Below are positions 1 through 64,000 of a stretch of 64,000 nucleotides of DNA, piece after piece (position 1 is the stretch's first letter; each line of letters begins with the position of its first letter). The notes beneath the pieces were generated by a model. It had not been told where the DNA came from, did no database searches, and saw only the letters and a program-made list of their open reading frames with translations. Source of the stretch: Gemmatimonadota bacterium. GTDB taxonomy: Bacteria > Gemmatimonadota > Gemmatimonadetes > Gemmatimonadales > GWC2-71-9. The DNA lies in contig QHTZ01000078.1 of NCBI GenBank assembly GCA_003221005.1, positions 1-64,000 of the forward strand, in the 5' to 3' direction. Both the position numbers and the translations under genes were made by a program.

Positions 1-100
1 GATCCGGGCGCGCGACGCCGACATCGACGCGCGGTTCGGGGCGGCCGTGGCGCGAGTGGCACTGGCGCGCGCGGTCGGCGTGGCCCGGAATCTCCACTAA
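1..100 (+). CDS. C-terminal fragment of probable TolC-family outer membrane efflux protein (partial, runs off window)
   Basis: Frame from base 2 reads IRARDADIDARFGAAVARVALARAVGVARNLH*, a typical OEP C-terminal helix; directly upstream of EmrA/EmrB-like genes. Confidence 0.65.
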   Translation, partial: IRARDADIDARFGAAVARVALARAVGVARNLH

Positions 101-136
101 CCGGTGACATCTTCAACCAGGAACTGAGCGACAACC

Positions 137-1195
137 ATGGCGACGATCACCAAACCCGAAGCACAGACCAAGACGGACCCCGGATTCCGGCGCGAGGCAG
201 CCGCCGCACCCGATGCCCTGACCGCCGCGGCACCGCGGCCGGGGGGCCGCCGGCGCATCGCGTTCGCCGTCATGGGGGTCGCCCTGGTGAGCCTGCTCGC
301 GGTGGGCGCGCGGCGCTGGCTGTTCAGCCGGACCCACGTCTCGACCGACGACGCCCAGGTGGACGGCCACATCATTCCGATCCTCCCCAAGGTGGGGGGG
401 TTCGTCACCGCGGTGCGCGTCGACGAGAACCAGCGCGTGAAGGACGGGGACACGCTCGTCGCGCTCGACGACCGGGATTATAGGGTGCGACTGGCCCAGG
501 CGGAGGCCGATCTGGCGGTGGCGCTCGCGGGCGTGAGCAACAAGGCCCGCGTTGGCCAGGCCGAGGCGCAGGTGGAGCAGGCCCAGGCGAACGCGCTCAA
601 GGCGCGCGCCGACCTCGACCGCCTCCGTCCCTTGGCTGAGCAGGACATCGTGAGCAAGCAGCAGCTCGATGCGGCGCAGGCGGGGGCCCGGGCGGCCGAC
701 GCCGCGCTCGCGGCCGCGGAAGCCGCGCTCGTGGGGGCCGACGCGCGCGTCGGTGCGGCGCGCGCCGCCCGCGATCAGGCGGCGCTCAACCTCTCTTATA
801 CTCACATTACCGCGCCCTCGACTGGCATCGTGAGCAAGAAGACAGTGGAGGTCGGCCAGCTGGTGCAACCGGGCCAGCCGCTCATGAGCGTGGTGCCGCT
901 CGAAGACGTCTGGCTCACGGCCAATCTCAAGGAGACGCAGGTCGCGGACGTAAGGCCGGGGGATCCGGTGGACTTCACGGTGGACGCCTATCCCGGTCTC
1001 CATTTCAAAGGGCACGTCGAAAGCCTCTCACCGGCGACCGGTGCCCGGTTCTCGCTGCTGCCGCCCGACAACGCGACGGGGAATTTCACCAAGGTGGTAC
1101 AGCGGCTGCCGGTCCGGTTGCGCCCGGACAAGATCGACCCGGCTCACCCGCTGCGACCGGGCATGAGCGTGGTCGTCACGATCCAGACCAGGTAG
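137..1195 (+). CDS. emrA: HlyD/EmrA-family membrane fusion protein
   Basis: N-terminal TM, STDDAQVDG motif, coiled coil, SLLPPDNATGNFTKVVQR motif. Confidence 0.92.
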   Translation: MATITKPEAQTKTDPGFRREAAAAPDALTAAAPRPGGRRRIAFAVMGVALVSLLAVGARRWLFSRTHVSTDDAQVDGHIIPILPKVGGFVTAVRVDENQRVKDGDTLVALDDRDYRVRLAQAEADLAVALAGVSNKARVGQAEAQVEQAQANALKARADLDRLRPLAEQDIVSKQQLDAAQAGARAADAALAAAEAALVGADARVGAARAARDQAALNLSYTHITAPSTGIVSKKTVEVGQLVQPGQPLMSVVPLEDVWLTANLKETQVADVRPGDPVDFTVDAYPGLHFKGHVESLSPATGARFSLLPPDNATGNFTKVVQRLPVRLRPDKIDPAHPLRPGMSVVVTIQTR

Positions 1196-1201
1196 GGTCG
1201 C

Positions 1202-2788
1202 ATGGCCACCGCCGCCCTCTCGCTGCCAGCGCTCACTGGGGACGCCGACCGCTACAAGAACCGCTACATCATCGCGATGACGGTCTCGCTCGCGTCGGTG
1301 CTCGAGCTGCTCGACACGAGCATCGTCAACGTGGCGATCCCGCACATGATGGGCAACCTGGGCGCCACGCTCGACGAGATCGCGTGGGTATCCACGGGCT
1401 ACATCGTGGCCAACGTGATCATTTTGCCGATCACCGGCTGGCTCTCCGCCTACTTCGGGCGGCGCCGCTACTTCGCCGGCTCGATCGTGATCTTTGTGAT
1501 CTCGTCGTTCTTCTGCGGCAACGCGCACTCGCTCGCGTCGCTCGTGTTCTGGCGCATCACCCAGGGGCTGGGCGGCGGCGCGCTGCTCTCCACCTCGCAG
1601 GCGATCCTGTACGAGGAGTTCCCGCGCGAGGAATACGGCACGGCGATGGCGATCTTCGGGGTGGGCGTGATGGTGGGGCCGACGCTCGGTCCCACGCTCG
1701 GCGGTTACATCACGGATGCCTTCGGCTGGCCGTGGATCTTCTACATCAATATCCCCATCGGGATGCTGGCGCTCGCGCTGTCGCTCAACTTCATTCAGAA
1801 CTCGCGCTACCAGCAGAAGGCCGAGGCGGTGGACTACGTCGGGCTGCTGCTGCTCGCGGTGGGGATCGGGACGCTCCAGACGATGCTGGAGCGAGGGGAG
1901 CGGCTCGATTGGTTCGAGTCGCGCGAAGTGATGGCCTACGGGTTGATCAGCGCCGTGTCGCTCATCGCGTTCACCTGGCAGGAGTTGACGACGGAGCACC
2001 CGGTGGTCGATCTGCGGATTCTGAAAAGCCGCCAGCTCGCGATCGGGGTCGTGTTCGGGGGCGTGCTCGGGGTCTGTCTCTACGCCACGGTGTTCGTCCT
2101 GCCCGTGTATCTCCAGAACCTCCAGAACTTCACCGCGGAGCAGACCGGGTTCGTGATTCTCCCGGGCGCGCTGGCGAGCGCGTTCACGATGGCGGTGATG
2201 GGGCGGTTCACGGGGCGCTTTGACGGCCGCCTGTCGATCCTCGCGGGGGTGTCGATATTCGCCCTGTCGATGTGGAAGCACGCCCACTTCACGACCCAAA
2301 GCGGAATGGCGGACTTCTTCTGGCCGCTCATCTTCCGCGGTGTGGGGCTCGGCCTGATCTTCGTGCCCCTGACGAACCTGGCGCTCGCCGACCTGCCGAT
2401 GAGCAGGATCCCGAACGGTACGGGGCTCTTCAACCTGATGCGCCAGCTGGGCGGCAGCGTGGGGATCGCGGTGTCGGCGACGCTGGTGCAGCGCTTCCAG
2501 CAGATCCACCGCGCCGATCTGATCGCCAACGTGACGCAGTTCAGCGAGGCCACCCGCGCGCGGCTCGCGGGGATAATGGCGACGCTCCTCGCCAATGGTA
2601 CGCCGCTGCCGCTCGCGGAGTCGAAGGCCCTGCGGGTCCTCGACCTCCAGGTCACTCGCCAGGCCCTGATGCTCTCATTCGAGCAGCTGTTCCTGTTGTT
2701 CGGCGCATGTTTCGTGCTCTCGCTGCCCCTGCTGCTGCTGATGCACAAGAGCAAGGGGATGCCGGGCGGCGGCGCGGCGGCTCACTGA
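1202..2788 (+). CDS. emrB: DHA2-family (EmrB/QacA) MFS efflux permease
   Basis: LDTSIVNVAIP motif, about 14 TM helices, WPWIFYINIPIG motif. Confidence 0.93.
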   Translation: MATAALSLPALTGDADRYKNRYIIAMTVSLASVLELLDTSIVNVAIPHMMGNLGATLDEIAWVSTGYIVANVIILPITGWLSAYFGRRRYFAGSIVIFVISSFFCGNAHSLASLVFWRITQGLGGGALLSTSQAILYEEFPREEYGTAMAIFGVGVMVGPTLGPTLGGYITDAFGWPWIFYINIPIGMLALALSLNFIQNSRYQQKAEAVDYVGLLLLAVGIGTLQTMLERGERLDWFESREVMAYGLISAVSLIAFTWQELTTEHPVVDLRILKSRQLAIGVVFGGVLGVCLYATVFVLPVYLQNLQNFTAEQTGFVILPGALASAFTMAVMGRFTGRFDGRLSILAGVSIFALSMWKHAHFTTQSGMADFFWPLIFRGVGLGLIFVPLTNLALADLPMSRIPNGTGLFNLMRQLGGSVGIAVSATLVQRFQQIHRADLIANVTQFSEATRARLAGIMATLLANGTPLPLAESKALRVLDLQVTRQALMLSFEQLFLLFGACFVLSLPLLLLMHKSKGMPGGGAAAH

Positions 2789-2802
2789 CCTCACCACCGA
2801 GC

Positions 2803-3588
2803 ATGACCGGCACCGCTCTGATCACCGGCGCGTCGAGCGGGATCGGGCTCGAGCTCGCGAAGCTGTTCGCGCGCGACGGTCACGATCTCGTGCTGGTCGC
2901 CCGGCGCGCTGAGCGGCTCGAAGAACTGGGGGCCGAGCTGGCACAGCGGCACGGAATCCGCTACCACGCGATTGCCCTCGATCTCGCGGATGCGGACGCA
3001 CCGGCGGAGATCGTGCGGCGGCTCGACCACGCGGCGCTCGGCGTGGACGTGCTCGTCAACAATGCCGGCTTCGGGGCGGTCGGCCCGTTCGCGAGCGCCG
3101 ATCCCGACAGCGCGTTCCGCATGATCCGCGTCAACGTCGAGGCGCTCACCCGGCTCACGCGCCTGCTGCTTCCCCGCATGCTGGCGCGACGCCGCGGGCG
3201 GATCCTGAACGTCGCGTCCACGGCGGGCTTCGTTCCCGGGCCGCTGATGTCCGTCTACTATGCGACCAAGGCGTACGTCATCTCCTTCTCGGAGGCGCTG
3301 GCCGAGGAGCTCCGCGGCTCCGGCGTGAGCGTCACAGTTCTTTGCCCGGGTCCCACGCGAACGGAGTTCCAGGCGGTTGCGCAGATGGAGACCACGCGGC
3401 TGTTTCGAATGCCTGGCGTGATGGACGCGGGCGATGTCGCGCGGGCTGGGTATCGCGGTCTGATGCGGGGGAAGCGCATGGTGGTGCCCGGCCTGCTGAA
3501 CCGCGCGCTGCCGCTCGTGGTCCGACTCTCGCCCCGCTGGATGGTGACGCGGGTGTCGCGGTTCCTGCAGGAGAAGGTGCGGCGCTAG
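2803..3588 (+). CDS. Short-chain dehydrogenase/reductase
   Basis: ATG at 2803; TGASSGIG, NNAG and YYATK motifs. Confidence 0.9.
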   Translation: MTGTALITGASSGIGLELAKLFARDGHDLVLVARRAERLEELGAELAQRHGIRYHAIALDLADADAPAEIVRRLDHAALGVDVLVNNAGFGAVGPFASADPDSAFRMIRVNVEALTRLTRLLLPRMLARRRGRILNVASTAGFVPGPLMSVYYATKAYVISFSEALAEELRGSGVSVTVLCPGPTRTEFQAVAQMETTRLFRMPGVMDAGDVARAGYRGLMRGKRMVVPGLLNRALPLVVRLSPRWMVTRVSRFLQEKVRR

Positions 3589-4829
3589 AGCACCTCCGCC
3601 ATCGCTGCCGTCACCAGCAGCGCGCGCAGCACTCCCAACGGCCCGTCCGAGTTCTCGTACCACTCCGTCGTGAGGTGGGCGTCGCCGGCGCGGCCCCCCG
3701 CACCCAGGGCGATAGCGGGCACGCCAAGAGCGATCGCGACGTTGGCGTCGGTGGAGGCGGCGGCGAGCTCGGCGTCGCGGCCCAGCGCGCGGTTGGCGGC
3801 GAGGGCGACCTGGACGAGCGGGTGGGTGCGGGGTGTGGTCCCGGACGGGCGGTCGCCCACGAGCTGAACCTCGAGCCTGAGGCGCGGCGTCCCCGTCGTG
3901 CGGCGCCGGTTCTCGTCGTCCGCCGCCCGGTCGAGCGCCGCCCGCACCGTCACGTCGAGCTGCGCAAGCGCCTTCGGGTCCTCGCTGCGCAGGTCGAGGT
4001 CGAGCCATGCCTCCTGCGGAATCGAGTTCAGGCCCGTCCCGCCCCCCAGGCGCACGACCGCGCACGTGGTGCGGGGCTCCGCAGCGACCGGGAGGTCGGC
4101 GAGGAGCGCGGCCGCCCGCCCCACGGCGTTCGCGGGGTTGGCGACGCCGAACGCGGCCCAGGAGTGCCCCCCCGGTCCCCGGAAGGTGACGTGGTAGCGG
4201 CGCGAGCCCAGGGCGCGGTGCACGATGCGCTCGAGCCCCGCGCCGTCGAGCGCGATGAAGGCGGCGGGGACGAAAGGTAGGGGCACGGCATGCCGTGCCC
4301 CTACGTCCTTCTTGCCATCGAACAGGTATTTCGCGCCGCGCAGGTCGCCCGAGCCCTCCTCGCCCACCGTCGCGGCGAACAGGATGGGGCGGGCCGTCGC
4401 CACGCGAGTTCGCACCAGCGCTTCGGCGACGGCGATGAGGGCGGCGAGCCCGCGCGCGTTGTCCGAGATCCCGGGGCCCTCGAGGCGCTCACCGCGGCGC
4501 TCCACCCCCACCTGCACATCCGGCCCGAAGACGGTATCCAAGTGGGCGGCCAGTACCACCGGCGCCGGCCCGTTCCCGGTCCCGCGTCCCTCCTCCCCCC
4601 GGAACCACCCGCGCACGTTCCCGACCTCGTCGATGAGGACGTCGCGCAGGCCCACTTCCCGGAACAACTCCGCTGTGCGAGCGGCACGCTGCGTCTCGGC
4701 ACCGGTGGGAGCCGGGACCGCCGACAGCGCGGCCTGGCGGGCGAGGGTCACCTCGTCGGTGCGCTCGATGTGATGGCGCGCGGCGCGCACGCGCTCGTGT
4801 CCCAGCAGCCTCGCGATCAGCTCGTTCAT
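3585..4829 (-). CDS. M20/M25/M40-family metallohydrolase
   Basis: AHLDTV, DNARG, GEEG, GGHSW, STDAN and AH motifs; start taken at MNELIARLL. Confidence 0.88.
   Translation of the reverse strand: MNELIARLLGHERVRAARHHIERTDEVTLARQAALSAVPAPTGAETQRAARTAELFREVGLRDVLIDEVGNVRGWFRGEEGRGTGNGPAPVVLAAHLDTVFGPDVQVGVERRGERLEGPGISDNARGLAALIAVAEALVRTRVATARPILFAATVGEEGSGDLRGAKYLFDGKKDVGARHAVPLPFVPAAFIALDGAGLERIVHRALGSRRYHVTFRGPGGHSWAAFGVANPANAVGRAAALLADLPVAAEPRTTCAVVRLGGGTGLNSIPQEAWLDLDLRSEDPKALAQLDVTVRAALDRAADDENRRRTTGTPRLRLEVQLVGDRPSGTTPRTHPLVQVALAANRALGRDAELAAASTDANVAIALGVPAIALGAGGRAGDAHLTTEWYENSDGPLGVLRALLVTAAMAEVL
4277..4304. repeat. Perfect 28-bp GTAG-type REP-like palindrome inside the M20 gene
   Basis: GTAGGGGCACGGCA-TGCCGTGCCCCTAC is self-complementary; encodes VGARHAVPL. 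Confidence 0.8.
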
Positions 4830-4847
4830 CGTTACGGAGAAGGTCGC

Positions 4848-4876
4848 TTGACCCCCGCGCGGCGGCAAGCGACACT
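4848..4876 (+). promoter_or_regulatory. Putative sigma70 promoter, leaderless-type, for the LeuA-family gene
   Basis: TTGACC-17 nt-GACACT, ATG 6 nt downstream, no SD. Confidence 0.5.
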
Positions 4877-4882
4877 AGTCCA

Positions 4883-6115
4883 ATGGACGAGCGCGAGTTG
4901 ATCTATGACTGGAACCGGGCGGCGAGTGCCCTTGACTGGTCGCGGGCCCGAGTGGACCTGAACGACGAGACCCTCCGCGACGGCCTGCAGTCGCCCTCGG
5001 TACGGGACCCCTCCCTCGAGGTCAAGCGGCGCCTGCTGCACCTCATGGCAGACCTCGGCATCGCGGCCGCCGACCTGGGCCTGCCCGGGGCGGGGCCGAG
5101 GATCGTGGAGCAGGTCCGTGCGCTGGCGCGGGAGATCCGGGACCAGAAGCTCGCCATCGCGCCTAACTGCGCCGCCCGCACCGTGGTGGCGGACGTGGAG
5201 CCGATCGTCCGGATCGCCGACGAGCTGGGAATCCGGATCGAGGCCGCCACCTTCATCGGGTCCTCCCCCATCCGGCAGTACGCTGAGGACTGGACCCTCG
5301 ACCGCATCCTCGCCTCCACCGAGGAGGCGGTGACCTACGCCGTGCAGCACGGGCTCCCCGTCATGTACGTCACCGAGGACACCACCCGGGCCCGCCCGGA
5401 GACGCTCAAAGCGCTGTACCGCACGGCAATCGACTGCGGCGCGGGGCGGATCTGCATCGCCGACACGGTCGGCCACGCGACGCCGGACGGCGTCAAAGCG
5501 TTGGTGAAATTCGTTAAAGAAGACATCGTGAAAGGAAACGACGTCAAAGTCGACTGGCACGGGCATCGGGACCGGGGGATGGGTCTGATCAACTGTCTCG
5601 CGGCGATCGAGGCCGGGGTGGACCGGGTGCACGCGACCGCGCTCGGCGTGGGGGAGCGGGTCGGGAACGCCGAGATGGACCTGTTGCTGGTGAATCTCAA
5701 CCTGCTGGGCGCGCACCGGCGGGATCTGTCGAAGCTCCCCGAGTACTGTCGCCTCGTGGCGGACGCGGTTGGCATGCCGATCCCCGCCAACTACCCGGTG
5801 CTCGGCGCCGATGCGTTTCGCACCGGCACCGGCGTCCACGCGGCGGCGATCATCAAGGCCAAGAAGAAGGGTCACGACTGGCTGGCGAACCGCGTCTACA
5901 GCTCGGTGCCCGCGGAGGAGTTCGGGCTCGCGCAGAAGATCGAAATCTCACCCGTGTCCGGGCTCTCCAACGTGAAGTACTGGCTCGAGACGCACGGGTA
6001 CGACGCGGATGACGAAGCGACGTGTGCGGCCCTGTTCGACGCCGCCAAGCGCGCCGACCGGGTCCTGACCGACGAGGAGTGCCATCGGCTGCTGAAACAG
6101 GTCGCATGGCCGTAG
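4883..6115 (+). CDS. LeuA-family DRE-TIM acyltransferase (2-isopropylmalate/homocitrate synthase-like), no C-terminal regulatory domain
   Basis: DETLRDGLQ, ADTVG, HGHRDRG, GERVGN and TGVHAAA motifs; 410 aa. Confidence 0.85.
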   Translation: MDERELIYDWNRAASALDWSRARVDLNDETLRDGLQSPSVRDPSLEVKRRLLHLMADLGIAAADLGLPGAGPRIVEQVRALAREIRDQKLAIAPNCAARTVVADVEPIVRIADELGIRIEAATFIGSSPIRQYAEDWTLDRILASTEEAVTYAVQHGLPVMYVTEDTTRARPETLKALYRTAIDCGAGRICIADTVGHATPDGVKALVKFVKEDIVKGNDVKVDWHGHRDRGMGLINCLAAIEAGVDRVHATALGVGERVGNAEMDLLLVNLNLLGAHRRDLSKLPEYCRLVADAVGMPIPANYPVLGADAFRTGTGVHAAAIIKAKKKGHDWLANRVYSSVPAEEFGLAQKIEISPVSGLSNVKYWLETHGYDADDEATCAALFDAAKRADRVLTDEECHRLLKQVAWP

Positions 6116-7725
6116 GGCAATTCCGGGAGGTCGAGCGCTCGTATTTCGATCTCCGTTGGCATCTCGACCCCGTCGCCGCGACACAGGCTGGCGTGACCGC
6201 GCACGACGACCGCTTCGGGCGTTTCAGCCCCGCCGCCCTCGCGCCGCACCTCGCGGCGCTCAAGTCTATCTCGGCCGCCCTCGAGGAAGCCGCGGTTCCC
6301 AGCCTCGACGATGAGATCGACCGCACGGCGCTCCTGAACGACATCCGCGTGACGGTGCGACGCCTGGAGCGTGAGCGCCCCCAGGCGAAGAACCCGGGCT
6401 TCTGGCTGTCGCACCTCCTCGGGGGTCTGCATTTCCTGATGCTGCGCCGCGACCGCACGGCGGCGGAGCAAGCACGCGCCGTGGCCAGTAGGCTCGAGGA
6501 CCTGCCGGCGTTTCTGGAGGACGCGCGCACCACGCTCGTCGAGCCGGTGCGGGTGTTCGTCGCGACCGCGTTGCAGGTGATCGAAGGGGGGCTCGACCTC
6601 GTGAAACAGGTCGCGGCGACCGTGGCGGAGCGAGCTCCCGAGCAGGCGGAGCGCCTCGCCGCCGCGACCGACGCGGCCGTAGCCGCCCTCGGCGCTTTCA
6701 CCCGGGACCTGTGGCGGTGGCTCGAGACGGCCTCAGACCACTTCGCCCTGGGAGAGGACGACTTCAACTTCCGGCTCCATTACGAGCACGTGCTGCGCGA
6801 CACGGCGCCCGAGCTGTGGCGCTACGGGCTCCATCTCAAGGAGGAGGTCGAAGCAGACCTCGCGGCGCGCGCCCGGCGGCTGGACGGCCGCGGCCGATGG
6901 CACGATGTCGTGGACCGGTTGCGGGCGGAGCACCCCACGGAAGAGACGCTGGTGGATGCATACGCGCGCGAGATGACGCGCGCGCGCGACTTCGTGGGGC
7001 AGCGCGGTCTCGCGGCCCTGCCCGCGGCGCCGCTCGACGTGGTGCAGACGCCCGCTTTCATGCGGCCCGTGATTCCCTTCGCCGCGTACGACAGCCCGGG
7101 AGCATATTCGACCGACCGCACCGGGTGGTTCTACGTGACCGTCCCGGACGCGCGGCTTCCCGCCGAGCAGCGGGAGCGCATCCTGCGGGACCATTGCCGC
7201 TTCGAGCTTGCGGCCACGGCGCTGCACGAGGGCTACCCCGGCCACCACCTCCAGCTGGTCCACGCCCAGGCCCAGCCCTCACACGTCCGCAAGAACATCT
7301 GGACGCCTCTCACCGTCGAGGGATGGGCGCTGTACTGCGAGGACATGATGGGGGAGGAAGGGTTCTATGCGTCCGAGGAGGAGCTCCTATTCCAGCGCGT
7401 CCACCTGCTGTGGCGCGCGATGCGGATCCTGCTCGACGTAGGTCTGCATACCCGGGGGATGACGTTCCACCAGGCGGTGACGCAGCTCGTCGAGCAGCTG
7501 CACGTGGACCCCGCCAACGCCGAGGCCGAAGTGCGCCGCTACTGCGCGGAGCCCGCCTACCCGCTGTGCTACGCGGTCGGCCGGCGCGAGCTGCTCAAGC
7601 TGCGTGACGACTACCGGGCGTCCAGCGGCGGCGACTTTACGCTGCGGCGCTTCCACGACGCGATTCTCCAGTACGGCGGCCTCCCCGTCACGCTGATTCG
7701 CTGGGGCCTGGGCCTGAATGAATAG
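6106..7725 (+). CDS. DUF885-family protein (putative metallopeptidase)
   Basis: HEGYPGHH, EGWALYCE, DVGLH and FHDAIL motifs; ATG 6106 overlaps the upstream gene. Confidence 0.9.
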   Translation: MAVGQFREVERSYFDLRWHLDPVAATQAGVTAHDDRFGRFSPAALAPHLAALKSISAALEEAAVPSLDDEIDRTALLNDIRVTVRRLERERPQAKNPGFWLSHLLGGLHFLMLRRDRTAAEQARAVASRLEDLPAFLEDARTTLVEPVRVFVATALQVIEGGLDLVKQVAATVAERAPEQAERLAAATDAAVAALGAFTRDLWRWLETASDHFALGEDDFNFRLHYEHVLRDTAPELWRYGLHLKEEVEADLAARARRLDGRGRWHDVVDRLRAEHPTEETLVDAYAREMTRARDFVGQRGLAALPAAPLDVVQTPAFMRPVIPFAAYDSPGAYSTDRTGWFYVTVPDARLPAEQRERILRDHCRFELAATALHEGYPGHHLQLVHAQAQPSHVRKNIWTPLTVEGWALYCEDMMGEEGFYASEEELLFQRVHLLWRAMRILLDVGLHTRGMTFHQAVTQLVEQLHVDPANAEAEVRRYCAEPAYPLCYAVGRRELLKLRDDYRASSGGDFTLRRFHDAILQYGGLPVTLIRWGLGLNE

Positions 7726-8923
7726 CGCGGCAGCGCCCGCACGCCCCGGGCTGCCGCGCGCCGTCAAGTTGTTCGGGTTGGTCTCCCTCCTGAACGATTT
7801 TGCGAGTGAGATGATCTACCCCTTGCTTCCCGCCTTCGTGACCGGGGTGCTCGGCGCGGGAGCCGGGGCGCTAGGCGCGCTCGACGGGGCGGCGGAGTTC
7901 GCGGCGGCGGGCGTGAAGTGGGGCGCGGGCCGCCTCGCCGACCGGCCGGCGCGCCGGGGCCGCTTGGTGGTGCTGGGCTACGCGATGGCGGTGCTCGTTC
8001 GCCCAGTCATCTCGCTCGCGGGGGCGGCCTGGCAGGTGATCGGACTCCGGGTCGTGGACCGGCTCGGCAAGGGGCTCCGCACGCCGCCGCGCGACGCCCT
8101 GATCGCGGACGCGACGCCCGCCGCGCTCCGGGGCCGCGCGTTCGGGCTGCAGCGCGGGCTCGACCACGCAGGCGCGGTGCTCGGGCCGCTGGTGGCCTGG
8201 TGGCTGCTGGCGCACCGCGGTGCGAACCTGCGGACGGTGATAGCGGCGAGCCTGGTGCCGGGAATCGTAGTGCTGGTGCTGGCCATCTGGGCGGTAAGGG
8301 ACGGTAAGGGGCGGTACGGGGCGGGAGGCGCTGGTCCGCAGGGCGGCCCCTTACCGCCTCCTACCGCCTCTGCCCGCCCCTTACCGCCCGCACTCCTCGC
8401 CATCTCCTTCTTCTATCTCCTCCGCATGCCCGAGACCCTCATCATCCTGCGGTCGCAGCAGCTCGGCGTCGCGGTGGCGGTGGTGCCGCTGTTGTGGGCC
8501 GCGGTGCACGTCGTGAAATCCTCCACGAGCTTCGCGGGTGGTGGGTGGAGCGATCGCTTCGGCCCCGAGCGGACGATGTGGATCGGGTGGGTGTGCTACG
8601 CCGCGCTTGCGGCGGCGATGGCCGCCGCGTCCACCGCGCTCCAGGCGTGGCTGTTGTTTCTGGCGTTGGGCGTCGTGGCGGGACTCACTGAGAGCCCGGA
8701 ACGGGCTCTCGTCGCGCAGTTGGCCGGCGACCGACAGGGGAGCGGCTTCGGCGTGTATCACGGCGTGACGGGACTGGCCGCGCTCGCGGGCGGTGTGGCC
8801 TTGGGTTTGGTGTTTCAGGCGGGCGGCGGCCCGCGTGCCTTCATCGTGAGCGCCGCGCTCGGCGGCTTGCTGGCGGTGATGAGCGCGGCTTCCTACCTGC
8901 GTCGCACAGGGGAGGCCATGTGA
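7718..8923 (+). CDS. MFS transporter
   Basis: 12 hydrophobic segments, SEMIYPLLP and DRLGKGLRTPPRDALIAD motifs. Confidence 0.9.
   Translation: MNSAAAPARPGLPRAVKLFGLVSLLNDFASEMIYPLLPAFVTGVLGAGAGALGALDGAAEFAAAGVKWGAGRLADRPARRGRLVVLGYAMAVLVRPVISLAGAAWQVIGLRVVDRLGKGLRTPPRDALIADATPAALRGRAFGLQRGLDHAGAVLGPLVAWWLLAHRGANLRTVIAASLVPGIVVLVLAIWAVRDGKGRYGAGGAGPQGGPLPPPTASARPLPPALLAISFFYLLRMPETLIILRSQQLGVAVAVVPLLWAAVHVVKSSTSFAGGGWSDRFGPERTMWIGWVCYAALAAAMAAASTALQAWLLFLALGVVAGLTESPERALVAQLAGDRQGSGFGVYHGVTGLAALAGGVALGLVFQAGGGPRAFIVSAALGGLLAVMSAASYLRRTGEAM
8291..8387. repeat. 10-bp tandem units followed by inverted tandem units, inside the MFS central loop
   Basis: GCGGTAAGGG-like x4 (8291-8330), then CCCTTACCGC-like x4 (8348-8387). 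Confidence 0.8.
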
Positions 8924-9142
8924 GAGTCGCTGCGGCGCCGCCAGTAGTCGTCGTCAGATTCGGCTTCGAGGTCGAACTCGACCAGGGCGTAAACCATGAC
9001 AGCCAGGCTCCACACGAGCAGCACGACCGCCCAGGCTGACGAATGTTGCGGCCTTGCGGGGCGATGCGGTAAGGTATGCTCGGCGTCGGGCCGTTATCAA
9101 TTCTCCGCGATAGGGTATATCCTTTCTCTCGACCTTAGTCGT

Positions 9143-9228
9143 GGCCCGTGCCCTGAAGGGCCGGCTCGGCGCGTCGTGCGTCCTTAAGGACGCGCATCAT
9201 GCCGAGCCGGCGTTTCAACGCACGGGTC
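9143..9228. terminator. Long imperfect hairpin downstream of the PD40 triplet (terminator or stabiliser-like)
   Basis: GGCCCGTGC/GCACGGGTC outer stem, CCGGCTCGGC/GCCGAGCCGG middle stem, GCGTCCTTAAGGACGC apex. Confidence 0.55.
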
Positions 9229-9235
9229 GGACGGG

Positions 9236-10180
9236 TTAGTGGCCGCTCGGCGTCCGGGTGGACATCCAGATGTCGTCTCCGCCAAATCCACCGGGTCGAT
9301 TCGAAGCAAAGATCAGCGTTCGAGCGTTGCTCGAGAAACTCGGGTGACGGTCCATCGCGGTCGAATTCAGCGCCGTGAGGTTCTCGGGGGTGGACCAGGG
9401 GTCGTGCACGCTCCGACGGGTCGAGACCCAGAGGTCTTGCAGGCCCAGGCCACCGGGACGGGCCGAGAGAAACACCACCTCTCGACCGTCCGTGCGCACT
9501 GTTGCTCCTGTGCCGGGGCTGAGCTCCGGTACGAGCACCGCCGGTCCGCGAGCCTTCCCGTCCCTGGTGAGGGGCGCAACGTACATGCTAAAACCGACGC
9601 CCGTCACCGGCGCTCGACCGAAATAGAAGTTCAGCTCTCCGTCTTCGGCACTCTGGAGGTATTCCGGCCCAGCTTCGAAAATCGCCGTGTTGATGTTCGG
9701 GCCGAGATTCACCGGGGCTTCCCACGCGAAGTCATCCTTCGGGTTGGCCCGGCGCGACACATAGATGTCGTTGCTGCCCTCACCGCCGGGACGGTCGCTG
9801 TAGAAAAACAGCAGGTGGCCGTCCAGCGAGATGCTGGGCCCCTGGTCACCGCTGGCGGTGTTCACGGTCGGCCCGAGGTTCACCGGTGTCTCCCAAGGAC
9901 ATTCGACGCAGGCGCGATGCGCCACCCAGATGTCTGCGCCACCGAAACCGCCGGCGCGGTTCGACGTGAAGTAGAGGCTGAGGTCGTCAGGTGACAACGC
10001 GCAGTTGTTCTCTGTTGCGTCGGTGTTGATCGGCGCTCCCACATTCACGGGCGGAGACCACTCGGAATTGCCGAAGAAAAAAGCCGAGAGGCCCGAGGGA
10101 AGCGGATCGGGGTCGCTTCCACACGCGAGCAGCAGGGTGAGGGGGGCCAGCAAGGTCAAGAGGCGGGCTGTGGTTGTCAT
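9236..10180 (-). CDS. PD40 (TolB-like/WD40-like) beta-propeller lipoprotein, copy 3
   Basis: LLAC lipobox; repeated W-x-x-P-x-N-L-G...S-x-D-G...F-x-S-x-R-x-G-G-x-G-x-x-D-I-W units. Confidence 0.85.
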   Translation of the reverse strand: MTTTARLLTLLAPLTLLLACGSDPDPLPSGLSAFFFGNSEWSPPVNVGAPINTDATENNCALSPDDLSLYFTSNRAGGFGGADIWVAHRACVECPWETPVNLGPTVNTASGDQGPSISLDGHLLFFYSDRPGGEGSNDIYVSRRANPKDDFAWEAPVNLGPNINTAIFEAGPEYLQSAEDGELNFYFGRAPVTGVGFSMYVAPLTRDGKARGPAVLVPELSPGTGATVRTDGREVVFLSARPGGLGLQDLWVSTRRSVHDPWSTPENLTALNSTAMDRHPSFSSNARTLIFASNRPGGFGGDDIWMSTRTPSGH

Positions 10181-11187
10181 GGGACCTCCTTACCGCTCGG
10201 TGTGCGGGTCGACATCCAGAGATCGTTCCCTCCACTCCCGCCCGGCCGGTTCGACGTGAAGATCAGCGTCCGGCCGTCCCGCGACAGACTCGCCTGCGAG
10301 TCGATGTAGCTCGTGTTGAGCGGGGCTCCGAGGTGCTCCGCTGCGGACCACGCATCGTGGATCGCTTGGCGAGTGAACCGCCAGATGTCCAGGTCGCCGA
10401 ACGTCCCAGCCCGGTTCGAGGACAGCAGCAATTCGTGCCCATCCGTGCGCACCGCCACTTTTTGGTCGGTGCTCGTCGAATTGAGCTCGGACACGGCGAC
10501 GGCGGGGCCGAGCGGCTCACCGTCGCTCGACAGGGAGACCTTGTAGATGTCTTGGTCGCCGCCGGAGGGACCCCGATTGAAGTACAACGTGGCGGTTCCT
10601 TCCCCGTCTCCTCGCACGTAAGACGCCCCCTGCTCGCTCCCAGCGGTATTCACGTCAGGGCCCAGGTTCACCGGGTCGCCCCAGAGGTCACCGTCTGCGC
10701 CGGTGCTGATCCGCTGCGACACCCAGATGTCAGAGCCTCCCTGGCCACCCGATCGGCCGCTGTAGAAGAACAGCAGCCGCCCGTCGTCCGAGAGAGTCGG
10801 CGCTCCCTCGTTCGTGGAGGTGTTGATGGCGGTCCCGAGGTTCACCGGCGTTTCCCAGGCGCACTGCAAGCACGTGCGGTGGGACACCCAGATGTCGTTT
10901 CCGCCCATTCCGCCCGGTCGATTCGAGCCGAAGTAGAGCGCGTGCTGGTCGGGGGAAAGCCCGGCGTTCATGTCGGCAGCGCTCGAGTTGACCACCGGGC
11001 CGAGGTTGACGGGCACGGACCACTCGGAATTGTCGAAGCGGTCGGCCAGGATCGACCCGAGCCGAGCCCCCGGCGCGACGGTCGTGTCGTTACAAGCGAG
11101 CGCGGCGAGGGCCGCGGAGAGCGAGAGCAACGAGTTCCTCACCATGAAGCACCTCCCTGGAGGCAGAATGCGGAGTGCAGTGGTCAT
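10177..11187 (-). CDS. PD40 beta-propeller lipoprotein, copy 2
   Basis: ALAC lipobox; same repeats; ATGA overlap with both neighbours; start could be the downstream MVRNSLL. Confidence 0.85.
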   Translation of the reverse strand: MTTALRILPPGRCFMVRNSLLSLSAALAALACNDTTVAPGARLGSILADRFDNSEWSVPVNLGPVVNSSAADMNAGLSPDQHALYFGSNRPGGMGGNDIWVSHRTCLQCAWETPVNLGTAINTSTNEGAPTLSDDGRLLFFYSGRSGGQGGSDIWVSQRISTGADGDLWGDPVNLGPDVNTAGSEQGASYVRGDGEGTATLYFNRGPSGGDQDIYKVSLSSDGEPLGPAVAVSELNSTSTDQKVAVRTDGHELLLSSNRAGTFGDLDIWRFTRQAIHDAWSAAEHLGAPLNTSYIDSQASLSRDGRTLIFTSNRPGGSGGNDLWMSTRTPSGKEVP

Positions 11188-12146
11188 GGAACCTGCTTAC
11201 CGCTCGGTGTGCGGGTCGACATGTAGATGTCCGTGCCACCAAAACCGCCGGACCGACTCGACGCGAACAGCAGCGTCCGGCCGTCGCTCGACAGACCGGG
11301 TTGCTGGTCAGCCGCCGCCGAGTTCAGCGGCCCCAGATTCACGGGCGTGGACCAGGGATCGTGGAGGCTGCGACGGGTGGACGTCCAGAGGTCGTTCCCG
11401 CCCAGTCCACCGGGGCGGGTCGAGAAGAAAAAGATCTCCCGGCCATCGGTGCGCAGCGTCGAGCCCTGGTCGGTGGCAGTTGGGTGGCTCAGTTCGGTGA
11501 CCAGTGTCGCGGGGCCACGAGTCTCACCGTCCCGGGTCAGCGGTGCATAGTAGATGTCCGCGGTCCCGCCCGGTGGTGCTCTGTTGAAGTAGAGGTTACC
11601 CGCCCCATCCTCCGCGTTCTGCAAGTACTCCGCCCCAGCCTCGGACCCGGCCGTGTTCACGTCGGCGCCCAGCCCCACCGGGGGTTCCCAGCCGAAGTCG
11701 TCATTCGGGTTGGCTCGGTGAGATATGTAAAGGTCGCTCAGTCCCTGCCCGCCGGGCCGCGTGCTCGTGAAGAAAAGCATGTGTTCGTCGATCGAGAGGC
11801 CGGGTCCGGTCTCGCTGGCTGTCGTATTGACCACTGGTCCGAGGTTCTCGGGCGGCTCCCATGGGCAGTCGGAGCAGGCGCGCCGCGCCACCCAAAGATC
11901 GAACGAGCCCGATCCACCCGCCCGGTCCGAGCCGAAGTAGAGAGTGCGTCCGTCCTTCGAGAGTGTCGGACCCTGCTCGTTGGCGGCAGTATTGATCGTC
12001 GCTCCGAGGTTCCCCGGCGCGGACCACTCGGAGTTGGCGAAGGATTGGGCTTGGATGCGGTACGTGGGCCCTTGGGACTCCGTGACGCAGCCGAGCAGCA
12101 AGGCGAGCGGGGTGAGCGAAGCGAGTATGCGGGGCGCGATTGTCAT
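11184..12146 (-). CDS. PD40 beta-propeller lipoprotein, copy 1
   Basis: LLGC lipobox; same repeats; AGGAGG SD upstream. Confidence 0.85.
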   Translation of the reverse strand: MTIAPRILASLTPLALLLGCVTESQGPTYRIQAQSFANSEWSAPGNLGATINTAANEQGPTLSKDGRTLYFGSDRAGGSGSFDLWVARRACSDCPWEPPENLGPVVNTTASETGPGLSIDEHMLFFTSTRPGGQGLSDLYISHRANPNDDFGWEPPVGLGADVNTAGSEAGAEYLQNAEDGAGNLYFNRAPPGGTADIYYAPLTRDGETRGPATLVTELSHPTATDQGSTLRTDGREIFFFSTRPGGLGGNDLWTSTRRSLHDPWSTPVNLGPLNSAAADQQPGLSSDGRTLLFASSRSGGFGGTDIYMSTRTPSGKQVP

Positions 12147-12167
12147 TGAACCTCCTAGGGATTGCGC

Positions 12168-12283
12168 TCCCGTCGGTGGCGGAGGCGGTCTCGGTGTCGG
12201 AGGGGCGTCCTGGGGGCGTCGGTTCGACAGCAGGGGCCGTAAAGACCATCGGCGGAGCAGGGAACTCCCGCCACCGTAGCGGG
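12168..12283 (-). ncRNA. Possible structured 5' leader of the PD40 operon
   Basis: Nested inverted repeats CGGTGGCGG/CCGCCACCG, GGTCT/AGACC, TGTCG/CGACA; no known family recognised. Confidence 0.3.
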
Positions 12284-12323
12284 TCCGAAGCTACACCCAG
12301 CCGCTGGTGCCGCAAGTTGCCGC

Positions 12324-12525
12324 TTAACAGCAGCGCGCGACCTGGCCCTTTCGTTCGAAGCAGTCGGCTAGGTATTCGCGCTCGCTCAGCGGAGGACGCC
12401 CCGCCCGCCGACAGTGCTCGACGTAAGCCGCGTAATCGGGCGCGCCGATGATGCGCCGCAGCACGCGCGTGACGCGGGTGGGGAGGGGCTGGGCCCCTTC
12501 CCCCTTCCCTCTTCCCCCTTCCCGT

Positions 12526-12542
<17 letters not shown>
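12324..12542 (-). CDS. YbdD/YjiX-family small protein associated with CstA
   Basis: GAPDYAAYVEH...PLSEREY...RCC C-terminus; directly downstream of cstA; start uncertain. Confidence 0.85.
12496..12523. repeat. Four 7-bp tandem units (GGGAAGG on the coding strand) at the cstA/yjiX junction
   Basis: CCTTCCC CCTTCCC TCTTCCC CCTTCCC. Confidence 0.75.
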
Positions 12543-14562
<2,020 letters not shown>

Positions 14563-14569
14563 GCGGGCT

Positions 14570-14598
14570 AAGTTACGGTGCGCCTTGCCGCTGTTCAA
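14570..14598 (-). promoter_or_regulatory. Putative leaderless-type sigma70 promoter of cstA
   Basis: Minus strand TTGAAC-17 nt-TAACTT, ATG 7 nt downstream. Confidence 0.55.
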
Positions 14599-14599
14599 A

Positions 14600-14617
14600 T
14601 TCGAACATAGGTTCGAA
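14600..14617. promoter_or_regulatory. Palindromic operator TTCGAAC-N4-GTTCGAA between divergent cstA and SDR genes
   Basis: TTCGAACATAGGTTCGAA; overlaps the -10 (TAGGTT) of a TTGCCG-17-TAGGTT plus-strand promoter. Confidence 0.45.
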
Positions 14618-14635
14618 CTCCTTGAACCCGATTTC

Positions 14636-15433
14636 TTGGACGTTGGCTGCGCGCGCGACCACGCCGGGGGGGAGACGGTTCAGGGCCGCGTCGCGATCGT
14701 CACCGGCGGCGCGACTGGCCTGGGGCGCGCCACCGGCCTCGAGTTCGCCCGGCAAGGCGTCGCGATCGCCTTCAACTACGTCGAGCTCCCCGAGCGCGAC
14801 GTCGGCGCGCAGGCGTTGCTCACCGAAACGGCCATCCGCGCGCAGGGCGTCCCCGTCTACTGCGCCCGCTGTGACGTCCGCAACCACGACGAAGTCGAGC
14901 GCTTCGTCACCGAGACCCGCGAGCGACTCGGCGGCGTGCACTACCTGGTGAACAACGCTGGGGTGACGCACGATGGCGCCCTGTGGCGGCTGTCGGCGGA
15001 CGCCTGGCAGGAGGTGCTCGACACTAATGTGACGGGCGCGTTCAACTGCATTCAGGTGGTGTCCCGCCACATGCGCGCTCAGCGTTATGGCAAAGTCGTG
15101 AACGTGGCGAGTCATCAAGCCTTCCGGCCCGGTTTCGGGATCTCGAACTACGCGACCAGCAAGGCGGCGCTGATCGGTCTCACCAAGGCCGCCGCCGTCG
15201 ACCTGGGCTCCTCCAACGTCAACGTCAATGCGGTCGCACCGGGGTTCGTGAAGACCGAGCTGCTCGCGAAGCTGCCGCGCGAGGTATTGGAGCGCGCCGA
15301 GCACGAATCGGTGCTGGGACGCGTCGCCGAGCCCGAGGACATCGCGCGCGTCATCGTGTTCCTGTGCAGTGACGCGGCGCGGCACATCACGGGGCAAGTG
15401 ATCGTGGTGGACGGCGGGCTGACGCTCGCTTGA
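14636..15433 (+). CDS. SDR, 3-oxoacyl-ACP reductase-like
   Basis: TGGATGLG, NNAG, YATSK, NAVAPG and ITGQVIVVDGG motifs; start codon uncertain. Confidence 0.88.
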   Translation: MDVGCARDHAGGETVQGRVAIVTGGATGLGRATGLEFARQGVAIAFNYVELPERDVGAQALLTETAIRAQGVPVYCARCDVRNHDEVERFVTETRERLGGVHYLVNNAGVTHDGALWRLSADAWQEVLDTNVTGAFNCIQVVSRHMRAQRYGKVVNVASHQAFRPGFGISNYATSKAALIGLTKAAAVDLGSSNVNVNAVAPGFVKTELLAKLPREVLERAEHESVLGRVAEPEDIARVIVFLCSDAARHITGQVIVVDGGLTLA

Positions 15434-15464
15434 AAAATGTCGCCCCGGGCGCGATCTTGGCACG

Positions 15465-16157
15465 GTGACTAATCCGTTGAAATTCAAATACTTAAAGGGT
15501 GGCGCGTGGGCGGTGGGGGCGTGGGTTGCGCTGGGGTGCGGCCACAAGCCGGCCGATTCCGCCGCGCCGCAACCCACGGCGCCGCTGCCCACGGCAGCGC
15601 TCGCAGGCCAGCGGGTGATCCTGCTTCCGTTCACGCTCGTGGTGGCGGAGGATTCGCTCCGCTGGGAAGCGGCGCTCGCCGATCGGCGCGCCACGCTGGC
15701 GCGCGCGGACAGCATCCTGGGCGCGTTGCTCGGCGCGCGCGCGCCCGAGATCAGCTGGGTGCCGCCCGATGAGTTGCGCCGTGCCGCACGCCGCGCGCCC
15801 GGGATCGCCAGCGACCCGGACCAGCTGGCCACCGCAATCCTCCGTGCCAAGAACTTGAAGGTCGTGCCCGATCCGCTACGAACCCAGCTGCGCACCATCG
15901 CCGCCCTCGCGGGCGGCGACGCCGGACGCTACGCGCTCGTCCCCGCGGCTCTGATCTACCGGCGTCCGAGCGGGGGAGCGGACGGGCGAACGGCCCGCCC
16001 CATCCCTCCCGGAGTCGGCATCGCCGAGCTGGCCATCGTGCTGGCGGACGTGCGGCTGGGGCGTATCGGGTGGCGCACCGTGGCGACCGGCGCCGGGGGC
16101 GATCCCTGGAGCGCGCTCACGCGCGCCGTGAAGGCTCTGACCCCAGGGCTGCCGTGA
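15465..16157 (+). CDS. Hypothetical lipoprotein
   Basis: VALGC lipobox-like signal; GTGA-coupled to the next gene. Confidence 0.65.
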   Translation: MTNPLKFKYLKGGAWAVGAWVALGCGHKPADSAAPQPTAPLPTAALAGQRVILLPFTLVVAEDSLRWEAALADRRATLARADSILGALLGARAPEISWVPPDELRRAARRAPGIASDPDQLATAILRAKNLKVVPDPLRTQLRTIAALAGGDAGRYALVPAALIYRRPSGGADGRTARPIPPGVGIAELAIVLADVRLGRIGWRTVATGAGGDPWSALTRAVKALTPGLP

Positions 16158-16465
16158 CGACCATGGGCGCGCCCTTCGCCACGAGCCACTCCTGCGCGCG
16201 CTGCGGCGCGCAGACGGCGGGGATCGCGGTCGGTGGGCTGTGTCCCAACTGTACTCGTAGCGTGGAGTTGCGCGCATCCCGGCTGGGACGGTGGGTGGCA
16301 CTCGGCAGCACGGCGCTCCTGGCGGCGTATCTCAGTTTCGCGCTGCGCGCGGTCGTGCCCGCGTGGCGGGGAACGGGCCGCGCCATCGCGGCCGCGGCGG
16401 TCGTTGCGTGGTGCCTGCTGACGTACCGCATCGTGAAGCGGATCGGAATCGAATGGCTGAAATGA
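16154..16465 (+). CDS. Small membrane protein with N-terminal CxxC...CxxC
   Basis: CARC...CPNC followed by two TM helices; coupled on both sides. Confidence 0.65.
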   Translation: MTTMGAPFATSHSCARCGAQTAGIAVGGLCPNCTRSVELRASRLGRWVALGSTALLAAYLSFALRAVVPAWRGTGRAIAAAAVVAWCLLTYRIVKRIGIEWLK

Positions 16466-17841
16466 CGCGGTCCGCTTTCAGCCCAGCGCTCCTCCTCCTA
16501 CTCGCGGGGCCGCTCGCCGGTCAGACCTCTCTATCCATCTATTCGGACGGGCGTGCGGTCGTGCGCCGGACGCTCCCGCAAGCGCTGGCGAAGGGGCGGA
16601 ACGCCCTCACCCTCGAGCTCGACGGAGTCGATCCCGCGACGGTGTTTTCCCCCGACACGGCGGTGACAGTGGCCGCGGCGGTGCTGCGGCCCGCGACGGG
16701 ACGCGGCGCGGCGCTCGAGAGCGCGGCCGGGCAGACGCTCTCGTTCGTGCGCGCCAAGGGCGACACCGTGCGGGCCACCGTCGTGCGAGCGAGCCCGCCG
16801 CAGTACCGTCTCCCGGATGGACGCTTCCTGCTCGTGGAGCCCGGGGAGCCGCTCTTCCCCGCGGAGCTGGTGCGGACCACGTCGCAGTTGAGCCTGGTCC
16901 TCGACGCCGGGCGCGCGCGCCCGGCCACGGAGCTGGCGTACGTCACAGAAGGGGTCAGCTGGCACGCGGTCTATCAGGTGGTGCTGACGGGCGCAGGCGG
17001 TGCGGCGGTATCGGGGACGGCCACGGTCACCTCGCAGCGGGTCCGAGCGGACAGCTCCGCGGTGCAGCTCGTGGCGGGCACGATCTTCCGGGCGCGGCCC
17101 GGCAGTCCGCTGCCGATGGCGGGCTTCGTGCGCGCCGACATGGCGATGGCGGCGCCGGAGCCCGCGATGAGCGAGGAGGCGGTGGGCGAAGCGCATGTGT
17201 ACACGCTCCCCACGCGAATCACGCTCGAGCCCGGCGTGCCGGTGACGGCCGCGCTGTTTCCGCGGGTGGTGGTGTCGGCCGTCCAGGAGCTGATCGCGCC
17301 AGGTGTGGTGCCGTGGCGCGGCTACCTGGCAAACTCGCCCGGCCCCGCCGAGGCGAACCGAGTACCGGTGCAGGTGTGGTACACGCTCAAGCGGCCGCGC
17401 GGCACGCCGTTCGGCGACCGGCCCGTGCCGGGCGGCACCGTGCAGGTGTACCAGGCCGACTCCCTGGGGCGGGTACAGCTCGTCGGGGAGGCGAGGAGCA
17501 GCCACACCGCGCCTGGACGCGACCTGCGGGTGCAGGCGGGGGAGGCCTTCGACGTCACCGCCGAGCGCGTACAGACCGACTACAGCCAGGAACAGCTGCC
17601 GCCGCCGCGTCGCGGGTTGCCTGCGCGGCAGCGCGTCACGGCATCGTACCGCGTGATGATCGCGAACGCGAAGCCGCTGCCCGTGACGGTCGACGTGCGG
17701 GAAGCGCGCGCCGGTGTCTGGACGGTGACGACGAGCAGCCTGCCGCTGGAGAAGCTGTCCGCGACCGAGGTCCGCTTCCGCGTGTCCGTGCCGGCGGGCG
17801 GCGAAGCGACGCTCACGTACACGGTCCAGGTGGAATCGTGA
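16462..17841 (+). CDS. DUF4139-type secreted protein
   Basis: Signal peptide, LSIYSDGRAVVRR, LAYVTEGVSWHAVY, C-terminal LTYTV. Confidence 0.8.
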   Translation: MTRSAFSPALLLLLAGPLAGQTSLSIYSDGRAVVRRTLPQALAKGRNALTLELDGVDPATVFSPDTAVTVAAAVLRPATGRGAALESAAGQTLSFVRAKGDTVRATVVRASPPQYRLPDGRFLLVEPGEPLFPAELVRTTSQLSLVLDAGRARPATELAYVTEGVSWHAVYQVVLTGAGGAAVSGTATVTSQRVRADSSAVQLVAGTIFRARPGSPLPMAGFVRADMAMAAPEPAMSEEAVGEAHVYTLPTRITLEPGVPVTAALFPRVVVSAVQELIAPGVVPWRGYLANSPGPAEANRVPVQVWYTLKRPRGTPFGDRPVPGGTVQVYQADSLGRVQLVGEARSSHTAPGRDLRVQAGEAFDVTAERVQTDYSQEQLPPPRRGLPARQRVTASYRVMIANAKPLPVTVDVREARAGVWTVTTSSLPLEKLSATEVRFRVSVPAGGEATLTYTVQVES

Positions 17842-18686
17842 CGGTCCAGCTGCTTCACGTCTCCGACCCGCATTTCGGCGGCCTCGCCGACGTGGGACAG
17901 GTCGAGGCGCTCGAGGCAATGATCCCGGACCTGCGTCCCGACGCCGTCGTCCTGTCGGGCGATCTCACCCAGCGTGCCCGGCACGGAGAGTTCCAGCGGG
18001 CGCGGGCGTTCGTGAACGTTGCGTCGAAGAGCGCGCCGGTCTACGTCCTCCCCGGCAACCACGACGTAGCCTGGTGGTGGCGCCCGTTTTTCCCATTCGG
18101 GCGCGGAGCGCTGTACCGCAAGTATCGCCGCTATTTCGGTGAGGAGCTCACGCCGACGCTCACCATCCCCGGTGCCGTGATCGCCGGGGCGCTCACGGCG
18201 AACGGAGTCGGCTGGCTTTCCCTGACGTGGCGTCCGCGAGACCTCGCGGTGATGGGCCACCTCCCCAAGCGCGAATTCCTGCGGGTCCAGAAGGTGTTCG
18301 CCGAGGCGCCGCTCGGGTTGGCGCGAGTGCTCGTGGTGCACCACAACGTGCTGCGGGGCGAGATCTCGCGGCGCATGGGCCTCGCGCGCTGGCGCCAGGC
18401 CCAGCGGCGCATCCTGGCCTCGGGAGCCGAGGTGGTGCTGTGTGCGCACGATCACCAAGAGGGTGCGGAGATGTTGGGCGACCGGGTGGTGATCTCGACG
18501 GCCAGCACGGTGTCCACGCGCGCGCGTGGGGGACTGCCCGCGAGCTTCAATTTCGTCACGATTGAGCCGACGGCCGTGCAGATCACGTTCTTTCGCTGGG
18601 ACCGGGAGCGGGGGCGGTTCCAGCCGTCGGACACGTTCGCGTTCGCCCGGGCTACGGGCCGCGCCGCGCCGGCGGCGGTCGGCTGA
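17838..18686 (+). CDS. Calcineurin-like metallophosphoesterase
   Basis: SDPHFG, GDLTQR, PGNHD, HH and AHDH motifs. Confidence 0.88.
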   Translation: MTVQLLHVSDPHFGGLADVGQVEALEAMIPDLRPDAVVLSGDLTQRARHGEFQRARAFVNVASKSAPVYVLPGNHDVAWWWRPFFPFGRGALYRKYRRYFGEELTPTLTIPGAVIAGALTANGVGWLSLTWRPRDLAVMGHLPKREFLRVQKVFAEAPLGLARVLVVHHNVLRGEISRRMGLARWRQAQRRILASGAEVVLCAHDHQEGAEMLGDRVVISTASTVSTRARGGLPASFNFVTIEPTAVQITFFRWDRERGRFQPSDTFAFARATGRAAPAAVG

Positions 18687-18704
18687 GGGGAAGGGAAGAC
18701 TGAC

Positions 18705-19892
18705 ATGGCACTGAGATTCCAGGGCGTCGACTTCTACGACGCCGATGGCCTGCTAACCGAAGAGGAGCGCGCCGTCCGCGACACGGTGCGCGCCTGGGTG
18801 GACGACAACGTCATCCCGGTGATCGGCGAGCACTACGTCGCGGGCAAGTTCCCCACCCACCTCGTTCCCCAAATGGCCGAGCTGGGGCTGTTCGGGGCGA
18901 ACCTCCCCGAGGAGTTCGGCTGCGCGGGCCTCAATAACGTCGCCTACGGGCTGATCATGCAGGAGCTGGAGCGCGGCGATTCCGGGGTGCGCTCGTTCGC
19001 ATCGGTGCAGGGAGCGCTCGTGATGTATCCCATCTACGAATTCGGCAGCGACGAGCAGAAGCGGCGCTGGCTGCCCGAGCTGGCGAGCGGGCGGCGCATC
19101 GGCTGCTTCGGGCTGACCGAGCCCGACTACGGCTCGAACCCCGGTGGGATGATCACGGTCGCGAAGGAGACGAAGGAGGGGTGGGTACTGAACGGGGCCA
19201 AGATGTGGATCACGAACGGCTCGACCGCGGACGTCGCGATCGTGTGGGCCAAGACGGCACGGTTGGACGATCCGGGCTCGATCCGCGGGTTCATCGTCCC
19301 CACCGACGCCAAGGGCTTCGCGGCGAAGGACCAGCAGGGGAAGCTCTCCTTGCGCGCGAGCGACACGAGCGAGCTCGTGCTTCAGGACGTGTGCGTCCCC
19401 AAGGAGGCGCTGCTGCCGAAGTCGGCCGGGCTCAAGTCGCCCCTCATGTGTCTCACGGCCGCGCGCTACGGCATCGCCTGGGGGGCGGTCGGATCCGCGA
19501 TGGCATGCTACGACGAAGCGGTGCGTTACGCCAAGGCGCGGGTCGTGTTCGACCGGCCCATCGGTGGCTTCCAGTTGCAGCAGGCCCGGCTCGTGGAGAT
19601 GCTGACGGAGATCACCAAGGCGCAGCTGCTGTGCCTCCAGCTGGGCCGGCTCAAGGACCAGGGGAAGATGTCGCCGCAGCAGGTCTCGCTCGCCAAGCGC
19701 AACAACGTGAGCATGGCGACCGATGTCGCCCGCGAGAGCCGGCGCCTGCTCGGGGCCAGCGGCATCCTCGCCGAGTATCAGGCGATGCGACATCTCGCGA
19801 ACCTCGAGTCCGTGTACACCTACGAAGGGACACACGACATCCACACGCTCATCCTCGGGCAGGAGATCACGGGGCTGAGCGCATTCAACTGA
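18705..19892 (+). CDS. Acyl-CoA dehydrogenase (glutaryl-CoA dehydrogenase-like)
   Basis: ELERGDSG, FGLTEPDYGS, NGAKMWITNG and TYEGTHDIH motifs. Confidence 0.92.
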   Translation: MALRFQGVDFYDADGLLTEEERAVRDTVRAWVDDNVIPVIGEHYVAGKFPTHLVPQMAELGLFGANLPEEFGCAGLNNVAYGLIMQELERGDSGVRSFASVQGALVMYPIYEFGSDEQKRRWLPELASGRRIGCFGLTEPDYGSNPGGMITVAKETKEGWVLNGAKMWITNGSTADVAIVWAKTARLDDPGSIRGFIVPTDAKGFAAKDQQGKLSLRASDTSELVLQDVCVPKEALLPKSAGLKSPLMCLTAARYGIAWGAVGSAMACYDEAVRYAKARVVFDRPIGGFQLQQARLVEMLTEITKAQLLCLQLGRLKDQGKMSPQQVSLAKRNNVSMATDVARESRRLLGASGILAEYQAMRHLANLESVYTYEGTHDIHTLILGQEITGLSAFN

Positions 19893-19991
19893 ATGCGGAG
19901 TGCGGAGTGCGGAATGCGGAATGTAAGTGTAAGCTTCTTGAGGCGAACGACTCTTCACTGAAATTCCGCGTTCCGCATTCCGCGTTCCGCG
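19892..19991. repeat. Heptamer tandem plus inverted heptamer tandem intergenic element
   Basis: A(A/G)TGCGG x4 (19892-19919), lower-GC spacer, TTCCGC(G/A) x4 (19964-19991). Confidence 0.85.
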
Positions 19992-20001
19992 TTTGCTCGC
20001 G

Positions 20002-20754
20002 ATGAAGATCGCCGTCTGCATCAAGCGCGTCGCCGACAGTGAGACCCGCGTGAAGATCGCCGCGGACGGGAAGGCGCTCGACGAGGCCGGCGTGAAGTTC
20101 GTCCTCAACCCCTACGACGAGTTCGCGGTCGAAGAAGCCCTGCGGCGCAAGGAGCAGGCCGGTAGCGGCGAGGTCGTCGTCGTGGCGCTCGGGCCGGCGG
20201 CGGCCCAGGAGACGATCCGCGCCGCGCTCGCGATGGGAGTGGACCGTGGCGTCCTGCTCCAGGTGGATCGCATCCCCGCCGACGGCCTGGTCGTCGCGCA
20301 GGCGCTGGCGGCGGAGCTCAAGGATGGCGGCTACGACCTCATCCTCTGCGGCAAGATGGCGATCGACGACTACAACCATCAGGTGGGCCCGATGGTGGCC
20401 GAGCTGCTCGGCCTGCCGTGCGTCACGTCCATCGCGCACCTCGAGCTCCAGGGGAACACGGGGGTCGCCGAGCGCGAGGTTGAGGGTGGGATCGAGGTGT
20501 GCGAGTTCCCCCTGCCGGCGGTCCTGACGACAGACAAGGGGCTCAACGAGCCACGCTACCCGGCGCTCAAGGGCATCATGGCCGCCAAGAAGAAGCCGTT
20601 GGACATCAAGCCCACGGCGTTGGCCGTGGGCGGGCTCGAGGTGCTCGCGATGACGCCACCACCCGATCGCAAAGATGGACGCATCGTCGGTGAAGGTGTG
20701 GCGGCGATCCCCGAGCTGCTGCGCCTGCTGCGCGAGGAAGCAAAGGTCCTGTGA
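20002..20754 (+). CDS. etfB: Electron transfer flavoprotein beta subunit
   Basis: KIAVCIKRV, NPYDEFAVEEAL and NEPRYPALKGIMAAKKK motifs. Confidence 0.95.
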   Translation: MKIAVCIKRVADSETRVKIAADGKALDEAGVKFVLNPYDEFAVEEALRRKEQAGSGEVVVVALGPAAAQETIRAALAMGVDRGVLLQVDRIPADGLVVAQALAAELKDGGYDLILCGKMAIDDYNHQVGPMVAELLGLPCVTSIAHLELQGNTGVAEREVEGGIEVCEFPLPAVLTTDKGLNEPRYPALKGIMAAKKKPLDIKPTALAVGGLEVLAMTPPPDRKDGRIVGEGVAAIPELLRLLREEAKVL

Positions 20755-21731
20755 CCGCCGTGCTCGCCGTGCTCGAGCAGCGCGACGGCGCCCTGCGCAA
20801 GGTGTCGCACGAGGTAGTCACGGGAGCGCGACGCCTCGCGGACGCGGGGAGTGGGACGGTGGAGGCGCTGGTCCTCGGCGGGGGCACGGTGAGCGGCGCG
20901 GACCAGCTCGGCCGCTTCGGGGCGGACAGGGTGACCACGGCCACGCATGCGGCCCTCGGGCGCTACACCCCCGAGGGATACACGCGGGTCGTGGTGGAAC
21001 GGGTGCGTGCGCGGCAGTACGACGCGGTCGTGTTCCCAGCGAGCGCGACCGGGAGAGACCTGGCGCCCCGGGTCGCCGCCCGGCTCGGCGTCCCCCTTGC
21101 GGCGGACGTCACGGACCTCGGGATCGAGGGGGGCGCGATTTGGGCCACGCGGCCGGTGTACGCCGGCAAGGCGCTGCTGAAGGTAAAGCTCCTCGCCCGG
21201 CCGGCACTGCTGTCGCTGCGGCCCAATGTGTTCACCCCGGTTGAGCGTCCCCGCGCGGCCGCGGCGGAGACCGCGAAAGTGGACGTGCCGGAGCGCGGCG
21301 GGCGGGTTGTGGTGCGCGAGATCAAGGCTGCGGCGGCTGGAGCACTCGACGTGGCCGAAGCGCCGATCGTCGTGTCGGGGGGGCGGGGGCTCAAGGAGCC
21401 CGCGAACTTCAGGCTGCTGGAGGAGCTGGCGCGCGCGTTCGGCGGCAAGGCGGCGGTGGGGGCCTCGCGCGCCGTGGTGGACGCGGGCTGGCGCCCACAC
21501 GCGGATCAGGTGGGCCAGACAGGGAAGACCGTGAGCCCCACCCTGTACGTCGCGGTCGGCATCTCGGGGGCGATCCAGCACCTCGCGGGGATGCGCACGT
21601 CCAAGGTCATCGTCGCGATCAATCGCGACAAGGACGCGCCCATCTTCAAGGTCGCGGACTACGGGATCGTGGGAGACCTGTTCGAGATCGTGCCGAGGCT
21701 TACCGAGGAGATCAGGAAACTGCATGCCTAG
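20751..21731 (+). CDS. etfA: Electron transfer flavoprotein alpha subunit
   Basis: [16 protein letters not shown] and [12 protein letters not shown] motifs. Confidence 0.95.
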
Positions 21732-21757
21732 GGACCGGGGACGAGGGACGAGGGAAG
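21730..21757. repeat. Four 7-bp tandem units between etfA and ETF-QO
   Basis: AGGGACC GGGGACG AGGGACG AGGGAAG. Confidence 0.7.
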
Positions 21758-21758
21758 G

Positions 21759-23408
21759 GTGCTAGTTCCGGCCCAATACCAGCCGCCGCTGCCCCTCGAA
21801 CGGCTGATCCTGCAAGCCGGCGCGCCCGGGGCGGGCGATCGGATGGAGCTCGATGTGCTCATCGTCGGGGCGGGCCCGGCCGGACTCGCCTGCGCCATCG
21901 AGCTGGCGCGCGTGGCGCGGGCCGGAGGCCGCGACCTCAGTATCGGGGTACTCGAGAAGGCGGGCGCCCTGGGCGAGCATTCGCTCTCGGGCGCCGTCGT
22001 GAACCCCCGCCCGTTTCGCGAGCTCTTCCCCGAGTTGAAGGACTGGGAGTTCCCGTTCCGCGCGCCGGTCGGGAGAGAAGCGGTGTATCTGCTGACCGCT
22101 CGAGGGCGGCTGCGTCTTCCCGTTCCTCCCACCATGCACAACAGCGGGAATTATGTCGCGTCGCTGTGCGAGATCGTGCGCTGGCTCGGCACCTGCGCGG
22201 AAGGGCTGGGCGTCAACGTCTTCACCGGCTTTCCGGCGGCGAACCTGCTCGTTGACGGAGCGCGCGTGGCAGGTGTGCGCACCGCCGCCACCGGGCTCGA
22301 TCGTGCGGGTCAGCCGCAGTCGAGCTACGTCGCGCCGAACGATGTCGTCGCGCGGGTGACGGCCCTCGCGGAAGGGACGCGCGGCTTGCTCGCCCAGGCC
22401 TACCTCGAGTGGCAGCGGGTCGGCTCCGAGAATCCGCAGATCTTTGCCCTCGGCGTCAAGGAGATCTGGGAGACTAAGCGACCGCTCGATACGATCGTGC
22501 ATACGCTCGGTTGGCCGCTGGAGAGTTCCGCGTTCGGCGGGAGCTTTATGTATCCGCTCGAGCCGAACCTCGTGGCGCTGGGGCTCGTGGTCGGACTCGA
22601 CTACTCGGACGCCACACTCGACGTCCACGTGCTGTTCCAGCGTATGAAGACGCACCCCCTGTTCCGGCGCTACCTGGAGGAAGGAGAGCTCGTCGAGTGG
22701 GGCGCCAAGACGATCCCCGAGGGTGGCTATTACTCAGTGCCGGAGCGCCGCTCGGGCGAAGGCGTCGTCCTGCTCGGTGACTCCGCGGGCTTCGTGGACG
22801 TCCCCTCCCTCAAGGGGATCCATTACGCCATGCAATCCGGGATCTTTGCCGCACGCGCGATCTTCCAGGCGCTATCGGGGGACGGCCCCACCGCCGCGCG
22901 CCTGGCGGAGTACGATCGGCTCGTCAACAGCTCGTTCGTCATGCACGACCTCTACCGCACCCGGAACATGCGACTCGCGTTCAAGGGCGGCTTCTATGCC
23001 GGGGGCCTCAAGGCGAGCCTCATGACGCTGACAGGCGGGCGGTTCCCGGGTCGGAAGATCGCCACGGAGCCGGACGCCGAGATAGCCCGGCGCGTCAGAA
23101 CCGCGCGCGCAGCCCCGGGGCCGTTCGTCCCGGACGGCCGTCTCACCTTCTCGAAGGTGGACGGGGTCTTCAAGTCAGGGAACGCGACGCGTGATACGAT
23201 CCCGACCCACCTCGTGGTTGGCCGGGATGTAACCCCGGAGCTCGCGGACTTCTACTCCCACGTCTGCCCCGCTGGCGTGTACGAGCGCACCGACGGGACC
23301 CTGCGCGTCAACGCGCCCAATTGCATCGACTGCAAGGCGACGGACGTGTTGGGGCCGCGCTGGACGCCGAGAGAGGGGGGGAGCGGGCCGAAGTACAAGA
23401 GGATGTGA
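21759..23408 (+). CDS. ETF:quinone oxidoreductase
   Basis: GAGPAG, HSLSGAV, KGIHYAMQSG, CPAGVY and EGGSGPKY motifs. Confidence 0.92.
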   Translation: MLVPAQYQPPLPLERLILQAGAPGAGDRMELDVLIVGAGPAGLACAIELARVARAGGRDLSIGVLEKAGALGEHSLSGAVVNPRPFRELFPELKDWEFPFRAPVGREAVYLLTARGRLRLPVPPTMHNSGNYVASLCEIVRWLGTCAEGLGVNVFTGFPAANLLVDGARVAGVRTAATGLDRAGQPQSSYVAPNDVVARVTALAEGTRGLLAQAYLEWQRVGSENPQIFALGVKEIWETKRPLDTIVHTLGWPLESSAFGGSFMYPLEPNLVALGLVVGLDYSDATLDVHVLFQRMKTHPLFRRYLEEGELVEWGAKTIPEGGYYSVPERRSGEGVVLLGDSAGFVDVPSLKGIHYAMQSGIFAARAIFQALSGDGPTAARLAEYDRLVNSSFVMHDLYRTRNMRLAFKGGFYAGGLKASLMTLTGGRFPGRKIATEPDAEIARRVRTARAAPGPFVPDGRLTFSKVDGVFKSGNATRDTIPTHLVVGRDVTPELADFYSHVCPAGVYERTDGTLRVNAPNCIDCKATDVLGPRWTPREGGSGPKYKRM

Positions 23409-23538
23409 GCGGTGTAGCGAGCACGCACCATTCTCAGACCCACCTGGCTCCCTCCCGCACCGGCACATGGCGGTCCACTTCATGCAGCCGTCCTTCGGCA
23501 AGAGCCCTTAAGTCGTGCCTTTCAGGGGGAGGCGAGCC

Positions 23539-24522
23539 ATGATCGGCGACCGACGGGCAGGAGAGTTCCAGGCTACGGACCCCGGGCTGCCCCTTACGGA
23601 GCGGCGTGGGCCAACGGACCGACGCAAGGGGCGGCGGCGCCAGATGGACAAGGCTGTGCCACTCGACCGACGGACTGGTTTCGACCGGCGCACCCTCCGC
23701 GAGCGGCGGGGGATGTCAAGCCGGCAGGGTGGTGGCGTGATCCCGGAGTGGGTCGCCCAGGCGTTGTCACCGGCGGCGCCCTCCCCCGCGCTCTCCGCCC
23801 TGTTTCGCAGCCGCCTGCGCCAGCTGACGCGCATCGAGCTTTCTGAGGCCGAAGCGGAGCGGCACGGGAAGGCGTTCGCTCGGCACCGCAGGAACCTGAC
23901 GGACCGCCTCGGCCGCGATGTGGGCGACGAAGTGGCCATCCTCGACTACTTCCTCAACGTGAGCCCCCGGCTGCTGCAGCCGGTTATCATCGAGAGCGCC
24001 GACCTGGCGGTGGTGGAGCACGACGCGCTGACCGATGCGCTCACGGGTCTCTTCAACCGTCGCTGCCTCGAGTCCTCGCTGAAGCGGGAAGTGGCGCGCT
24101 GCCGCCGCCATGGCGTCACATCGTCCCTCGTGCTGCTCGACCTGGACGCCTTCAAGGCGGCGAATGACCGGTTCGGTCATGGGGTGGGCGACGCCGTGTT
24201 ACGGGCGCTGGGCGAGCTGATCTGCCGCCACCTGCGCGCGGTCGATATCCCATGCCGCTACGGTGGCGACGAATTCGGCGTGGTGCTGCCGGACACGGAC
24301 CGGAGCCATGCCCAGCTCGTGGCCGAGCGGATCCGCTCCGACGCGCGGTCGCATTTCGCGGAGCGGGTGGTGGGGGGATGCAAGGTAGCGGTCACGGTCA
24401 GCGTGGGGGTGGCGACGTACGGCCCGACTTGCGCCACGCTCGACGCGTTGCTGCAGGCTGCGGACCGCGCACTGTACGAAGCCAAGGCTGCGGGCGGCGA
24501 TCGCGTCGCCGTCGGGCCGTGA
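23539..24522 (+). CDS. Cytoplasmic diguanylate cyclase with (D/E)RR-repeat N-terminus
   Basis: GGGGGAGG SD; DALTGLFNRR, RAVD I-site, GGDEF. Confidence 0.9.
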   Translation: MIGDRRAGEFQATDPGLPLTERRGPTDRRKGRRRQMDKAVPLDRRTGFDRRTLRERRGMSSRQGGGVIPEWVAQALSPAAPSPALSALFRSRLRQLTRIELSEAEAERHGKAFARHRRNLTDRLGRDVGDEVAILDYFLNVSPRLLQPVIIESADLAVVEHDALTDALTGLFNRRCLESSLKREVARCRRHGVTSSLVLLDLDAFKAANDRFGHGVGDAVLRALGELICRHLRAVDIPCRYGGDEFGVVLPDTDRSHAQLVAERIRSDARSHFAERVVGGCKVAVTVSVGVATYGPTCATLDALLQAADRALYEAKAAGGDRVAVGP

Positions 24523-24528
24523 GGCGCG

Positions 24529-25701
24529 CTAGCGGTCGATGTCCGTCACGTCGAGGATGAGCAACGCCGGCTCGGGCGGATCCTCCGCGCCGAACGCATA
24601 CAACCGGCCGCCGATCGTCCCGAACTTTCCCGTGTGCACGCCGCTCGAAACGAGGTACCTGGCGACGTAAGCTGGCGTCGCGGGATCGCTCAGGCTGTAA
24701 AACCAGAACCCGGCGTTCGGACCCCGCTCCGCGGTGAACATGAGCAGCTTGCCGTCGGGGCTCACCTTGATGTCGCTCACCGTTCCGATTCCCGCCGTGA
24801 CGATCGAATCCACCAGCAGCGGGGCGCTCGAGGCCCCGAGTATCCAGATCTTGACCGCGTCTCCGACCACGCCGGGCCGATTCGATCCCCAGGTGCCGGT
24901 GTATCCGAACCCGTTCGCCACGGTGAGGTCTGAGGTGTACCGGTCGGGCACGTTGTCGCCTCCGCGCTTGGCTGAGAAGTGCCCGGCGGTCAGTCCGATC
25001 TGCCAGAAACCGCTGAGCATGTCGCTCGCGTATAGCGTGCCGTGGTCGAGCTGCACGCCCCAGGTGTACGTGTCGCCCGCGCCTCCCGGCCGGAGGCTGT
25101 CGACAAGCCGGTTGGACAGGCTCCCGGAGAGATTCCCCGACACGTCGAGCGCCACTATGCCTTGGTTGTAATAGGCGGCGTAGAGAATCTGCGCGCTTTC
25201 ATCCATCCAGAAGTTGTGCGTGCCGGCGCCGTTCACATGAAACGACGCCACCTCAGTCGGATGGGAGAGGTCGGAGACATCGAGGATATGGATGTCGCCC
25301 GAGGAGGTCGCGCCCAAGGCGCCGGGTCCCTCCTGCCCCACGAACAGGTACTTTTTCTCGCCGGTGTTCGGGTTCCAGAACCACCAGGCGTTGTGGGTCT
25401 CCCCTCCTGGCGTCGCGTAGGTGGCGATGAGCTGCGGGCTCGACGGGCTTCCCCCCTGCACACCGTTGCCTACATCGAAGATCATCACCCCGGTGTTCCA
25501 CGCGCTGACGAAGGCCAAGCCATCCCGGACGAACGTGTCATGGATGCCGTAGGCAGGCGGGATACTCACCGTCGCGACGAGCGTCGGGGTTGCAGCCGGC
25601 ACGATCGGTGGCTCCTCGGTGTCGGTGGGCCTTTCGCTGCACGCCCCGCTTATGACCGCGAGGCACGTGACGAGCAGCGTGAGTCCCCGCTCAGCGGGCA
25701 C
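24529..25701 (-). CDS. LVIVD-repeat beta-propeller lipoprotein
   Basis: SGAC lipobox; repeated (I/L)LDVSD units; THN motifs. Confidence 0.75.
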   Translation of the reverse strand: MPAERGLTLLVTCLAVISGACSERPTDTEEPPIVPAATPTLVATVSIPPAYGIHDTFVRDGLAFVSAWNTGVMIFDVGNGVQGGSPSSPQLIATYATPGGETHNAWWFWNPNTGEKKYLFVGQEGPGALGATSSGDIHILDVSDLSHPTEVASFHVNGAGTHNFWMDESAQILYAAYYNQGIVALDVSGNLSGSLSNRLVDSLRPGGAGDTYTWGVQLDHGTLYASDMLSGFWQIGLTAGHFSAKRGGDNVPDRYTSDLTVANGFGYTGTWGSNRPGVVGDAVKIWILGASSAPLLVDSIVTAGIGTVSDIKVSPDGKLLMFTAERGPNAGFWFYSLSDPATPAYVARYLVSSGVHTGKFGTIGGRLYAFGAEDPPEPALLILDVTDIDR

Positions 25702-26938
25702 GGTCGGGCTCGGTCATCGCGGGCATGTCCATCGTCCTCGTCGGTACCCCGTACCTCCCCATGCGGTGCCCGCGCATTCCCCACGCGATTCGCAGACCGC
25801 CGCTCGCGGACCAGAAACTATCGCGGCCGTAGAACGTGGTCGGGTCGAACAGCCCCCCGTCCACTGTAGCGATCCGGCCGTACGAGACCTCGATGAATGG
25901 CACCACGTCCGGGTGACCGATGGGGGCGCCGAGGCGCAGCCCGTACCCCAGCGTGTGGATGGACCAGCGGCTCGTGCCGAGAATGGAATTGTCGAGATGC
26001 GGGCGCACGCTACGGAACGGATCGAGTGTGCGCATATCCTCAGGCCGCTCAGTGCGCTCGAAACGGTAGTACGGCTGGTGCCGCCCGGCGGTGACAGCTG
26101 CTTCGGCGAGCACACTGTGGAACACGAAGACCCCGTCGGCCTCGGACGTGCGTGCCCACTCGACGAGCGCATAGAGGTGAGCGGGGCCGGCGCGGCGGTC
26201 GGCGCGTACCGAGGTGCTCCACTTGCGCGCGTCCGTCCCCGCGCCCGCGCGGTTCTCCGGGGAGTGAACCACGGCCCTCGAGCCCTGCCACTCGAGGCCG
26301 GGGAGCGGGCGCAGGGTGAGCCGCGCGGCCCAGGAGTCGCCGACCCGGCTGAGGCTGGGTGACTGGCCCGGACTCTCGGGCTCATCGCCGTTGAAGACGG
26401 CCCCCTCGATCGTCGCAGGGCCGACGTCAACCTCAGCCATCACGAGGGCACGCTCGAGGATCTGGCTCAGGTGGTGGTTCACGGGGAACCGCTCGACCGG
26501 CCGACTCATCGGGTCGTCGGTCCCGAAGGGGACGAATCCCTTACCGACACTGAGCGTCGTGCGTGCCTTGCCGTCGAAGTGGCCGAGGACGTCCTCGGCC
26601 GAGAGCATCAGCTCATGCACGTACGTGTGGGGGTGGCGACGGTCCACGTAACCTTCGCCCCAGTCGCCGGGAGCGAGCTCGCCGTGCGGCATCGTCCAGC
26701 CTTCGAAGTCCGCGGTCGCGTGGAACGTGAGTCGCAGGCGGGGGAGGCCGACATCGAGCATGATGATCGGCTGCACGAGGCGTACTTCACCGAGAGACTG
26801 TCCGCCTGCCACGGGGTCGGCGTACGTGCCGACGAGGATCCCTTGGCCCGAGAGGCGGGCCGTCAACCCGTGTTGCGCTCCGAGGGGGGCGAGCGGTGCC
26901 CACGCCGCAACGAGGCCGAGGAAGGAAGCACGGGTCAC
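25691..26938 (-). CDS. Hypothetical secreted/outer-membrane beta-barrel protein
   Basis: Signal peptide, DRRHPH..VHEL motif, amphipathic beta-strands; GTGA overlap with marC. Confidence 0.65.
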   Translation of the reverse strand: MTRASFLGLVAAWAPLAPLGAQHGLTARLSGQGILVGTYADPVAGGQSLGEVRLVQPIIMLDVGLPRLRLTFHATADFEGWTMPHGELAPGDWGEGYVDRRHPHTYVHELMLSAEDVLGHFDGKARTTLSVGKGFVPFGTDDPMSRPVERFPVNHHLSQILERALVMAEVDVGPATIEGAVFNGDEPESPGQSPSLSRVGDSWAARLTLRPLPGLEWQGSRAVVHSPENRAGAGTDARKWSTSVRADRRAGPAHLYALVEWARTSEADGVFVFHSVLAEAAVTAGRHQPYYRFERTERPEDMRTLDPFRSVRPHLDNSILGTSRWSIHTLGYGLRLGAPIGHPDVVPFIEVSYGRIATVDGGLFDPTTFYGRDSFWSASGGLRIAWGMRGHRMGRYGVPTRTMDMPAMTEPDRAR

Positions 26939-27573
26939 GCGCTCCCGGCCAATCCCGTGATCTTGATTCCGTCTACGATGAACTGGACGGCGATGGCGCA
27001 GAGCACGAGCCCCATGAGCCGTGTGAGGATGCGCATGCCGGTCTGGCCGAGGCGGTGCTCCACCGCCGTCGCCGCCGCGAGGACGACGTAGGAGACGTAG
27101 GCGGTGAGCGCGACGGACACGTACAGCGCGGCCGTGCTGGCGGCGCTGCGCGAGCCCAGCGCCAGCACCATGACGGTGGAGATCGCGCCCGGCCCGGCGA
27201 GCATCGGCACGCCGAGCGGAATGATCCCGACATCCTCCTTCTGAGTCCCCTCGGCCTGCTCGACCGGTGTCTCGCGCTGCATGCTGCGGCGCGCCTGCAC
27301 CATCTCGAGCGCGTTCAGGCCGATGAGCACCCCGCCGGCGATCTTGAACGCGCCCAGCGTGATCCCGAAGAGCGTGAAGATCAAGGAGCCGCCCAGCGCG
27401 AACACGGTGAGGGTGACGGCGCAGGTCCACGCGCCGCGGCGGGCCATGGCGCGCCGCTGGGCCGGGGTGTCGCGCGCGGTCATGGCGAGGAAGCTCGGGA
27501 CGGCGGCGAAGGGGTCCACGATGAAGAGGACCGACGTGAAGATGAGCAGCAGTTCCTTGAGAAGCGGGATCAC
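26935..27573 (-). CDS. MarC-family membrane protein
   Basis: VDPFAAVP, FKIAGG, PLGVPMLAGPGAI and RLMGLVL motifs. Confidence 0.92.
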   Translation of the reverse strand: MIPLLKELLLIFTSVLFIVDPFAAVPSFLAMTARDTPAQRRAMARRGAWTCAVTLTVFALGGSLIFTLFGITLGAFKIAGGVLIGLNALEMVQARRSMQRETPVEQAEGTQKEDVGIIPLGVPMLAGPGAISTVMVLALGSRSAASTAALYVSVALTAYVSYVVLAAATAVEHRLGQTGMRILTRLMGLVLCAIAVQFIVDGIKITGLAGSA

Positions 27574-28397
27574 AGCGCGACTTGCACCACCCGGTCCTTC
27601 CCCGCGCGCTTCGCCTCGTACATAGCTTCGTCGGCGCGCCGCAGCAGCTCCTCGACCCCCCGCTCCGCGCCGAGCGAGGAGACCAGGCCGATGCTTGCGG
27701 TCACGGAGGGCGTGCCCCGGAACACCGTGCGGATGCCGGCCGCGAGGCGAGTGGCGGCGGCATGGGCGACCGACCCCTCAGTCTCCGGCATCAGCACCGC
27801 GAATTCGTCGCCGCCCAGCCGGCCGACGATGTCCGACTGGCGCACCGCGCTCCGCGTGGCCTCGGCGACGAGCCGCAGCACGGCATCGCCCGTCTGGTGG
27901 CCGTGCCGGTCATTCACGGCCTTGAAGTCGTCGAGATCGAGGTAGAGGAGCGCCAGCGGCCGGTTGTAGCGCCGGTTGCGGTCGAGCTCCTGGCTCAGCC
28001 GCTCGGCGAACGCGCGGGAGTTGAGGACCCCCGTGAGCGGGTCGTGAGCCGCCATTCCCTCGAGCTGCGCCTGGGTGCGCCGCAGTTGCACCAGCCCCGC
28101 CATCGCGACGCCCACCACGGTCAGGTAGGCCGCCTCGTTCGCGATCCGCACGGTCACGCCGGTGTCCGGTGGCATTTGCTCGAGCCCGATCACGTAACGC
28201 AGCACCGCGGTGCCGACGGCGAACGCGCTCCCCCAGCCGAGCCCGTCGTGCCACGTCACGAGCAGCACGGGAACGATATACAGGATCCCCAGGCGCACGT
28301 CGGGCGGTGACTGCGCGTTGACCCAGTACACGAGGCCGACGAGGAGGACGGCGCCGAGCAGCCGCGCGGCGCGGCGCAGCCTGTCAGGGGGGCGCAT
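27570..28397 (-). CDS. Membrane-bound diguanylate cyclase
   Basis: About 4 N-terminal TM helices, DPLTG, RQSD I-site, GGDEF. Confidence 0.9.
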   Translation of the reverse strand: MRPPDRLRRAARLLGAVLLVGLVYWVNAQSPPDVRLGILYIVPVLLVTWHDGLGWGSAFAVGTAVLRYVIGLEQMPPDTGVTVRIANEAAYLTVVGVAMAGLVQLRRTQAQLEGMAAHDPLTGVLNSRAFAERLSQELDRNRRYNRPLALLYLDLDDFKAVNDRHGHQTGDAVLRLVAEATRSAVRQSDIVGRLGGDEFAVLMPETEGSVAHAAATRLAAGIRTVFRGTPSVTASIGLVSSLGAERGVEELLRRADEAMYEAKRAGKDRVVQVAL

Positions 28398-29650
28398 CAG
28401 AAGGGGGGCGGGGCCACGTGCACCGGGTCGTCGAACAGCAGCGCGTGCAGCGTGGTGCCCGCGGGCACCGCCGGGCGGTCTTCGGGCACGATGAGCAGGG
28501 CGTTGGCGCGCGCCATCGACGTCAGGATGCCGGAGCCCTGCGGGCCCGTCAAGCGCGCGGTGAGCGCGCCGTCCGGGGGCTCGGGCTTGACAAGCGCCCG
28601 CAGGAAGTGCCGCAGCGGCGGCCCGAGCGTAATCTGCTCGGCGACGCATACGGGCACGGTCCGGCGGAACGGCAGGGCGTGCCCGAGCAGGCGGCGGAGC
28701 GCCGGCCGGGCGAACAGCTCGAACGTCACCATCGTGCTCACGGGGTTGCCGGGCAGTCCCAGCCAGGGGCGGCCCGCGAGCGTGCCGAAGCCGAGCGGGG
28801 CGCCAGGGCGCATGCGGATGCGCCATAGCTTCATGTCGCATCCCAGCTCGGCCAACACGTCGCGCACCAGGTCGTGCTCACCTACGCTCACCCCGCCAGT
28901 CGTCACGAGCATGTCGGCGTCCGCCGCCGGGGCCAGGTGCTCCCGCAGGCTCGCTTTGGTGTCGCGGGCAATCCCGAGTTCGACGGGGATGCCGCCGGCC
29001 CGGCGGATCAGGCCGAAGAGGGTGTAGGAGTTCGAGGAGGCGATCTTGCGGCCGGCGAGGATCTCCTCCGCCTGGTCGAGATCCACGACCTCTTCCCCTG
29101 AGGCGAGGACGGCCACGCGCGGCGGGCGATGCACGAGGGGGGTGGCGTGGGCGATCGACGCCAGCACACCGAGCTGGGCGGGCCCGAGCGCGGTCCCCGT
29201 GGTGAGCACGACGTCTCCGCGGCGCAGGTCTTCGCCGCGGCGGCGGACGTTGTGGCGGGCATCGCGGTCGTCCAGGATGGCGACGCGTCCCTCGGCGAGC
29301 GCTTCCGTGTCTTCCTGGCGGATGACGCTGTCGGCCCCCGGCGGGAGGGGCGCCCCGGTGAAAATCCGCGTCGCCGCCCCCGGACCGAGCGGCTGCTCGG
29401 GAAACCGCCCGGCAGGTACCGTTTCGACGATCCGCAGGGTCTTGCGGCGGTCGCGCGTCGCTCCGGCCACGTCGGCCGCGCGTACCGCGTAGCCGTCCAT
29501 TGCGGAGTTATCCCATCCCGGGAGGTCGATCGGGCTGGTGACGTCCTCCGCCAGCACGAGGTCGAGCGCCTCTTTGAGCGGCCGCCGCTCGGCGGGGAGG
29601 GGGGCGCAGTGGTCGACGATGAGCCGCGCGGCTTCCGCCGGAGTCAACAC
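28397..29650 (-). CDS. moeA: Molybdopterin molybdotransferase
   Basis: NSAMDGYAV, RIFTGAP, TGGVSVG and GLPGNPVS motifs. Confidence 0.95.
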   Translation of the reverse strand: MLTPAEAARLIVDHCAPLPAERRPLKEALDLVLAEDVTSPIDLPGWDNSAMDGYAVRAADVAGATRDRRKTLRIVETVPAGRFPEQPLGPGAATRIFTGAPLPPGADSVIRQEDTEALAEGRVAILDDRDARHNVRRRGEDLRRGDVVLTTGTALGPAQLGVLASIAHATPLVHRPPRVAVLASGEEVVDLDQAEEILAGRKIASSNSYTLFGLIRRAGGIPVELGIARDTKASLREHLAPAADADMLVTTGGVSVGEHDLVRDVLAELGCDMKLWRIRMRPGAPLGFGTLAGRPWLGLPGNPVSTMVTFELFARPALRRLLGHALPFRRTVPVCVAEQITLGPPLRHFLRALVKPEPPDGALTARLTGPQGSGILTSMARANALLIVPEDRPAVPAGTTLHALLFDDPVHVAPPPF

Positions 29651-29651
29651 G

Positions 29652-30170
29652 TCAGGGGGGGAGGATCTTGGCGCGGTCCCAGGCCAGGTTCGCCAGGGTG
29701 ACGAGCCAGGCCGTGTCGTTGAACCGGAACACGGGGAACGGCGCCCGATAGGTCGGGTTGTCGGTCACCATGGCGACCCAGTCGCTCGCTGCGTGGACGG
29801 TAGGATCGAACACGGGGTCGGGCCCCGCCACGAGGCGGTACACCTCGATCTTGGGGAGTGGCGCGCGCTTGAAACCTTCGACCAGGATAATGTCCGCGCC
29901 CTCGTGATAGCGGCGGGCGAGCGAAATCGGGTCCGACTCCTGGGACGTGCGCTCGAACAGCACCCGCTCCCCGGGGGCCTCCAGCAGCACCCGCTCGGCC
30001 TTGCCCTCGTGCCAGTGGCGCCACGTGTCCTTGCCCCGCTGGTCCAGGTCTGCCTTATGCGTGCCGTGCTTGATCGTCATGACGCGAAACTTGCGGCGGT
30101 CGAGCTCCGCGGCGAGCGCGACGAGCAGCGTCGTCTTGCCGGCGTTCTTGCGGCCGATTACCGAGATCAT
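29652..30170 (-). CDS. mobB: Molybdopterin-guanine dinucleotide biosynthesis protein B
   Basis: GRKNAGKTT P-loop, IKH, GKDT and LVEGFK motifs. Confidence 0.9.
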   Translation of the reverse strand: MISVIGRKNAGKTTLLVALAAELDRRKFRVMTIKHGTHKADLDQRGKDTWRHWHEGKAERVLLEAPGERVLFERTSQESDPISLARRYHEGADIILVEGFKRAPLPKIEVYRLVAGPDPVFDPTVHAASDWVAMVTDNPTYRAPFPVFRFNDTAWLVTLANLAWDRAKILPP

Positions 30171-30765
30171 CCGCGTCGCCGCCACAGCGCCTCCGCCCGC
30201 TCGAGGTCCTCCGGGCGGTTGATGTTGAAGAACAGCACCTCCGGGTCGCCGCAGCGGCGTACCCGCTCGAGGGGTAGTGTACCGATCCGCACATCGGGGT
30301 GGAAGGCGATGGCCTCGAGCTCGCCACGCGCGACCCGCCGCTCGATCGCCGGCGCGCACGCGGGGCCGTACACGGCGCAGAGCGGCTCCACTCCGCGGCG
30401 GCCGCCGCTCTCGGGAAGGAACGCGTCCCACGGGGCGAAGCCCTCCGCCAGCGCAACGAGGAGCTCCGGCGTCACGAACGGCATGTCCCACGCCACGCAC
30501 AGTACGGCGTCGGGGCCCGCGAGCACGGCGCTGTAGATGCCGCCCAGGCTGCCGCACCCGGTCGTACGTCGGGCACGGTGCGCAGATCGGTTCGCCACGA
30601 GGGGGCGCGAGGGTCGTTGGCGACGAGGAGGGGAGGCGCGCCGGTCGCCGCGGCGACGGCGTCGGCGACGCGATCGAGAATGCGGCGGCCGCCGATTTCC
30701 TCGAGCCCCTTGGGGAGGCCCCCGTAGCGCCGGGCGGCGCCACCGGCGAGCACGGCGCCGCGCAT
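30167..30765 (-). pseudogene. mobA: Molybdenum cofactor guanylyltransferase, frameshifted near 30558 (or sequence error)
   Basis: LAGGAARRYGG..K in one frame, GSLGGI..DMPF..EPLCAVY..FNINRPED in another; span 599 nt. Confidence 0.85.
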
Positions 30766-30769
30766 TGCG

Positions 30770-31621
30770 TCAGTAGCGGCGGCCGCGCCGTTTCTCGAAG
30801 ATCACGTCGAGCGCGACGGTGAACACCAGGTTGTGGAAGAAGCGCCCGCCGTGGGGCGGAGCCAGCGCGCCGGTGGCTGGGTTGCTGGGGTCGGCGAGCC
30901 CCGTCACTCGGTCGACTCGCGCGATCACGTCGCGCCCCTCGACGCGCAGCTGGTACCCCTTTCCTTCGGCGAGCGCCAGGCCGGCGCCCACCGAGACATG
31001 CACGTCCGTGGTCCGGGGGCGCGAATCCTCGACGACGGTCGCGGGGATGGGGAGGCCGTTGGCGTCCGCGAACGTGCCCGTCAGCTCGATCGTGCTGCGC
31101 GTGCGCGCGATCAGGCCGGCGTCGAGGCGGACGTAGGGAGAGGTGGTGCCGCCCGGGTTCACCCGCCCGACTACGCCGAGCGACAGGCTTACGGCGCTCG
31201 TCGGAACCGACTGTCCCAAGAGGCTGAGGCACAGCTCCGGATCGAGGTCGCCTGCCTGGGGGGGCTGGGCCTGCCGGATCGCGCAGCGGCTTTCGACGCT
31301 CATCCCGAGGAAGACGACCTCGGCCTCGAATCCCACGGTGGGCTCGGGAAAGTAGGCTCCCGCGGCGCCGACCACGAACCCGGGGTTGAACCGCCGCACC
31401 AGGTCCAGCGTGTCATAGCCTCCGGCGGGCACCGCGGAATCGCCGTGCGCCACGAGCACGGCGAACGGCTGGTCGTTCACCACCCAGAGCTGCTGGCCGC
31501 TGCGGTACCCGCCGAACACGGACAGAAACAGGCGCGGCTCGCCGGGGGTCTGCGCGGCCGCGCCCGAGGCCGCCGCGAGCCACGCGACGGCGAGGCGCAG
31601 CGCGACGGCGCGGCGCGTCAC
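30770..31621 (-). CDS. Hypothetical outer-membrane beta-barrel protein
   Basis: Signal peptide, alternating beta-strand pattern, one Cys pair. Confidence 0.65.
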   Translation of the reverse strand: MTRRAVALRLAVAWLAAASGAAAQTPGEPRLFLSVFGGYRSGQQLWVVNDQPFAVLVAHGDSAVPAGGYDTLDLVRRFNPGFVVGAAGAYFPEPTVGFEAEVVFLGMSVESRCAIRQAQPPQAGDLDPELCLSLLGQSVPTSAVSLSLGVVGRVNPGGTTSPYVRLDAGLIARTRSTIELTGTFADANGLPIPATVVEDSRPRTTDVHVSVGAGLALAEGKGYQLRVEGRDVIARVDRVTGLADPSNPATGALAPPHGGRFFHNLVFTVALDVIFEKRRGRRY

Positions 31622-32025
31622 GTCAGCAGCTGTCGATGATCTACCATCAGACAGCGGTCCATGACAAAGGATATACCGGCCACCAGGGCGCGCTCGCACG
31701 CCGCCGTGTCCCGCACGCCGACCTGCAGCCAGATCAGCTTGGGCCTGAGCTCGATGGCCTCGTCCACGATCGGTCCAACGAGCTCACTGCGACGGAACAC
31801 GTCCACGATGTCGATCGCCTGCACGCGGGCGGCGGCGGCGAGTGTCGGAAAGCTCGGCTCGCCCAGAATGATCGGGTGCCCCGGGTTCACCGGCACGATG
31901 CGGTAGCCGGCCTTCTGGAGGTAGCGCGCCACGTGATGGCTCGGGCGCTCCGGACTCGGGGACAACCCCACCACCGCAACCGTTTTCGCTTCCTGGAGGA
32001 GCGCCCGCAGCGCCTCCCGCGTCAT
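31618..32025 (-). CDS. CoA-binding protein (YccU-like)
   Basis: AVVGLS, IVPVNP, DIVDVFR, IWLQ and MDRC motifs. Confidence 0.9.
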   Translation of the reverse strand: MTREALRALLQEAKTVAVVGLSPSPERPSHHVARYLQKAGYRIVPVNPGHPIILGEPSFPTLAAAARVQAIDIVDVFRRSELVGPIVDEAIELRPKLIWLQVGVRDTAACERALVAGISFVMDRCLMVDHRQLLT

Positions 32026-32741
32026 GCCTCGGGCCGATGCAGGTGCGGGGTGCCGCTCACCGCCCGCCCGATCAGCACCATCCCAGCCTGGCGGCCGATG
32101 GTGAGGGCCAAGGTCGAGGGGACGCTCGGCGTGGCGACGTAGGCGGCGCCGGCGCGCGCCGCCTTGAACGCCAGCTCCGCCGAGATGCGGCCTGTGACGA
32201 GGAGCCCCCGGTCGCGGATCGGCTGCCGCGCGAGCACCGCCGCGCCGATCACCTTGTCGACGGCGTTGTGCCGCCCGATGTCCTCCGCGTGGAACTCGAG
32301 GCGCGCATCGTCCGTGAGCGCCGCCGCATGGATACCGCCGGTCTCGTTGTAGCGCTCACCCTGCGCGAACAGCTCCTTGAAAAGCGCGCGCAATCGCTCA
32401 CCGGCGGGCGGCTCCCGGCGCGCGGGCGCACGCCTCAAGGTGTGCGGGTCGGCGAGCAGCGTGGACACGGCTCCGCAGCCCGACGCGAGCACGCGGTGGC
32501 GGTTCTCGGCCCTGACGAGGGCCACGCGCTCCGGGCGCACATCGGCCCAGAAGCCCAAGTCCGTGGCGCAGGGGCGGAGCTTGAGGAGGTCGTCCAGCGT
32601 CTCGATGTAGCCCTCGCCGTGCAGCCACCCTGCGGCGAGCTCCTCGAGCTGATCGGGCGTGCACATCCACGTCACGGCGGGCGCGCCATTCACCTCGAGC
32701 CACACCGCGACTTCTTCGACCACCGCGGACTCGACGCTCAT
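32022..32741 (-). CDS. fdhD: Formate dehydrogenase accessory sulfurtransferase
   Basis: TGGIHAAAL, EDIGRHNAVDKVIG and TGRIS motifs. Confidence 0.92.
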   Translation of the reverse strand: MSVESAVVEEVAVWLEVNGAPAVTWMCTPDQLEELAAGWLHGEGYIETLDDLLKLRPCATDLGFWADVRPERVALVRAENRHRVLASGCGAVSTLLADPHTLRRAPARREPPAGERLRALFKELFAQGERYNETGGIHAAALTDDARLEFHAEDIGRHNAVDKVIGAAVLARQPIRDRGLLVTGRISAELAFKAARAGAAYVATPSVPSTLALTIGRQAGMVLIGRAVSGTPHLHRPEA

Positions 32742-32755
32742 GCGACCCCGGCGCG

Positions 32756-32775
32756 CCCCGGGCTGGCGCCCGGGG
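32756..32775. repeat. REP-like palindrome
   Basis: CCCCGGGC-TGGC-GCCCGGGG; related copy at 37609-37629. Confidence 0.55.
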
Positions 32776-32781
32776 GTGGCG

Positions 32782-33201
32782 TCAGGCTTCGCCGAAGTAC
32801 TCGGAGTAGAGATGCGGTCCCTCCTGCACGCGCACCGCGTGCAGCTTCACGCCAGGAGGCAGCCGCCGGGCGAGCCGCTGCCAGACGTACTGCGCGAGCG
32901 CTTCCCCGGTCGCGAGCCGCGCGCCGTCGGCGAACTCGGGGACGGCCTCGTTGATGTGGCGTCCGTCGAAGCGGGCGGTGATCTCCTCGGCGAGGAGCGC
33001 GTCGAGTGAGACCAGGCTCATCACGCCGCCGGCCTCGGGCGCGAGCGCCCCCTTCACCGTCACGCGGCACTGGTAGCGGTGCCCGTGATCCACCGCCGCC
33101 TTGCCGAACTCTAGCGCGTTTCGCTCGGCCGGCCAGTCGGCGCGGCGGATGCGGTGCGTCGCCGTAAACTCGACGATGCGGGTAAGATAGCTGATCGGCA
33201 T
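32782..33201 (-). CDS. 6-pyruvoyl-tetrahydropterin synthase/QueD-family protein
   Basis: FTATH, HGHRY, TGEALA and VQEG motifs. Confidence 0.85.
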   Translation of the reverse strand: MPISYLTRIVEFTATHRIRRADWPAERNALEFGKAAVDHGHRYQCRVTVKGALAPEAGGVMSLVSLDALLAEEITARFDGRHINEAVPEFADGARLATGEALAQYVWQRLARRLPPGVKLHAVRVQEGPHLYSEYFGEA

Positions 33202-33204
33202 CGG

Positions 33205-34221
33205 TTAGAAGACGCGCACCGCGCTGGCCTTGAAGGCGAAGATCGCCTGGCTTCCGGGTGTGAGCCCCAGATCGCGCACCGCCTCCTCGGAGATCGCCGC
33301 TACGAGCTCGACCCCGACGTCTGCCGTCACGTGTACCGCCCCCCCTCCCCTCCCTCCCCCCGCTCCCCCCGCTCCGTCTTGCCGCTCGAGCCGCGTCACG
33401 CGGCCCGCGAAGACGTTGCGGGCCGACGACGGCGTCGGCTGCTTGCTCACGAAGATGTCGGTAGGGGACACGGCGAGGATGGCGGGGCCCGATTTGTCGG
33501 TGAGGACCGCGATCGCGATCGGCCCCACGGGCACGTGCTTAAGCACGCCGGCGGGCGTGGCAGGCAAGTCCACGCGGAACAGGTTCTCGGGTGTCACAGG
33601 CGAGAGCCGGCCCTCCGCCAGCGCCCGGATGTCGTCGGCCCAGCGATAGGCGTCTTCCAGCTGGTGCGAGGCGAGGCAGATCGCGAAGGGTCGGCGCCGG
33701 CGCTCCTCCGCGAGTGCGCGATACAGCGTGGCCGCGGCCGCGCGATCGGCCGAGCTCACCGGCTCGTCGAGCAGCAAGAACTTGGGCTCGACCGCGAGCG
33801 CCCGCGCGACTGCCACGCGCTGTACCTCGCCGTCCGACAGGTCGTGGGCCCGTCGTGCGAGCAGCGGCGCGATGCCGAGCAGCTCGGCCACCTCGTGCAC
33901 TTTCCTGTGGACCGCGGGGTGTCTCATCCCTCTCACCCGCAACCCATATCCCAGATTGTCGAGCGTGGTGCCGCGGAACAGGACCGGCCGCTGCTCGACC
34001 AGCGTGACGTGCCGGCGGGCGCCCGATGGGGGGCGGCCGTCCACGAGCACCGTGCCCTCGGTCGGTCGCTCGAGCAACGCGAGGATCCTGAGTAGCGTGC
34101 TCTTGCCGGACCCGTTGTGCCCCACGATCGCGAGCCGCGCGTCCGGGGCCACGCGGAACCCGTCAAGCTCGAGCACAAGGCGGTCGCCGTACCGGTGGCG
34201 CACGCCGCGCAACTCAAGCAT
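33205..34221 (-). CDS. ABC transporter ATPase with TOBE domain (tungstate/molybdate, TupC-like)
   Basis: GHNGSGKS, LSDGE, LLLDEP, SSARN and FKASAV motifs. Confidence 0.88.
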   Translation of the reverse strand: MLELRGVRHRYGDRLVLELDGFRVAPDARLAIVGHNGSGKSTLLRILALLERPTEGTVLVDGRPPSGARRHVTLVEQRPVLFRGTTLDNLGYGLRVRGMRHPAVHRKVHEVAELLGIAPLLARRAHDLSDGEVQRVAVARALAVEPKFLLLDEPVSSADRAAAATLYRALAEERRRRPFAICLASHQLEDAYRWADDIRALAEGRLSPVTPENLFRVDLPATPAGVLKHVPVGPIAIAVLTDKSGPAILAVSPTDIFVSKQPTPSSARNVFAGRVTRLERQDGAGGAGGGRGGGAVHVTADVGVELVAAISEEAVRDLGLTPGSQAIFAFKASAVRVF

Positions 34222-34827
34222 GACCCCCTCCTCGGCCCTGAAGCAGCTGCAGTCCCACGTTCACGACGAGCGCGAGCACGATGAGGATGATCCCGAGGGC
34301 GAGGGCGAGGCCGAACTCTCCTTGGGACGTGTACAGCGCGACCGCGGTCGTCAGCGTGCGAGTGGACCCCCGGATGTTGCCGCCAACCATCATCGCGGCG
34401 CCGACCTCCGCCACCGTCTGCCCGAACGCCGCCGTGAGGACGGCCGCAAGCGCGAACCGTGCCTCGCGCGCCACCGTCCACGCGGTGCGCCACGGTCCTG
34501 CCCCGAGCGTCTGCGCGGTCCGCCGGATGCGGGGGTCCACGCCCTGTACGGCCGCCGCGGAGAGCGCCGCGGCGACGGGGAAGGCGAGCAGCACGTCGCC
34601 GATCATGTGGGGAAGGCGAGCGCCGTGTTCACGACGGTGAGTGCAGCGCGCCGGCCCCAGAACGGCCGCGTCGCGAGCACGAACCCCAGGGGAATCCCCG
34701 CGGCGCAAGCGATGGCCGTGGCGATGAGCGCAATCTTCGTGGTGAGCAGCGCGACGCCGTAGACCTCCGCGTCGCCCGAGAAGAGAAGAGCGAGAGCCCG
34801 GTGCAGCCCGTCCGCTAGAAAGTCCAT
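34214..34827 (-). pseudogene. Tungstate ABC permease (TupB-like), internal deletion/frameshift near 34605
   Basis: N-terminal half ends NTALAFPT; C-terminal half in another frame has AEVGAAMMVGGNIRGSTRTLTTA. Confidence 0.8.
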
Positions 34828-35555
34828 CCCACGGCGAGGTTGATCCAGGGGTGGCTGGTCCACTGCTTGAGGTTGTCGTCGAGCGACAGGACGGGGTTGC
34901 AGCCGGTCGTGCACTGCGTGGGTGGCACGCGGTATTCGAGCGGGTAGCTGAGTCTCCAGTAAAGCAGTTCGGCGCCCGCGCGCAGCGACAGCCGTCGCGC
35001 GGGATACCAGCGGAGCTCGGCCTCCGGGCCGAGCGTGAGCTTGGCCTTGAAGTCGTACTGGCTGGGATCCCCCGGCGCGGGTCCCGCGTAGGCCACGCCG
35101 GCCGAGACGCCGATCTCCGGGGCGAACCCGTGCCACGTCTTCCCGCCCATCAAGCGCAGGTGGAGGCCAGCATCGATCAGCGCGACGGTGTTGTCCACCG
35201 GGCCGGAGGTGCGGGACGCGGAGTCCTTCGTGGGGTCCACGATGTAACGCGTCGTCAGCGCACCGGCGGCGCCAAGGATCGCGACCAGGTTCCGGCCGAG
35301 GGGCCGCTCATAGCGGATCCCGAAGACGTTGCCGTCGGACGGACCGACGCCGACCATGCCCCGGCTCCCGCCCAGGTAGCCGAAACTGAAGACGAAGCTG
35401 CCGCCGATCTTGAGGTCCCGGAACGGCGAGCGGTCGGGGGGGTGGCCGACCTGTGCGGCGCAGTCGTTCCACGACGCCACCACGCCAAGCCACGCGAGAG
35501 CGGCGACAGTGGCTGCAGTCCGGGTAAGTCGTGCAACGTGGCGTCGTGGCGTCAT
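34815..35555 (-). CDS. Hypothetical outer-membrane beta-barrel protein
   Basis: Signal peptide, C-terminal LAVGWTF Bam-type signature. Confidence 0.7.
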   Translation of the reverse strand: MTPRRHVARLTRTAATVAALAWLGVVASWNDCAAQVGHPPDRSPFRDLKIGGSFVFSFGYLGGSRGMVGVGPSDGNVFGIRYERPLGRNLVAILGAAGALTTRYIVDPTKDSASRTSGPVDNTVALIDAGLHLRLMGGKTWHGFAPEIGVSAGVAYAGPAPGDPSQYDFKAKLTLGPEAELRWYPARRLSLRAGAELLYWRLSYPLEYRVPPTQCTTGCNPVLSLDDNLKQWTSHPWINLAVGWTF

Positions 35556-37099
35556 GCGTCCTCTCTGAGATCCCGCCCCGTCATCTGCGGCGGCCGCTCG
35601 ATGCCCAGCAGCGCGAGCAGTGTGGGCCCGACGTCACATAACGCGCCGCCGTGACGCAGCGGGCCCCGCACGCCGTCGCCCACGATCACCAGCGGCACCG
35701 GGTTGGTGGTGTGCGCCGTGTGTGGGCCGTCCGTCGCGGGGTCGATCATCAGCTCGCAATTGCCGTGGTCGGCCGTGACCAGCACGGGGACGCGCTGGCG
35801 TTCCGCGCTCTGCAACACGCGGGCGAGGCAGCGGTCCACCGTCTCCACCGCTTTCACGGCCGCGCTTAGTACCCCCGAGTGCCCCACCATGTCCCCGTTG
35901 GCGTAGTTGCAGAGGATGAAGTCGTGTTCCCCCGCGTCAATCGCCTTGCACAGTACATCGGTCACGCCGGCGGCGCTCATCTCCGGCATCAGATCGTACG
36001 TGGCTACCTTCGGCGACGGTACGAGCAGGCGCTCTTCCCCGGGATACGGGGGCTCGAATCCGCCGTTGAAGAAGTACGTCACATGGGCGTATTTCTCCGT
36101 CTCCGCCGTCCGGAACATAGTCATCCCGTGCGCCGAGAGCACCTCGGCCAGGATGTGCGAGAGGACGACCGGCGCGAACGCGGACGGGAAGGGGAAGGTC
36201 TCGTCGTACTGGGTCATCGTGACGAGCGCGACCAGCGGCCGGTCGCTCACGTCGAAGCCGTCGAACCCCTCCACGGCGAGCGCGCGCACGATCTGGCGCA
36301 TGCGGTCGGCCCGGAAGTTGACGCAGAACACCCCGTCCCCGCTACGGATGCGCGGCGTGCCGGTGATCACGCGCGGCTTCACGAACTCGTCGGTCTCCCC
36401 GGCTTCGTAGGCCTGGCGAACCGCCGCTACGGGATCGGGCACAGCCGCCCCGATGCCGCGCACCATCGCGTCGTAGGCCACCTTGGTGCGCTCCCACCGC
36501 TTGTCCCGGTCCATGGCGTAATACCGCCCGACAACGGTGGACACCACACTCTTCCCTCGTCCGTCACTCGTCCCCAGCTGCTCGACCAGGTCCTCCATGA
36601 ACCCGAGCCCCGACTGCGGTGCGGTGTCCCGGCCGTCGAGCCAGGCGTGGACGGCCACCGGCAGGTCGTGCTGCCGCCCCAGCTCGAGGGCAGCGGCGAG
36701 GTGCATGTCCAGGGCGTGCACGCCGCCCGTGCCAATGAGCCCGAGCAGGTGCAGCGTGCCGCCGGTCTGCTTCACGGCGCGGCACAGGTTGGTGAGCGGC
36801 GGCAACCGGAAGAACTCGCCGGAATCGATCGCGTGCGAAATCCGCACGATGTCCTGAGGCACGACGCGCCCGGCTCCGAGATTCAGGTGCCCGACCTCGC
36901 TGTTCCCGATGAGGCCTTCGGGGAGTCCGACGGCGAGGCCCGACGCGGCGAGCAGCGTGCGTGGGGCGCGCGCCCACAGGCGGTGCCAGGTCGGCGTCTC
37001 ACCTAGCTCGATCGCATTGCCTTCACGGCCGGGGCGAAAGCCCCAGCCGTCGAGGACGATCAGGACGACCGGGGTGCGCTGCCCGCGCCGCTTCGCCAT
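35552..37099 (-). CDS. gpmI: 2,3-bisphosphoglycerate-independent phosphoglycerate mutase
   Basis: LDGWG, GNSEVGH, DGRD, GRYYAMDRD, AETEKYAHVT and TADHGN motifs. Confidence 0.96.
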   Translation of the reverse strand: MAKRRGQRTPVVLIVLDGWGFRPGREGNAIELGETPTWHRLWARAPRTLLAASGLAVGLPEGLIGNSEVGHLNLGAGRVVPQDIVRISHAIDSGEFFRLPPLTNLCRAVKQTGGTLHLLGLIGTGGVHALDMHLAAALELGRQHDLPVAVHAWLDGRDTAPQSGLGFMEDLVEQLGTSDGRGKSVVSTVVGRYYAMDRDKRWERTKVAYDAMVRGIGAAVPDPVAAVRQAYEAGETDEFVKPRVITGTPRIRSGDGVFCVNFRADRMRQIVRALAVEGFDGFDVSDRPLVALVTMTQYDETFPFPSAFAPVVLSHILAEVLSAHGMTMFRTAETEKYAHVTYFFNGGFEPPYPGEERLLVPSPKVATYDLMPEMSAAGVTDVLCKAIDAGEHDFILCNYANGDMVGHSGVLSAAVKAVETVDRCLARVLQSAERQRVPVLVTADHGNCELMIDPATDGPHTAHTTNPVPLVIVGDGVRGPLRHGGALCDVGPTLLALLGIERPPQMTGRDLREDA

Positions 37100-37109
37100 A
37101 TTGAGGGGG

Positions 37110-38159
37110 ATGCAATCTAGCCAAGCCCTTCGCGCTCTTCCAGTTGTGCTGTGCCTCGCCGTGCCGCCGGCCCCTCCCGACTCCCTCGTCGCGCAAGCGC
37201 GCTATCGCGTCACCGGGGATGGGGAGTGGTTCTACCAGCAGCAGGGCGGGAAACGGCTGGTGCGCCTCCCGCCGGGCACCGAGCTGGTCGGGACAGGCGG
37301 TGAGAGTCAGGGTGACTGGCAGGCGGTGACGCTCGAGGGCTGGATCTTCGTGTCGTCCGTCGGCCCGACGCCCCGCCCGGGCTTCGACCTCGCGGTCACG
37401 CGCGCGCCCGACGAAAACCTGCGCGCAGCGCCCGGCGGAGCGCTAGTCGTGAAGCTGCCGCAGGGCTTTGCACTCTCCCGCATCAGCGAGGAGCGCAGCT
37501 GGGTCCACGCGCAGCGCGCCGGCTGGATGCCGCGCGGCTCCCTGGAGCCGGTGGAGGCGACCGTGGGTGCGCGCGCCGGGGCTTCCGACACCGGAAGGGG
37601 TAGACCCACCCCGGGGCGTAGCCCCGGGGACTCCGGCGCCGTGGACAGTTCCCGCGCCCAGCCGGCACGCCGCACCGCGCTGTACCGCGCTCCGGAGGGG
37701 CCGCAGGCCGGGATGATCACGGCCTTGACGCCGATGCGCGTGCTCTCCCGGTCGGGGGACTGGACGCGCGTGCAGTTCGAGGGCTGGGTGAAGTCGGCGG
37801 ACCTCGAGGTTGCGCCCGCGGGGGTGCTGGTGGGCGTGAGCGCAGCGGAGCTGCGCACCGATCCCGAGCGCTACATCGGGCAGATGCTGCGGTGGAGGCT
37901 GCAGTTCATCGCCCTCGAGCGAGCCGACGAGCTGCGCCCGGAGATGCCGGCCGGCGCCACGTACCTGCTCGCCCGTGGGCCGCTGCCCGAGCGCGGCTTC
38001 GCGTACGTCGTCGTTCCCGACTCGAAGCGCGCCTTGGTGGCGGCTCTCACCCCCCTTACGGTCATCCAGGTCACCGCCCGCGTGCGGGCCGGGCGCAGCC
38101 GCTACCTCGGCAATCCGGTGGTGGACCTGCTCTCGCTGGAGGTGCAGTCCCAGCCATGA
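37110..38159 (+). CDS. Hypothetical secreted protein with SH3b-like repeats
   Basis: Repeated W..V...GW(I/M/V) SH3-type units; start uncertain. Confidence 0.65.
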   Translation: MQSSQALRALPVVLCLAVPPAPPDSLVAQARYRVTGDGEWFYQQQGGKRLVRLPPGTELVGTGGESQGDWQAVTLEGWIFVSSVGPTPRPGFDLAVTRAPDENLRAAPGGALVVKLPQGFALSRISEERSWVHAQRAGWMPRGSLEPVEATVGARAGASDTGRGRPTPGRSPGDSGAVDSSRAQPARRTALYRAPEGPQAGMITALTPMRVLSRSGDWTRVQFEGWVKSADLEVAPAGVLVGVSAAELRTDPERYIGQMLRWRLQFIALERADELRPEMPAGATYLLARGPLPERGFAYVVVPDSKRALVAALTPLTVIQVTARVRAGRSRYLGNPVVDLLSLEVQSQP

Positions 38160-38491
38160 ACGAGATCCTGCTGGAGCGGCTCCGGCGCAAGCTGGAGGCG
38201 CTCCCCGACGAGAAGGCGTACCAGGTACTGGACTACATCGAGTTCCTCGAATCGAAGTACGCGGAGCGGCCCGCCGGCGCCCCCGGGTTCCAGAAGGTGG
38301 CGGAGAGCCTCGAGGACACGTTGCGCGCCGGTCGCGTGCCGGTCTCGATGATCACGGGGACGATGGACGCCGTGGCCAAGGCGGGGAAGTTTCTCGAGCG
38401 CGTCGCGGCCGCCGGGAAAGCGGCGGTGGATGAGGCGACGCACAAGCCGGCGGAGCCGCCGCCGGTTGAGGAACGGCAGCCGCCCGGATAA
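38156..38491 (+). CDS. Small hypothetical protein (DUF2281-like N-terminus)
   Basis: [16 protein letters not shown]; ATGA overlap with the upstream gene. Confidence 0.7.
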
Positions 38492-38499
38492 CTTTCGCC

Positions 38500-39957
38500 A
38501 TGGGAACCTTCCGTCCGGGCGTCGCCCTCACGTTCGACGACGTGCTGCTGGTCCCGCGGCACGCGAGCGTGCATCCGCGCGACGTGGACGTCCGCAGTCG
38601 CTTCACCCGCCAGATTCCGCTCAACATCCCGCTCGTCTCGGCCGCGATGGACACCGTGACCGAGGCCGACATGGCCGTCGCTATGGCGCGCGAAGGCGGC
38701 GTGGGCGTGATCCACAAGAACATGCCGATCGACCGCCAGGCCGCCGAGGTGGATCGCGTCAAACGGAGCGAGTCGGGGATGATCCTGCACCCCATCACGC
38801 TCGGACCCGACCGGCCGCTACGCGAGGCGCACCAGCTCATGACCCGGTTCAAGATCTCGGGCGTGCCGATCGTGGATGGCGCCGGGAAGCTGATCGGGAT
38901 CATCACTAATCGCGACCTCCAGTTCGAGCGCGAGCTCGACCGCCCGATCCGCGAGGCGATGACCAAGGACAACCTGATCACGGCGCCCGTGGGCACGACG
39001 CTCGAGGAGGCGGAGCGCATCCTCGGGCGCCATCGCATCGAGAAGCTGCCGGTGGTGGACGAGCGCGGCGTGCTCAAGGGTTTGATCACCGTGAAGGACA
39101 TCTTCAAGCGGCGCCAGCACCCGAACGCGAACAAGGACCAGCACGGCCGCCTGCGCGTCGCGGCGGCGGTGGGTGGCAACCGGGAGTCGCTCGCCCGCGC
39201 GCGCGCCCTGATCGACGCCGGCTGCGACGTCATCGTCGTGGACTCGGCGCACGGTCATTCGGCCGGGGTGCTCGACGCCGTGGCGTGCCTGCGCGAGGCG
39301 TTCCCCGACGCGCAGCTCGTGGCGGGCAACGTCGCCACCGAGGCGGGTGCGCGGGAGCTGGTCGAGCGCGGCGTCGACGCCGTCAAGGTGGGCGTCGGGC
39401 CCGGGTCGATCTGCACTACGCGCGTAGTGACGGGCGTGGGGGTCCCGCAGATCACCGCGATCGTGGACGCGGTGGCCGGCGCGGGCGACGTCCCGGTCGT
39501 GGCGGATGGCGGGATCAAGTACTCGGGCGACCTGGTGAAGGCCCTCGCCGCCGGCGCCTCCAGCGTGATGATGGGCTCGATGCTCGCCGGCACGGAAGAG
39601 AGCCCGGGAGAGTCGTTCCTGCTCGAGGGCCGGCGCTTCAAGGTGATCCGCGGCATGGGATCGTTGAGCGCGATGGAGGAGGGCTCCGCCGACCGCTACT
39701 TCCAGGAAGGCGAGGTGTCACCGACCAAGCTCGTACCCGAGGGGATCGAGGCGCGCGTGCCGTACAAGGGACCGGTGGCCGACGTGATCTTCCAGCTGGT
39801 GGGCGGCCTGCGCAGCGGGATGGGCTACTGCGGCGTGTGCGACGCCCCGGCCCTCCGCACCGAGACGCAGTTCATCCAGATCACCTCCGCGGGTCTGCGC
39901 GAGTCCCACCCCCACGACGTCGTCATCACGCGCGAAGCTCCCAACTACAGCTTGTAA
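38500..39957 (+). CDS. guaB: IMP dehydrogenase
   Basis: [18 protein letters not shown] pair, GPGSICTTR. Confidence 0.97.
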
Positions 39958-39969
39958 CTCAATAGCTGC

Positions 39970-39998
39970 TTGACAGGCTCCGGGGCGGGGCCTACTCT
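39970..39998 (+). promoter_or_regulatory. sigma70 promoter for the amino acid permease
   Basis: TTGACA-17 nt-TACTCT. Confidence 0.7.
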
Positions 39999-40046
39999 AG
40001 CGCGCGTTTCGAGGACCCGCAGCTTCCCCATCGCCGCGAGGCGGTC

Positions 40047-41558
40047 ATGGACCTGTTCCGACGCAAGAGCGTCACCGATCTGCAGGCCGAGGCGCTCACC
40101 GACCACAGCCTGAAGCGCGCTCTGGGCGCGCTGAACCTCACGATGCTCGGAATCGGGGCGATCATCGGGACCGGCATCTTCGTGCTCACGGGCACGGTTG
40201 CGGCGCTCAACGCCGGGCCGGCGGTCGTGCTCTCCTTCGTGCTGGCCGGCGTGGCGTCGATCTTTGCGGCGCTGTGCTACTCTGAATTCGCCTCCCTCGT
40301 GCCCATGGCGGGGAGCGCCTACACCTACGGCTACGCGACCCTCGGGGAGGTCATCGCCTGGATCATCGGGTGGGACCTGATCCTCGAGTACGCGCTCGGG
40401 GCGGTCACGGTCGCGATCGGCTGGTCGGGCTACGTGGTCTCGTTCCTGCACGATGTCGGCTTTGACGTGCCCGGCGCGCTTGCCGCGGCTCGCGGCACAG
40501 CGCTGATCGAGGTCCCCGGCGGGGGGTGGCGGGCGGTGACCGACGCGCTGTTGCAGAGTCTCACCGCGCGCGGCGTCGACCCCAACACGCTGCCGCACGT
40601 GACGGCCGTCTTCAACCTGCCGGCGGTGATCATCATCGCGATCATCACTACGCTGCTCGTTATCGGCATCAAGGAATCGGCCAACGTCAACAACGTCATC
40701 GTGTTCGTGAAGGTGGCCGTGGTGCTGCTATTCATCGTTGGGGCGGCGCACGCCATCAACCCGGCGAACTGGCATCCGTTCATGCCGCCGAACACCGGCG
40801 CCCGCGGCGAGTTCGGGTGGACTGGCGTGATGACGGGGGCGGGGATCGTGTTCTTCGCCTACATCGGCTTCGACGCCGTGAGCACCGCGGCCCAGGAGGC
40901 GAAAAACCCGCAGAAGGACATGCCGATCGGCATCATCGGCTCGCTCCTCATCTGTACGGTCCTGTACATCCTCGTGTCCGGGATCGCGACGGGCGTGGTG
41001 TCGTACAAGGAGCTCAACGTCCCCGACCCGATCGCGGTCGCAGCGGACCACGCGGGGCTCGGGTGGATGTCCACGCTCATCAAGCTGGGCGCGATCGCCG
41101 GACTCTCCTCGGTGATCCTCGTCATGTTGCTCGGGCAATCGCGCGTGTTCTATTCGATGTCGCGGGACGGCCTCCTCCCGCCATTCGTCAACAAGGTCCA
41201 CCCGAAGTTCCAGACTCCCTACATCACCTCCATCATCACCGGCATCGCTGTGGCGTTCGTGGCGTCGCTCCTGACGGTGCGCGAGGCGGGCAGCCTCGTC
41301 TCGATCGGCACGCTCCTAGCCTTCGTGATTGTCTCGGTGGGTGTGGTGTTCCTCCGGGTCCGCGAGCCGGGCCTTGTGCGCCCGTTCAAGACGCCGATCG
41401 TGTGGGCCGTGGCGCCGCTGGGAGCGGTCTCGGCGCTGTATCTCATGGTCTCGCTGCCGTGGCGCACCTGGGAGCGGTTGATCATCTGGTTCGTCTTCGG
41501 GATCGTGATCTACTTCGCGTACGGCGTGCGGAACTCGATGCTCTCGAAGCGGCCCTAG
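40047..41558 (+). CDS. APC-family amino acid permease (cationic amino acid transporter-like), copy 1
   Basis: GAIIGTGIF, GSAYTY and FFAYIGFD motifs. Confidence 0.93.
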   Translation: MDLFRRKSVTDLQAEALTDHSLKRALGALNLTMLGIGAIIGTGIFVLTGTVAALNAGPAVVLSFVLAGVASIFAALCYSEFASLVPMAGSAYTYGYATLGEVIAWIIGWDLILEYALGAVTVAIGWSGYVVSFLHDVGFDVPGALAAARGTALIEVPGGGWRAVTDALLQSLTARGVDPNTLPHVTAVFNLPAVIIIAIITTLLVIGIKESANVNNVIVFVKVAVVLLFIVGAAHAINPANWHPFMPPNTGARGEFGWTGVMTGAGIVFFAYIGFDAVSTAAQEAKNPQKDMPIGIIGSLLICTVLYILVSGIATGVVSYKELNVPDPIAVAADHAGLGWMSTLIKLGAIAGLSSVILVMLLGQSRVFYSMSRDGLLPPFVNKVHPKFQTPYITSIITGIAVAFVASLLTVREAGSLVSIGTLLAFVIVSVGVVFLRVREPGLVRPFKTPIVWAVAPLGAVSALYLMVSLPWRTWERLIIWFVFGIVIYFAYGVRNSMLSKRP

Positions 41559-41570
41559 GGTCGCCGGGCC

Positions 41571-42362
41571 ATGCCGCGCTGGCTGAAGTGGTGTGGCTTG
41601 TGGACGCTGCTGGGGGTCGTGTCGAGCCTCCCCGCCGGGCCGCACCGCTGGGGGCAGGCACTCGCCGCGAGCCTGCCGGCCTGGTATCTGTGGGGACTGC
41701 TCTCACCGGTCGTGGCGTGGCTCGCGCGGCGCTTTCGGGTGGACCGAGCCAGCTTCGGCCGCTACTTCTTCATCCACCTCGGGGCGAGCCTCGATCTCGC
41801 GCTGCTGCATCTCGTTGCCGCGGTAGGGGTGCAGGACCTGCTGCACGCGGCGGCGGGCGAGCCGTATCCCTTCGCGCAGAAGCTGGTGGACACCTTTACG
41901 GTCCTCTATCACTGGAATGTCCTCACCTATTGGGCGATCCTCGCGGTGGTGCACGCGCACGACTACCATCGCGACCTCGAGGCGCGTCGCGCGCTGTCCG
42001 CGCCGCTCGAGCCGCGGTTTGCCGAGCGCGGGCCGGCCCATCGTCTCCTCGTCGAAGACGGGGGGCGCAGCGTGTTCGTGCGCACCGAGGAGGTCGACTG
42101 GGTCGAAGCGGCGAAGAACTACGTGCGCCTCCACGTCGGTGAGCGCACGCACCTCGTACGCACGACCCTCACGGCGCTCGAGCGCCGGCTCGACCCGCAG
42201 CGATTTCGCCGCGTCAGTCGTTCGGCGCTCGTGAACCTGGACCGGGTGCGGGAGCTGCAACCCTGGTTCCACGGAGACGCGATCGTCGTGCTGCACACGG
42301 GCGCCCAGGTCACCCTCAGTCGGCGCTACCGCCACAACCTGCTCGAGCCGGCCGCGCCCTAA
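41571..42362 (+). CDS. Membrane-anchored LytTR-domain regulator
   Basis: About 4 TM helices, then VDWVEAAKNYVRLH...FRRVSRSALVN...LSRRY. Confidence 0.85.
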   Translation: MPRWLKWCGLWTLLGVVSSLPAGPHRWGQALAASLPAWYLWGLLSPVVAWLARRFRVDRASFGRYFFIHLGASLDLALLHLVAAVGVQDLLHAAAGEPYPFAQKLVDTFTVLYHWNVLTYWAILAVVHAHDYHRDLEARRALSAPLEPRFAERGPAHRLLVEDGGRSVFVRTEEVDWVEAAKNYVRLHVGERTHLVRTTLTALERRLDPQRFRRVSRSALVNLDRVRELQPWFHGDAIVVLHTGAQVTLSRRYRHNLLEPAAP

Positions 42363-42438
42363 CCCGTTCGTCCCGCCCCGAGTCCCGCTCGTCCCGCTCG
42401 CGTTCGCTCGCAGGGGTTGCGGCGCGAAATTCGGAGAC

Positions 42439-43938
42439 GTGTCCCTCTTCGCTACCAAGCCCATCGCCGCGCTCCGCGCCGAGGCGGAGACGATGTCCGA
42501 GCGGTCGCTGCGCCGCACGCTCGGACCGCTGCACCTCACGGCGCTCGGCGTGGGCGCGATTATCGGCGCTGGGATCTTCGTTCTCACTGGGGTCGCGGCC
42601 GCCCTGTACGCGGGGCCGGCGGTGCCCGTCTCCATGGTGGTCGCCGGGGTCGCCTGCGGATTCGCGGGGCTGTGCTACGCCGAGATGGCGAGCGCGGTCC
42701 CGGTGGCGGGGAGTGCCTACACGTACGCGTACGCCACGCTGGGAGAGATCGTCGCGTGGATCATCGGCTGGGATCTGATCCTCGAGTACGCCATGGGTGC
42801 GGCGACCGTGGGTGTCGGTTGGTCCGCCACGTTCGTGAGCTTCCTCAGGCTGGTCGGTATCGACGTTCCCGGTTCACTCGCGAGCGCTCCCTTGGCGTTC
42901 TGCACCGCCACCCAGGCGGCCCGCGGGGTGGGGGGCTGCGCCACGGCAGGCTGGCACGCCACGGGGGCGCTGCTCAACCTCCCCGCGGTCTTCATTATCC
43001 TCGCCATCACCGCGATCCTCGTCATCGGCATCCGCGAGTCGGCGCGGTTCAACAGCCTGATCGTGATCGTGAAGACCGCGGTGCTGCTCGTGTTCGTGGT
43101 CGCGGGCTACCGGTACGTGCAGGCCGCGAACTGGCAGCCGTTCATTCCGCCCAATACCGGGGTGTTCGGCGAGTTCGGCTGGTCGGGAGTGCTCCGGGGC
43201 TCGGGGCTGATCTTTTTCGCGTACATCGGCTTCGACGCGGTGAGCACGGCCGCCCAGGAGGCGCGTAATCCCCAGAAGGACATGCCGGTGGGCATCCTCG
43301 CGTCGCTCGGCATTTGCACGCTCCTGTATTGCCTGGTGTCCCTCGTGCTGACCGGCATGATCTCGTACAAGGAGCTGAACGTGCCGTCCCCCGTGATCAT
43401 GGTGGTCGAGCGCGTGCCACAGCTCGCCTGGTTCCGGCCGGTGATAACGCTCGGCGCGGTGCTGGGCCTCGGCTCGACGATCCTCGTGATGTTGCTGGGC
43501 CAATCGCGCGTCTTCTATGCGATGTCCCGCGACGGCCTGCTCGGCGGCTGGGCGGGGAGGGTGCATCCGCGATTTCGGACGCCCTACCTGTCGACGATCT
43601 ACACCGGGATCGCGGTCGCGGCGTTCACCGGCCTGTTCCCGATCCAGATTCTCGGCCAGCTGGTGAACATCGGCACCCTGCTCGCGTTCGTGCTGGTGTG
43701 CGCCGGCGTGTGGATCCTGCGGCACACGCGACCCGATCTCGAGCGACCATTTCGCGCGCCCCTCGTGCCGCTCGTTCCCATCCTCGGCATCCTGTCGTGT
43801 CTCGGTCTCATGCTGACGCTCCCCTTGGACACATGGATCCGCCTGCTCGTGTGGCTCGTGATCGGGTTCGCGATCTACTTCGCGTACGGGCGGAAGCACA
43901 GCTTCCTCACTGCCAAAGATGTCGAGGAGAGGCGTTGA
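42439..43938 (+). CDS. APC-family amino acid permease, copy 2
   Basis: Same motifs as copy 1; clear paralog. Confidence 0.93.
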   Translation: MSLFATKPIAALRAEAETMSERSLRRTLGPLHLTALGVGAIIGAGIFVLTGVAAALYAGPAVPVSMVVAGVACGFAGLCYAEMASAVPVAGSAYTYAYATLGEIVAWIIGWDLILEYAMGAATVGVGWSATFVSFLRLVGIDVPGSLASAPLAFCTATQAARGVGGCATAGWHATGALLNLPAVFIILAITAILVIGIRESARFNSLIVIVKTAVLLVFVVAGYRYVQAANWQPFIPPNTGVFGEFGWSGVLRGSGLIFFAYIGFDAVSTAAQEARNPQKDMPVGILASLGICTLLYCLVSLVLTGMISYKELNVPSPVIMVVERVPQLAWFRPVITLGAVLGLGSTILVMLLGQSRVFYAMSRDGLLGGWAGRVHPRFRTPYLSTIYTGIAVAAFTGLFPIQILGQLVNIGTLLAFVLVCAGVWILRHTRPDLERPFRAPLVPLVPILGILSCLGLMLTLPLDTWIRLLVWLVIGFAIYFAYGRKHSFLTAKDVEERR

Positions 43939-44025
43939 AGAGAAACGTCGAGGGTGAGGCGTAGCGAGCGACGTATTCTCTCAACGCTTCTTCTTGACGG
44001 TTTTCCTCGACGCCTTTCCTTGACG
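43920..44025. repeat. 13-bp tandem plus inverted tandem element spanning the permease stop
   Basis: CGTCGAGGAGAGG-like x3, then CCTTTCCTTGACG-like x4. Confidence 0.75.
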
Positions 44026-44036
44026 TAGTTTTATGC

Positions 44037-45068
44037 ATGACCGTCCCCATTCCCCCCGACCGCGTGCGTGGTGCGCAGGAAATCGCCGCGGTGCTCACGC
44101 CCGGCCGCAAGGTTGCCTTGACGACGCACGTCAATGCAGACGGTGACGGCGTGGGCAGCGAAGTCGCGCTGTGGCACCTGCTCACCGCGCGCCGCCTGGC
44201 CCCCGTGATCGGCAACCCGACGCCTATCCCTTCACGGTTCGACTTTCTCGTCCCGAGTGGCGCCGACCGCTCCGATCGTGCCGCGAAGGAGATCGAGGCG
44301 GCGGACGTGGTCGTGGTGCTGGACATTTCGGACCTCTCGCGCCTGGGGGATTTGGCGTCGGCGGTCAAGAAGACGCGCGGGCCGACGGTGTGCATCGACC
44401 ATCACGTCAGCCCTCCCCGCGGCGCGATGCCCGGAGGTCCCCGCCTCATCGCCCCCGAGGCGTCCGCCACGGCGGAGCTCGTGTTCGACCTCGCCACCGC
44501 GCTCACCTGGGAGCTCACGCCCGAAGTCGCCCGCGCGCTCTACGTGGGCATCCTGACCGACACCGGCGCGTTCCGGTTCGCGAACACCACGCCGCGGGTG
44601 CTTCAGGTCGCGAGCGCGCTGCTGGGCGGGGGGCAGGGCCTCGATCCCGAGTCCATCTATGAATCGGTGTATGCCAGCGCCCCGGAGGGCCGGATCCGGC
44701 TCACCGCCGAGGTGCTCCAGACGCTGGTCGTCGAGCCGGATGTGGGGCTCGCCTGGGTCACGGTCCCCCCGGACGCCCTGGCCCGCCACGGTGCCACGCC
44801 CGACGATCTCGACGGCATCGTGGAGTTCCCCCGCTCGATCGCCGGGGTGCGGCTGGCGCTCCTGTTCCGGCAACTCGCGAACGGGCGGATCAAGGTGTCG
44901 TTCCGGTCGCTCGGGAACGTGGATTCCGCGGCGCTGGCGCACGAGTTCGCTGGCGGCGGCCATCGCAAGGCCGCGGGAGCGTCGCTGGAGGGCTCGCTCG
45001 CCACGGTGCAGCAGCGGGTGCTGGACGCCGCGCGGCGCCATTTGCGACTCCAGCCCGCTGGGTCTTGA
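44037..45068 (+). CDS. nrnA: DHH-family nanoRNase/pAp phosphatase
   Basis: HVNADGD, IDHH, TDTG and GGGH motifs. Confidence 0.9.
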   Translation: MTVPIPPDRVRGAQEIAAVLTPGRKVALTTHVNADGDGVGSEVALWHLLTARRLAPVIGNPTPIPSRFDFLVPSGADRSDRAAKEIEAADVVVVLDISDLSRLGDLASAVKKTRGPTVCIDHHVSPPRGAMPGGPRLIAPEASATAELVFDLATALTWELTPEVARALYVGILTDTGAFRFANTTPRVLQVASALLGGGQGLDPESIYESVYASAPEGRIRLTAEVLQTLVVEPDVGLAWVTVPPDALARHGATPDDLDGIVEFPRSIAGVRLALLFRQLANGRIKVSFRSLGNVDSAALAHEFAGGGHRKAAGASLEGSLATVQQRVLDAARRHLRLQPAGS

Positions 45069-45119
45069 GCGAGGGAAGGGGCGGGTCGGGCCGGCGAGCG
45101 TTATACTCCTCAGGACGCC

Positions 45120-45395
45120 GTGCCGACCCCGTCTCGACTGTCGTTCCGCGTCGCACTCCTCTTGGCCGCCGCGCCGCTCCCCGTCCCGGCCCAGTCGCCC
45201 GTCTCCGCTGCGACCGGCCGCATTGCCTACGACGCAGAGGTCGGCCTCGGCGTGCGCGCTAATGCGGGCACGATCATTAAGGCGAGCTACCGGCACTCCT
45301 GGTGGCACGGAGCCGCGCTACGGGATGGCTACGCCCTCGCCCTTCAGGTCTCCTACCACGTCGACGTGATGGACTTGTTCGAGCGCAAGCGCTAG
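45120..45395 (+). CDS. Small secreted hypothetical protein
   Basis: Signal peptide then about 3 amphipathic beta-strands; TATACT upstream. Confidence 0.55.
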   Translation: MPTPSRLSFRVALLLAAAPLPVPAQSPVSAATGRIAYDAEVGLGVRANAGTIIKASYRHSWWHGAALRDGYALALQVSYHVDVMDLFERKR

Positions 45396-45401
45396 GGGAT
45401 C

Positions 45402-46001
45402 GTGCTACCCCTGCTCATCGCAGGCCTCACGCTCACGGCCGCGCCAGCAGACAGCGCGGACTCGGTCGTCTACGTGCTCACCGCACTGAGCCGCTTCGAG
45501 GTGCGGGTGGGGAAGTCCGGGATGTTCGGGTTCCTCGGGCACGATCATCTCATCCGCGCGCATGCCGCCCGCGGTCGCGTCGTGTACCATCCGGTCGTGC
45601 CGGCCGACTCGCGGGTCGAGATCGTGGTGCTCGCGGACAGCCTGGAAGTCCTGACGCCTCCCGACACCGCCGAGCTCCGCCAGGTGACCGAGGTGATGCG
45701 GACCCAGGTGCTCGGCGTCCGCGATCACCCCGAGATCGTCTTCACGGCGCGGGAGGTGACGCCGATCGCCGGAGGGGTTCGCGTGCGGGGCGCGTTCACG
45801 CTGGTGGGCGTGACCCGCGACGTGGTCGCCGATGTCGCCCTCACCGTCGGAGCCGACACCTTGTGGGCAACGGGCAAGTTCGCGGTGAAGCAGACGGACT
45901 TCGGGATCAGACCGGTGCGGGCCGGCGGGGGCACCGTGCGCGTTGCCGACCGTGTCGCCATCGAGTTCGCGGTGGTCGCCGTGCGCGAGCCCGGCGACTG
46001 A
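45402..46001 (+). CDS. YceI-family protein
   Basis: Signal peptide, HPEIVF, GAFTLVGVTR and KQTDFGI motifs. Confidence 0.85.
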   Translation: MLPLLIAGLTLTAAPADSADSVVYVLTALSRFEVRVGKSGMFGFLGHDHLIRAHAARGRVVYHPVVPADSRVEIVVLADSLEVLTPPDTAELRQVTEVMRTQVLGVRDHPEIVFTAREVTPIAGGVRVRGAFTLVGVTRDVVADVALTVGADTLWATGKFAVKQTDFGIRPVRAGGGTVRVADRVAIEFAVVAVREPGD

Positions 46002-46003
46002 CC

Positions 46004-46486
46004 TCAGGGGCGCAGCTGGCGCTGGATCGCGTCGGCCACGTCGTGCGCGCACTCGACCAGCGCCCACATGGGCCTGATCCCTTCCTCCAGCACCGATGCG
46101 ACGATCTCCCCGATGCGCCGGCCGGTGTGCGCGTCCCGCAGCTCGCTGCGCAGCGTGCAGCCGGTTACGCCCGGACCCTCGAGCTGAAGGGTGAAGGGCA
46201 TGCCTCTGAACCCCTCCAGGGCGCTCGTGACCAGGAGCGCTGCAACCGTCGTGTCGGGCGGCGGCGCTGCGGCAACCGTGAGGCCGTGCGACTGCAGCCG
46301 CGCGGCGAGCTGCGTGCGCAGGGAATCGGTGACGTTGAGGTTGAAGCGGGAGCCTGTTTCGTCGGTGACCGGCCCCACGACGAAAACGCGATAACCCTTG
46401 AGCGAAGCGCCGGGCTCGAGCATGACTTGAGGACGCACCGGGGTGCAGGCGCTCACCACCAAGAGCAGAGCCGTTCTCCATTTCAT
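46004..46486 (-). CDS. Hypothetical lipoprotein
   Basis: MKWRTALLLVVSAC lipobox. Confidence 0.65.
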   Translation of the reverse strand: MKWRTALLLVVSACTPVRPQVMLEPGASLKGYRVFVVGPVTDETGSRFNLNVTDSLRTQLAARLQSHGLTVAAAPPPDTTVAALLVTSALEGFRGMPFTLQLEGPGVTGCTLRSELRDAHTGRRIGEIVASVLEEGIRPMWALVECAHDVADAIQRQLRP

Positions 46487-46567
46487 GCATTGGGAGAACC
46501 CGCGGACCGGCAGCGTGGTTCCATCTCTCGTTGACCCCCTCCCGCGCGAGCGGGTACATTCCCGCCG

Positions 46568-47662
46568 GTGGCCGCTTCCAACACACTCCAGGCGCAGGTC
46601 GAGCGCGCCCTCGCCAAGCTCCCGAACCCCCGCCTCGCCAAGGACGTCGTCTCGGCCGGGATGGTGAAGGACCTCGCCGTGGATGGCGGGGCGGTCACGT
46701 TCACGTTTCTCCTCGCCCGCGATGACCCCGGGACGCTGGTGCGCGAGGCGCGCAAGACGGTGAAGGCCGTGCCGGGCGTGACCGCCGTGACGATCAACGT
46801 GAAGGACTCGGGAGGAGGGACGGGGGAGGGGGGACGAGTCGCCGCGGCGACGGCCGCGGCCCGTGGCGGCGTGCCGCCCCCACCCACGCCCATCGAGCAA
46901 CCCAATCTCGGTGCGGCCCTCGCGATCTCGTCCGGCAAGGGCGGGGTCGGGAAGTCCACCGTTTCCGCCAACCTCGCCGCCGCCCTGGCGCGCGACGGCC
47001 ACCGCGTCGGACTGATGGACGCCGACATCTACGGCCCCAACATCCCCCGGATGATGGGGGTGGGGGGAGGCCGGAAGCCGGAAGTTCACGGCGGCAGGAT
47101 CCAGCCGCTCGAGGGACACGGCGTCAAGCTGATGTCGCTCGGCTTCCTGGTCGAGCGCGACGCGCCCGCCATCTGGCGGGGTCCGATCATCATGAAGGTC
47201 ATCCAGCAGTTCCTGCGGGAGGTGGCGTGGGGCGAGCTGGACTACTTCCTCATCGACCTCCCGCCCGGCACGGGAGACGCCCAGCTGTCCCTGGCGCAAT
47301 CGATCACGCTCCGGGGTGCCATCATCGTCACGACGCCGCAGGAGATGGCGGTCGGCGACAGCCTGCGCGGCGCGAAGATGTTCGAGCGCGTGGGCGTGCC
47401 CGTGGTCGGCGTGGTCGAGAACATGAGTTACTACATCTGCCCGCATTGCGGCGAGCGCACCGAGATCTTTCTCACGGGCGGTGGTGAGCGGCTTGCGCGC
47501 GAGCTCGACGTGCCGCTGCTCGGCCAGGTGCCCCTGCAGGCGCGCATGGCGGACTTCGCGGACGCCGGCAAGCCGATTGTGCTGGCCGAGCCGTCGTCTC
47601 CCGCCGGCGTGGCGCTCGCGGAGATCGCCGCGCGGTTGAGCCAGCGGCTCGCCGCGCGCTGA
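46568..47662 (+). CDS. mrp: Mrp/ApbC (NBP35-family) Fe-S carrier ATPase
   Basis: GKGGVGKS, DADIYGP, DLPPGTGD, ENMS and CPHC motifs; TTGACC-18-TACATT promoter 7 nt upstream. Confidence 0.93.
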   Translation: MAASNTLQAQVERALAKLPNPRLAKDVVSAGMVKDLAVDGGAVTFTFLLARDDPGTLVREARKTVKAVPGVTAVTINVKDSGGGTGEGGRVAAATAAARGGVPPPPTPIEQPNLGAALAISSGKGGVGKSTVSANLAAALARDGHRVGLMDADIYGPNIPRMMGVGGGRKPEVHGGRIQPLEGHGVKLMSLGFLVERDAPAIWRGPIIMKVIQQFLREVAWGELDYFLIDLPPGTGDAQLSLAQSITLRGAIIVTTPQEMAVGDSLRGAKMFERVGVPVVGVVENMSYYICPHCGERTEIFLTGGGERLARELDVPLLGQVPLQARMADFADAGKPIVLAEPSSPAGVALAEIAARLSQRLAAR

Positions 47663-47664
47663 CC

Positions 47665-49011
47665 GTGCCGGTCGTCGGCGGGGGGACCGTCCCGGGCGTC
47701 CTCACCGTCGGTCCGCTGCAGCGCGCCATCCTGCGTCTCGCGGCGCCCGCCGTCGCGATGATGGCGTGCCACTTCTGCTTCAACCTCATCGACAGCATCT
47801 GGGTGGGGCGCCTGATCGGCCCTGCGGCGCTCGCCGCCGTGTCCACCGGCGGGTTCTACGTCTGGATCCTGCTGAGCCTGGGGGAGATGGTGGAGGTCGG
47901 GCTGATCGCCGTCGCGGCCCGCCGGCACGGCGAGGGGTTGCCCGAGGCCGCGGCGCGCGCGGCGGGGGCGGCGGTGCTGTACGCGCTTGGCGCCGGAGCG
48001 GCCGTGAGCCTGCTCGGCCTCGCGCTCACCGACGCGCTGTTCCGACTGATGACGGTGCCCCCTGAGGTCGCGCGCCTGGGGCACGAGTATCTCGCGACCT
48101 GGCTGCTGGGCGGTCCGCTTGTGTTCGGGTTCTTCGCGGTCGAGGCGACGTTCCGCGCCTCGGGCGACACGCGCACGCCGTTCCTCCTGCTCGCCGCCTC
48201 GGTGCTGCTCTCGGTCGGGCTCGACCCCCTGCTGATCGCGGGGCTGGGTCCCTTCCCGAAGCTGGGCGTCGAGGGGGCGGCCACCGCGTCCGTGATGGTG
48301 CGAGGCGGCGGGTTCCTCATCGGCGTGGTGATCGCGCTCGAGCGCGGGCTGATCAGGCTGCGCGCGCCTGATTGGCGCGCCGTGCCGGCCGTTTTCCGGA
48401 TCGGCGCGCCGCTGTCGCTCGCCGGGGTGTTGCTCTCGGTGATCTACATGTGGCTGACCCGCTTCACCTCGCGCTTCGGTACGCCGGCGCTCGCAGCGCT
48501 CGGCGTCGGACACAAGGTGGAAGGGCTGGGATTCATCGCCATCTCGGGGTTCGCCCTCTCGGCGAGCGCGCTCGTGGGACAGAATTTGGGCGCGGGGCTG
48601 GAGCAGCGCGCCCGGCAGGCCGTGCGGCTAACGATCCGCTACTGTTTGGTCGTGACGGTCACGACCGCCGTAGCCTTTCTCACGCTGCCGGGCACCTTGG
48701 TCGCGCTGTTCACGTCCGATCCGGCGGTGATCGCGGACGGGAGCCTGTACCTGCGGGTGATCGCGTTCGCGCAGATCGGGCAGACGTTCGAGATCATCCT
48801 CGAGGGCGCACTCGCGGGCGCGGGGTACACGTTCTGGCCGCAGCTCGCGAGCACCTCGCTCACCCTGACGCGCGTCCCACTGGCGGCGTGGTGGTCCGCG
48901 ACCTTCGGGCTGCTCGGTATCTGGCTGGCGCTGTCGGTGACGGCGGTGGCGCGCGGAGTGGCGATGACGGTCTTCTGGCGCAGCGGGAGGTGGCAGGGGA
49001 GAAGGGTCTGA
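47665..49011 (+). CDS. MATE-family efflux transporter
   Basis: 12 TM helices; RASGDTRTP, GVEGAATA and VGQNLGAG motifs. Confidence 0.92.
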   Translation: MPVVGGGTVPGVLTVGPLQRAILRLAAPAVAMMACHFCFNLIDSIWVGRLIGPAALAAVSTGGFYVWILLSLGEMVEVGLIAVAARRHGEGLPEAAARAAGAAVLYALGAGAAVSLLGLALTDALFRLMTVPPEVARLGHEYLATWLLGGPLVFGFFAVEATFRASGDTRTPFLLLAASVLLSVGLDPLLIAGLGPFPKLGVEGAATASVMVRGGGFLIGVVIALERGLIRLRAPDWRAVPAVFRIGAPLSLAGVLLSVIYMWLTRFTSRFGTPALAALGVGHKVEGLGFIAISGFALSASALVGQNLGAGLEQRARQAVRLTIRYCLVVTVTTAVAFLTLPGTLVALFTSDPAVIADGSLYLRVIAFAQIGQTFEIILEGALAGAGYTFWPQLASTSLTLTRVPLAAWWSATFGLLGIWLALSVTAVARGVAMTVFWRSGRWQGRRV

Positions 49012-49754
49012 TGCCGGCGATTATCACGCTGCTCACCGATTTCGGCACTGCCGACAGCTACGTGGGCGAGGTGCGCGCCGTGCTCGCCTCGCAGGCGAAT
49101 CCGGCGCTGCTCGTCGACATCACGCACGAGGTGCCGCCCGGGGACATCCGCGCGGCCCAATACATCTTCTCGCGGGTGTGGCACCGCTTCCCGCGAGGCA
49201 CCGTGCACCTGGTCGTGGTCGATCCCGGCGTGGGGACGGCGCGGCGCGCGCTCGCGGCCGAGACTGCGGGACAGTTCTTCGTCGCGCCCGACAACGGTCT
49301 GCTCTCATCGCTCCCGGCTGGCGCGCGCTTCGTGGCCCTCCCTGTGCCGGTGGGTGCCGCGCCGACGTTTCACGCGCGCGACGTCTTTGCCCCCGCTGCC
49401 GCGCAGCTCGCGAATGGGACCGCACCGGCGCATCTCGGCCACGCCATCACTGACCCCGTGCGCACACCACTGCCCGCGGCGCGGCTGGACGGAGGAGTTT
49501 GGGTGGGGGAAGTGATCTACATCGACCGTTTCGGCACGCTGATCACCAACGTTCCCGGCGGAGACGTGAAGCCCGGGGCCCGCGTGAGGATTGGCGGTGC
49601 GGAGGTGAGCGCGCTGCGTCGCACGTTCGGCGATGTGCCGCGCGGTGAGGTCGTCGCTTTCGTCGGGAGCGGCGGGACAGTGGAGATCGCGGTGCGGGAT
49701 GGGAGTGCGGCGAAAGTTCTTGGCGTGGGCGTGGGAGTGGAAATCAGAGCATGA
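49011..49754 (+). CDS. DUF62 SAM hydrolase/chlorinase-fluorinase family protein
   Basis: TLLTDFG, VVDPGVG, PDNG, TFHARD and DRFG motifs. Confidence 0.92.
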   Translation: MPAIITLLTDFGTADSYVGEVRAVLASQANPALLVDITHEVPPGDIRAAQYIFSRVWHRFPRGTVHLVVVDPGVGTARRALAAETAGQFFVAPDNGLLSSLPAGARFVALPVPVGAAPTFHARDVFAPAAAQLANGTAPAHLGHAITDPVRTPLPAARLDGGVWVGEVIYIDRFGTLITNVPGGDVKPGARVRIGGAEVSALRRTFGDVPRGEVVAFVGSGGTVEIAVRDGSAAKVLGVGVGVEIRA

Positions 49755-49776
49755 GGCGGCAGGGGCGGCACACCAC

Positions 49777-51078
49777 CTAGGTTCCTTCCGACGCGCGCAC
49801 CAGCATCTCCCGCGTGATCTCCCGCGGCGTCCGGCACCCGGCGAGCCCGACGGTGAGGTCGAAATCCGCGATCAGGTTCTCCAGCACCTCCCGCACGCCC
49901 GCCTCTCCGGCGAGCGCGAGCCCATAGACGTACGGGCGCCCGATCAGTACAGCCCGCGCGCCCAGGGCCAGTGCCTTGAAGACATCGGCCCCGGTTCGGA
50001 CACCCGAGTCGAACAGCACCGGGTCCCGGTCGCCGACCGCGGCAACGACGTGCGGAAGCGCGTCGAGTGCGGCGATGGCGCCGTCCACCTGCCGCCCGCC
50101 GTGGTTCGACACGATCACGCCGTTCACCCCGTGATCCACCGCCCGGCGCGCGTCGTCCGGGTGCAGGATGCCCTTCAGGAGCACGGGCAACTTCGTCATC
50201 CGGCGCAGCGTGGCCACGTTGTCCCACGTGAGCGACGGGCGGGCGAACGTGGCGAGAAAGCGCCGCACGGCCGCGCGCGGGGCCCCCGAACGCAGCTTCT
50301 CGACGAGCCCACCGGGATAGCGCCGCACCATTTCGGCGAATGCTGTGATAGTCGAAAGCGTGAGGGGCGGCTTCAGCTCTAGTCCCTCCGTCGCTGCGGG
50401 AGCCGCAAGGCTCGCGCGAAACGTGGGATCGCTCGTGAACTGCGCGATCCCGCGGGCCCGGATGAACGGCACGTAGCCAAGCTCGAGGTCGCGCGGACGC
50501 CAGGCGAGCATCGTCGTGTCGAGCGTGAGCACGATCGCGCCACAGCCGCACGCCTCGGCGCGCCGCACGAAGCTCGCCGCGAGCTCGTCTGACTTGGTCC
50601 AGTACAGCTGGAACCAGCGCGGGCTGCCGCCCATCGCCTGCGCACACGTCTCCATGGGGACCGATCCTGCACTCGAGAACACCATCGGAATACCAAGTCG
50701 CGCCGCGGCGCGCGCGACGGCGAGGTCCGCTTCCCGGTGCGCCATCTCGAGCACGCCGATCGGCGCGAGGAGGAGCGGCGCCGGGAGACGGGTGCCGAAC
50801 AGCTCGACCGAGAGGTCCCGTTGCGAGACGTCGCGCAGCATGGGCGGCACGATGCGCCACTGGTCGAACGCCGCGCGGTTCGCGGCCACGGTGCGCTCGA
50901 GCCCCGCGCCCCCCGCAATGTAGGCAAACGCCTCTGGCGACAACGCTCGTTGCGCCGATGTCTCGAGCCGTGCGGCGTCTACGGGGACCCGCGGCTTCCT
51001 GCCTCCGAGCCCAGCGACGAAGATCGTCGCCTGGCGGCGCGGACCGGCGTCGGGAAACGGTGCGCTGAGATCGGTCAC
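49777..51078 (-). CDS. FMN-dependent alpha-hydroxy acid oxidase (lactate 2-monooxygenase-like)
   Basis: [16 protein letters not shown] and GRPY motifs. Confidence 0.92.
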
Positions 51079-51124
51079 TGCGGAGCTCCGTCAGGCGATT
51101 GGAGAAGGCCCCGCAATGTAGTGG

Positions 51125-51370
51125 CTACTGCTTGAAGCCGCCGGAGGGTGTGGGGATCCGAACCTTCGCCATCACGCGCTCGACAAATCCGAACTCGGGG
51201 CTGAAGCGCTGGAGCTGCGCGAGCTCGACGAACAGCTTGCGCTCCCGCTCCGCCGTCGCGAGGCACGCAGGACACTGCGACAGATGCAGCGCGCGGGCCG
51301 CGGGAAGCAGGCCCTGGGCCCACAGCTCGACTTCGTCGGGGGTGAGGTGCTGAAGATCGGTGTCGCTCAT
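51125..51370 (-). CDS. Soluble zinc-binding (zf-HC2/ZAS) anti-sigma factor
   Basis: HLSQCPAC = HxxxCxxC; follows the ECF sigma; AGGAG SD. Confidence 0.8.
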   Translation of the reverse strand: MSDTDLQHLTPDEVELWAQGLLPAARALHLSQCPACLATAERERKLFVELAQLQRFSPEFGFVERVMAKVRIPTPSGGFKQ

Positions 51371-51404
51371 TTTCCTCTCCTACGGCACGCGGGAAAACCG
51401 GGTT

Positions 51405-52016
51405 TCAGACCCGCCGGTCCTCGAGGTAGCCCCGCAATTCGTTGCGCGCCCGATGGATATACGTCTTCACCGTGCCCAGCGGCAAGTCCAGCATCTGGGC
51501 GATCTCCTCGTACGCGTACCCCTCGACGTGGCGCAACAGGATGCACGCGCGGTACTCGGGCCGGAGGCGGCCGATGGCGCGGTCGATGGCGCCACCGAGC
51601 TCTCGCGCTTCCACTTCCTGCAGCGGCGTCTCGCCGTGGTCGCTGAGCTGCAGAGCGCTCGCGGCGCGCGCATTGGGGGTCATGGCGTCGGGGGCGCCGT
51701 CCAGGGACATCGTATCGATGCTGCGCCTGCGGAGGTGATCGATCGCCGCGTTGTTCGCCACCTTGAAGATCCAGGACGAAAACTTGAACTCGGGACGATA
51801 CGACTTGATGCCGTTCAGGACCTTGATGAAAGTCTCCTGGGCCAGGTCTTCCGCGAGGGCGCGGTCGCGCACCATGCGGTAGAGCAGCGAAAACACGGGC
51901 CGTTCATAGCGGCGCACCAGCTCGCGGAAGGCCGCCTCGTGGCCCTGCTTCGCGCGCGCGGCGAGCTCCTGGTCGCTGGCGCCGGTCGCGTTGAACGGCC
52001 TATCTTTCGCGCCTAT
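51405..52016 (-). CDS. ECF RNA polymerase sigma factor (start probably non-canonical ATA)
   Basis: SDQELAARAKQG.EAAFRELVRRY, AEDLAQETF, YEEIA..LDLPLGTVKT. Confidence 0.9.
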   Translation of the reverse strand: MGAKDRPFNATGASDQELAARAKQGHEAAFRELVRRYERPVFSLLYRMVRDRALAEDLAQETFIKVLNGIKSYRPEFKFSSWIFKVANNAAIDHLRRRSIDTMSLDGAPDAMTPNARAASALQLSDHGETPLQEVEARELGGAIDRAIGRLRPEYRACILLRHVEGYAYEEIAQMLDLPLGTVKTYIHRARNELRGYLEDRRV

Positions 52017-52770
52017 GACGCCGTCTCCTGCGCTGGACGTGGCCGTGGCGGGCGGACAAGAACGACAAGGCGGGAGGAGGGGCGAGTCGAAGCGCTCCTA
52101 TGTGCGGAGCATGTTCACCGCCATCGCGCCGCGCTACGACTTTCTCAATCATCTCCTGAGCCTCAACGTGGATCGCCGCTGGCGCCGCACAGCGGTGGCG
52201 CGGCTCGGCTGGGAGGCGAGACCGGGCGGCGTGTACCTCGACCTGTGCGCCGGCACGCTGGACCTCGCGGCTACGCTGGCCCGCGCGCCCGGCTTCACGG
52301 GGACGGTGATCGGCGCGGACTTCGTGCTGCCGATGCTCCTGCGCGGCCGGGGCAAGGCGGTACGCGCCCGGCCGGTCGGGGCCGATGCGCTCACGCTGCC
52401 GTTCGCGGATGCGCGATTTGACGGCGCCATGTGCGCGTTCGGTGTGCGCAACCTCGCCGACCTGGACGCAGGTCTCGGGGAAGCGGCGCGGGTGCTCAAG
52501 CCGGGGGCACGCTTCGTGGTGCTCGAGTTCGCCACCCCGCGCCGCGCGCCGCTGCGCGCCCTCTACCTCTTCTATTTCCGGCGCCTGCTCCCCGCCATCG
52601 GCCGCGCGGTGTCGAAACATAGGGACGCCTATACCTACCTGCCAGAGTCGGTACTCGAGTTCCCCGAGCCGGCCGCGCTCGCGCGCCGGATCGAGGCGGC
52701 GGGCTTCAGCGACGTGCGCTTCGAGCTGCTTTCCGGCGGGATCTGCGCCGTCCATCATGGCGCTCGATAA
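52015..52770 (+). CDS. ubiE: Demethylmenaquinone methyltransferase (UbiE/MenG)
   Basis: MFTAIAPRYD, DLCAGT, FGVRN and AYTYLPES motifs; TATCTT 8 nt before the ATG. Confidence 0.9.
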   Translation: MTPSPALDVAVAGGQERQGGRRGESKRSYVRSMFTAIAPRYDFLNHLLSLNVDRRWRRTAVARLGWEARPGGVYLDLCAGTLDLAATLARAPGFTGTVIGADFVLPMLLRGRGKAVRARPVGADALTLPFADARFDGAMCAFGVRNLADLDAGLGEAARVLKPGARFVVLEFATPRRAPLRALYLFYFRRLLPAIGRAVSKHRDAYTYLPESVLEFPEPAALARRIEAAGFSDVRFELLSGGICAVHHGAR

Positions 52771-54235
52771 CCTGCGCGCCTTTCTCGGCGCGATCGACAC
52801 GGCCGGCGCCCTCGTCCGCGTGGACCATCCGGTGTCGGTGAATCGCGAGATGACGGAAATCGCGGACCGCTGCATGAAATCGCCGGGCGGCGGCCCGGCG
52901 CTCCTGTTCGAGCACCCGACGCTCGTCGGCGGCGGCCGCTCGCGCCAACCGGTGGCGGTCAACCTGTTTGGCTCCGAGCGCCGCATGGCGCTGGCGCTGG
53001 GCGTCGACTGCCTGGACGAGATCGGCGAACGGATCGCGGCGCTCCTGAACCTCAAGGTGCCGGATACGCTGCTCGGCAAGCTCGCCATGCTGCCGCAGCT
53101 CGCGGAGGTCGCCAAGTTCCCGCCCAAGGCCATCGGGGGGCGCGCTCCCTCTCAGAAGACGGTGCTCCAGGGGGCGGAGGTGAACCTCGCGGAGCTCCCG
53201 ATTCCTATCTGCTGGCCCGAAGACGGCGGGCCGTACATCACGCTGGCGGGCGTGATCACACGCGACCCCAAGAGCGGCGTCAGGAACGTGGGCATGTACC
53301 GCGTGCAGGTGATCGGCAAGAACGAAGTCGCGATGCACTGGCAGCGGCACAAGGTGGGCGCGGCGCACTGGCGCGAGCTCGCGGCACGGGGGGAGACGAT
53401 GCCGGTGGCGATCGCCCTGGGCGGTGATCCCGCGAGCATCTACGCCGCGTCGGCGCCGCTGCCGCCCTCGATCGACGAGTTCCTGTTCGCCGGCTTCCTG
53501 CGCCGCGAGCCGGTGCGCCTGGCGAAGGCCGTCACCTGCGATCTCGAGGTCCCGGCGGAGGCGGAGCTCGTGCTCGAAGGCTACATCGACCCGCGCGAGC
53601 CGCTCGTGCTCGAAGGCCCGTTCGGCGACCACACCGGGTTCTATTCGCTCGCGGACCATTACCCAAAGGTTCACATCACGGCGGTGACGCTGCGCGACGA
53701 TCCCATCTATCCGCACACCATCGTGGGGCGCCCGCCGATGGAGGATTATTACCTGGGACATGCTACGGAGCGCATCTTCCTGCCGCTCCTCAAGCTCACG
53801 CTTCCCGAGATCGTCGACATCCACATGCCGGCCGAGGGGATCTTCCACAACCTGGTATTCGTGAGCATCGACAAGCAGTACCCGGGGCAGGCGTACAAGG
53901 TGATGAACGGGTTGTGGGGGCAGGGACTGATGTCGCTCGCGAAAGTGATCATCGTAGTGGACAAGGATGTGAACGTGCGCGACCCGAAGGAGGCGTGGTG
54001 GGTGGCGCTCAACCACATCGACCCGGAGCGCGACGTGCGGTTCACGATGGGCCCGATCGACGTGCTCGATCACTCGAGCCGCGGCTTCACGTTCGGGTCG
54101 AAGATGGGGATCGACGCGACGCGCAAGTGGAAGGAAGAGGGATTCGCGCGCGAATGGCCGAACAAGATCGTGATGGACGAGGCAACGAAGCGGCGGGTGG
54201 ACGAGATGTGGAAGGAGCTGGGGATTGAGCTCTAA
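52757..54235 (+). CDS. ubiD: UbiD-family decarboxylase (menaquinone futalosine-type, MqnL-like)
   Basis: NVGMYR, EGPFGDHTG and KMGIDAT motifs. Confidence 0.92.
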   Translation: MALDNLRAFLGAIDTAGALVRVDHPVSVNREMTEIADRCMKSPGGGPALLFEHPTLVGGGRSRQPVAVNLFGSERRMALALGVDCLDEIGERIAALLNLKVPDTLLGKLAMLPQLAEVAKFPPKAIGGRAPSQKTVLQGAEVNLAELPIPICWPEDGGPYITLAGVITRDPKSGVRNVGMYRVQVIGKNEVAMHWQRHKVGAAHWRELAARGETMPVAIALGGDPASIYAASAPLPPSIDEFLFAGFLRREPVRLAKAVTCDLEVPAEAELVLEGYIDPREPLVLEGPFGDHTGFYSLADHYPKVHITAVTLRDDPIYPHTIVGRPPMEDYYLGHATERIFLPLLKLTLPEIVDIHMPAEGIFHNLVFVSIDKQYPGQAYKVMNGLWGQGLMSLAKVIIVVDKDVNVRDPKEAWWVALNHIDPERDVRFTMGPIDVLDHSSRGFTFGSKMGIDATRKWKEEGFAREWPNKIVMDEATKRRVDEMWKELGIEL

Positions 54236-55121
54236 CCGCGAGCTCCAGACGTTCGCAGGCGACAGCCTGCTGGTGCGGTACGCGAACTTCGTCAGGCTCC
54301 CGCATACAGTCTTCGCGCTCCCGTTCGCCCTGCTGGGTGTGATCGTGGCGTCGCGTGAGCAGGCGGTGACGCCACGGGTGCTGGGCTTGGCGGTGCTCGC
54401 GTTCACGTGCGCGCGCTTCGTGGCGCTCGGCTTCAACCGCATCGCCGACCGCGAGCTCGACGCCCGCAATCCGCGCACCCGTAATCGCGAGCTGCCGAGC
54501 GGCCGGCTGACGCTCGCGCAGGCGTGGGTCGCCGTGGCGGTCGCCGCCGCTCTGTTCCTGTGGGCGTCCTCGGCGCTCAACCCGCTGTGCTTTGCGCTCG
54601 CGCCCGTGGCCCTCGTCTTCATTTCGGCATACAGCTACTCCAAGCGCTTCACCCACTGGTCGCACCTGTGGCTCGGCCTCGCCGACGGGATCGCGACGCC
54701 GGCGGGTTACCTCGCGGTAACGGGGCGGTGGAGCGACCCGTGGTGGCTGCTGCCGGCGGGGGCGCTGGCGGTGACGTTCTGGGTTGGAGGTTTCGACGTG
54801 TTCTACGCTCTCCAGGACGAGGACTTCGATCGCGCGGAGCGCCTCAAGTCGCTCGTCGTGCGCGTGGGACCGGCGCGCGGCATCGTCGCCGCCAAGCTGC
54901 TGCACGGTCTCACGCTCCTCGCCCTTGTGGCGTTCGGCGCGGGGGCGGGCCTCGGCGCCGCCTACTATGCCGGGGTGGTGATCGGTGCGGCCGTCATCGC
55001 GTACGAGCACCGCCTCGTGAAGCCGGGAGACCTGTCGCGCCTAGATGCCGCCTTCTTCGGCGCGAACGGACTGGTGAGCATCGTCGTGTTTCTGGGCGCG
55101 CTGGTTGATCGGATCGTATGA
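54225..55121 (+). CDS. ubiA: UbiA-like prenyltransferase (MqnP-like)
   Basis: HTVFALPF, NRIADRELDARNPRT, YSYSKRFT and YALQD motifs. Confidence 0.92.
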   Translation: MSSNRELQTFAGDSLLVRYANFVRLPHTVFALPFALLGVIVASREQAVTPRVLGLAVLAFTCARFVALGFNRIADRELDARNPRTRNRELPSGRLTLAQAWVAVAVAAALFLWASSALNPLCFALAPVALVFISAYSYSKRFTHWSHLWLGLADGIATPAGYLAVTGRWSDPWWLLPAGALAVTFWVGGFDVFYALQDEDFDRAERLKSLVVRVGPARGIVAAKLLHGLTLLALVAFGAGAGLGAAYYAGVVIGAAVIAYEHRLVKPGDLSRLDAAFFGANGLVSIVVFLGALVDRIV

Positions 55122-55270
55122 AGCGCGGGATGCGAGATGCGGGAGGCGAGATGCGTAAGCCGCGCGGCCCCCGGAACAAGCGCATCTCGCATCCCCCATC
55201 TCGCATCCCGCCGCCCCATCCGCCGGCGCACCCGAAGCGCTCCCCCACACCGAATAGGAGAGGGCGCTGA
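55118..55270 (+). other. Repeat-derived 50-aa mini-ORF bridging ubiA and ubiX
   Basis: ATG overlaps the ubiA TGA; open to TGA 55268-55270, which overlaps the CTG at 55267. Confidence 0.4.
55125..55211. repeat. Heptamer tandem plus inverted tandem element
   Basis: GCG(G/A)GAT-like x4 (55125-55152), CGCATC(T/C)-like x4 (55181-55208). Confidence 0.85.
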
Positions 55271-55860
55271 CGAAGCTTCCGGTCATTCTTGCCATCACCG
55301 GTGCCTCGGGAGCGATCTATGGTGTGCGGCTGCTCGAGGTGTTGGCGCGCGCTCAGGTGCCGACGTGGCTGCTCGTCTCGAGCCACGGCTGGCGGCTGCT
55401 CGCCGAGGAGTGCGGCATCGCGGACGACCGGGCGCTGCAGCGGGCTACCGGCGGGGAGTGGGCGAGCGTGCGCGTGTTCGACGACACCGATCGCGGCGGC
55501 GAGCCGGCTTCGGGCTCGGCGCGGAGCGCCGGGATGGTGATCTGCCCCTGCTCGATGGGGACGGTGGCGGCGATCGCGCATGGCACGAGCCGCAGCCTGA
55601 TCGAGCGCGCGGCCGACGTCGTGTTGAAGGAGCGCCGCAAGCTGGTCCTCGTCCCGCGCGAGTCCCCGCTCTCGCTCGTGCACCTGCGCAACCTGACGCT
55701 CGCGACTGAGGCGGGCGCGGTGGTGCTGCCGGCGGCCCCTGGCTTCTATCACAAGCCCAAGGCGGTCTCCGACCTCGTCGATTTCGTGGTGCAGCGGGTG
55801 CTCGACCACCTGGGCGTCGAGTCCACACTGGTTCCGCGCTGGGGCGGCGAGAAAACGTGA
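55267..55860 (+). CDS. ubiX: UbiX-family flavin prenyltransferase (probable CTG start)
   Basis: ILAITGASG, ASGS, PCSMGT, LKERRKLVLVPRE and PGFY motifs. Confidence 0.92.
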   Translation: MTKLPVILAITGASGAIYGVRLLEVLARAQVPTWLLVSSHGWRLLAEECGIADDRALQRATGGEWASVRVFDDTDRGGEPASGSARSAGMVICPCSMGTVAAIAHGTSRSLIERAADVVLKERRKLVLVPRESPLSLVHLRNLTLATEAGAVVLPAAPGFYHKPKAVSDLVDFVVQRVLDHLGVESTLVPRWGGEKT

Positions 55861-58088
55861 AGCTCGACTTGAGGAATCCGCCGATGAGACTACCTGCGTT
55901 GGTATTCGCCGGCGCGCTTGCCGCCGCGATGGCGCTTGCTTCGGCGTGCTCTTCCAGCCGTAGCGCGGCCGCGCCCGCTGCTACTCCGGCTCCGGTCGCC
56001 GCCCCCGCTCCAGCCCCTGTCGCACCAGCGGCGCGTCCCACGCCCGCCCCCGCCCCCGCGGTCGACACGACGGCGCAGCCAGGGCGCTTCGACACCGGAA
56101 AGATGTGGACGTTCGAGAACCCGCCGCTCGACTACTTCCGGCAGGAATACGGGTTCACGCCGTCTGCCGAGTGGCTGCAACGGTTGCGGCTCGCGGCGCT
56201 GCGGCTTCCCAATTGCTCGGCGTCGTTCGTGTCGGCGAGCGGCCTCGTAATGTCCAATCACCATTGTGCGCGCGAGTCGGCAACCGCGGTTTCGCGGGCC
56301 GGGGAAGACCTCCTCACCACTGGGTTCTACGCGCAGCGCGCGGAAGACGAGCGGCGGGTGCCCGACCTGTATGTGGATGAGCTCGTCAGCCTGCGCGACG
56401 TAACGCAGGAGGTCACAGCCGCGACGGCCGGGCAGTCCGGGGTGGATTTGCTCGCCGCACGCGACCGCAAGGTGCAGGAGATCGGAGAGCGCGAGAGTCG
56501 CGTCACGAACCTGCGCTGCGACGTCACCGCGCTGTACAAGGGGGGGCGCTACTCCCTGTACTGCTACCGGCGCTACAGCGACGTCCGCCTGGTGTTCGTG
56601 CCCGAGAAAGCGATTGGATACTTCGGAGGCGATCCCGACAACTTCACGTATCCGCGCTATGACCTCGACGTCTCGTTCTTCCGTGTGTACGACGAGGCCG
56701 GCCGGCCGCTCCATCCCGATGCGTATCTCCCCTGGAGCGACGCGGGGGCCAGGGATGGCGATGCGGTCTTCGTGATCGGGAACCCGGGGTCCACGTCGCG
56801 GCTCGCCACGGTGGCGCAGCTCGAATACCGCCGCGACCTGCAGTATCCCAACCTGGTGCGACTGCTGGAGGGACGTGGCCGGATTCTCGCGGACTACATG
56901 CGCCAGCACCCCGAGACCCGCCCCCGTCTGGTCAACGACTACTTTGAGATTCAGAACGCGCTCAAGGCCTACGTTGGCGAGCTCAAGGGACTGCGGACGC
57001 CTGCGCTGATGGGCCGCAAGGTCGCGTTCGAGCGGAACTTCAGGAACGCCGTTTTGGCGAATCCGGCGCTCGCCAGCTTGTACGGCGGGTTGTGGGACCA
57101 AATCGCCGACCTGCGCCGCCAGATCGCTCAGATCGCGCCGACGCTGAATGCGTTGAACCAGGGAGGAATACTACGGTCGAAGACGCTCGGCACCGCCCTG
57201 GCCATCGTGCGCTACGGGGAAGCGGGGGCGGGGGCGGGGGCGGGGGCGTCCGACAGCGCACTCAAAGAGCGTCGAGCGGAGATCATGCGCGACGTGATCG
57301 ATCCGGGGCTCGACGCGCCGGTCCTGGCGGCGCAACTCGAAGATGCGGCGCGGCTGCTGGGACCGAGCGACCCGTGGGTCGCCGAGGCGCTCGGCGGGCG
57401 CTCGCCGCGCGAGGCGGCCCAGGCGATCGTGAGCGGGTCCGCGATTCCCGACACCGTGCGGCGGGTGGCGTTGCTCGCGCGGCCGGGCGACCTCGCCACG
57501 GGTACCGATCCCGCGATACGGCTCATGCGCGACTTGTTACCGCGGCTGCGTCAGGTGGCGGGCAAGTCGCGCCAGCTCGCGCAGCAGGAAGAGGCGAGGG
57601 GGGCCGAGCTGGCGCGCGCATTCTTCGCCGTGTATGGGACCGCCATCGCGCCGGATGCGACCTTCACGCTGCGCATCGCCGACGGAGTGGTGAAGGGCTA
57701 CGACTACAACGGCACGCGCGCGCCCGTGTTCACGACGTTCTACGGCCTGTACGAGCGCCATTTTTCGAATCCCGGGGACGAGGCGTGGGAGCTGCCGCCG
57801 CGCTGGCAGACTCCGCCCGCCGGATTCGATCTGCGCACGCCGCTCGACATGGTGATGACGAACGACATCATCGGGGGCAACTCGGGGAGCCCCGTGGTGG
57901 ATAAGAGCGGCCGGCTCGTGGGGCTCATCTTCGACGGCAACATCGAGAGCCTGCCCGCCGATTTCATCTATACCGCGGAGACGGCGCGCGCGGTGGCGGT
58001 GCATTCGGTGGGGATCCTCACGGCGCTGCGGGACGTGTACGGGGCGCGCCGCATCCTGGACGAGCTGCGTCCACCCGCCAAACGCTGA
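55857..58088 (+). CDS. S46-family dipeptidyl peptidase lipoprotein
   Basis: GKMWT, CSASFVS, SNHHC, NDIIGGNSGSP and FDGN motifs; ASAC lipobox with Pro/Ala linker. Confidence 0.92.
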   Translation: MKLDLRNPPMRLPALVFAGALAAAMALASACSSSRSAAAPAATPAPVAAPAPAPVAPAARPTPAPAPAVDTTAQPGRFDTGKMWTFENPPLDYFRQEYGFTPSAEWLQRLRLAALRLPNCSASFVSASGLVMSNHHCARESATAVSRAGEDLLTTGFYAQRAEDERRVPDLYVDELVSLRDVTQEVTAATAGQSGVDLLAARDRKVQEIGERESRVTNLRCDVTALYKGGRYSLYCYRRYSDVRLVFVPEKAIGYFGGDPDNFTYPRYDLDVSFFRVYDEAGRPLHPDAYLPWSDAGARDGDAVFVIGNPGSTSRLATVAQLEYRRDLQYPNLVRLLEGRGRILADYMRQHPETRPRLVNDYFEIQNALKAYVGELKGLRTPALMGRKVAFERNFRNAVLANPALASLYGGLWDQIADLRRQIAQIAPTLNALNQGGILRSKTLGTALAIVRYGEAGAGAGAGASDSALKERRAEIMRDVIDPGLDAPVLAAQLEDAARLLGPSDPWVAEALGGRSPREAAQAIVSGSAIPDTVRRVALLARPGDLATGTDPAIRLMRDLLPRLRQVAGKSRQLAQQEEARGAELARAFFAVYGTAIAPDATFTLRIADGVVKGYDYNGTRAPVFTTFYGLYERHFSNPGDEAWELPPRWQTPPAGFDLRTPLDMVMTNDIIGGNSGSPVVDKSGRLVGLIFDGNIESLPADFIYTAETARAVAVHSVGILTALRDVYGARRILDELRPPAKR

Positions 58089-58094
58089 TTCTCG

Positions 58095-58586
58095 GTGCGG
58101 CTGGGCGTCATCGCGGACACGCACGGGTTACTGCGACCCGAGGTGTTGGAGGTATTCGCCCAGGTCGACCACATCCTGCACGGCGGGGACGTGGGGAAGT
58201 GGGACGTAGTGAGTGACCTCGAAGCCCTGGCACCGGTCACCGCGGTGTATGGCAACGTCGATGGCTTGGAGATCCGTACGCGGTTGCCACAGGTCGCGAC
58301 GCTGCGGCTCGACGGGTTCGACATCGTGGTGACGCATGGAGACCAGTTCGGGAGTCCGACGCCGGCGAAGCTCGTGGCCGAGTTTCCGCGAGCGGAGATC
58401 ATCGTGTTCGGGCACACGCACCGGCCGCTGCTTGAGCTGGTCGATCGGACGGTCACCGTGATGAATCCTGGCGGGGCAGGGGCGCCGCGCTTCGGGCTGC
58501 AGCCGTCGGTGGGGATTATGGAACTCGAGCCGGGGATCCCGCCGCGGGCGCGGTTGGTGCCGCTGAGTAGGGCGGGCCGGGATTAG
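58095..58586 (+). CDS. YfcE-like metallophosphoesterase
   Basis: ADTHG, HGGD, GNVD, HG, FGHTH and NPG motifs. Confidence 0.9.
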   Translation: MRLGVIADTHGLLRPEVLEVFAQVDHILHGGDVGKWDVVSDLEALAPVTAVYGNVDGLEIRTRLPQVATLRLDGFDIVVTHGDQFGSPTPAKLVAEFPRAEIIVFGHTHRPLLELVDRTVTVMNPGGAGAPRFGLQPSVGIMELEPGIPPRARLVPLSRAGRD

Positions 58587-58597
58587 GCCGGCCCGTC
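58571..58597 (+). terminator. Hairpin over the phosphoesterase stop codon
   Basis: GGCGGGCCGG/CCGGCCCGTC stem; no U-tract. Confidence 0.4.
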
Positions 58598-58624
58598 TCA
58601 TGTCAATGAAGCCTGAAGCATCTC

Positions 58625-58672
58625 TTGCGCCGGCGGGCGAGTCGCCCGCAGCTTACGCGCCATCCGCTAGAG
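58625..58672 (+). mobile_element. Possible degenerate attC 3' half
   Basis: GCGGGCGA-G-TCGCCCGC hairpin, then AGCTTACGCGCCATCCGCTAGAG; ATCCGCTAGA recurs at 59356. Confidence 0.4.
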
Positions 58673-58720
58673 AACTGCAGTGTGCCCAGCCGTTGGCCGC
58701 ACATGCACAGGAGGATCCAT

Positions 58721-59053
58721 ATGCGCTGCTGGCCCCTTGGCTTCCTCATCGTCCTCAGCTGCACGACGACCACCCGCGTCGTCCGCCTCTCGCCCGCGAA
58801 GTACGAGCCGCGACCCACGGATAGCCCAGTTCAACTGTACAGCGCCAAGCTGCCCAATTGTCCCTTTGAAGAGATTGGGCTTGTCAATGCGCGGAAGGAG
58901 TACGGCGTCGTCTCGACGAATACGGTGGTGGACGCGCTTCGAAAGAAGGTGAGAGAGCTTGGCGGGGACGCCCTTGTTGGAGTCGGCTTCGTCCACGGTG
59001 GCGACCTCGCGGGCACCGTGATACGGTTCAAGCGCGACGACTGTACGCAATGA
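58721..59053 (+). CDS. Small hypothetical lipoprotein (YbjQ-like fold)
   Basis: AGGAGG SD, VLSC lipobox, FEEIGLV...LGGDALV pattern. Confidence 0.7.
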   Translation: MRCWPLGFLIVLSCTTTTRVVRLSPAKYEPRPTDSPVQLYSAKLPNCPFEEIGLVNARKEYGVVSTNTVVDALRKKVRELGGDALVGVGFVHGGDLAGTVIRFKRDDCTQ

Positions 59054-59113
59054 ACGGCGCCAACGAGGGTTCCACCATGTTCGAGTCCACACCGTCAGCC
59101 ATGTATACCCAGC

Positions 59114-59356
59114 ATGGATGCGATCCTCAACCGGTGGTTCACAACGTACGAGGAAGCGCGAGCCTCGCTCGACGCGGAGGGTGGCTACTTGCTGCCGTAC
59201 CGGAGGCAGTTCTTCGTGACCACGCGGGAGGGCATCCGAGAGCTCGGCCTGGATCCCGACGACCCGGACTGGGCGGGCATCGGATGGGATTGGGTGCGGC
59301 CGCTTGATGCGATGGCGTGGGAGCGACTGCGAGAGCGTCGAGCGATTGCGAGATGA
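59114..59356 (+). CDS. Small hypothetical protein
   Basis: 80 aa, protein-like composition (WFTTYEEAR, YLLPYRRQFFV, IGWDWVRP). Confidence 0.7.
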   Translation: MDAILNRWFTTYEEARASLDAEGGYLLPYRRQFFVTTREGIRELGLDPDDPDWAGIGWDWVRPLDAMAWERLRERRAIAR

Positions 59357-59383
59357 TCCGCTAGACAGCGTCCGCCCGCACAC

Positions 59384-59863
59384 ATGGAACCGATTGACGC
59401 CCTGCGCACGCATCTGAAGCGGCTGCTGAGCTGGGGGGACGCTCACGCGGACCTCGATGCCGCCGTCGCCGATCTTCCCCCCAACGTCCGGGGCGTGACG
59501 CCGCCCGGCCTGCCGTACTCACCCTGGCAGCTGCTCGAGCACATCCGTCTCACCCAGGCAGACATCCTGGCGTTCTGCGAGCGGCCCGACTACCACGAGC
59601 CGCATTGGCCGGATGAATACTGGCCTGGAGCCGCGGCTCCGCCCGACGCCAAGGCCTGGGACGCGAGCATCGCCGCGTTTCACCGCGATCGTGCGGCGCT
59701 GGAACGCATGATCGCCGACCCGGCGTGTGATCTGTTTGCCAAAGTGCCCGCCGGCACCGGGCAGACGTTCCTGCGCGAATTCCTGCTCGTGGCGGACCAC
59801 ACCGCCTATCACGTGGGGCAGCTCGTAGCGGTGCGCCGCCTGCTGGGGCAGTGGGCCAAGTAG
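59384..59863 (+). CDS. DinB-family protein
   Basis: SPWQLLEH and DHTAYHVGQL motifs. Confidence 0.88.
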   Translation: MEPIDALRTHLKRLLSWGDAHADLDAAVADLPPNVRGVTPPGLPYSPWQLLEHIRLTQADILAFCERPDYHEPHWPDEYWPGAAAPPDAKAWDASIAAFHRDRAALERMIADPACDLFAKVPAGTGQTFLREFLLVADHTAYHVGQLVAVRRLLGQWAK

Positions 59864-59895
59864 CACGACGTAAGCGTTCAGGAGCGGCGGCGGGC

Positions 59896-60240
59896 ATGAC
59901 GGCTATTGAGTACCGCACCATGGCTCTCGGTCTCCCCGAAGCGTCCGAGAACAAGCACATGAGCCATCCGGACTTCCGGGTGGCTGGCCGGATCTTCGCA
60001 ACGCTCGGCTATCCCCGGCGCGGGTGGGGCATGGTCAAACTCACCCCTGAGCAACAAGAGTTCTTTGTTCGCGCGCAGCCTGGGGCATTCGTGCCAGTGA
60101 ACGGGGCCTGGGGACGCGCGGGCGCCACGAATGTCCGGTTGCCGGCCGCAAAGAAGGGCGCCGTGCGCGAAGCCCTGATGATCGCCTGGCGCAACCGAGC
60201 ACCCAAACGGCTCGTCGCGCTTCACGTCCCTGATGAGTGA
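59896..60240 (+). CDS. MmcQ/YjbR-family protein
   Basis: HMSHPDFRVAGRIFATL and GAWGRAGAT motifs. Confidence 0.85.
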   Translation: MTAIEYRTMALGLPEASENKHMSHPDFRVAGRIFATLGYPRRGWGMVKLTPEQQEFFVRAQPGAFVPVNGAWGRAGATNVRLPAAKKGAVREALMIAWRNRAPKRLVALHVPDE

Positions 60241-61393
60241 CGCGCACACGCGGGCACCGATGGTCAGTATCCTGCTCTGCTGCGCTGCCGGTGCCTGTGG
60301 GCCGATCATGGATGAACGCCTGCCGGACAGGACTGAGCGCGTCCGGGCCTATCTGAGCGCGCTCGTCGCCCAGTCGAAGGTGCCTGGCATCCAGTATCTG
60401 GTGATGGACTCCACGCGCACGCTGTTCGAATACGACGGCGGCTGGGCGGACATCCGCGGCCATGTGCCGATGGAGTCAAGCACGACCATGATGGCCTATT
60501 CGATGAGCAAGACGATCACGGCAGCGGCGGTGCTACGACTGGTCGAGGCGCGTAGAATCGGGCTCGATGATCCTCTGGACCGCTACGTGGCTTCGAGCCC
60601 ATATGGCCCGAGCGTCACGGTCCGCCAGCTGGTCTCGCACACATCGGGGATTCCGAACCCGATTCCCCTGCGCTGGGTGCACGCGGCAGCGCGTCACGCC
60701 GCGTTTGACGAGAACGCGGCGCTTGCGGCGGTTCTGCGCGAGTATCACGAACTGCGGTTCCCGCCGGGGACGAAGTACGCCTACTCTAACATGGGGTACT
60801 GGCTCCTCGGCAGGGTGGTCGAGAGCGCCAGCGGCGAGGCGTTTACGTCGTATGTGACCGAGCACGTCCTCAGCCCGCTCGGCATCTCGCCCCAAGAGCT
60901 CGGATTCGCGATCCTCGACTCCGCCCACCACGCCGCTGGCTACCTTGAGAAGTACTCCCTGCTCAACCTGGTGAAGGGATTTCTGATCGACTCCGAGCTC
61001 GTCGGGGGATACGAAGGCCCATGGTTGCGAATCCGGAGCCACTATCCAAACGGGCCGGCATTCGGTGGGCTCGTCGGCACCGCTAGGGGTTTCGGCACGT
61101 TTCTGCAGGACCAGCTCCGTCAACACTCTGCGATCTTCAACGACACGACGCGGGCGCTCTTCTTCGAGCCACAGCGGACGGCGCAGGGACGGGACGTACT
61201 GATGACGCTCGGCTGGCACATCGGAGACCTGGGCGGGATGCGCTTCTTCTACAAGGAGGGTGGGGGCGGGGGCTTCCACAACATGATGAGGGTATATCCT
61301 GCCTATGGCCTCGCGACTGTCGTGATCACCAACGCGACGGGCTTCAACGTGAACAGATGCCTGAACACACTGGATCGCCAGTTCCTACCTTAA
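60233..61393 (+). CDS. Serine hydrolase, beta-lactamase (class C-like) family
   Basis: SMSK (SxxK), LVSHTSG and YSN motifs. Confidence 0.88.
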   Translation: MSDAHTRAPMVSILLCCAAGACGPIMDERLPDRTERVRAYLSALVAQSKVPGIQYLVMDSTRTLFEYDGGWADIRGHVPMESSTTMMAYSMSKTITAAAVLRLVEARRIGLDDPLDRYVASSPYGPSVTVRQLVSHTSGIPNPIPLRWVHAAARHAAFDENAALAAVLREYHELRFPPGTKYAYSNMGYWLLGRVVESASGEAFTSYVTEHVLSPLGISPQELGFAILDSAHHAAGYLEKYSLLNLVKGFLIDSELVGGYEGPWLRIRSHYPNGPAFGGLVGTARGFGTFLQDQLRQHSAIFNDTTRALFFEPQRTAQGRDVLMTLGWHIGDLGGMRFFYKEGGGGGFHNMMRVYPAYGLATVVITNATGFNVNRCLNTLDRQFLP

Positions 61394-61908
61394 GACCGGG
61401 CCCCGAAGCCCCCTTCGTCGCCCGCGCGCAGGGGCGCGCGTACCTCGCGGCCGGGCTGTTTTCGGGTTTCTTCGTCCTCATGGGCGTCCTGCTGACCCGC
61501 GAGAGCGCGCAGACCTGGCCAGTGCTCGTGGTCGCCTGCGGCGTGGCGGCGTTCATGCTCGCGGGCCTCGCCTATCTGCGCCTCGAGGTCGGCTCCGAGG
61601 GCATCCGCTACCGCAGCGTCGGCAGCAATCGCTCGCTCCGGTTCTCGGAGATCGAGCGTGCCTACTTCGAGACGGTCGTCAACCGTGCCGCGCCGCGCGG
61701 GCTCGTCACGTTCTGGATAAAACCGAAAGCAGGAAATGCGCTGCGGGTCAACCTGCGCACGTTCCCGCCGGGCGCGGCTACCCGCCTGCTGACCGCCCTG
61801 GAGCGACACGGCATCGCGATCGCGGTGCCCGACTCGGCGGCTGCCCTGGGGATGACGCGGGAGCTCCGGGGGCACGCCGCCCGGCCTGGGCCGCGCCGAC
61901 CGGGCTGA
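61357..61908 (+). CDS. Hypothetical membrane protein (2 TM plus PH-like beta region)
   Basis: Two TM helices, then LEVGSEGIRYRS...LRFSEI. Confidence 0.6.
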   Translation: MPEHTGSPVPTLRPGPEAPFVARAQGRAYLAAGLFSGFFVLMGVLLTRESAQTWPVLVVACGVAAFMLAGLAYLRLEVGSEGIRYRSVGSNRSLRFSEIERAYFETVVNRAAPRGLVTFWIKPKAGNALRVNLRTFPPGAATRLLTALERHGIAIAVPDSAAALGMTRELRGHAARPGPRRPG

Positions 61909-61922
61909 TCTACTCGCTCCGC

Positions 61923-62750
61923 CTATCTCTGACATCGCGGGCAGAACGTCGTCGCCCGCAGGTCGATCGTGTGCGTCGTGACCAGCTTCTTCCCGCAGCG
62001 CACGCACGGCTCGCCACCGCGGCCGTACACTGTCAGCTCGAACTGGAACCGCCCGCGCTCTCCGGTGCCGGTGCGGTAATCGCGGACGGTCGTTCCGGCT
62101 GAAGCGACGGCGCGCTCCAGCACGCTCTGCACCGCGGCGTGCAGCCGGGCGAACTCTTCGAGCGAGAGCTTGTCAGTGCGTTTCGACGGGTCGATCCCGG
62201 CCTCGAACAACGCCTCGTTGGCGTAGATGTTGCCGATCCCCGCGACACGCCGCTGATCCATGATTGCCTTCTTCACGGCGGCGCGCGTGCCTTGCAGCCG
62301 CTGCGCGAACACGAACGGCGTGAACGTCTCGTCGAGCGGCTCGGGGCCGATGCGACCGGTGTAGGTCGCCCAGCCCCGCTCGTCCAGCAGCCACACGGTG
62401 CCCAGCCGCCGCACGTCGCGGTACACGAACAGGCGGCCATCTTCCAGCGTGCACGTGAGCACGGCGTACTTCGCCTCGTCCCTCGTGAGCGGGCGATCGT
62501 ACACGACGAGCGACCCGGTCATGCGCGGCTGGACCACGAGCCGGTGGCCGCTCGCGAGCCGCAGCACGGCGTGCTTGGCGCGCCGGCTCACCTCCTCGAA
62601 CGCGTTCCCAGTGATCGTCTTCAACAGCCGGGGCTTGGTGACGCGGCGCAGCACGTCGGTCTTGGCGAGGCGGGCGCGGGTGATGCGGTGGCCTTCGAGC
62701 CGCGGGGCGAGCTGCCGAACGATCGTCTCGACTTCAGGGAGTTCCGGCAC
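61923..62750 (-). CDS. mutM: Formamidopyrimidine-DNA glycosylase
   Basis: PELPEVE N-terminus, GIGNIYANE, C-terminal zinc finger. Confidence 0.96.
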   Translation of the reverse strand: MPELPEVETIVRQLAPRLEGHRITRARLAKTDVLRRVTKPRLLKTITGNAFEEVSRRAKHAVLRLASGHRLVVQPRMTGSLVVYDRPLTRDEAKYAVLTCTLEDGRLFVYRDVRRLGTVWLLDERGWATYTGRIGPEPLDETFTPFVFAQRLQGTRAAVKKAIMDQRRVAGIGNIYANEALFEAGIDPSKRTDKLSLEEFARLHAAVQSVLERAVASAGTTVRDYRTGTGERGRFQFELTVYGRGGEPCVRCGKKLVTTHTIDLRATTFCPRCQR

Positions 62751-64000
62751 GGGCCACCTCCCGCCACCCGATGTCGCGGCGGTACGCTTTTCCCTCGAAC
62801 GTGATGCGCGCCGCCACGCCGGCGCTGCGTTCCGCCGCGGCCGCGACCGACGCCGCCAGCCCGGTCACCGCGAGCACGCGGCCGCCCGCCACCCGCAGCG
62901 TGCCGTCGGCATCACGAGCGGTCCCCGCATGGAACACGAGCACGTCATCGCCGAGGTCCGGGGGGAGCTGGATGGTCGCGCCCACTTCCGGCTGCTCGGG
63001 ATAGCCGCGCGCGGCGAGCACCGTCGTGACGGCCGCGCCGGTCGCCGGGATGACGTCCCGGTCCGGCCGCCAGCCGCCGCCCGCGATGGCGGCGAGCTGG
63101 CTCGTCGCGCCGCGGGGGAGCACGGGGAGCACGGCCTCGGCCTCGGGGTCGCCGAAGCGGCAGTTGAACTCGAGCACGTACGGCGTGCCGTCGGGCGCGA
63201 GCATCAGGCCCGCGTACAGGACTCCCTGGTATGGCGCGCCGCGGGCGGCCATCTCCTGGAGCGTGGGCTCGAGCACCTGGCGGCGCACCCGCTCGAGCAG
63301 CGCGTCGGTGACGAGACCGACCGGACAGTACGCACCCATGCCGCCGGTGTTGGGGCCGGTGTCCCCCTCGAGCAGCCGTTTGTGGTCTTGCGCCGGCGGG
63401 AGAATCACGATCCGCTCCCCGTCGGTGACGGCGAGGACCGACAGCTCCTCGCCTGCGAGGAACTCCTCGACCACGATCTCGCGCCCCGCCTCCCCGAAGG
63501 CGCCTTCGCCGAGCATCGCGCGCGCCGTGCGCTGCGCGGCGGCGCGCGTGGCGCAGACGACCGCGCCCTTGCCCCCGGCGAGCCCCGACGCTTTCACCAC
63601 GAGGGGCTCGGCGTGCGTGGCCAGGTAGGCGAGCGCGGGGTCGAGCTCGCGGAACGTGCGGCTCGGAGCCGTGGGGACGCCCGCCCGCTGCATCACTTCC
63701 TTCGCGAAGGCCTTGGAGGACTCGAGGCGGGCGGCGGCCTGCGTCGGCCCAAACACGGAACGGCCGGCCGCGCGTAAGCGGTCGGCGAGGCCCGCCGCGA
63801 GCGGGGCCTCCGGCCCGACGACGACCAGATCGATCCGCTGTTCGGCGGCCGCCGCGACGAGACCGTCCACGGCGCTCGCCGGAATCTTGAGGTTGGTGCC
63901 GAGCGCCGCGGTACCGGGGTTGCCCGGCGCGGTGAACAGGGTCGCCTCGGGGGTGTCGCGCTTCAGCGCCCAGCAGAGCGCGTGTTCGCGGCCACCCCCG
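62734..64000 (-). CDS. purD: Phosphoribosylamine-glycine ligase (5' end off window)
   Basis: GGREHAL, APGNPG, GPEAPL, QDHKR, NTGGMGAY and EFNCRFGDPE motifs. Confidence 0.96.
   Translation of the reverse strand, partial: GGGREHALCWALKRDTPEATLFTAPGNPGTAALGTNLKIPASAVDGLVAAAAEQRIDLVVVGPEAPLAAGLADRLRAAGRSVFGPTQAAARLESSKAFAKEVMQRAGVPTAPSRTFRELDPALAYLATHAEPLVVKASGLAGGKGAVVCATRAAAQRTARAMLGEGAFGEAGREIVVEEFLAGEELSVLAVTDGERIVILPPAQDHKRLLEGDTGPNTGGMGAYCPVGLVTDALLERVRRQVLEPTLQEMAARGAPYQGVLYAGLMLAPDGTPYVLEFNCRFGDPEAEAVLPVLPRGATSQLAAIAGGGWRPDRDVIPATGAAVTTVLAARGYPEQPEVGATIQLPPDLGDDVLVFHAGTARDADGTLRVAGGRVLAVTGLAASVAAAAERSAGVAARITFEGKAYRRDIGWREVARAGTP

Follow-up and report, generated by a model that had tools for sequence, protein, structure and literature searches.

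Inverted pairs of short tandem arrays in a Gemmatimonadota genome and their probable kinship with S23p (PF05635) cassettes

What are the elements, scattered over gene junctions and genes of one Gemmatimonadota contig, in which about four tandem copies of a short unit are followed by about four inverted copies? The window analyzed here is a 64,000-nt stretch of contig QHTZ01000078.1 (assembly GCA_003221005.1, positions 1 to 64,000). A first-pass annotation had described the elements as sharing one architecture built from unrelated unit sequences, and had proposed a common generating mechanism, leaving either scars or empty sites of a small cargo-gene element or an RNA processing or antitermination signal. 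The elements proved real; the wording on strand, the unrelatedness of the units, and part of the list of one-armed sites did not hold. All four two-armed elements placed in the window were confirmed, with the following anatomy.

8289..8324: element 1, 5′ arm, 10-nt unit GGGCGGTAAG, 3.6 copies
8346..8389: element 1, 3′ arm, complement units, 4.4 copies
19891..19923: element 2, 5′ arm, 7-nt unit GAATGCG/GAGTGCG, 4.7 copies
19924..19963: element 2, spacer
19964..19993: element 2, 3′ arm, TTCCGCG/TTCCGCA, 4.3 copies
43920..44027: element 3, ~13-nt units (GTCGAGGAGAGGC type) in each arm, nearly spacerless
55125..55155: element 4, 5′ arm, GCGGGAT/GCGAGAT, 4.4 copies, 3 nt past the ubiA stop
55156..55180: element 4, spacer, core CCCCGGAA..CAA
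55181..55211: element 4, 3′ arm, CGCATCT/CGCATCC, 4.4 copies

Element 1 (8289-8389) lies in frame within an MFS transporter ORF (7718-8923), bearing out the view that reading frames are preserved; at the same site, the relative G001 has a version with the 8-mer GGGCGGTC. The first base of the 5′ arm of element 2 falls within the acd stop codon, and the etfB ATG (20002) lies 8 nt past the end of its 3′ arm. The initial ~19 nt of its spacer correspond to the 3′ terminus of a TonB-dependent receptor gene, which stands between acd and etfB in G001, G002, and G005. Element 3, of which TRF called the 3′ half only and as period 26, is located between the stop of an amino-acid permease gene (43938) and the start of a DHH/DHHA1 (NrnA-like) gene (44037); the same junction in G002 carries a plain hairpin without arrays. 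The spacer core of element 4 is also found in G002, in G003, and in G004, the last of which has no arms. Folded as ssDNA, elements 1 to 4 reached −40.5, −33.7, −25.5, and −40.3 kcal/mol (z-scores −4.4, −7.3, −3.5, and −7.7).

The eight sites listed as one-armed fared unevenly in TRF: four carry an array of at least 2.9 copies, one a 2.1-copy array, and those at 4569, 36553, and 52050 none. These last three are G/C-rich linkers of degenerate sequence.

12494..12523: single C-rich array, CCCCTTC, 4.3 copies, 2 nt off the stop of minus-strand gene 12526-14598
21730..21755: single G-rich array, AGGGACG, 3.7 copies, occupying the gap from the etfA stop to the next start (21759)
33339..33375: single C-rich 9-mer array, 4.1 copies, within a called minus-strand ORF (33205-34221)
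46810..46836: single G-rich array, 2.9 copies of a GGGACGG-type unit, within ORF 46568-47662 where the linker is variable
42363..42410: degenerate C-rich array directly after a LytTR gene stop; TRF calls no more than 2.1 copies (42382-42400)
36553..36575: C-rich stretch of degenerate sequence within ORF 35552-37099
4569..4596: degenerate C-rich heptad-like linker in minus-strand ORF 3585-4868; no TRF call
52050..52086: G-rich linker close to the beginning of ORF 52015-52770, without clean tandem structure

A G-rich 5′ flank of the array at 12494-12523 may be a decayed partner arm. The site of 46810-46836 has no array in G001, G003, G004, or G005, the relatives for which a match was listed. At 36553-36575, G001 has a single (CCGCCTGA)x4 array and G003 a two-armed zero-spacer element; G002, G004, and G005 have no element there. 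The stretch corresponding to 52050-52086 is shorter in relatives.

A scan of the whole 2.79-Mb assembly, a check that the first-pass annotation had proposed together with a comparison against chance, found 82 inverted array pairings within 200 nt versus 3 direct ones; inverted pairings numbered 1, 1, and 0 in three third-order Markov simulations. The G-arm preceded the C-arm in 72 cases and followed it in 7, the exceptions mostly having G=C-balanced units. G-rich units had been described as first on the transcribed strand; the G-arm is indeed 5′, but by symmetry this holds on both strands, so the transcribed strand is uninformative. Arms contained about four units, as claimed: 4.11 ± 0.57 copies at period 7 (n = 111 arms), 3.68 ± 0.51 at period 8 (n = 44), and 4.01 ± 0.40 at period 10 (n = 8). 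By the gene calls made in this analysis, 41 of 91 elements lie within ORFs of housekeeping genes. Intergenic copies stand 0-10 nt from stop and start codons, elements fill the spacers of two tRNA operons, and divergent (promoter-only) gaps hold 3 of 43 intergenic elements versus 25% of intergenic length.

The units themselves form recurrent, intergrading families, more than a dozen of them (7, 8, 10, and ~13 nt) in this single genome, and their abundance differs between genomes. Because units recur as families within each genome, the contrast drawn earlier with conserved-sequence families such as REP/BIME and STRR was overstated. Among arrays neighboring within 250 nt, 73 G-then-C pairs belonged to the same family, five further pairs did so under another called period in our reading, and two joined truly different families. 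In the AATGCGG family, nine 5′ arms share one phase and a length of ~31 nt.

Judged from sequence, the spacers are site-specific native host DNA, and comparison of spacer with spacer found no similarity. The two ksgA arms are distinct in-frame insertions, each of roughly 33 nt, on either side of a conserved native segment. Across relatives, the two ksgA sites hold at least eight unit types with co-varying arms, including the compensatory pair GATTGCG/CGCAATC, and the unit found in each genome belongs to a family abundant there. About one unit is left at each arm site in G004, with one CAGGTGC word where G003 has a CAGGTGC array. Alignment of orthologous junctions, also proposed earlier, showed congener junctions to be empty or arm-less and the acd–etfB junction to hold the TonB-dependent receptor gene in the three genomes named above; G001 offers the one site that is precisely empty, and no target-site duplication could be seen there. 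With native host DNA in the spacers of ksgA and in the ubiA–ubiX core, the notion of simple scars or empty sites fails.

The proposed cargo gene was found at six loci elsewhere in the genome, where a PF05635 gene lies between like arms. These are all 6 of its PF05635 genes, five flanked at z > 11 and one weakly; the window, in which nothing mobilizing had been noted, has no PF05635 gene. Inverted flanks at z > 6 surround 31 of 35 PF05635 loci in the order, and likewise 61 of 65 loci in other Gemmatimonadota, with the G-rich arm 5′ in 61 of 61. Cassette arms in G031, G033, and G035 are long and non-tandem. Orthologous sites of the six loci include filled, arm-less, and empty alleles. The variant unit AATTCGG, common to seven of those nine AATGCGG-family 5′ arms, is also unit 2 in an arm of a G002 cassette, at the site orthologous to C66:3751-4178. 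The clean same-family convergent pairs 250-1000 nt apart with no called gene between them were the cassettes C66, C118, and C135; a pair on C38 in the same scan was a tRNA-cluster artifact. For several abundant families, the assembly, which is 94% complete, contains no cassette (AATGCGG, GGGATGC/GAGATGC, GGGAAAC, GACGGAAG, and AGACGTC). PF05635 is S23p, the "23S rRNA intervening-sequence protein," and its relative of known structure is a pentameric four-helix bundle; the IVP of this genome matches PDB 2GSC, which is XCC0516 of Xanthomonas campestris, a structure with five chains. We know of no nuclease or polymerase activity of the four-helix bundle.

The presence of hairpins was compared with that of PF05635 across 11 genomes related to each other. 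Hairpin pairs numbered 8.8 per 300 kb in the present genome, 8 in 300 kb of G001, 9 in 300 kb of G026, 4 in 140 kb of G013, and 12 in 105 kb of G021 (the G013 and G021 contigs having been picked for holding PF05635 hits), and these five genomes have 4-13 hits. Among genomes without PF05635 hits, the 309 kb sampled from G004, of the same genus, contained 0 pairs and a single period-7 array, and G011 and G014 gave 0 hairpins in 165 kb and 170 kb. In this sample, every hairpin-rich genome has PF05635, and hairpins are absent from all three genomes that lack it. PF05635 is not sufficient, because G023 (3 hits, 300 kb), G027 (5 hits, 300 kb), and G031 (8 hits, 140 kb) have 0 pairs. On balance, we favor reading the hairpins as gene-less versions of a repeat class that is selfish at the DNA level and whose full form is an IVS-like S23p cassette.

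The closest published systems are those of Rehm et al. 2015 (PMC4692102) and of a paper on the Coxiella IVS (PMC4990558). The former describes GGGAATC heptamer arrays in X. campestris and X. axonopodis, with 70-75 "convergent" inverted pairs. As here, the G-rich array comes first on each strand, arrays adjoin stop and start codons and avoid divergent gaps, and unit number and sequence differ among related genomes. In its supplementary table, a 4-unit GGGAATC array overlaps the start codon of XCC0516, an S23p-family gene; the paper reports no mobile-element link, and its main text does not mention S23p. Xanthomonas has one unit family, whereas more than a dozen occur here, most unable to form a canonical quadruplex, and its arrays are under-represented in ORFs, whereas the 41 ORF-borne elements here are read in frame by our gene calls. 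In Coxiella, the 23S IVS combines a terminal stem of 28 bp with an S23p ORF and with tandem heptamers that vary among strains (PMC4990558). S23p IVSs (Coxiella, Leptospira, and others) resemble the present class as selfish hairpins with terminal inverted repeats and a stem of ~28 bp, with the PF05635/S23p ORF in the loop and adjoining tandem heptamers of strain-variable number. Classical IVSs occupy helix 25 or 45 of 23S rRNA, and RNase III excises them from the transcript (PMC4990558), whereas the elements here are found within and between protein genes, in the spacers of tRNA operons, and next to rRNA genes, and are mostly gene-less with loops of host DNA. No large IVS was found in the 23S genes of the four relatives with an assembled copy (2949-2983 nt versus a 2925-position model).

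REPs are single imperfect palindromes of conserved sequence that flank the Y1 transposase moving them. Like REP/BIME/REPIN, the present elements are abundant short palindromes at gene ends, in families differing between genomes; the REPs around this genome's two RAYT genes are a population separate from the tandem-unit hairpins. Rickettsia palindromic elements are likewise palindromic repeats tolerated in frame within protein-coding genes, but each is one insertion carrying a conserved sequence of its own, whereas here two arms surround native coding sequence. Cyanobacterial STRRs are heptanucleotide arrays. With these and the Beggiatoaceae TAACTGA repeats (PMC4679880), the present arrays share intergenic tandem heptamers that are lineage-abundant and of unassigned function; STRR and TAACTGA repeats are described mainly as direct arrays, whereas inverted pairing, fixed four units, and the PF05635 link are features seen here.

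Ordinary replication and repair could supply another origin, in which the hairpins arise and persist through slippage, gene conversion among dispersed arrays, and template switching where short inverted repeats occur, and the PF05635 gene is a passenger that settles in, or is tolerated by, hairpins already present. Unit changes at one site between genomes are single-step with co-varying arms, and family abundance differs between genomes as genome-wide concerted evolution predicts; hairpin-less PF05635-positive genomes, cassette-less families, and native spacers also fit, and the CAGGTGC word in G004 ksgA could be a seed rather than a remnant. We nevertheless regard this origin as rather unlikely. 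Free slippage would spread copy number broadly, whereas about four units of fixed length and phase are observed, and template switching from a single array would yield both polarities, whereas the ratios are 72 to 7 genome-wide and 61 to 0 at cassettes. Even in hairpin-poor G031, G033, and G035, the cassettes come with long inverted arms, which makes the arms part of the cassette, and the flanking of 6 of 6 own and 61 of 65 distant genes speaks against a passenger. Mobilization of REP/REPIN-type elements by RAYT (Y1 transposase), or of MITEs by a DDE transposon, would need as many specific transposases as there are unit families. Both RAYT genes (PF01797; C27:17898-18239 and C66:6398-6736) have REP/REPIN hairpins of their own at their flanks, which, unlike the arms, are not built of tandem units, and the elements have no conserved internal sequence, no target-site duplication at the empty site, and native spacers; dispersed, palindromic, and mostly extragenic-tolerant as they are, we consider this mode of movement highly improbable.

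Gene-end placement, the filled tRNA-operon spacers, and the under-use of divergent gaps would also suit functional RNA structures with a selected long stem, such as terminators or insulators, RNase III sites, or REP-like 3′-end mRNA stabilizers. RNase III cuts the stem of classical S23p IVSs (PMC4990558), a few spacers are themselves terminator-like hairpins, and on the sense strand the window copy at 19891 shows five pairs of G.T type and none of A.C type. However, sense-strand mismatches comprise 46 of G.U type versus 49 of A.C type with no element-wise excess, which argues against an RNA signal, as do the many elements within ORFs, the empty or arm-less congener junctions, the hairpin-free 309 kb of G004, and the lack of an Rfam family match in the window. 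The RNA processing or antitermination signal suggested earlier is accordingly not favored, and we judge selected RNA structure improbable. Very little credence attaches to G-quadruplex regulatory repeats of the Xanthomonas/Nostoc type, in which four units would answer to four required G-tracts. GGGAATC-type units form quadruplexes in vitro (Rehm et al., PMC4692102), the four-unit preference is present here too, and 35 of 91 elements have a GGG run; yet the 56 without one (e.g., GAATGCG, GAACGCG, AGACGTC, and GACGGAAG) share the four-unit architecture, and the complementary arm would compete.

Of the ideas offered at the outset, a common process behind many unit sequences and a cargo gene are supported; scars and an RNA signal are not. 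A simple master-and-miniature relation predicts cassette-derived spacers, whereas native spacers are observed, and causality could also run in reverse, the gene lodging in existing hairpins. In the favored selfish-repeat model, the full cassette would consist of two inverted arms, each of about four tandem 7-10 nt units and with the G-rich strand 5′ on both strands, around a PF05635 gene. The PF05635 protein would act in trans on the tandem units, plausibly with one subunit per unit, which would account for four units plus a partial fifth. Its action would keep or spread the arms, and without it arrays would contract to about one unit. Elements would persist where an insert is tolerated: in protein loops, in the spacers of tRNA operons, and immediately next to stop and start codons. 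Because the class in its full form encloses a PF05635 gene, the hairpins look like selfish DNA rather than gene-control signals.

The four two-armed elements that the first-pass annotation reported in the window were all found in place, each an imperfect hairpin whose arms are arrays of short tandem units:

Element 1, 8289-8389, 10-mer units
Element 2, 19891-19993, 7-mer units
Element 3, 43920-44027, units of about 13 nt
Element 4, 55125-55211, 7-mer units

Folded as single-stranded DNA, the four elements gave free energies of -25.5 to -40.5 kcal/mol (z of -3.5 to -7.7 against dinucleotide shuffles), and no Rfam family matched anywhere in the window. They lie in or between protein genes, not in helix 25 or 45 of a 23S rRNA gene. 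Pfam upheld the names given to the surrounding genes: acyl-CoA dehydrogenase, EtfB, EtfA, an MFS transporter, an amino-acid permease, a DHH/DHHA1 NrnA-like protein, UbiA and a UbiX-type flavoprotein.

TRF was run on the whole source assembly (2.79 Mb, 141 contigs), in which the window is C102:1-64000, with three third-order Markov simulations as controls. Arrays with a period of at least 5 and at least 2.8 copies numbered 944 in the genome and 255-275 in the simulations. The tandem-plus-inverted arrangement seen in the window proved to be genome-wide, with 82 inverted same-unit pairings within 200 nt versus 1, 1 and 0 under simulation; same-unit pairings in direct orientation numbered 3, versus 0, 1 and 0. 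Period 7 was dominant (100 paired and 165 unpaired arrays; period 8, 41 and 107; period 10, 7 and 39). Arms averaged 4.11 +/- 0.57 units in period-7 arrays, 3.68 +/- 0.51 in period-8 arrays and 4.01 +/- 0.40 in period-10 arrays, with a copy-number mode of 4.0-4.5 (63 of 165 arms), and the spacer measured 10-30 nt in 45 of 91 elements (longest, 216 nt). In 72 cases the G-rich arm preceded its partner and in 7 it followed, the latter being mostly units balanced in G and C plus the CCAATGT family. This asymmetry, already noticed in the window, therefore holds, but its proposed tie to the transcribed strand does not, because an inverted repeat reads the same on both strands and its polarity is uninformative on transcription. 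G-first polarity is built into the element itself and is unaffected by inversion.

The units had been described as unrelated in sequence, which the genome refutes: identical units recur at many sites, with intergrades inside single arrays. Recurrent families include AATGCGG, GGGACGN, GGGATGC/GAGATGC, GGGAAAC, GAACGCG, AGACGTC, GACGGAAG, GGGCGGTAAG, GGCGGTCN, TAGACGGG and others. In the AATGCGG family, nine 5′ arms measure about 31 nt, or four units and a further AAT, and all keep one phase; seven of them have in common a variant unit, AATTCGG. This fixed length, single phase and common variant point to a copied module rather than free slippage. Among neighboring arrays within 250 nt, 73 were same-family G-then-C pairs and only two were truly mixed; five further G-then-C pairs belong, in our reading, to the same family under another called period. 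Differing units otherwise stood C-then-G in 7 cases, G-G in 9 and C-C in 5. Such same-family coupling suggests that the two arms arise together, or that the second is templated by the first.

Genes were predicted with our own codon-usage caller (2570 genes, 91% coding). Of the 91 elements with a period of at least 7, 41 lie inside called ORFs, 30 in codirectional gaps, 10 in convergent and 3 in divergent gaps, and 7 at contig ends; placement within the ORF was verified by alignment or Pfam for ksgA and the MFS gene. Intergenic elements typically begin and end 0-10 nt from both neighbors, and stop-codon bases are often shared. Within two tRNA operons (C38:41923-43064 and C68:12479-13173), tandem-unit hairpins occupy almost all of the gaps between tRNA genes, leaving no more than a few bases beside the tRNA ends. 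An apparent case of arms flanking a tRNA gene was an artifact, as ARAGORN resolved two separate elements in adjacent inter-tRNA spacers. The DNA between the arms is host DNA: spacers showed no similarity to one another, with one 12-nt match among all spacers of at least 15 nt. That spacers were pre-existing hairpins later extended by arms was rejected as a general rule (z below -2 in 12% of 65 spacers versus 5% of random segments; medians, -0.14 versus -0.05). T-runs, which after a G+C-rich hairpin would mark an intrinsic terminator, turned up incidentally at a few hairpins inside spacers.

Orthologous sites show how the arms vary between genomes. The ksgA gene (C66:21989-22807) carries its arms as two separate in-frame inserts, each about 33 nt or roughly 11 residues long, on either side of the enzyme's conserved 'V.GDAL...W' segment. 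An alignment of 27 orthologs, from 30 loci fetched across 40 relatives, found both sites occupied in the source genome and in G002, G005, G009, G015, G003 and G016, and both empty in more distant genomes. Partial states also occurred: the 3′ arm has decayed in G006, G014 retains the 5′ array only, and about one unit is left at each site in the congener G004. Across relatives and metagenome contigs, the ksgA units were GAATGCG, GAACGCG/GAGCGCG, GGAGTGC, GATTGCG, GGGGATT, CAGGTGT, GGGATGC or GTGCGGC. The unit type was always the same in both arms, the GATTGCG arm being paired with a compensating CGCAATC; in one contig, L147, the 3′ arm is missing. The type found in ksgA is a family abundant in the respective genome, as counts of three-unit arrays indicate:

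Matches to three-unit arrays in five relatives
(CAGGTGT)x3: G002, 1; G003, 14; G005, 0; G015, 0; G016, 8
(GGGGATT)x3: G002, 0; G003, 0; G005, 0; G015, 2; G016, 43
(GGAATGC)x3: G002, 34; G003, 2; G005, 4; G015, 12; G016, 10

A reversed control, (TTAGGGG)x3, gave 29 matches in G003 and 0 in the other four, a genome-specific, telomere-like family.

Between ubiA and ubiX, a spacer core is common to the source genome, G002, G003 and G004; G004 has the core without arms, G005 has only 1 nt between the genes, and four genomes carry four different unit types. In the MFS loop, the 10-mer of the source genome corresponds to an 8-mer in G001, with GGGCGGT common to both. The acd-etfB junction (window 19893-20001; L033-L042) is polymorphic in the genus, with a 2.1-kb TonB-dependent receptor gene in G001, G002 and G005, 6 nt in G003 and a plain small hairpin in G004; the start of our spacer matches the last ~19 nt of the receptor gene. 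A block of a LytTR regulator and an amino-acid permease (window 41571-43938), with arrays at both borders, is present in G002 and missing here from G001, G003, G004 and G005. Elements insert in-frame peptides into essential genes and mark junctions where genes come and go. A metagenome scan for strain-level relatives found nothing closer than 68% protein identity, so the comparison could reveal no recent gain. In four soil runs (X1, X2, X4 and X5), Logan contigs break at arms, with ends at 19891/19892, and across window 19442-20095 their summed depth rose 10- to 40-fold over element 2 relative to its neighbors. The arm units must therefore be very abundant in these soils, and arms disrupt short-read assemblies. 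One contig each in X1 and X2 joins 19893 to 20001 and may, as a faint hint, represent the empty allele of a relative.

The first-pass annotation had guessed at a small cargo-gene element, and the guess was borne out outside the window. The genome has six genes for PF05635 (S23p, the "23S rRNA intervening-sequence protein"), three of them Pfam-confirmed, and all six lie between inverted tandem-unit arms:

C66 cassette, arms of GGAACGC
C118 cassette, arms of GGGACGN
C135 cassette, arms of the 10-mer GGCGGTAAGG, the family of window element 1
C52 cassette, arms of a 16-mer built on GGCGGTC
C39 cassette, arms of CCAATGT, adjoining a 5S rRNA end
C132 cassette, weak arms

The C39 cassette (C39:1-760) lies directly 3′ of the 5S rRNA gene end, its right arm and ~20 nt of spacer are duplicated on both sides of the gene, and its CCAATGT-first family forms the chief exception to G-first polarity. 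Across the order, inverted flanks at z>6 surround 31 of 35 PF05635 loci, most of them tandem with period 7 or 8; cassettes in G031, G033 and G035 have long nontandem arms. For relatives of the C135 protein, 80 loci were kept, 65 with full flanks. All but one bear titles of Gemmatimonadota or Gemmatimonadales MAGs, which indicates the lineage. Flanking arms were found at 61 of the 65, with the G-rich arm 5′ in 61 of 61; units were nearly all on a GGCGGT/GACGGT/GGCGGG core, and from inspection of these loci arm sequence may track protein similarity. At the C66 site, the source genome, G005 and G002 are filled, and G003 and G004 have neither arms nor gene. At the C118 site, the source genome and G003 are filled, and G001 is precisely empty, with no duplication. 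In the C66-site cassette of G002, the arms are of AATGCGG and unit 2 is the AATTCGG variant, a connection between a cassette arm and the source genome's gene-less family. PF05635 ORFs at L231:1474-1872 and L229:1414-1797 extend into an arm, so that the C-terminal tail (e.g. ..VPRSAFRVPR) is repeat-encoded. An autonomous element with distant arms was rejected as same-family orientations were even at 250-8000 nt (GC 21, CG 18, GG 23, CC 24), the cassettes excepted.

PF05635 was present in 35 of 41 genomes searched (G020 contributes one genome to this tally and one of the 35 order-wide loci). Hairpin density was sampled in eleven genomes that are relatives of one another, and in G013 and G021 the contigs sampled were chosen by their PF05635 matches.

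PF05635 matches (listed as genes) and inverted pairs sampled in eleven genomes
Source genome: 6 genes, 8.8 pairs per 300 kb
G001: 8 genes, 8 pairs in 300 kb
G026: 4 genes, 9 pairs in 300 kb
G013: 13 genes, 4 pairs in 140 kb
G021: 12 genes, 12 pairs in 105 kb
G004: 0 genes, 0 pairs in 309 kb (one period-7 array)
G011: 0 genes, 0 pairs in 165 kb
G014: 0 genes, 0 pairs in 170 kb
G023: 3 genes, 0 pairs in 300 kb
G027: 5 genes, 0 pairs in 300 kb
G031: 8 genes, 0 pairs in 140 kb

In these samples, the gene occurs in five of five hairpin-rich genomes and hairpins in none of three gene-less ones; the gene alone is not sufficient for hairpins. G004, a congener 100% complete by marker genes, has no arms at six comparable window-related junctions.

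Stems had a mean of 27.6 paired positions, 90% of them Watson-Crick. A role of the hairpins in RNA processing is less probable than kinship with the cassette: where transcription direction is known, sense-strand mismatches comprised 46 of G.U type and 49 of A.C type (26 and 30 inside ORFs, 20 and 19 between codirectional genes), whereas selection for a sense-strand RNA hairpin would favor G.U. A separate functional strand for each element was also rejected, with no overdispersion of mismatch type (74 observed versus 72.2 +/- 5.6 simulated). The constraint on the stems thus looks strand-symmetric, at the level of DNA or of mechanism. Xanthomonas quadruplex heptamers (Rehm 2015) are alike in their preference for four units and frequent convergent pairs (82 inverted versus 3 direct here), but they require a G-tract of at least three in the unit, which lets four units fold into a quadruplex, and have a strong noncoding bias. 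Here, 41 of 91 elements lie in called ORFs and GGG occurs in the unit of 35 of 91, being absent from 56, so a quadruplex reading is not general.

Two Y1-transposase genes (PF01797, RAYT-like) lie outside the window at C27:17898-18239 and C66:6398-6736; unlike a REP/REPIN-RAYT system built on the dispersed arms, each is flanked by nontandem REP/REPIN hairpins, a population separate from the tandem-unit hairpins. MITEs differ in having conserved internal sequence and a target-site duplication, whereas spacers here are dissimilar and the empty C118-site allele of G001 has no target-site duplication. A reverse transcriptase partner, as in a DGR-like system, found no PF00078 match in the source genome (94% complete). 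Intervening sequences (IVSs) of the S23p type share terminal inverted repeats that form a long stem, but unlike the window elements they insert in a 23S rRNA gene, at helix 25 or 45. A PF05635 ORF between the repeats, another IVS trait, is present at six loci elsewhere in the genome and at none of the window elements. RNase III also cuts such IVSs out of transcripts; among the sequencing runs listed for the stretch, none was RNA. The source assembly does not include the genome's own 23S gene, and no large insert was found in the 23S genes of four relatives examined. In the congener G001, CAGGTGT-family hairpins (C3:249280-249348 and 252450-252522; L130-L131, L420) stand ~50-75 nt before and after a 23S rRNA gene (249423-252400) that has no large insert. 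On the best-supported reading, the window hairpins are related to an IVS-like S23p cassette but carry no gene.

Earlier work on two other bacteria bears on this reading. Xanthomonas GGGAATC arrays prefer four units and form 70-75 convergent pairs; in the parts of the paper cited here, Rehm et al. found neither a function nor a mobile-element link and close with the functional role still to be elucidated (PMC4692102). Their supplementary table includes a four-unit array that overlaps the XCC0516 start (PMC4692102). XCC0516 is the protein of PDB 2GSC (five chains) and matches our C135 protein at E 2e-20. The Coxiella IVS, in the sections drawn on here, combines a terminal stem of 28 bp with an S23p ORF and tandem heptamers that vary between strains, and it is cleaved by RNase III; the same sections cite a pentameric toroid structure of Xanthomonas S23p and describe S23p proteins as without known function (PMC4990558). 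We found no paper linking genome-wide tandem-unit hairpins to PF05635 cassettes, joining the Rehm and Coxiella observations, or treating Gemmatimonadota repeats.

To the observed architecture, family structure, arm coupling, native spacers, strand symmetry, cassette association and phyletic pattern, we add a mechanism in which the ring protein would bind the tandem units and keep or spread the arms. In its fullest form, which we offer tentatively and consider rather improbable, PF05635 would be the trans-acting factor of a previously unrecognized kind of repeat system, its pentamer reading four to five units on the single-stranded G-rich arm and driving transposase-free writing of the same arm on both sides of host DNA. 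The reverse causality, in which host repair makes the hairpins and the PF05635 gene settles in them, seems less probable than kinship of the hairpins with the cassette. Any mechanism for placing two same-family arms around native DNA must also account for the fixed polarity, the unit count of about four and the lack of target duplication. Tandem heptamer arrays in bacteria have so far had no accepted function or origin, and this genome joins that puzzle to the S23p puzzle, with a natural knock-out in a congener without the gene and without arrays. If true, a trans-acting pentamer would account for the heptamer repeats of Xanthomonas, cyanobacteria and many uncultured phyla, as well as for the origin of rRNA intervening sequences. 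With this genome, an old descriptive puzzle becomes a testable question: whether a small ring protein maintains or spreads repeat arms.
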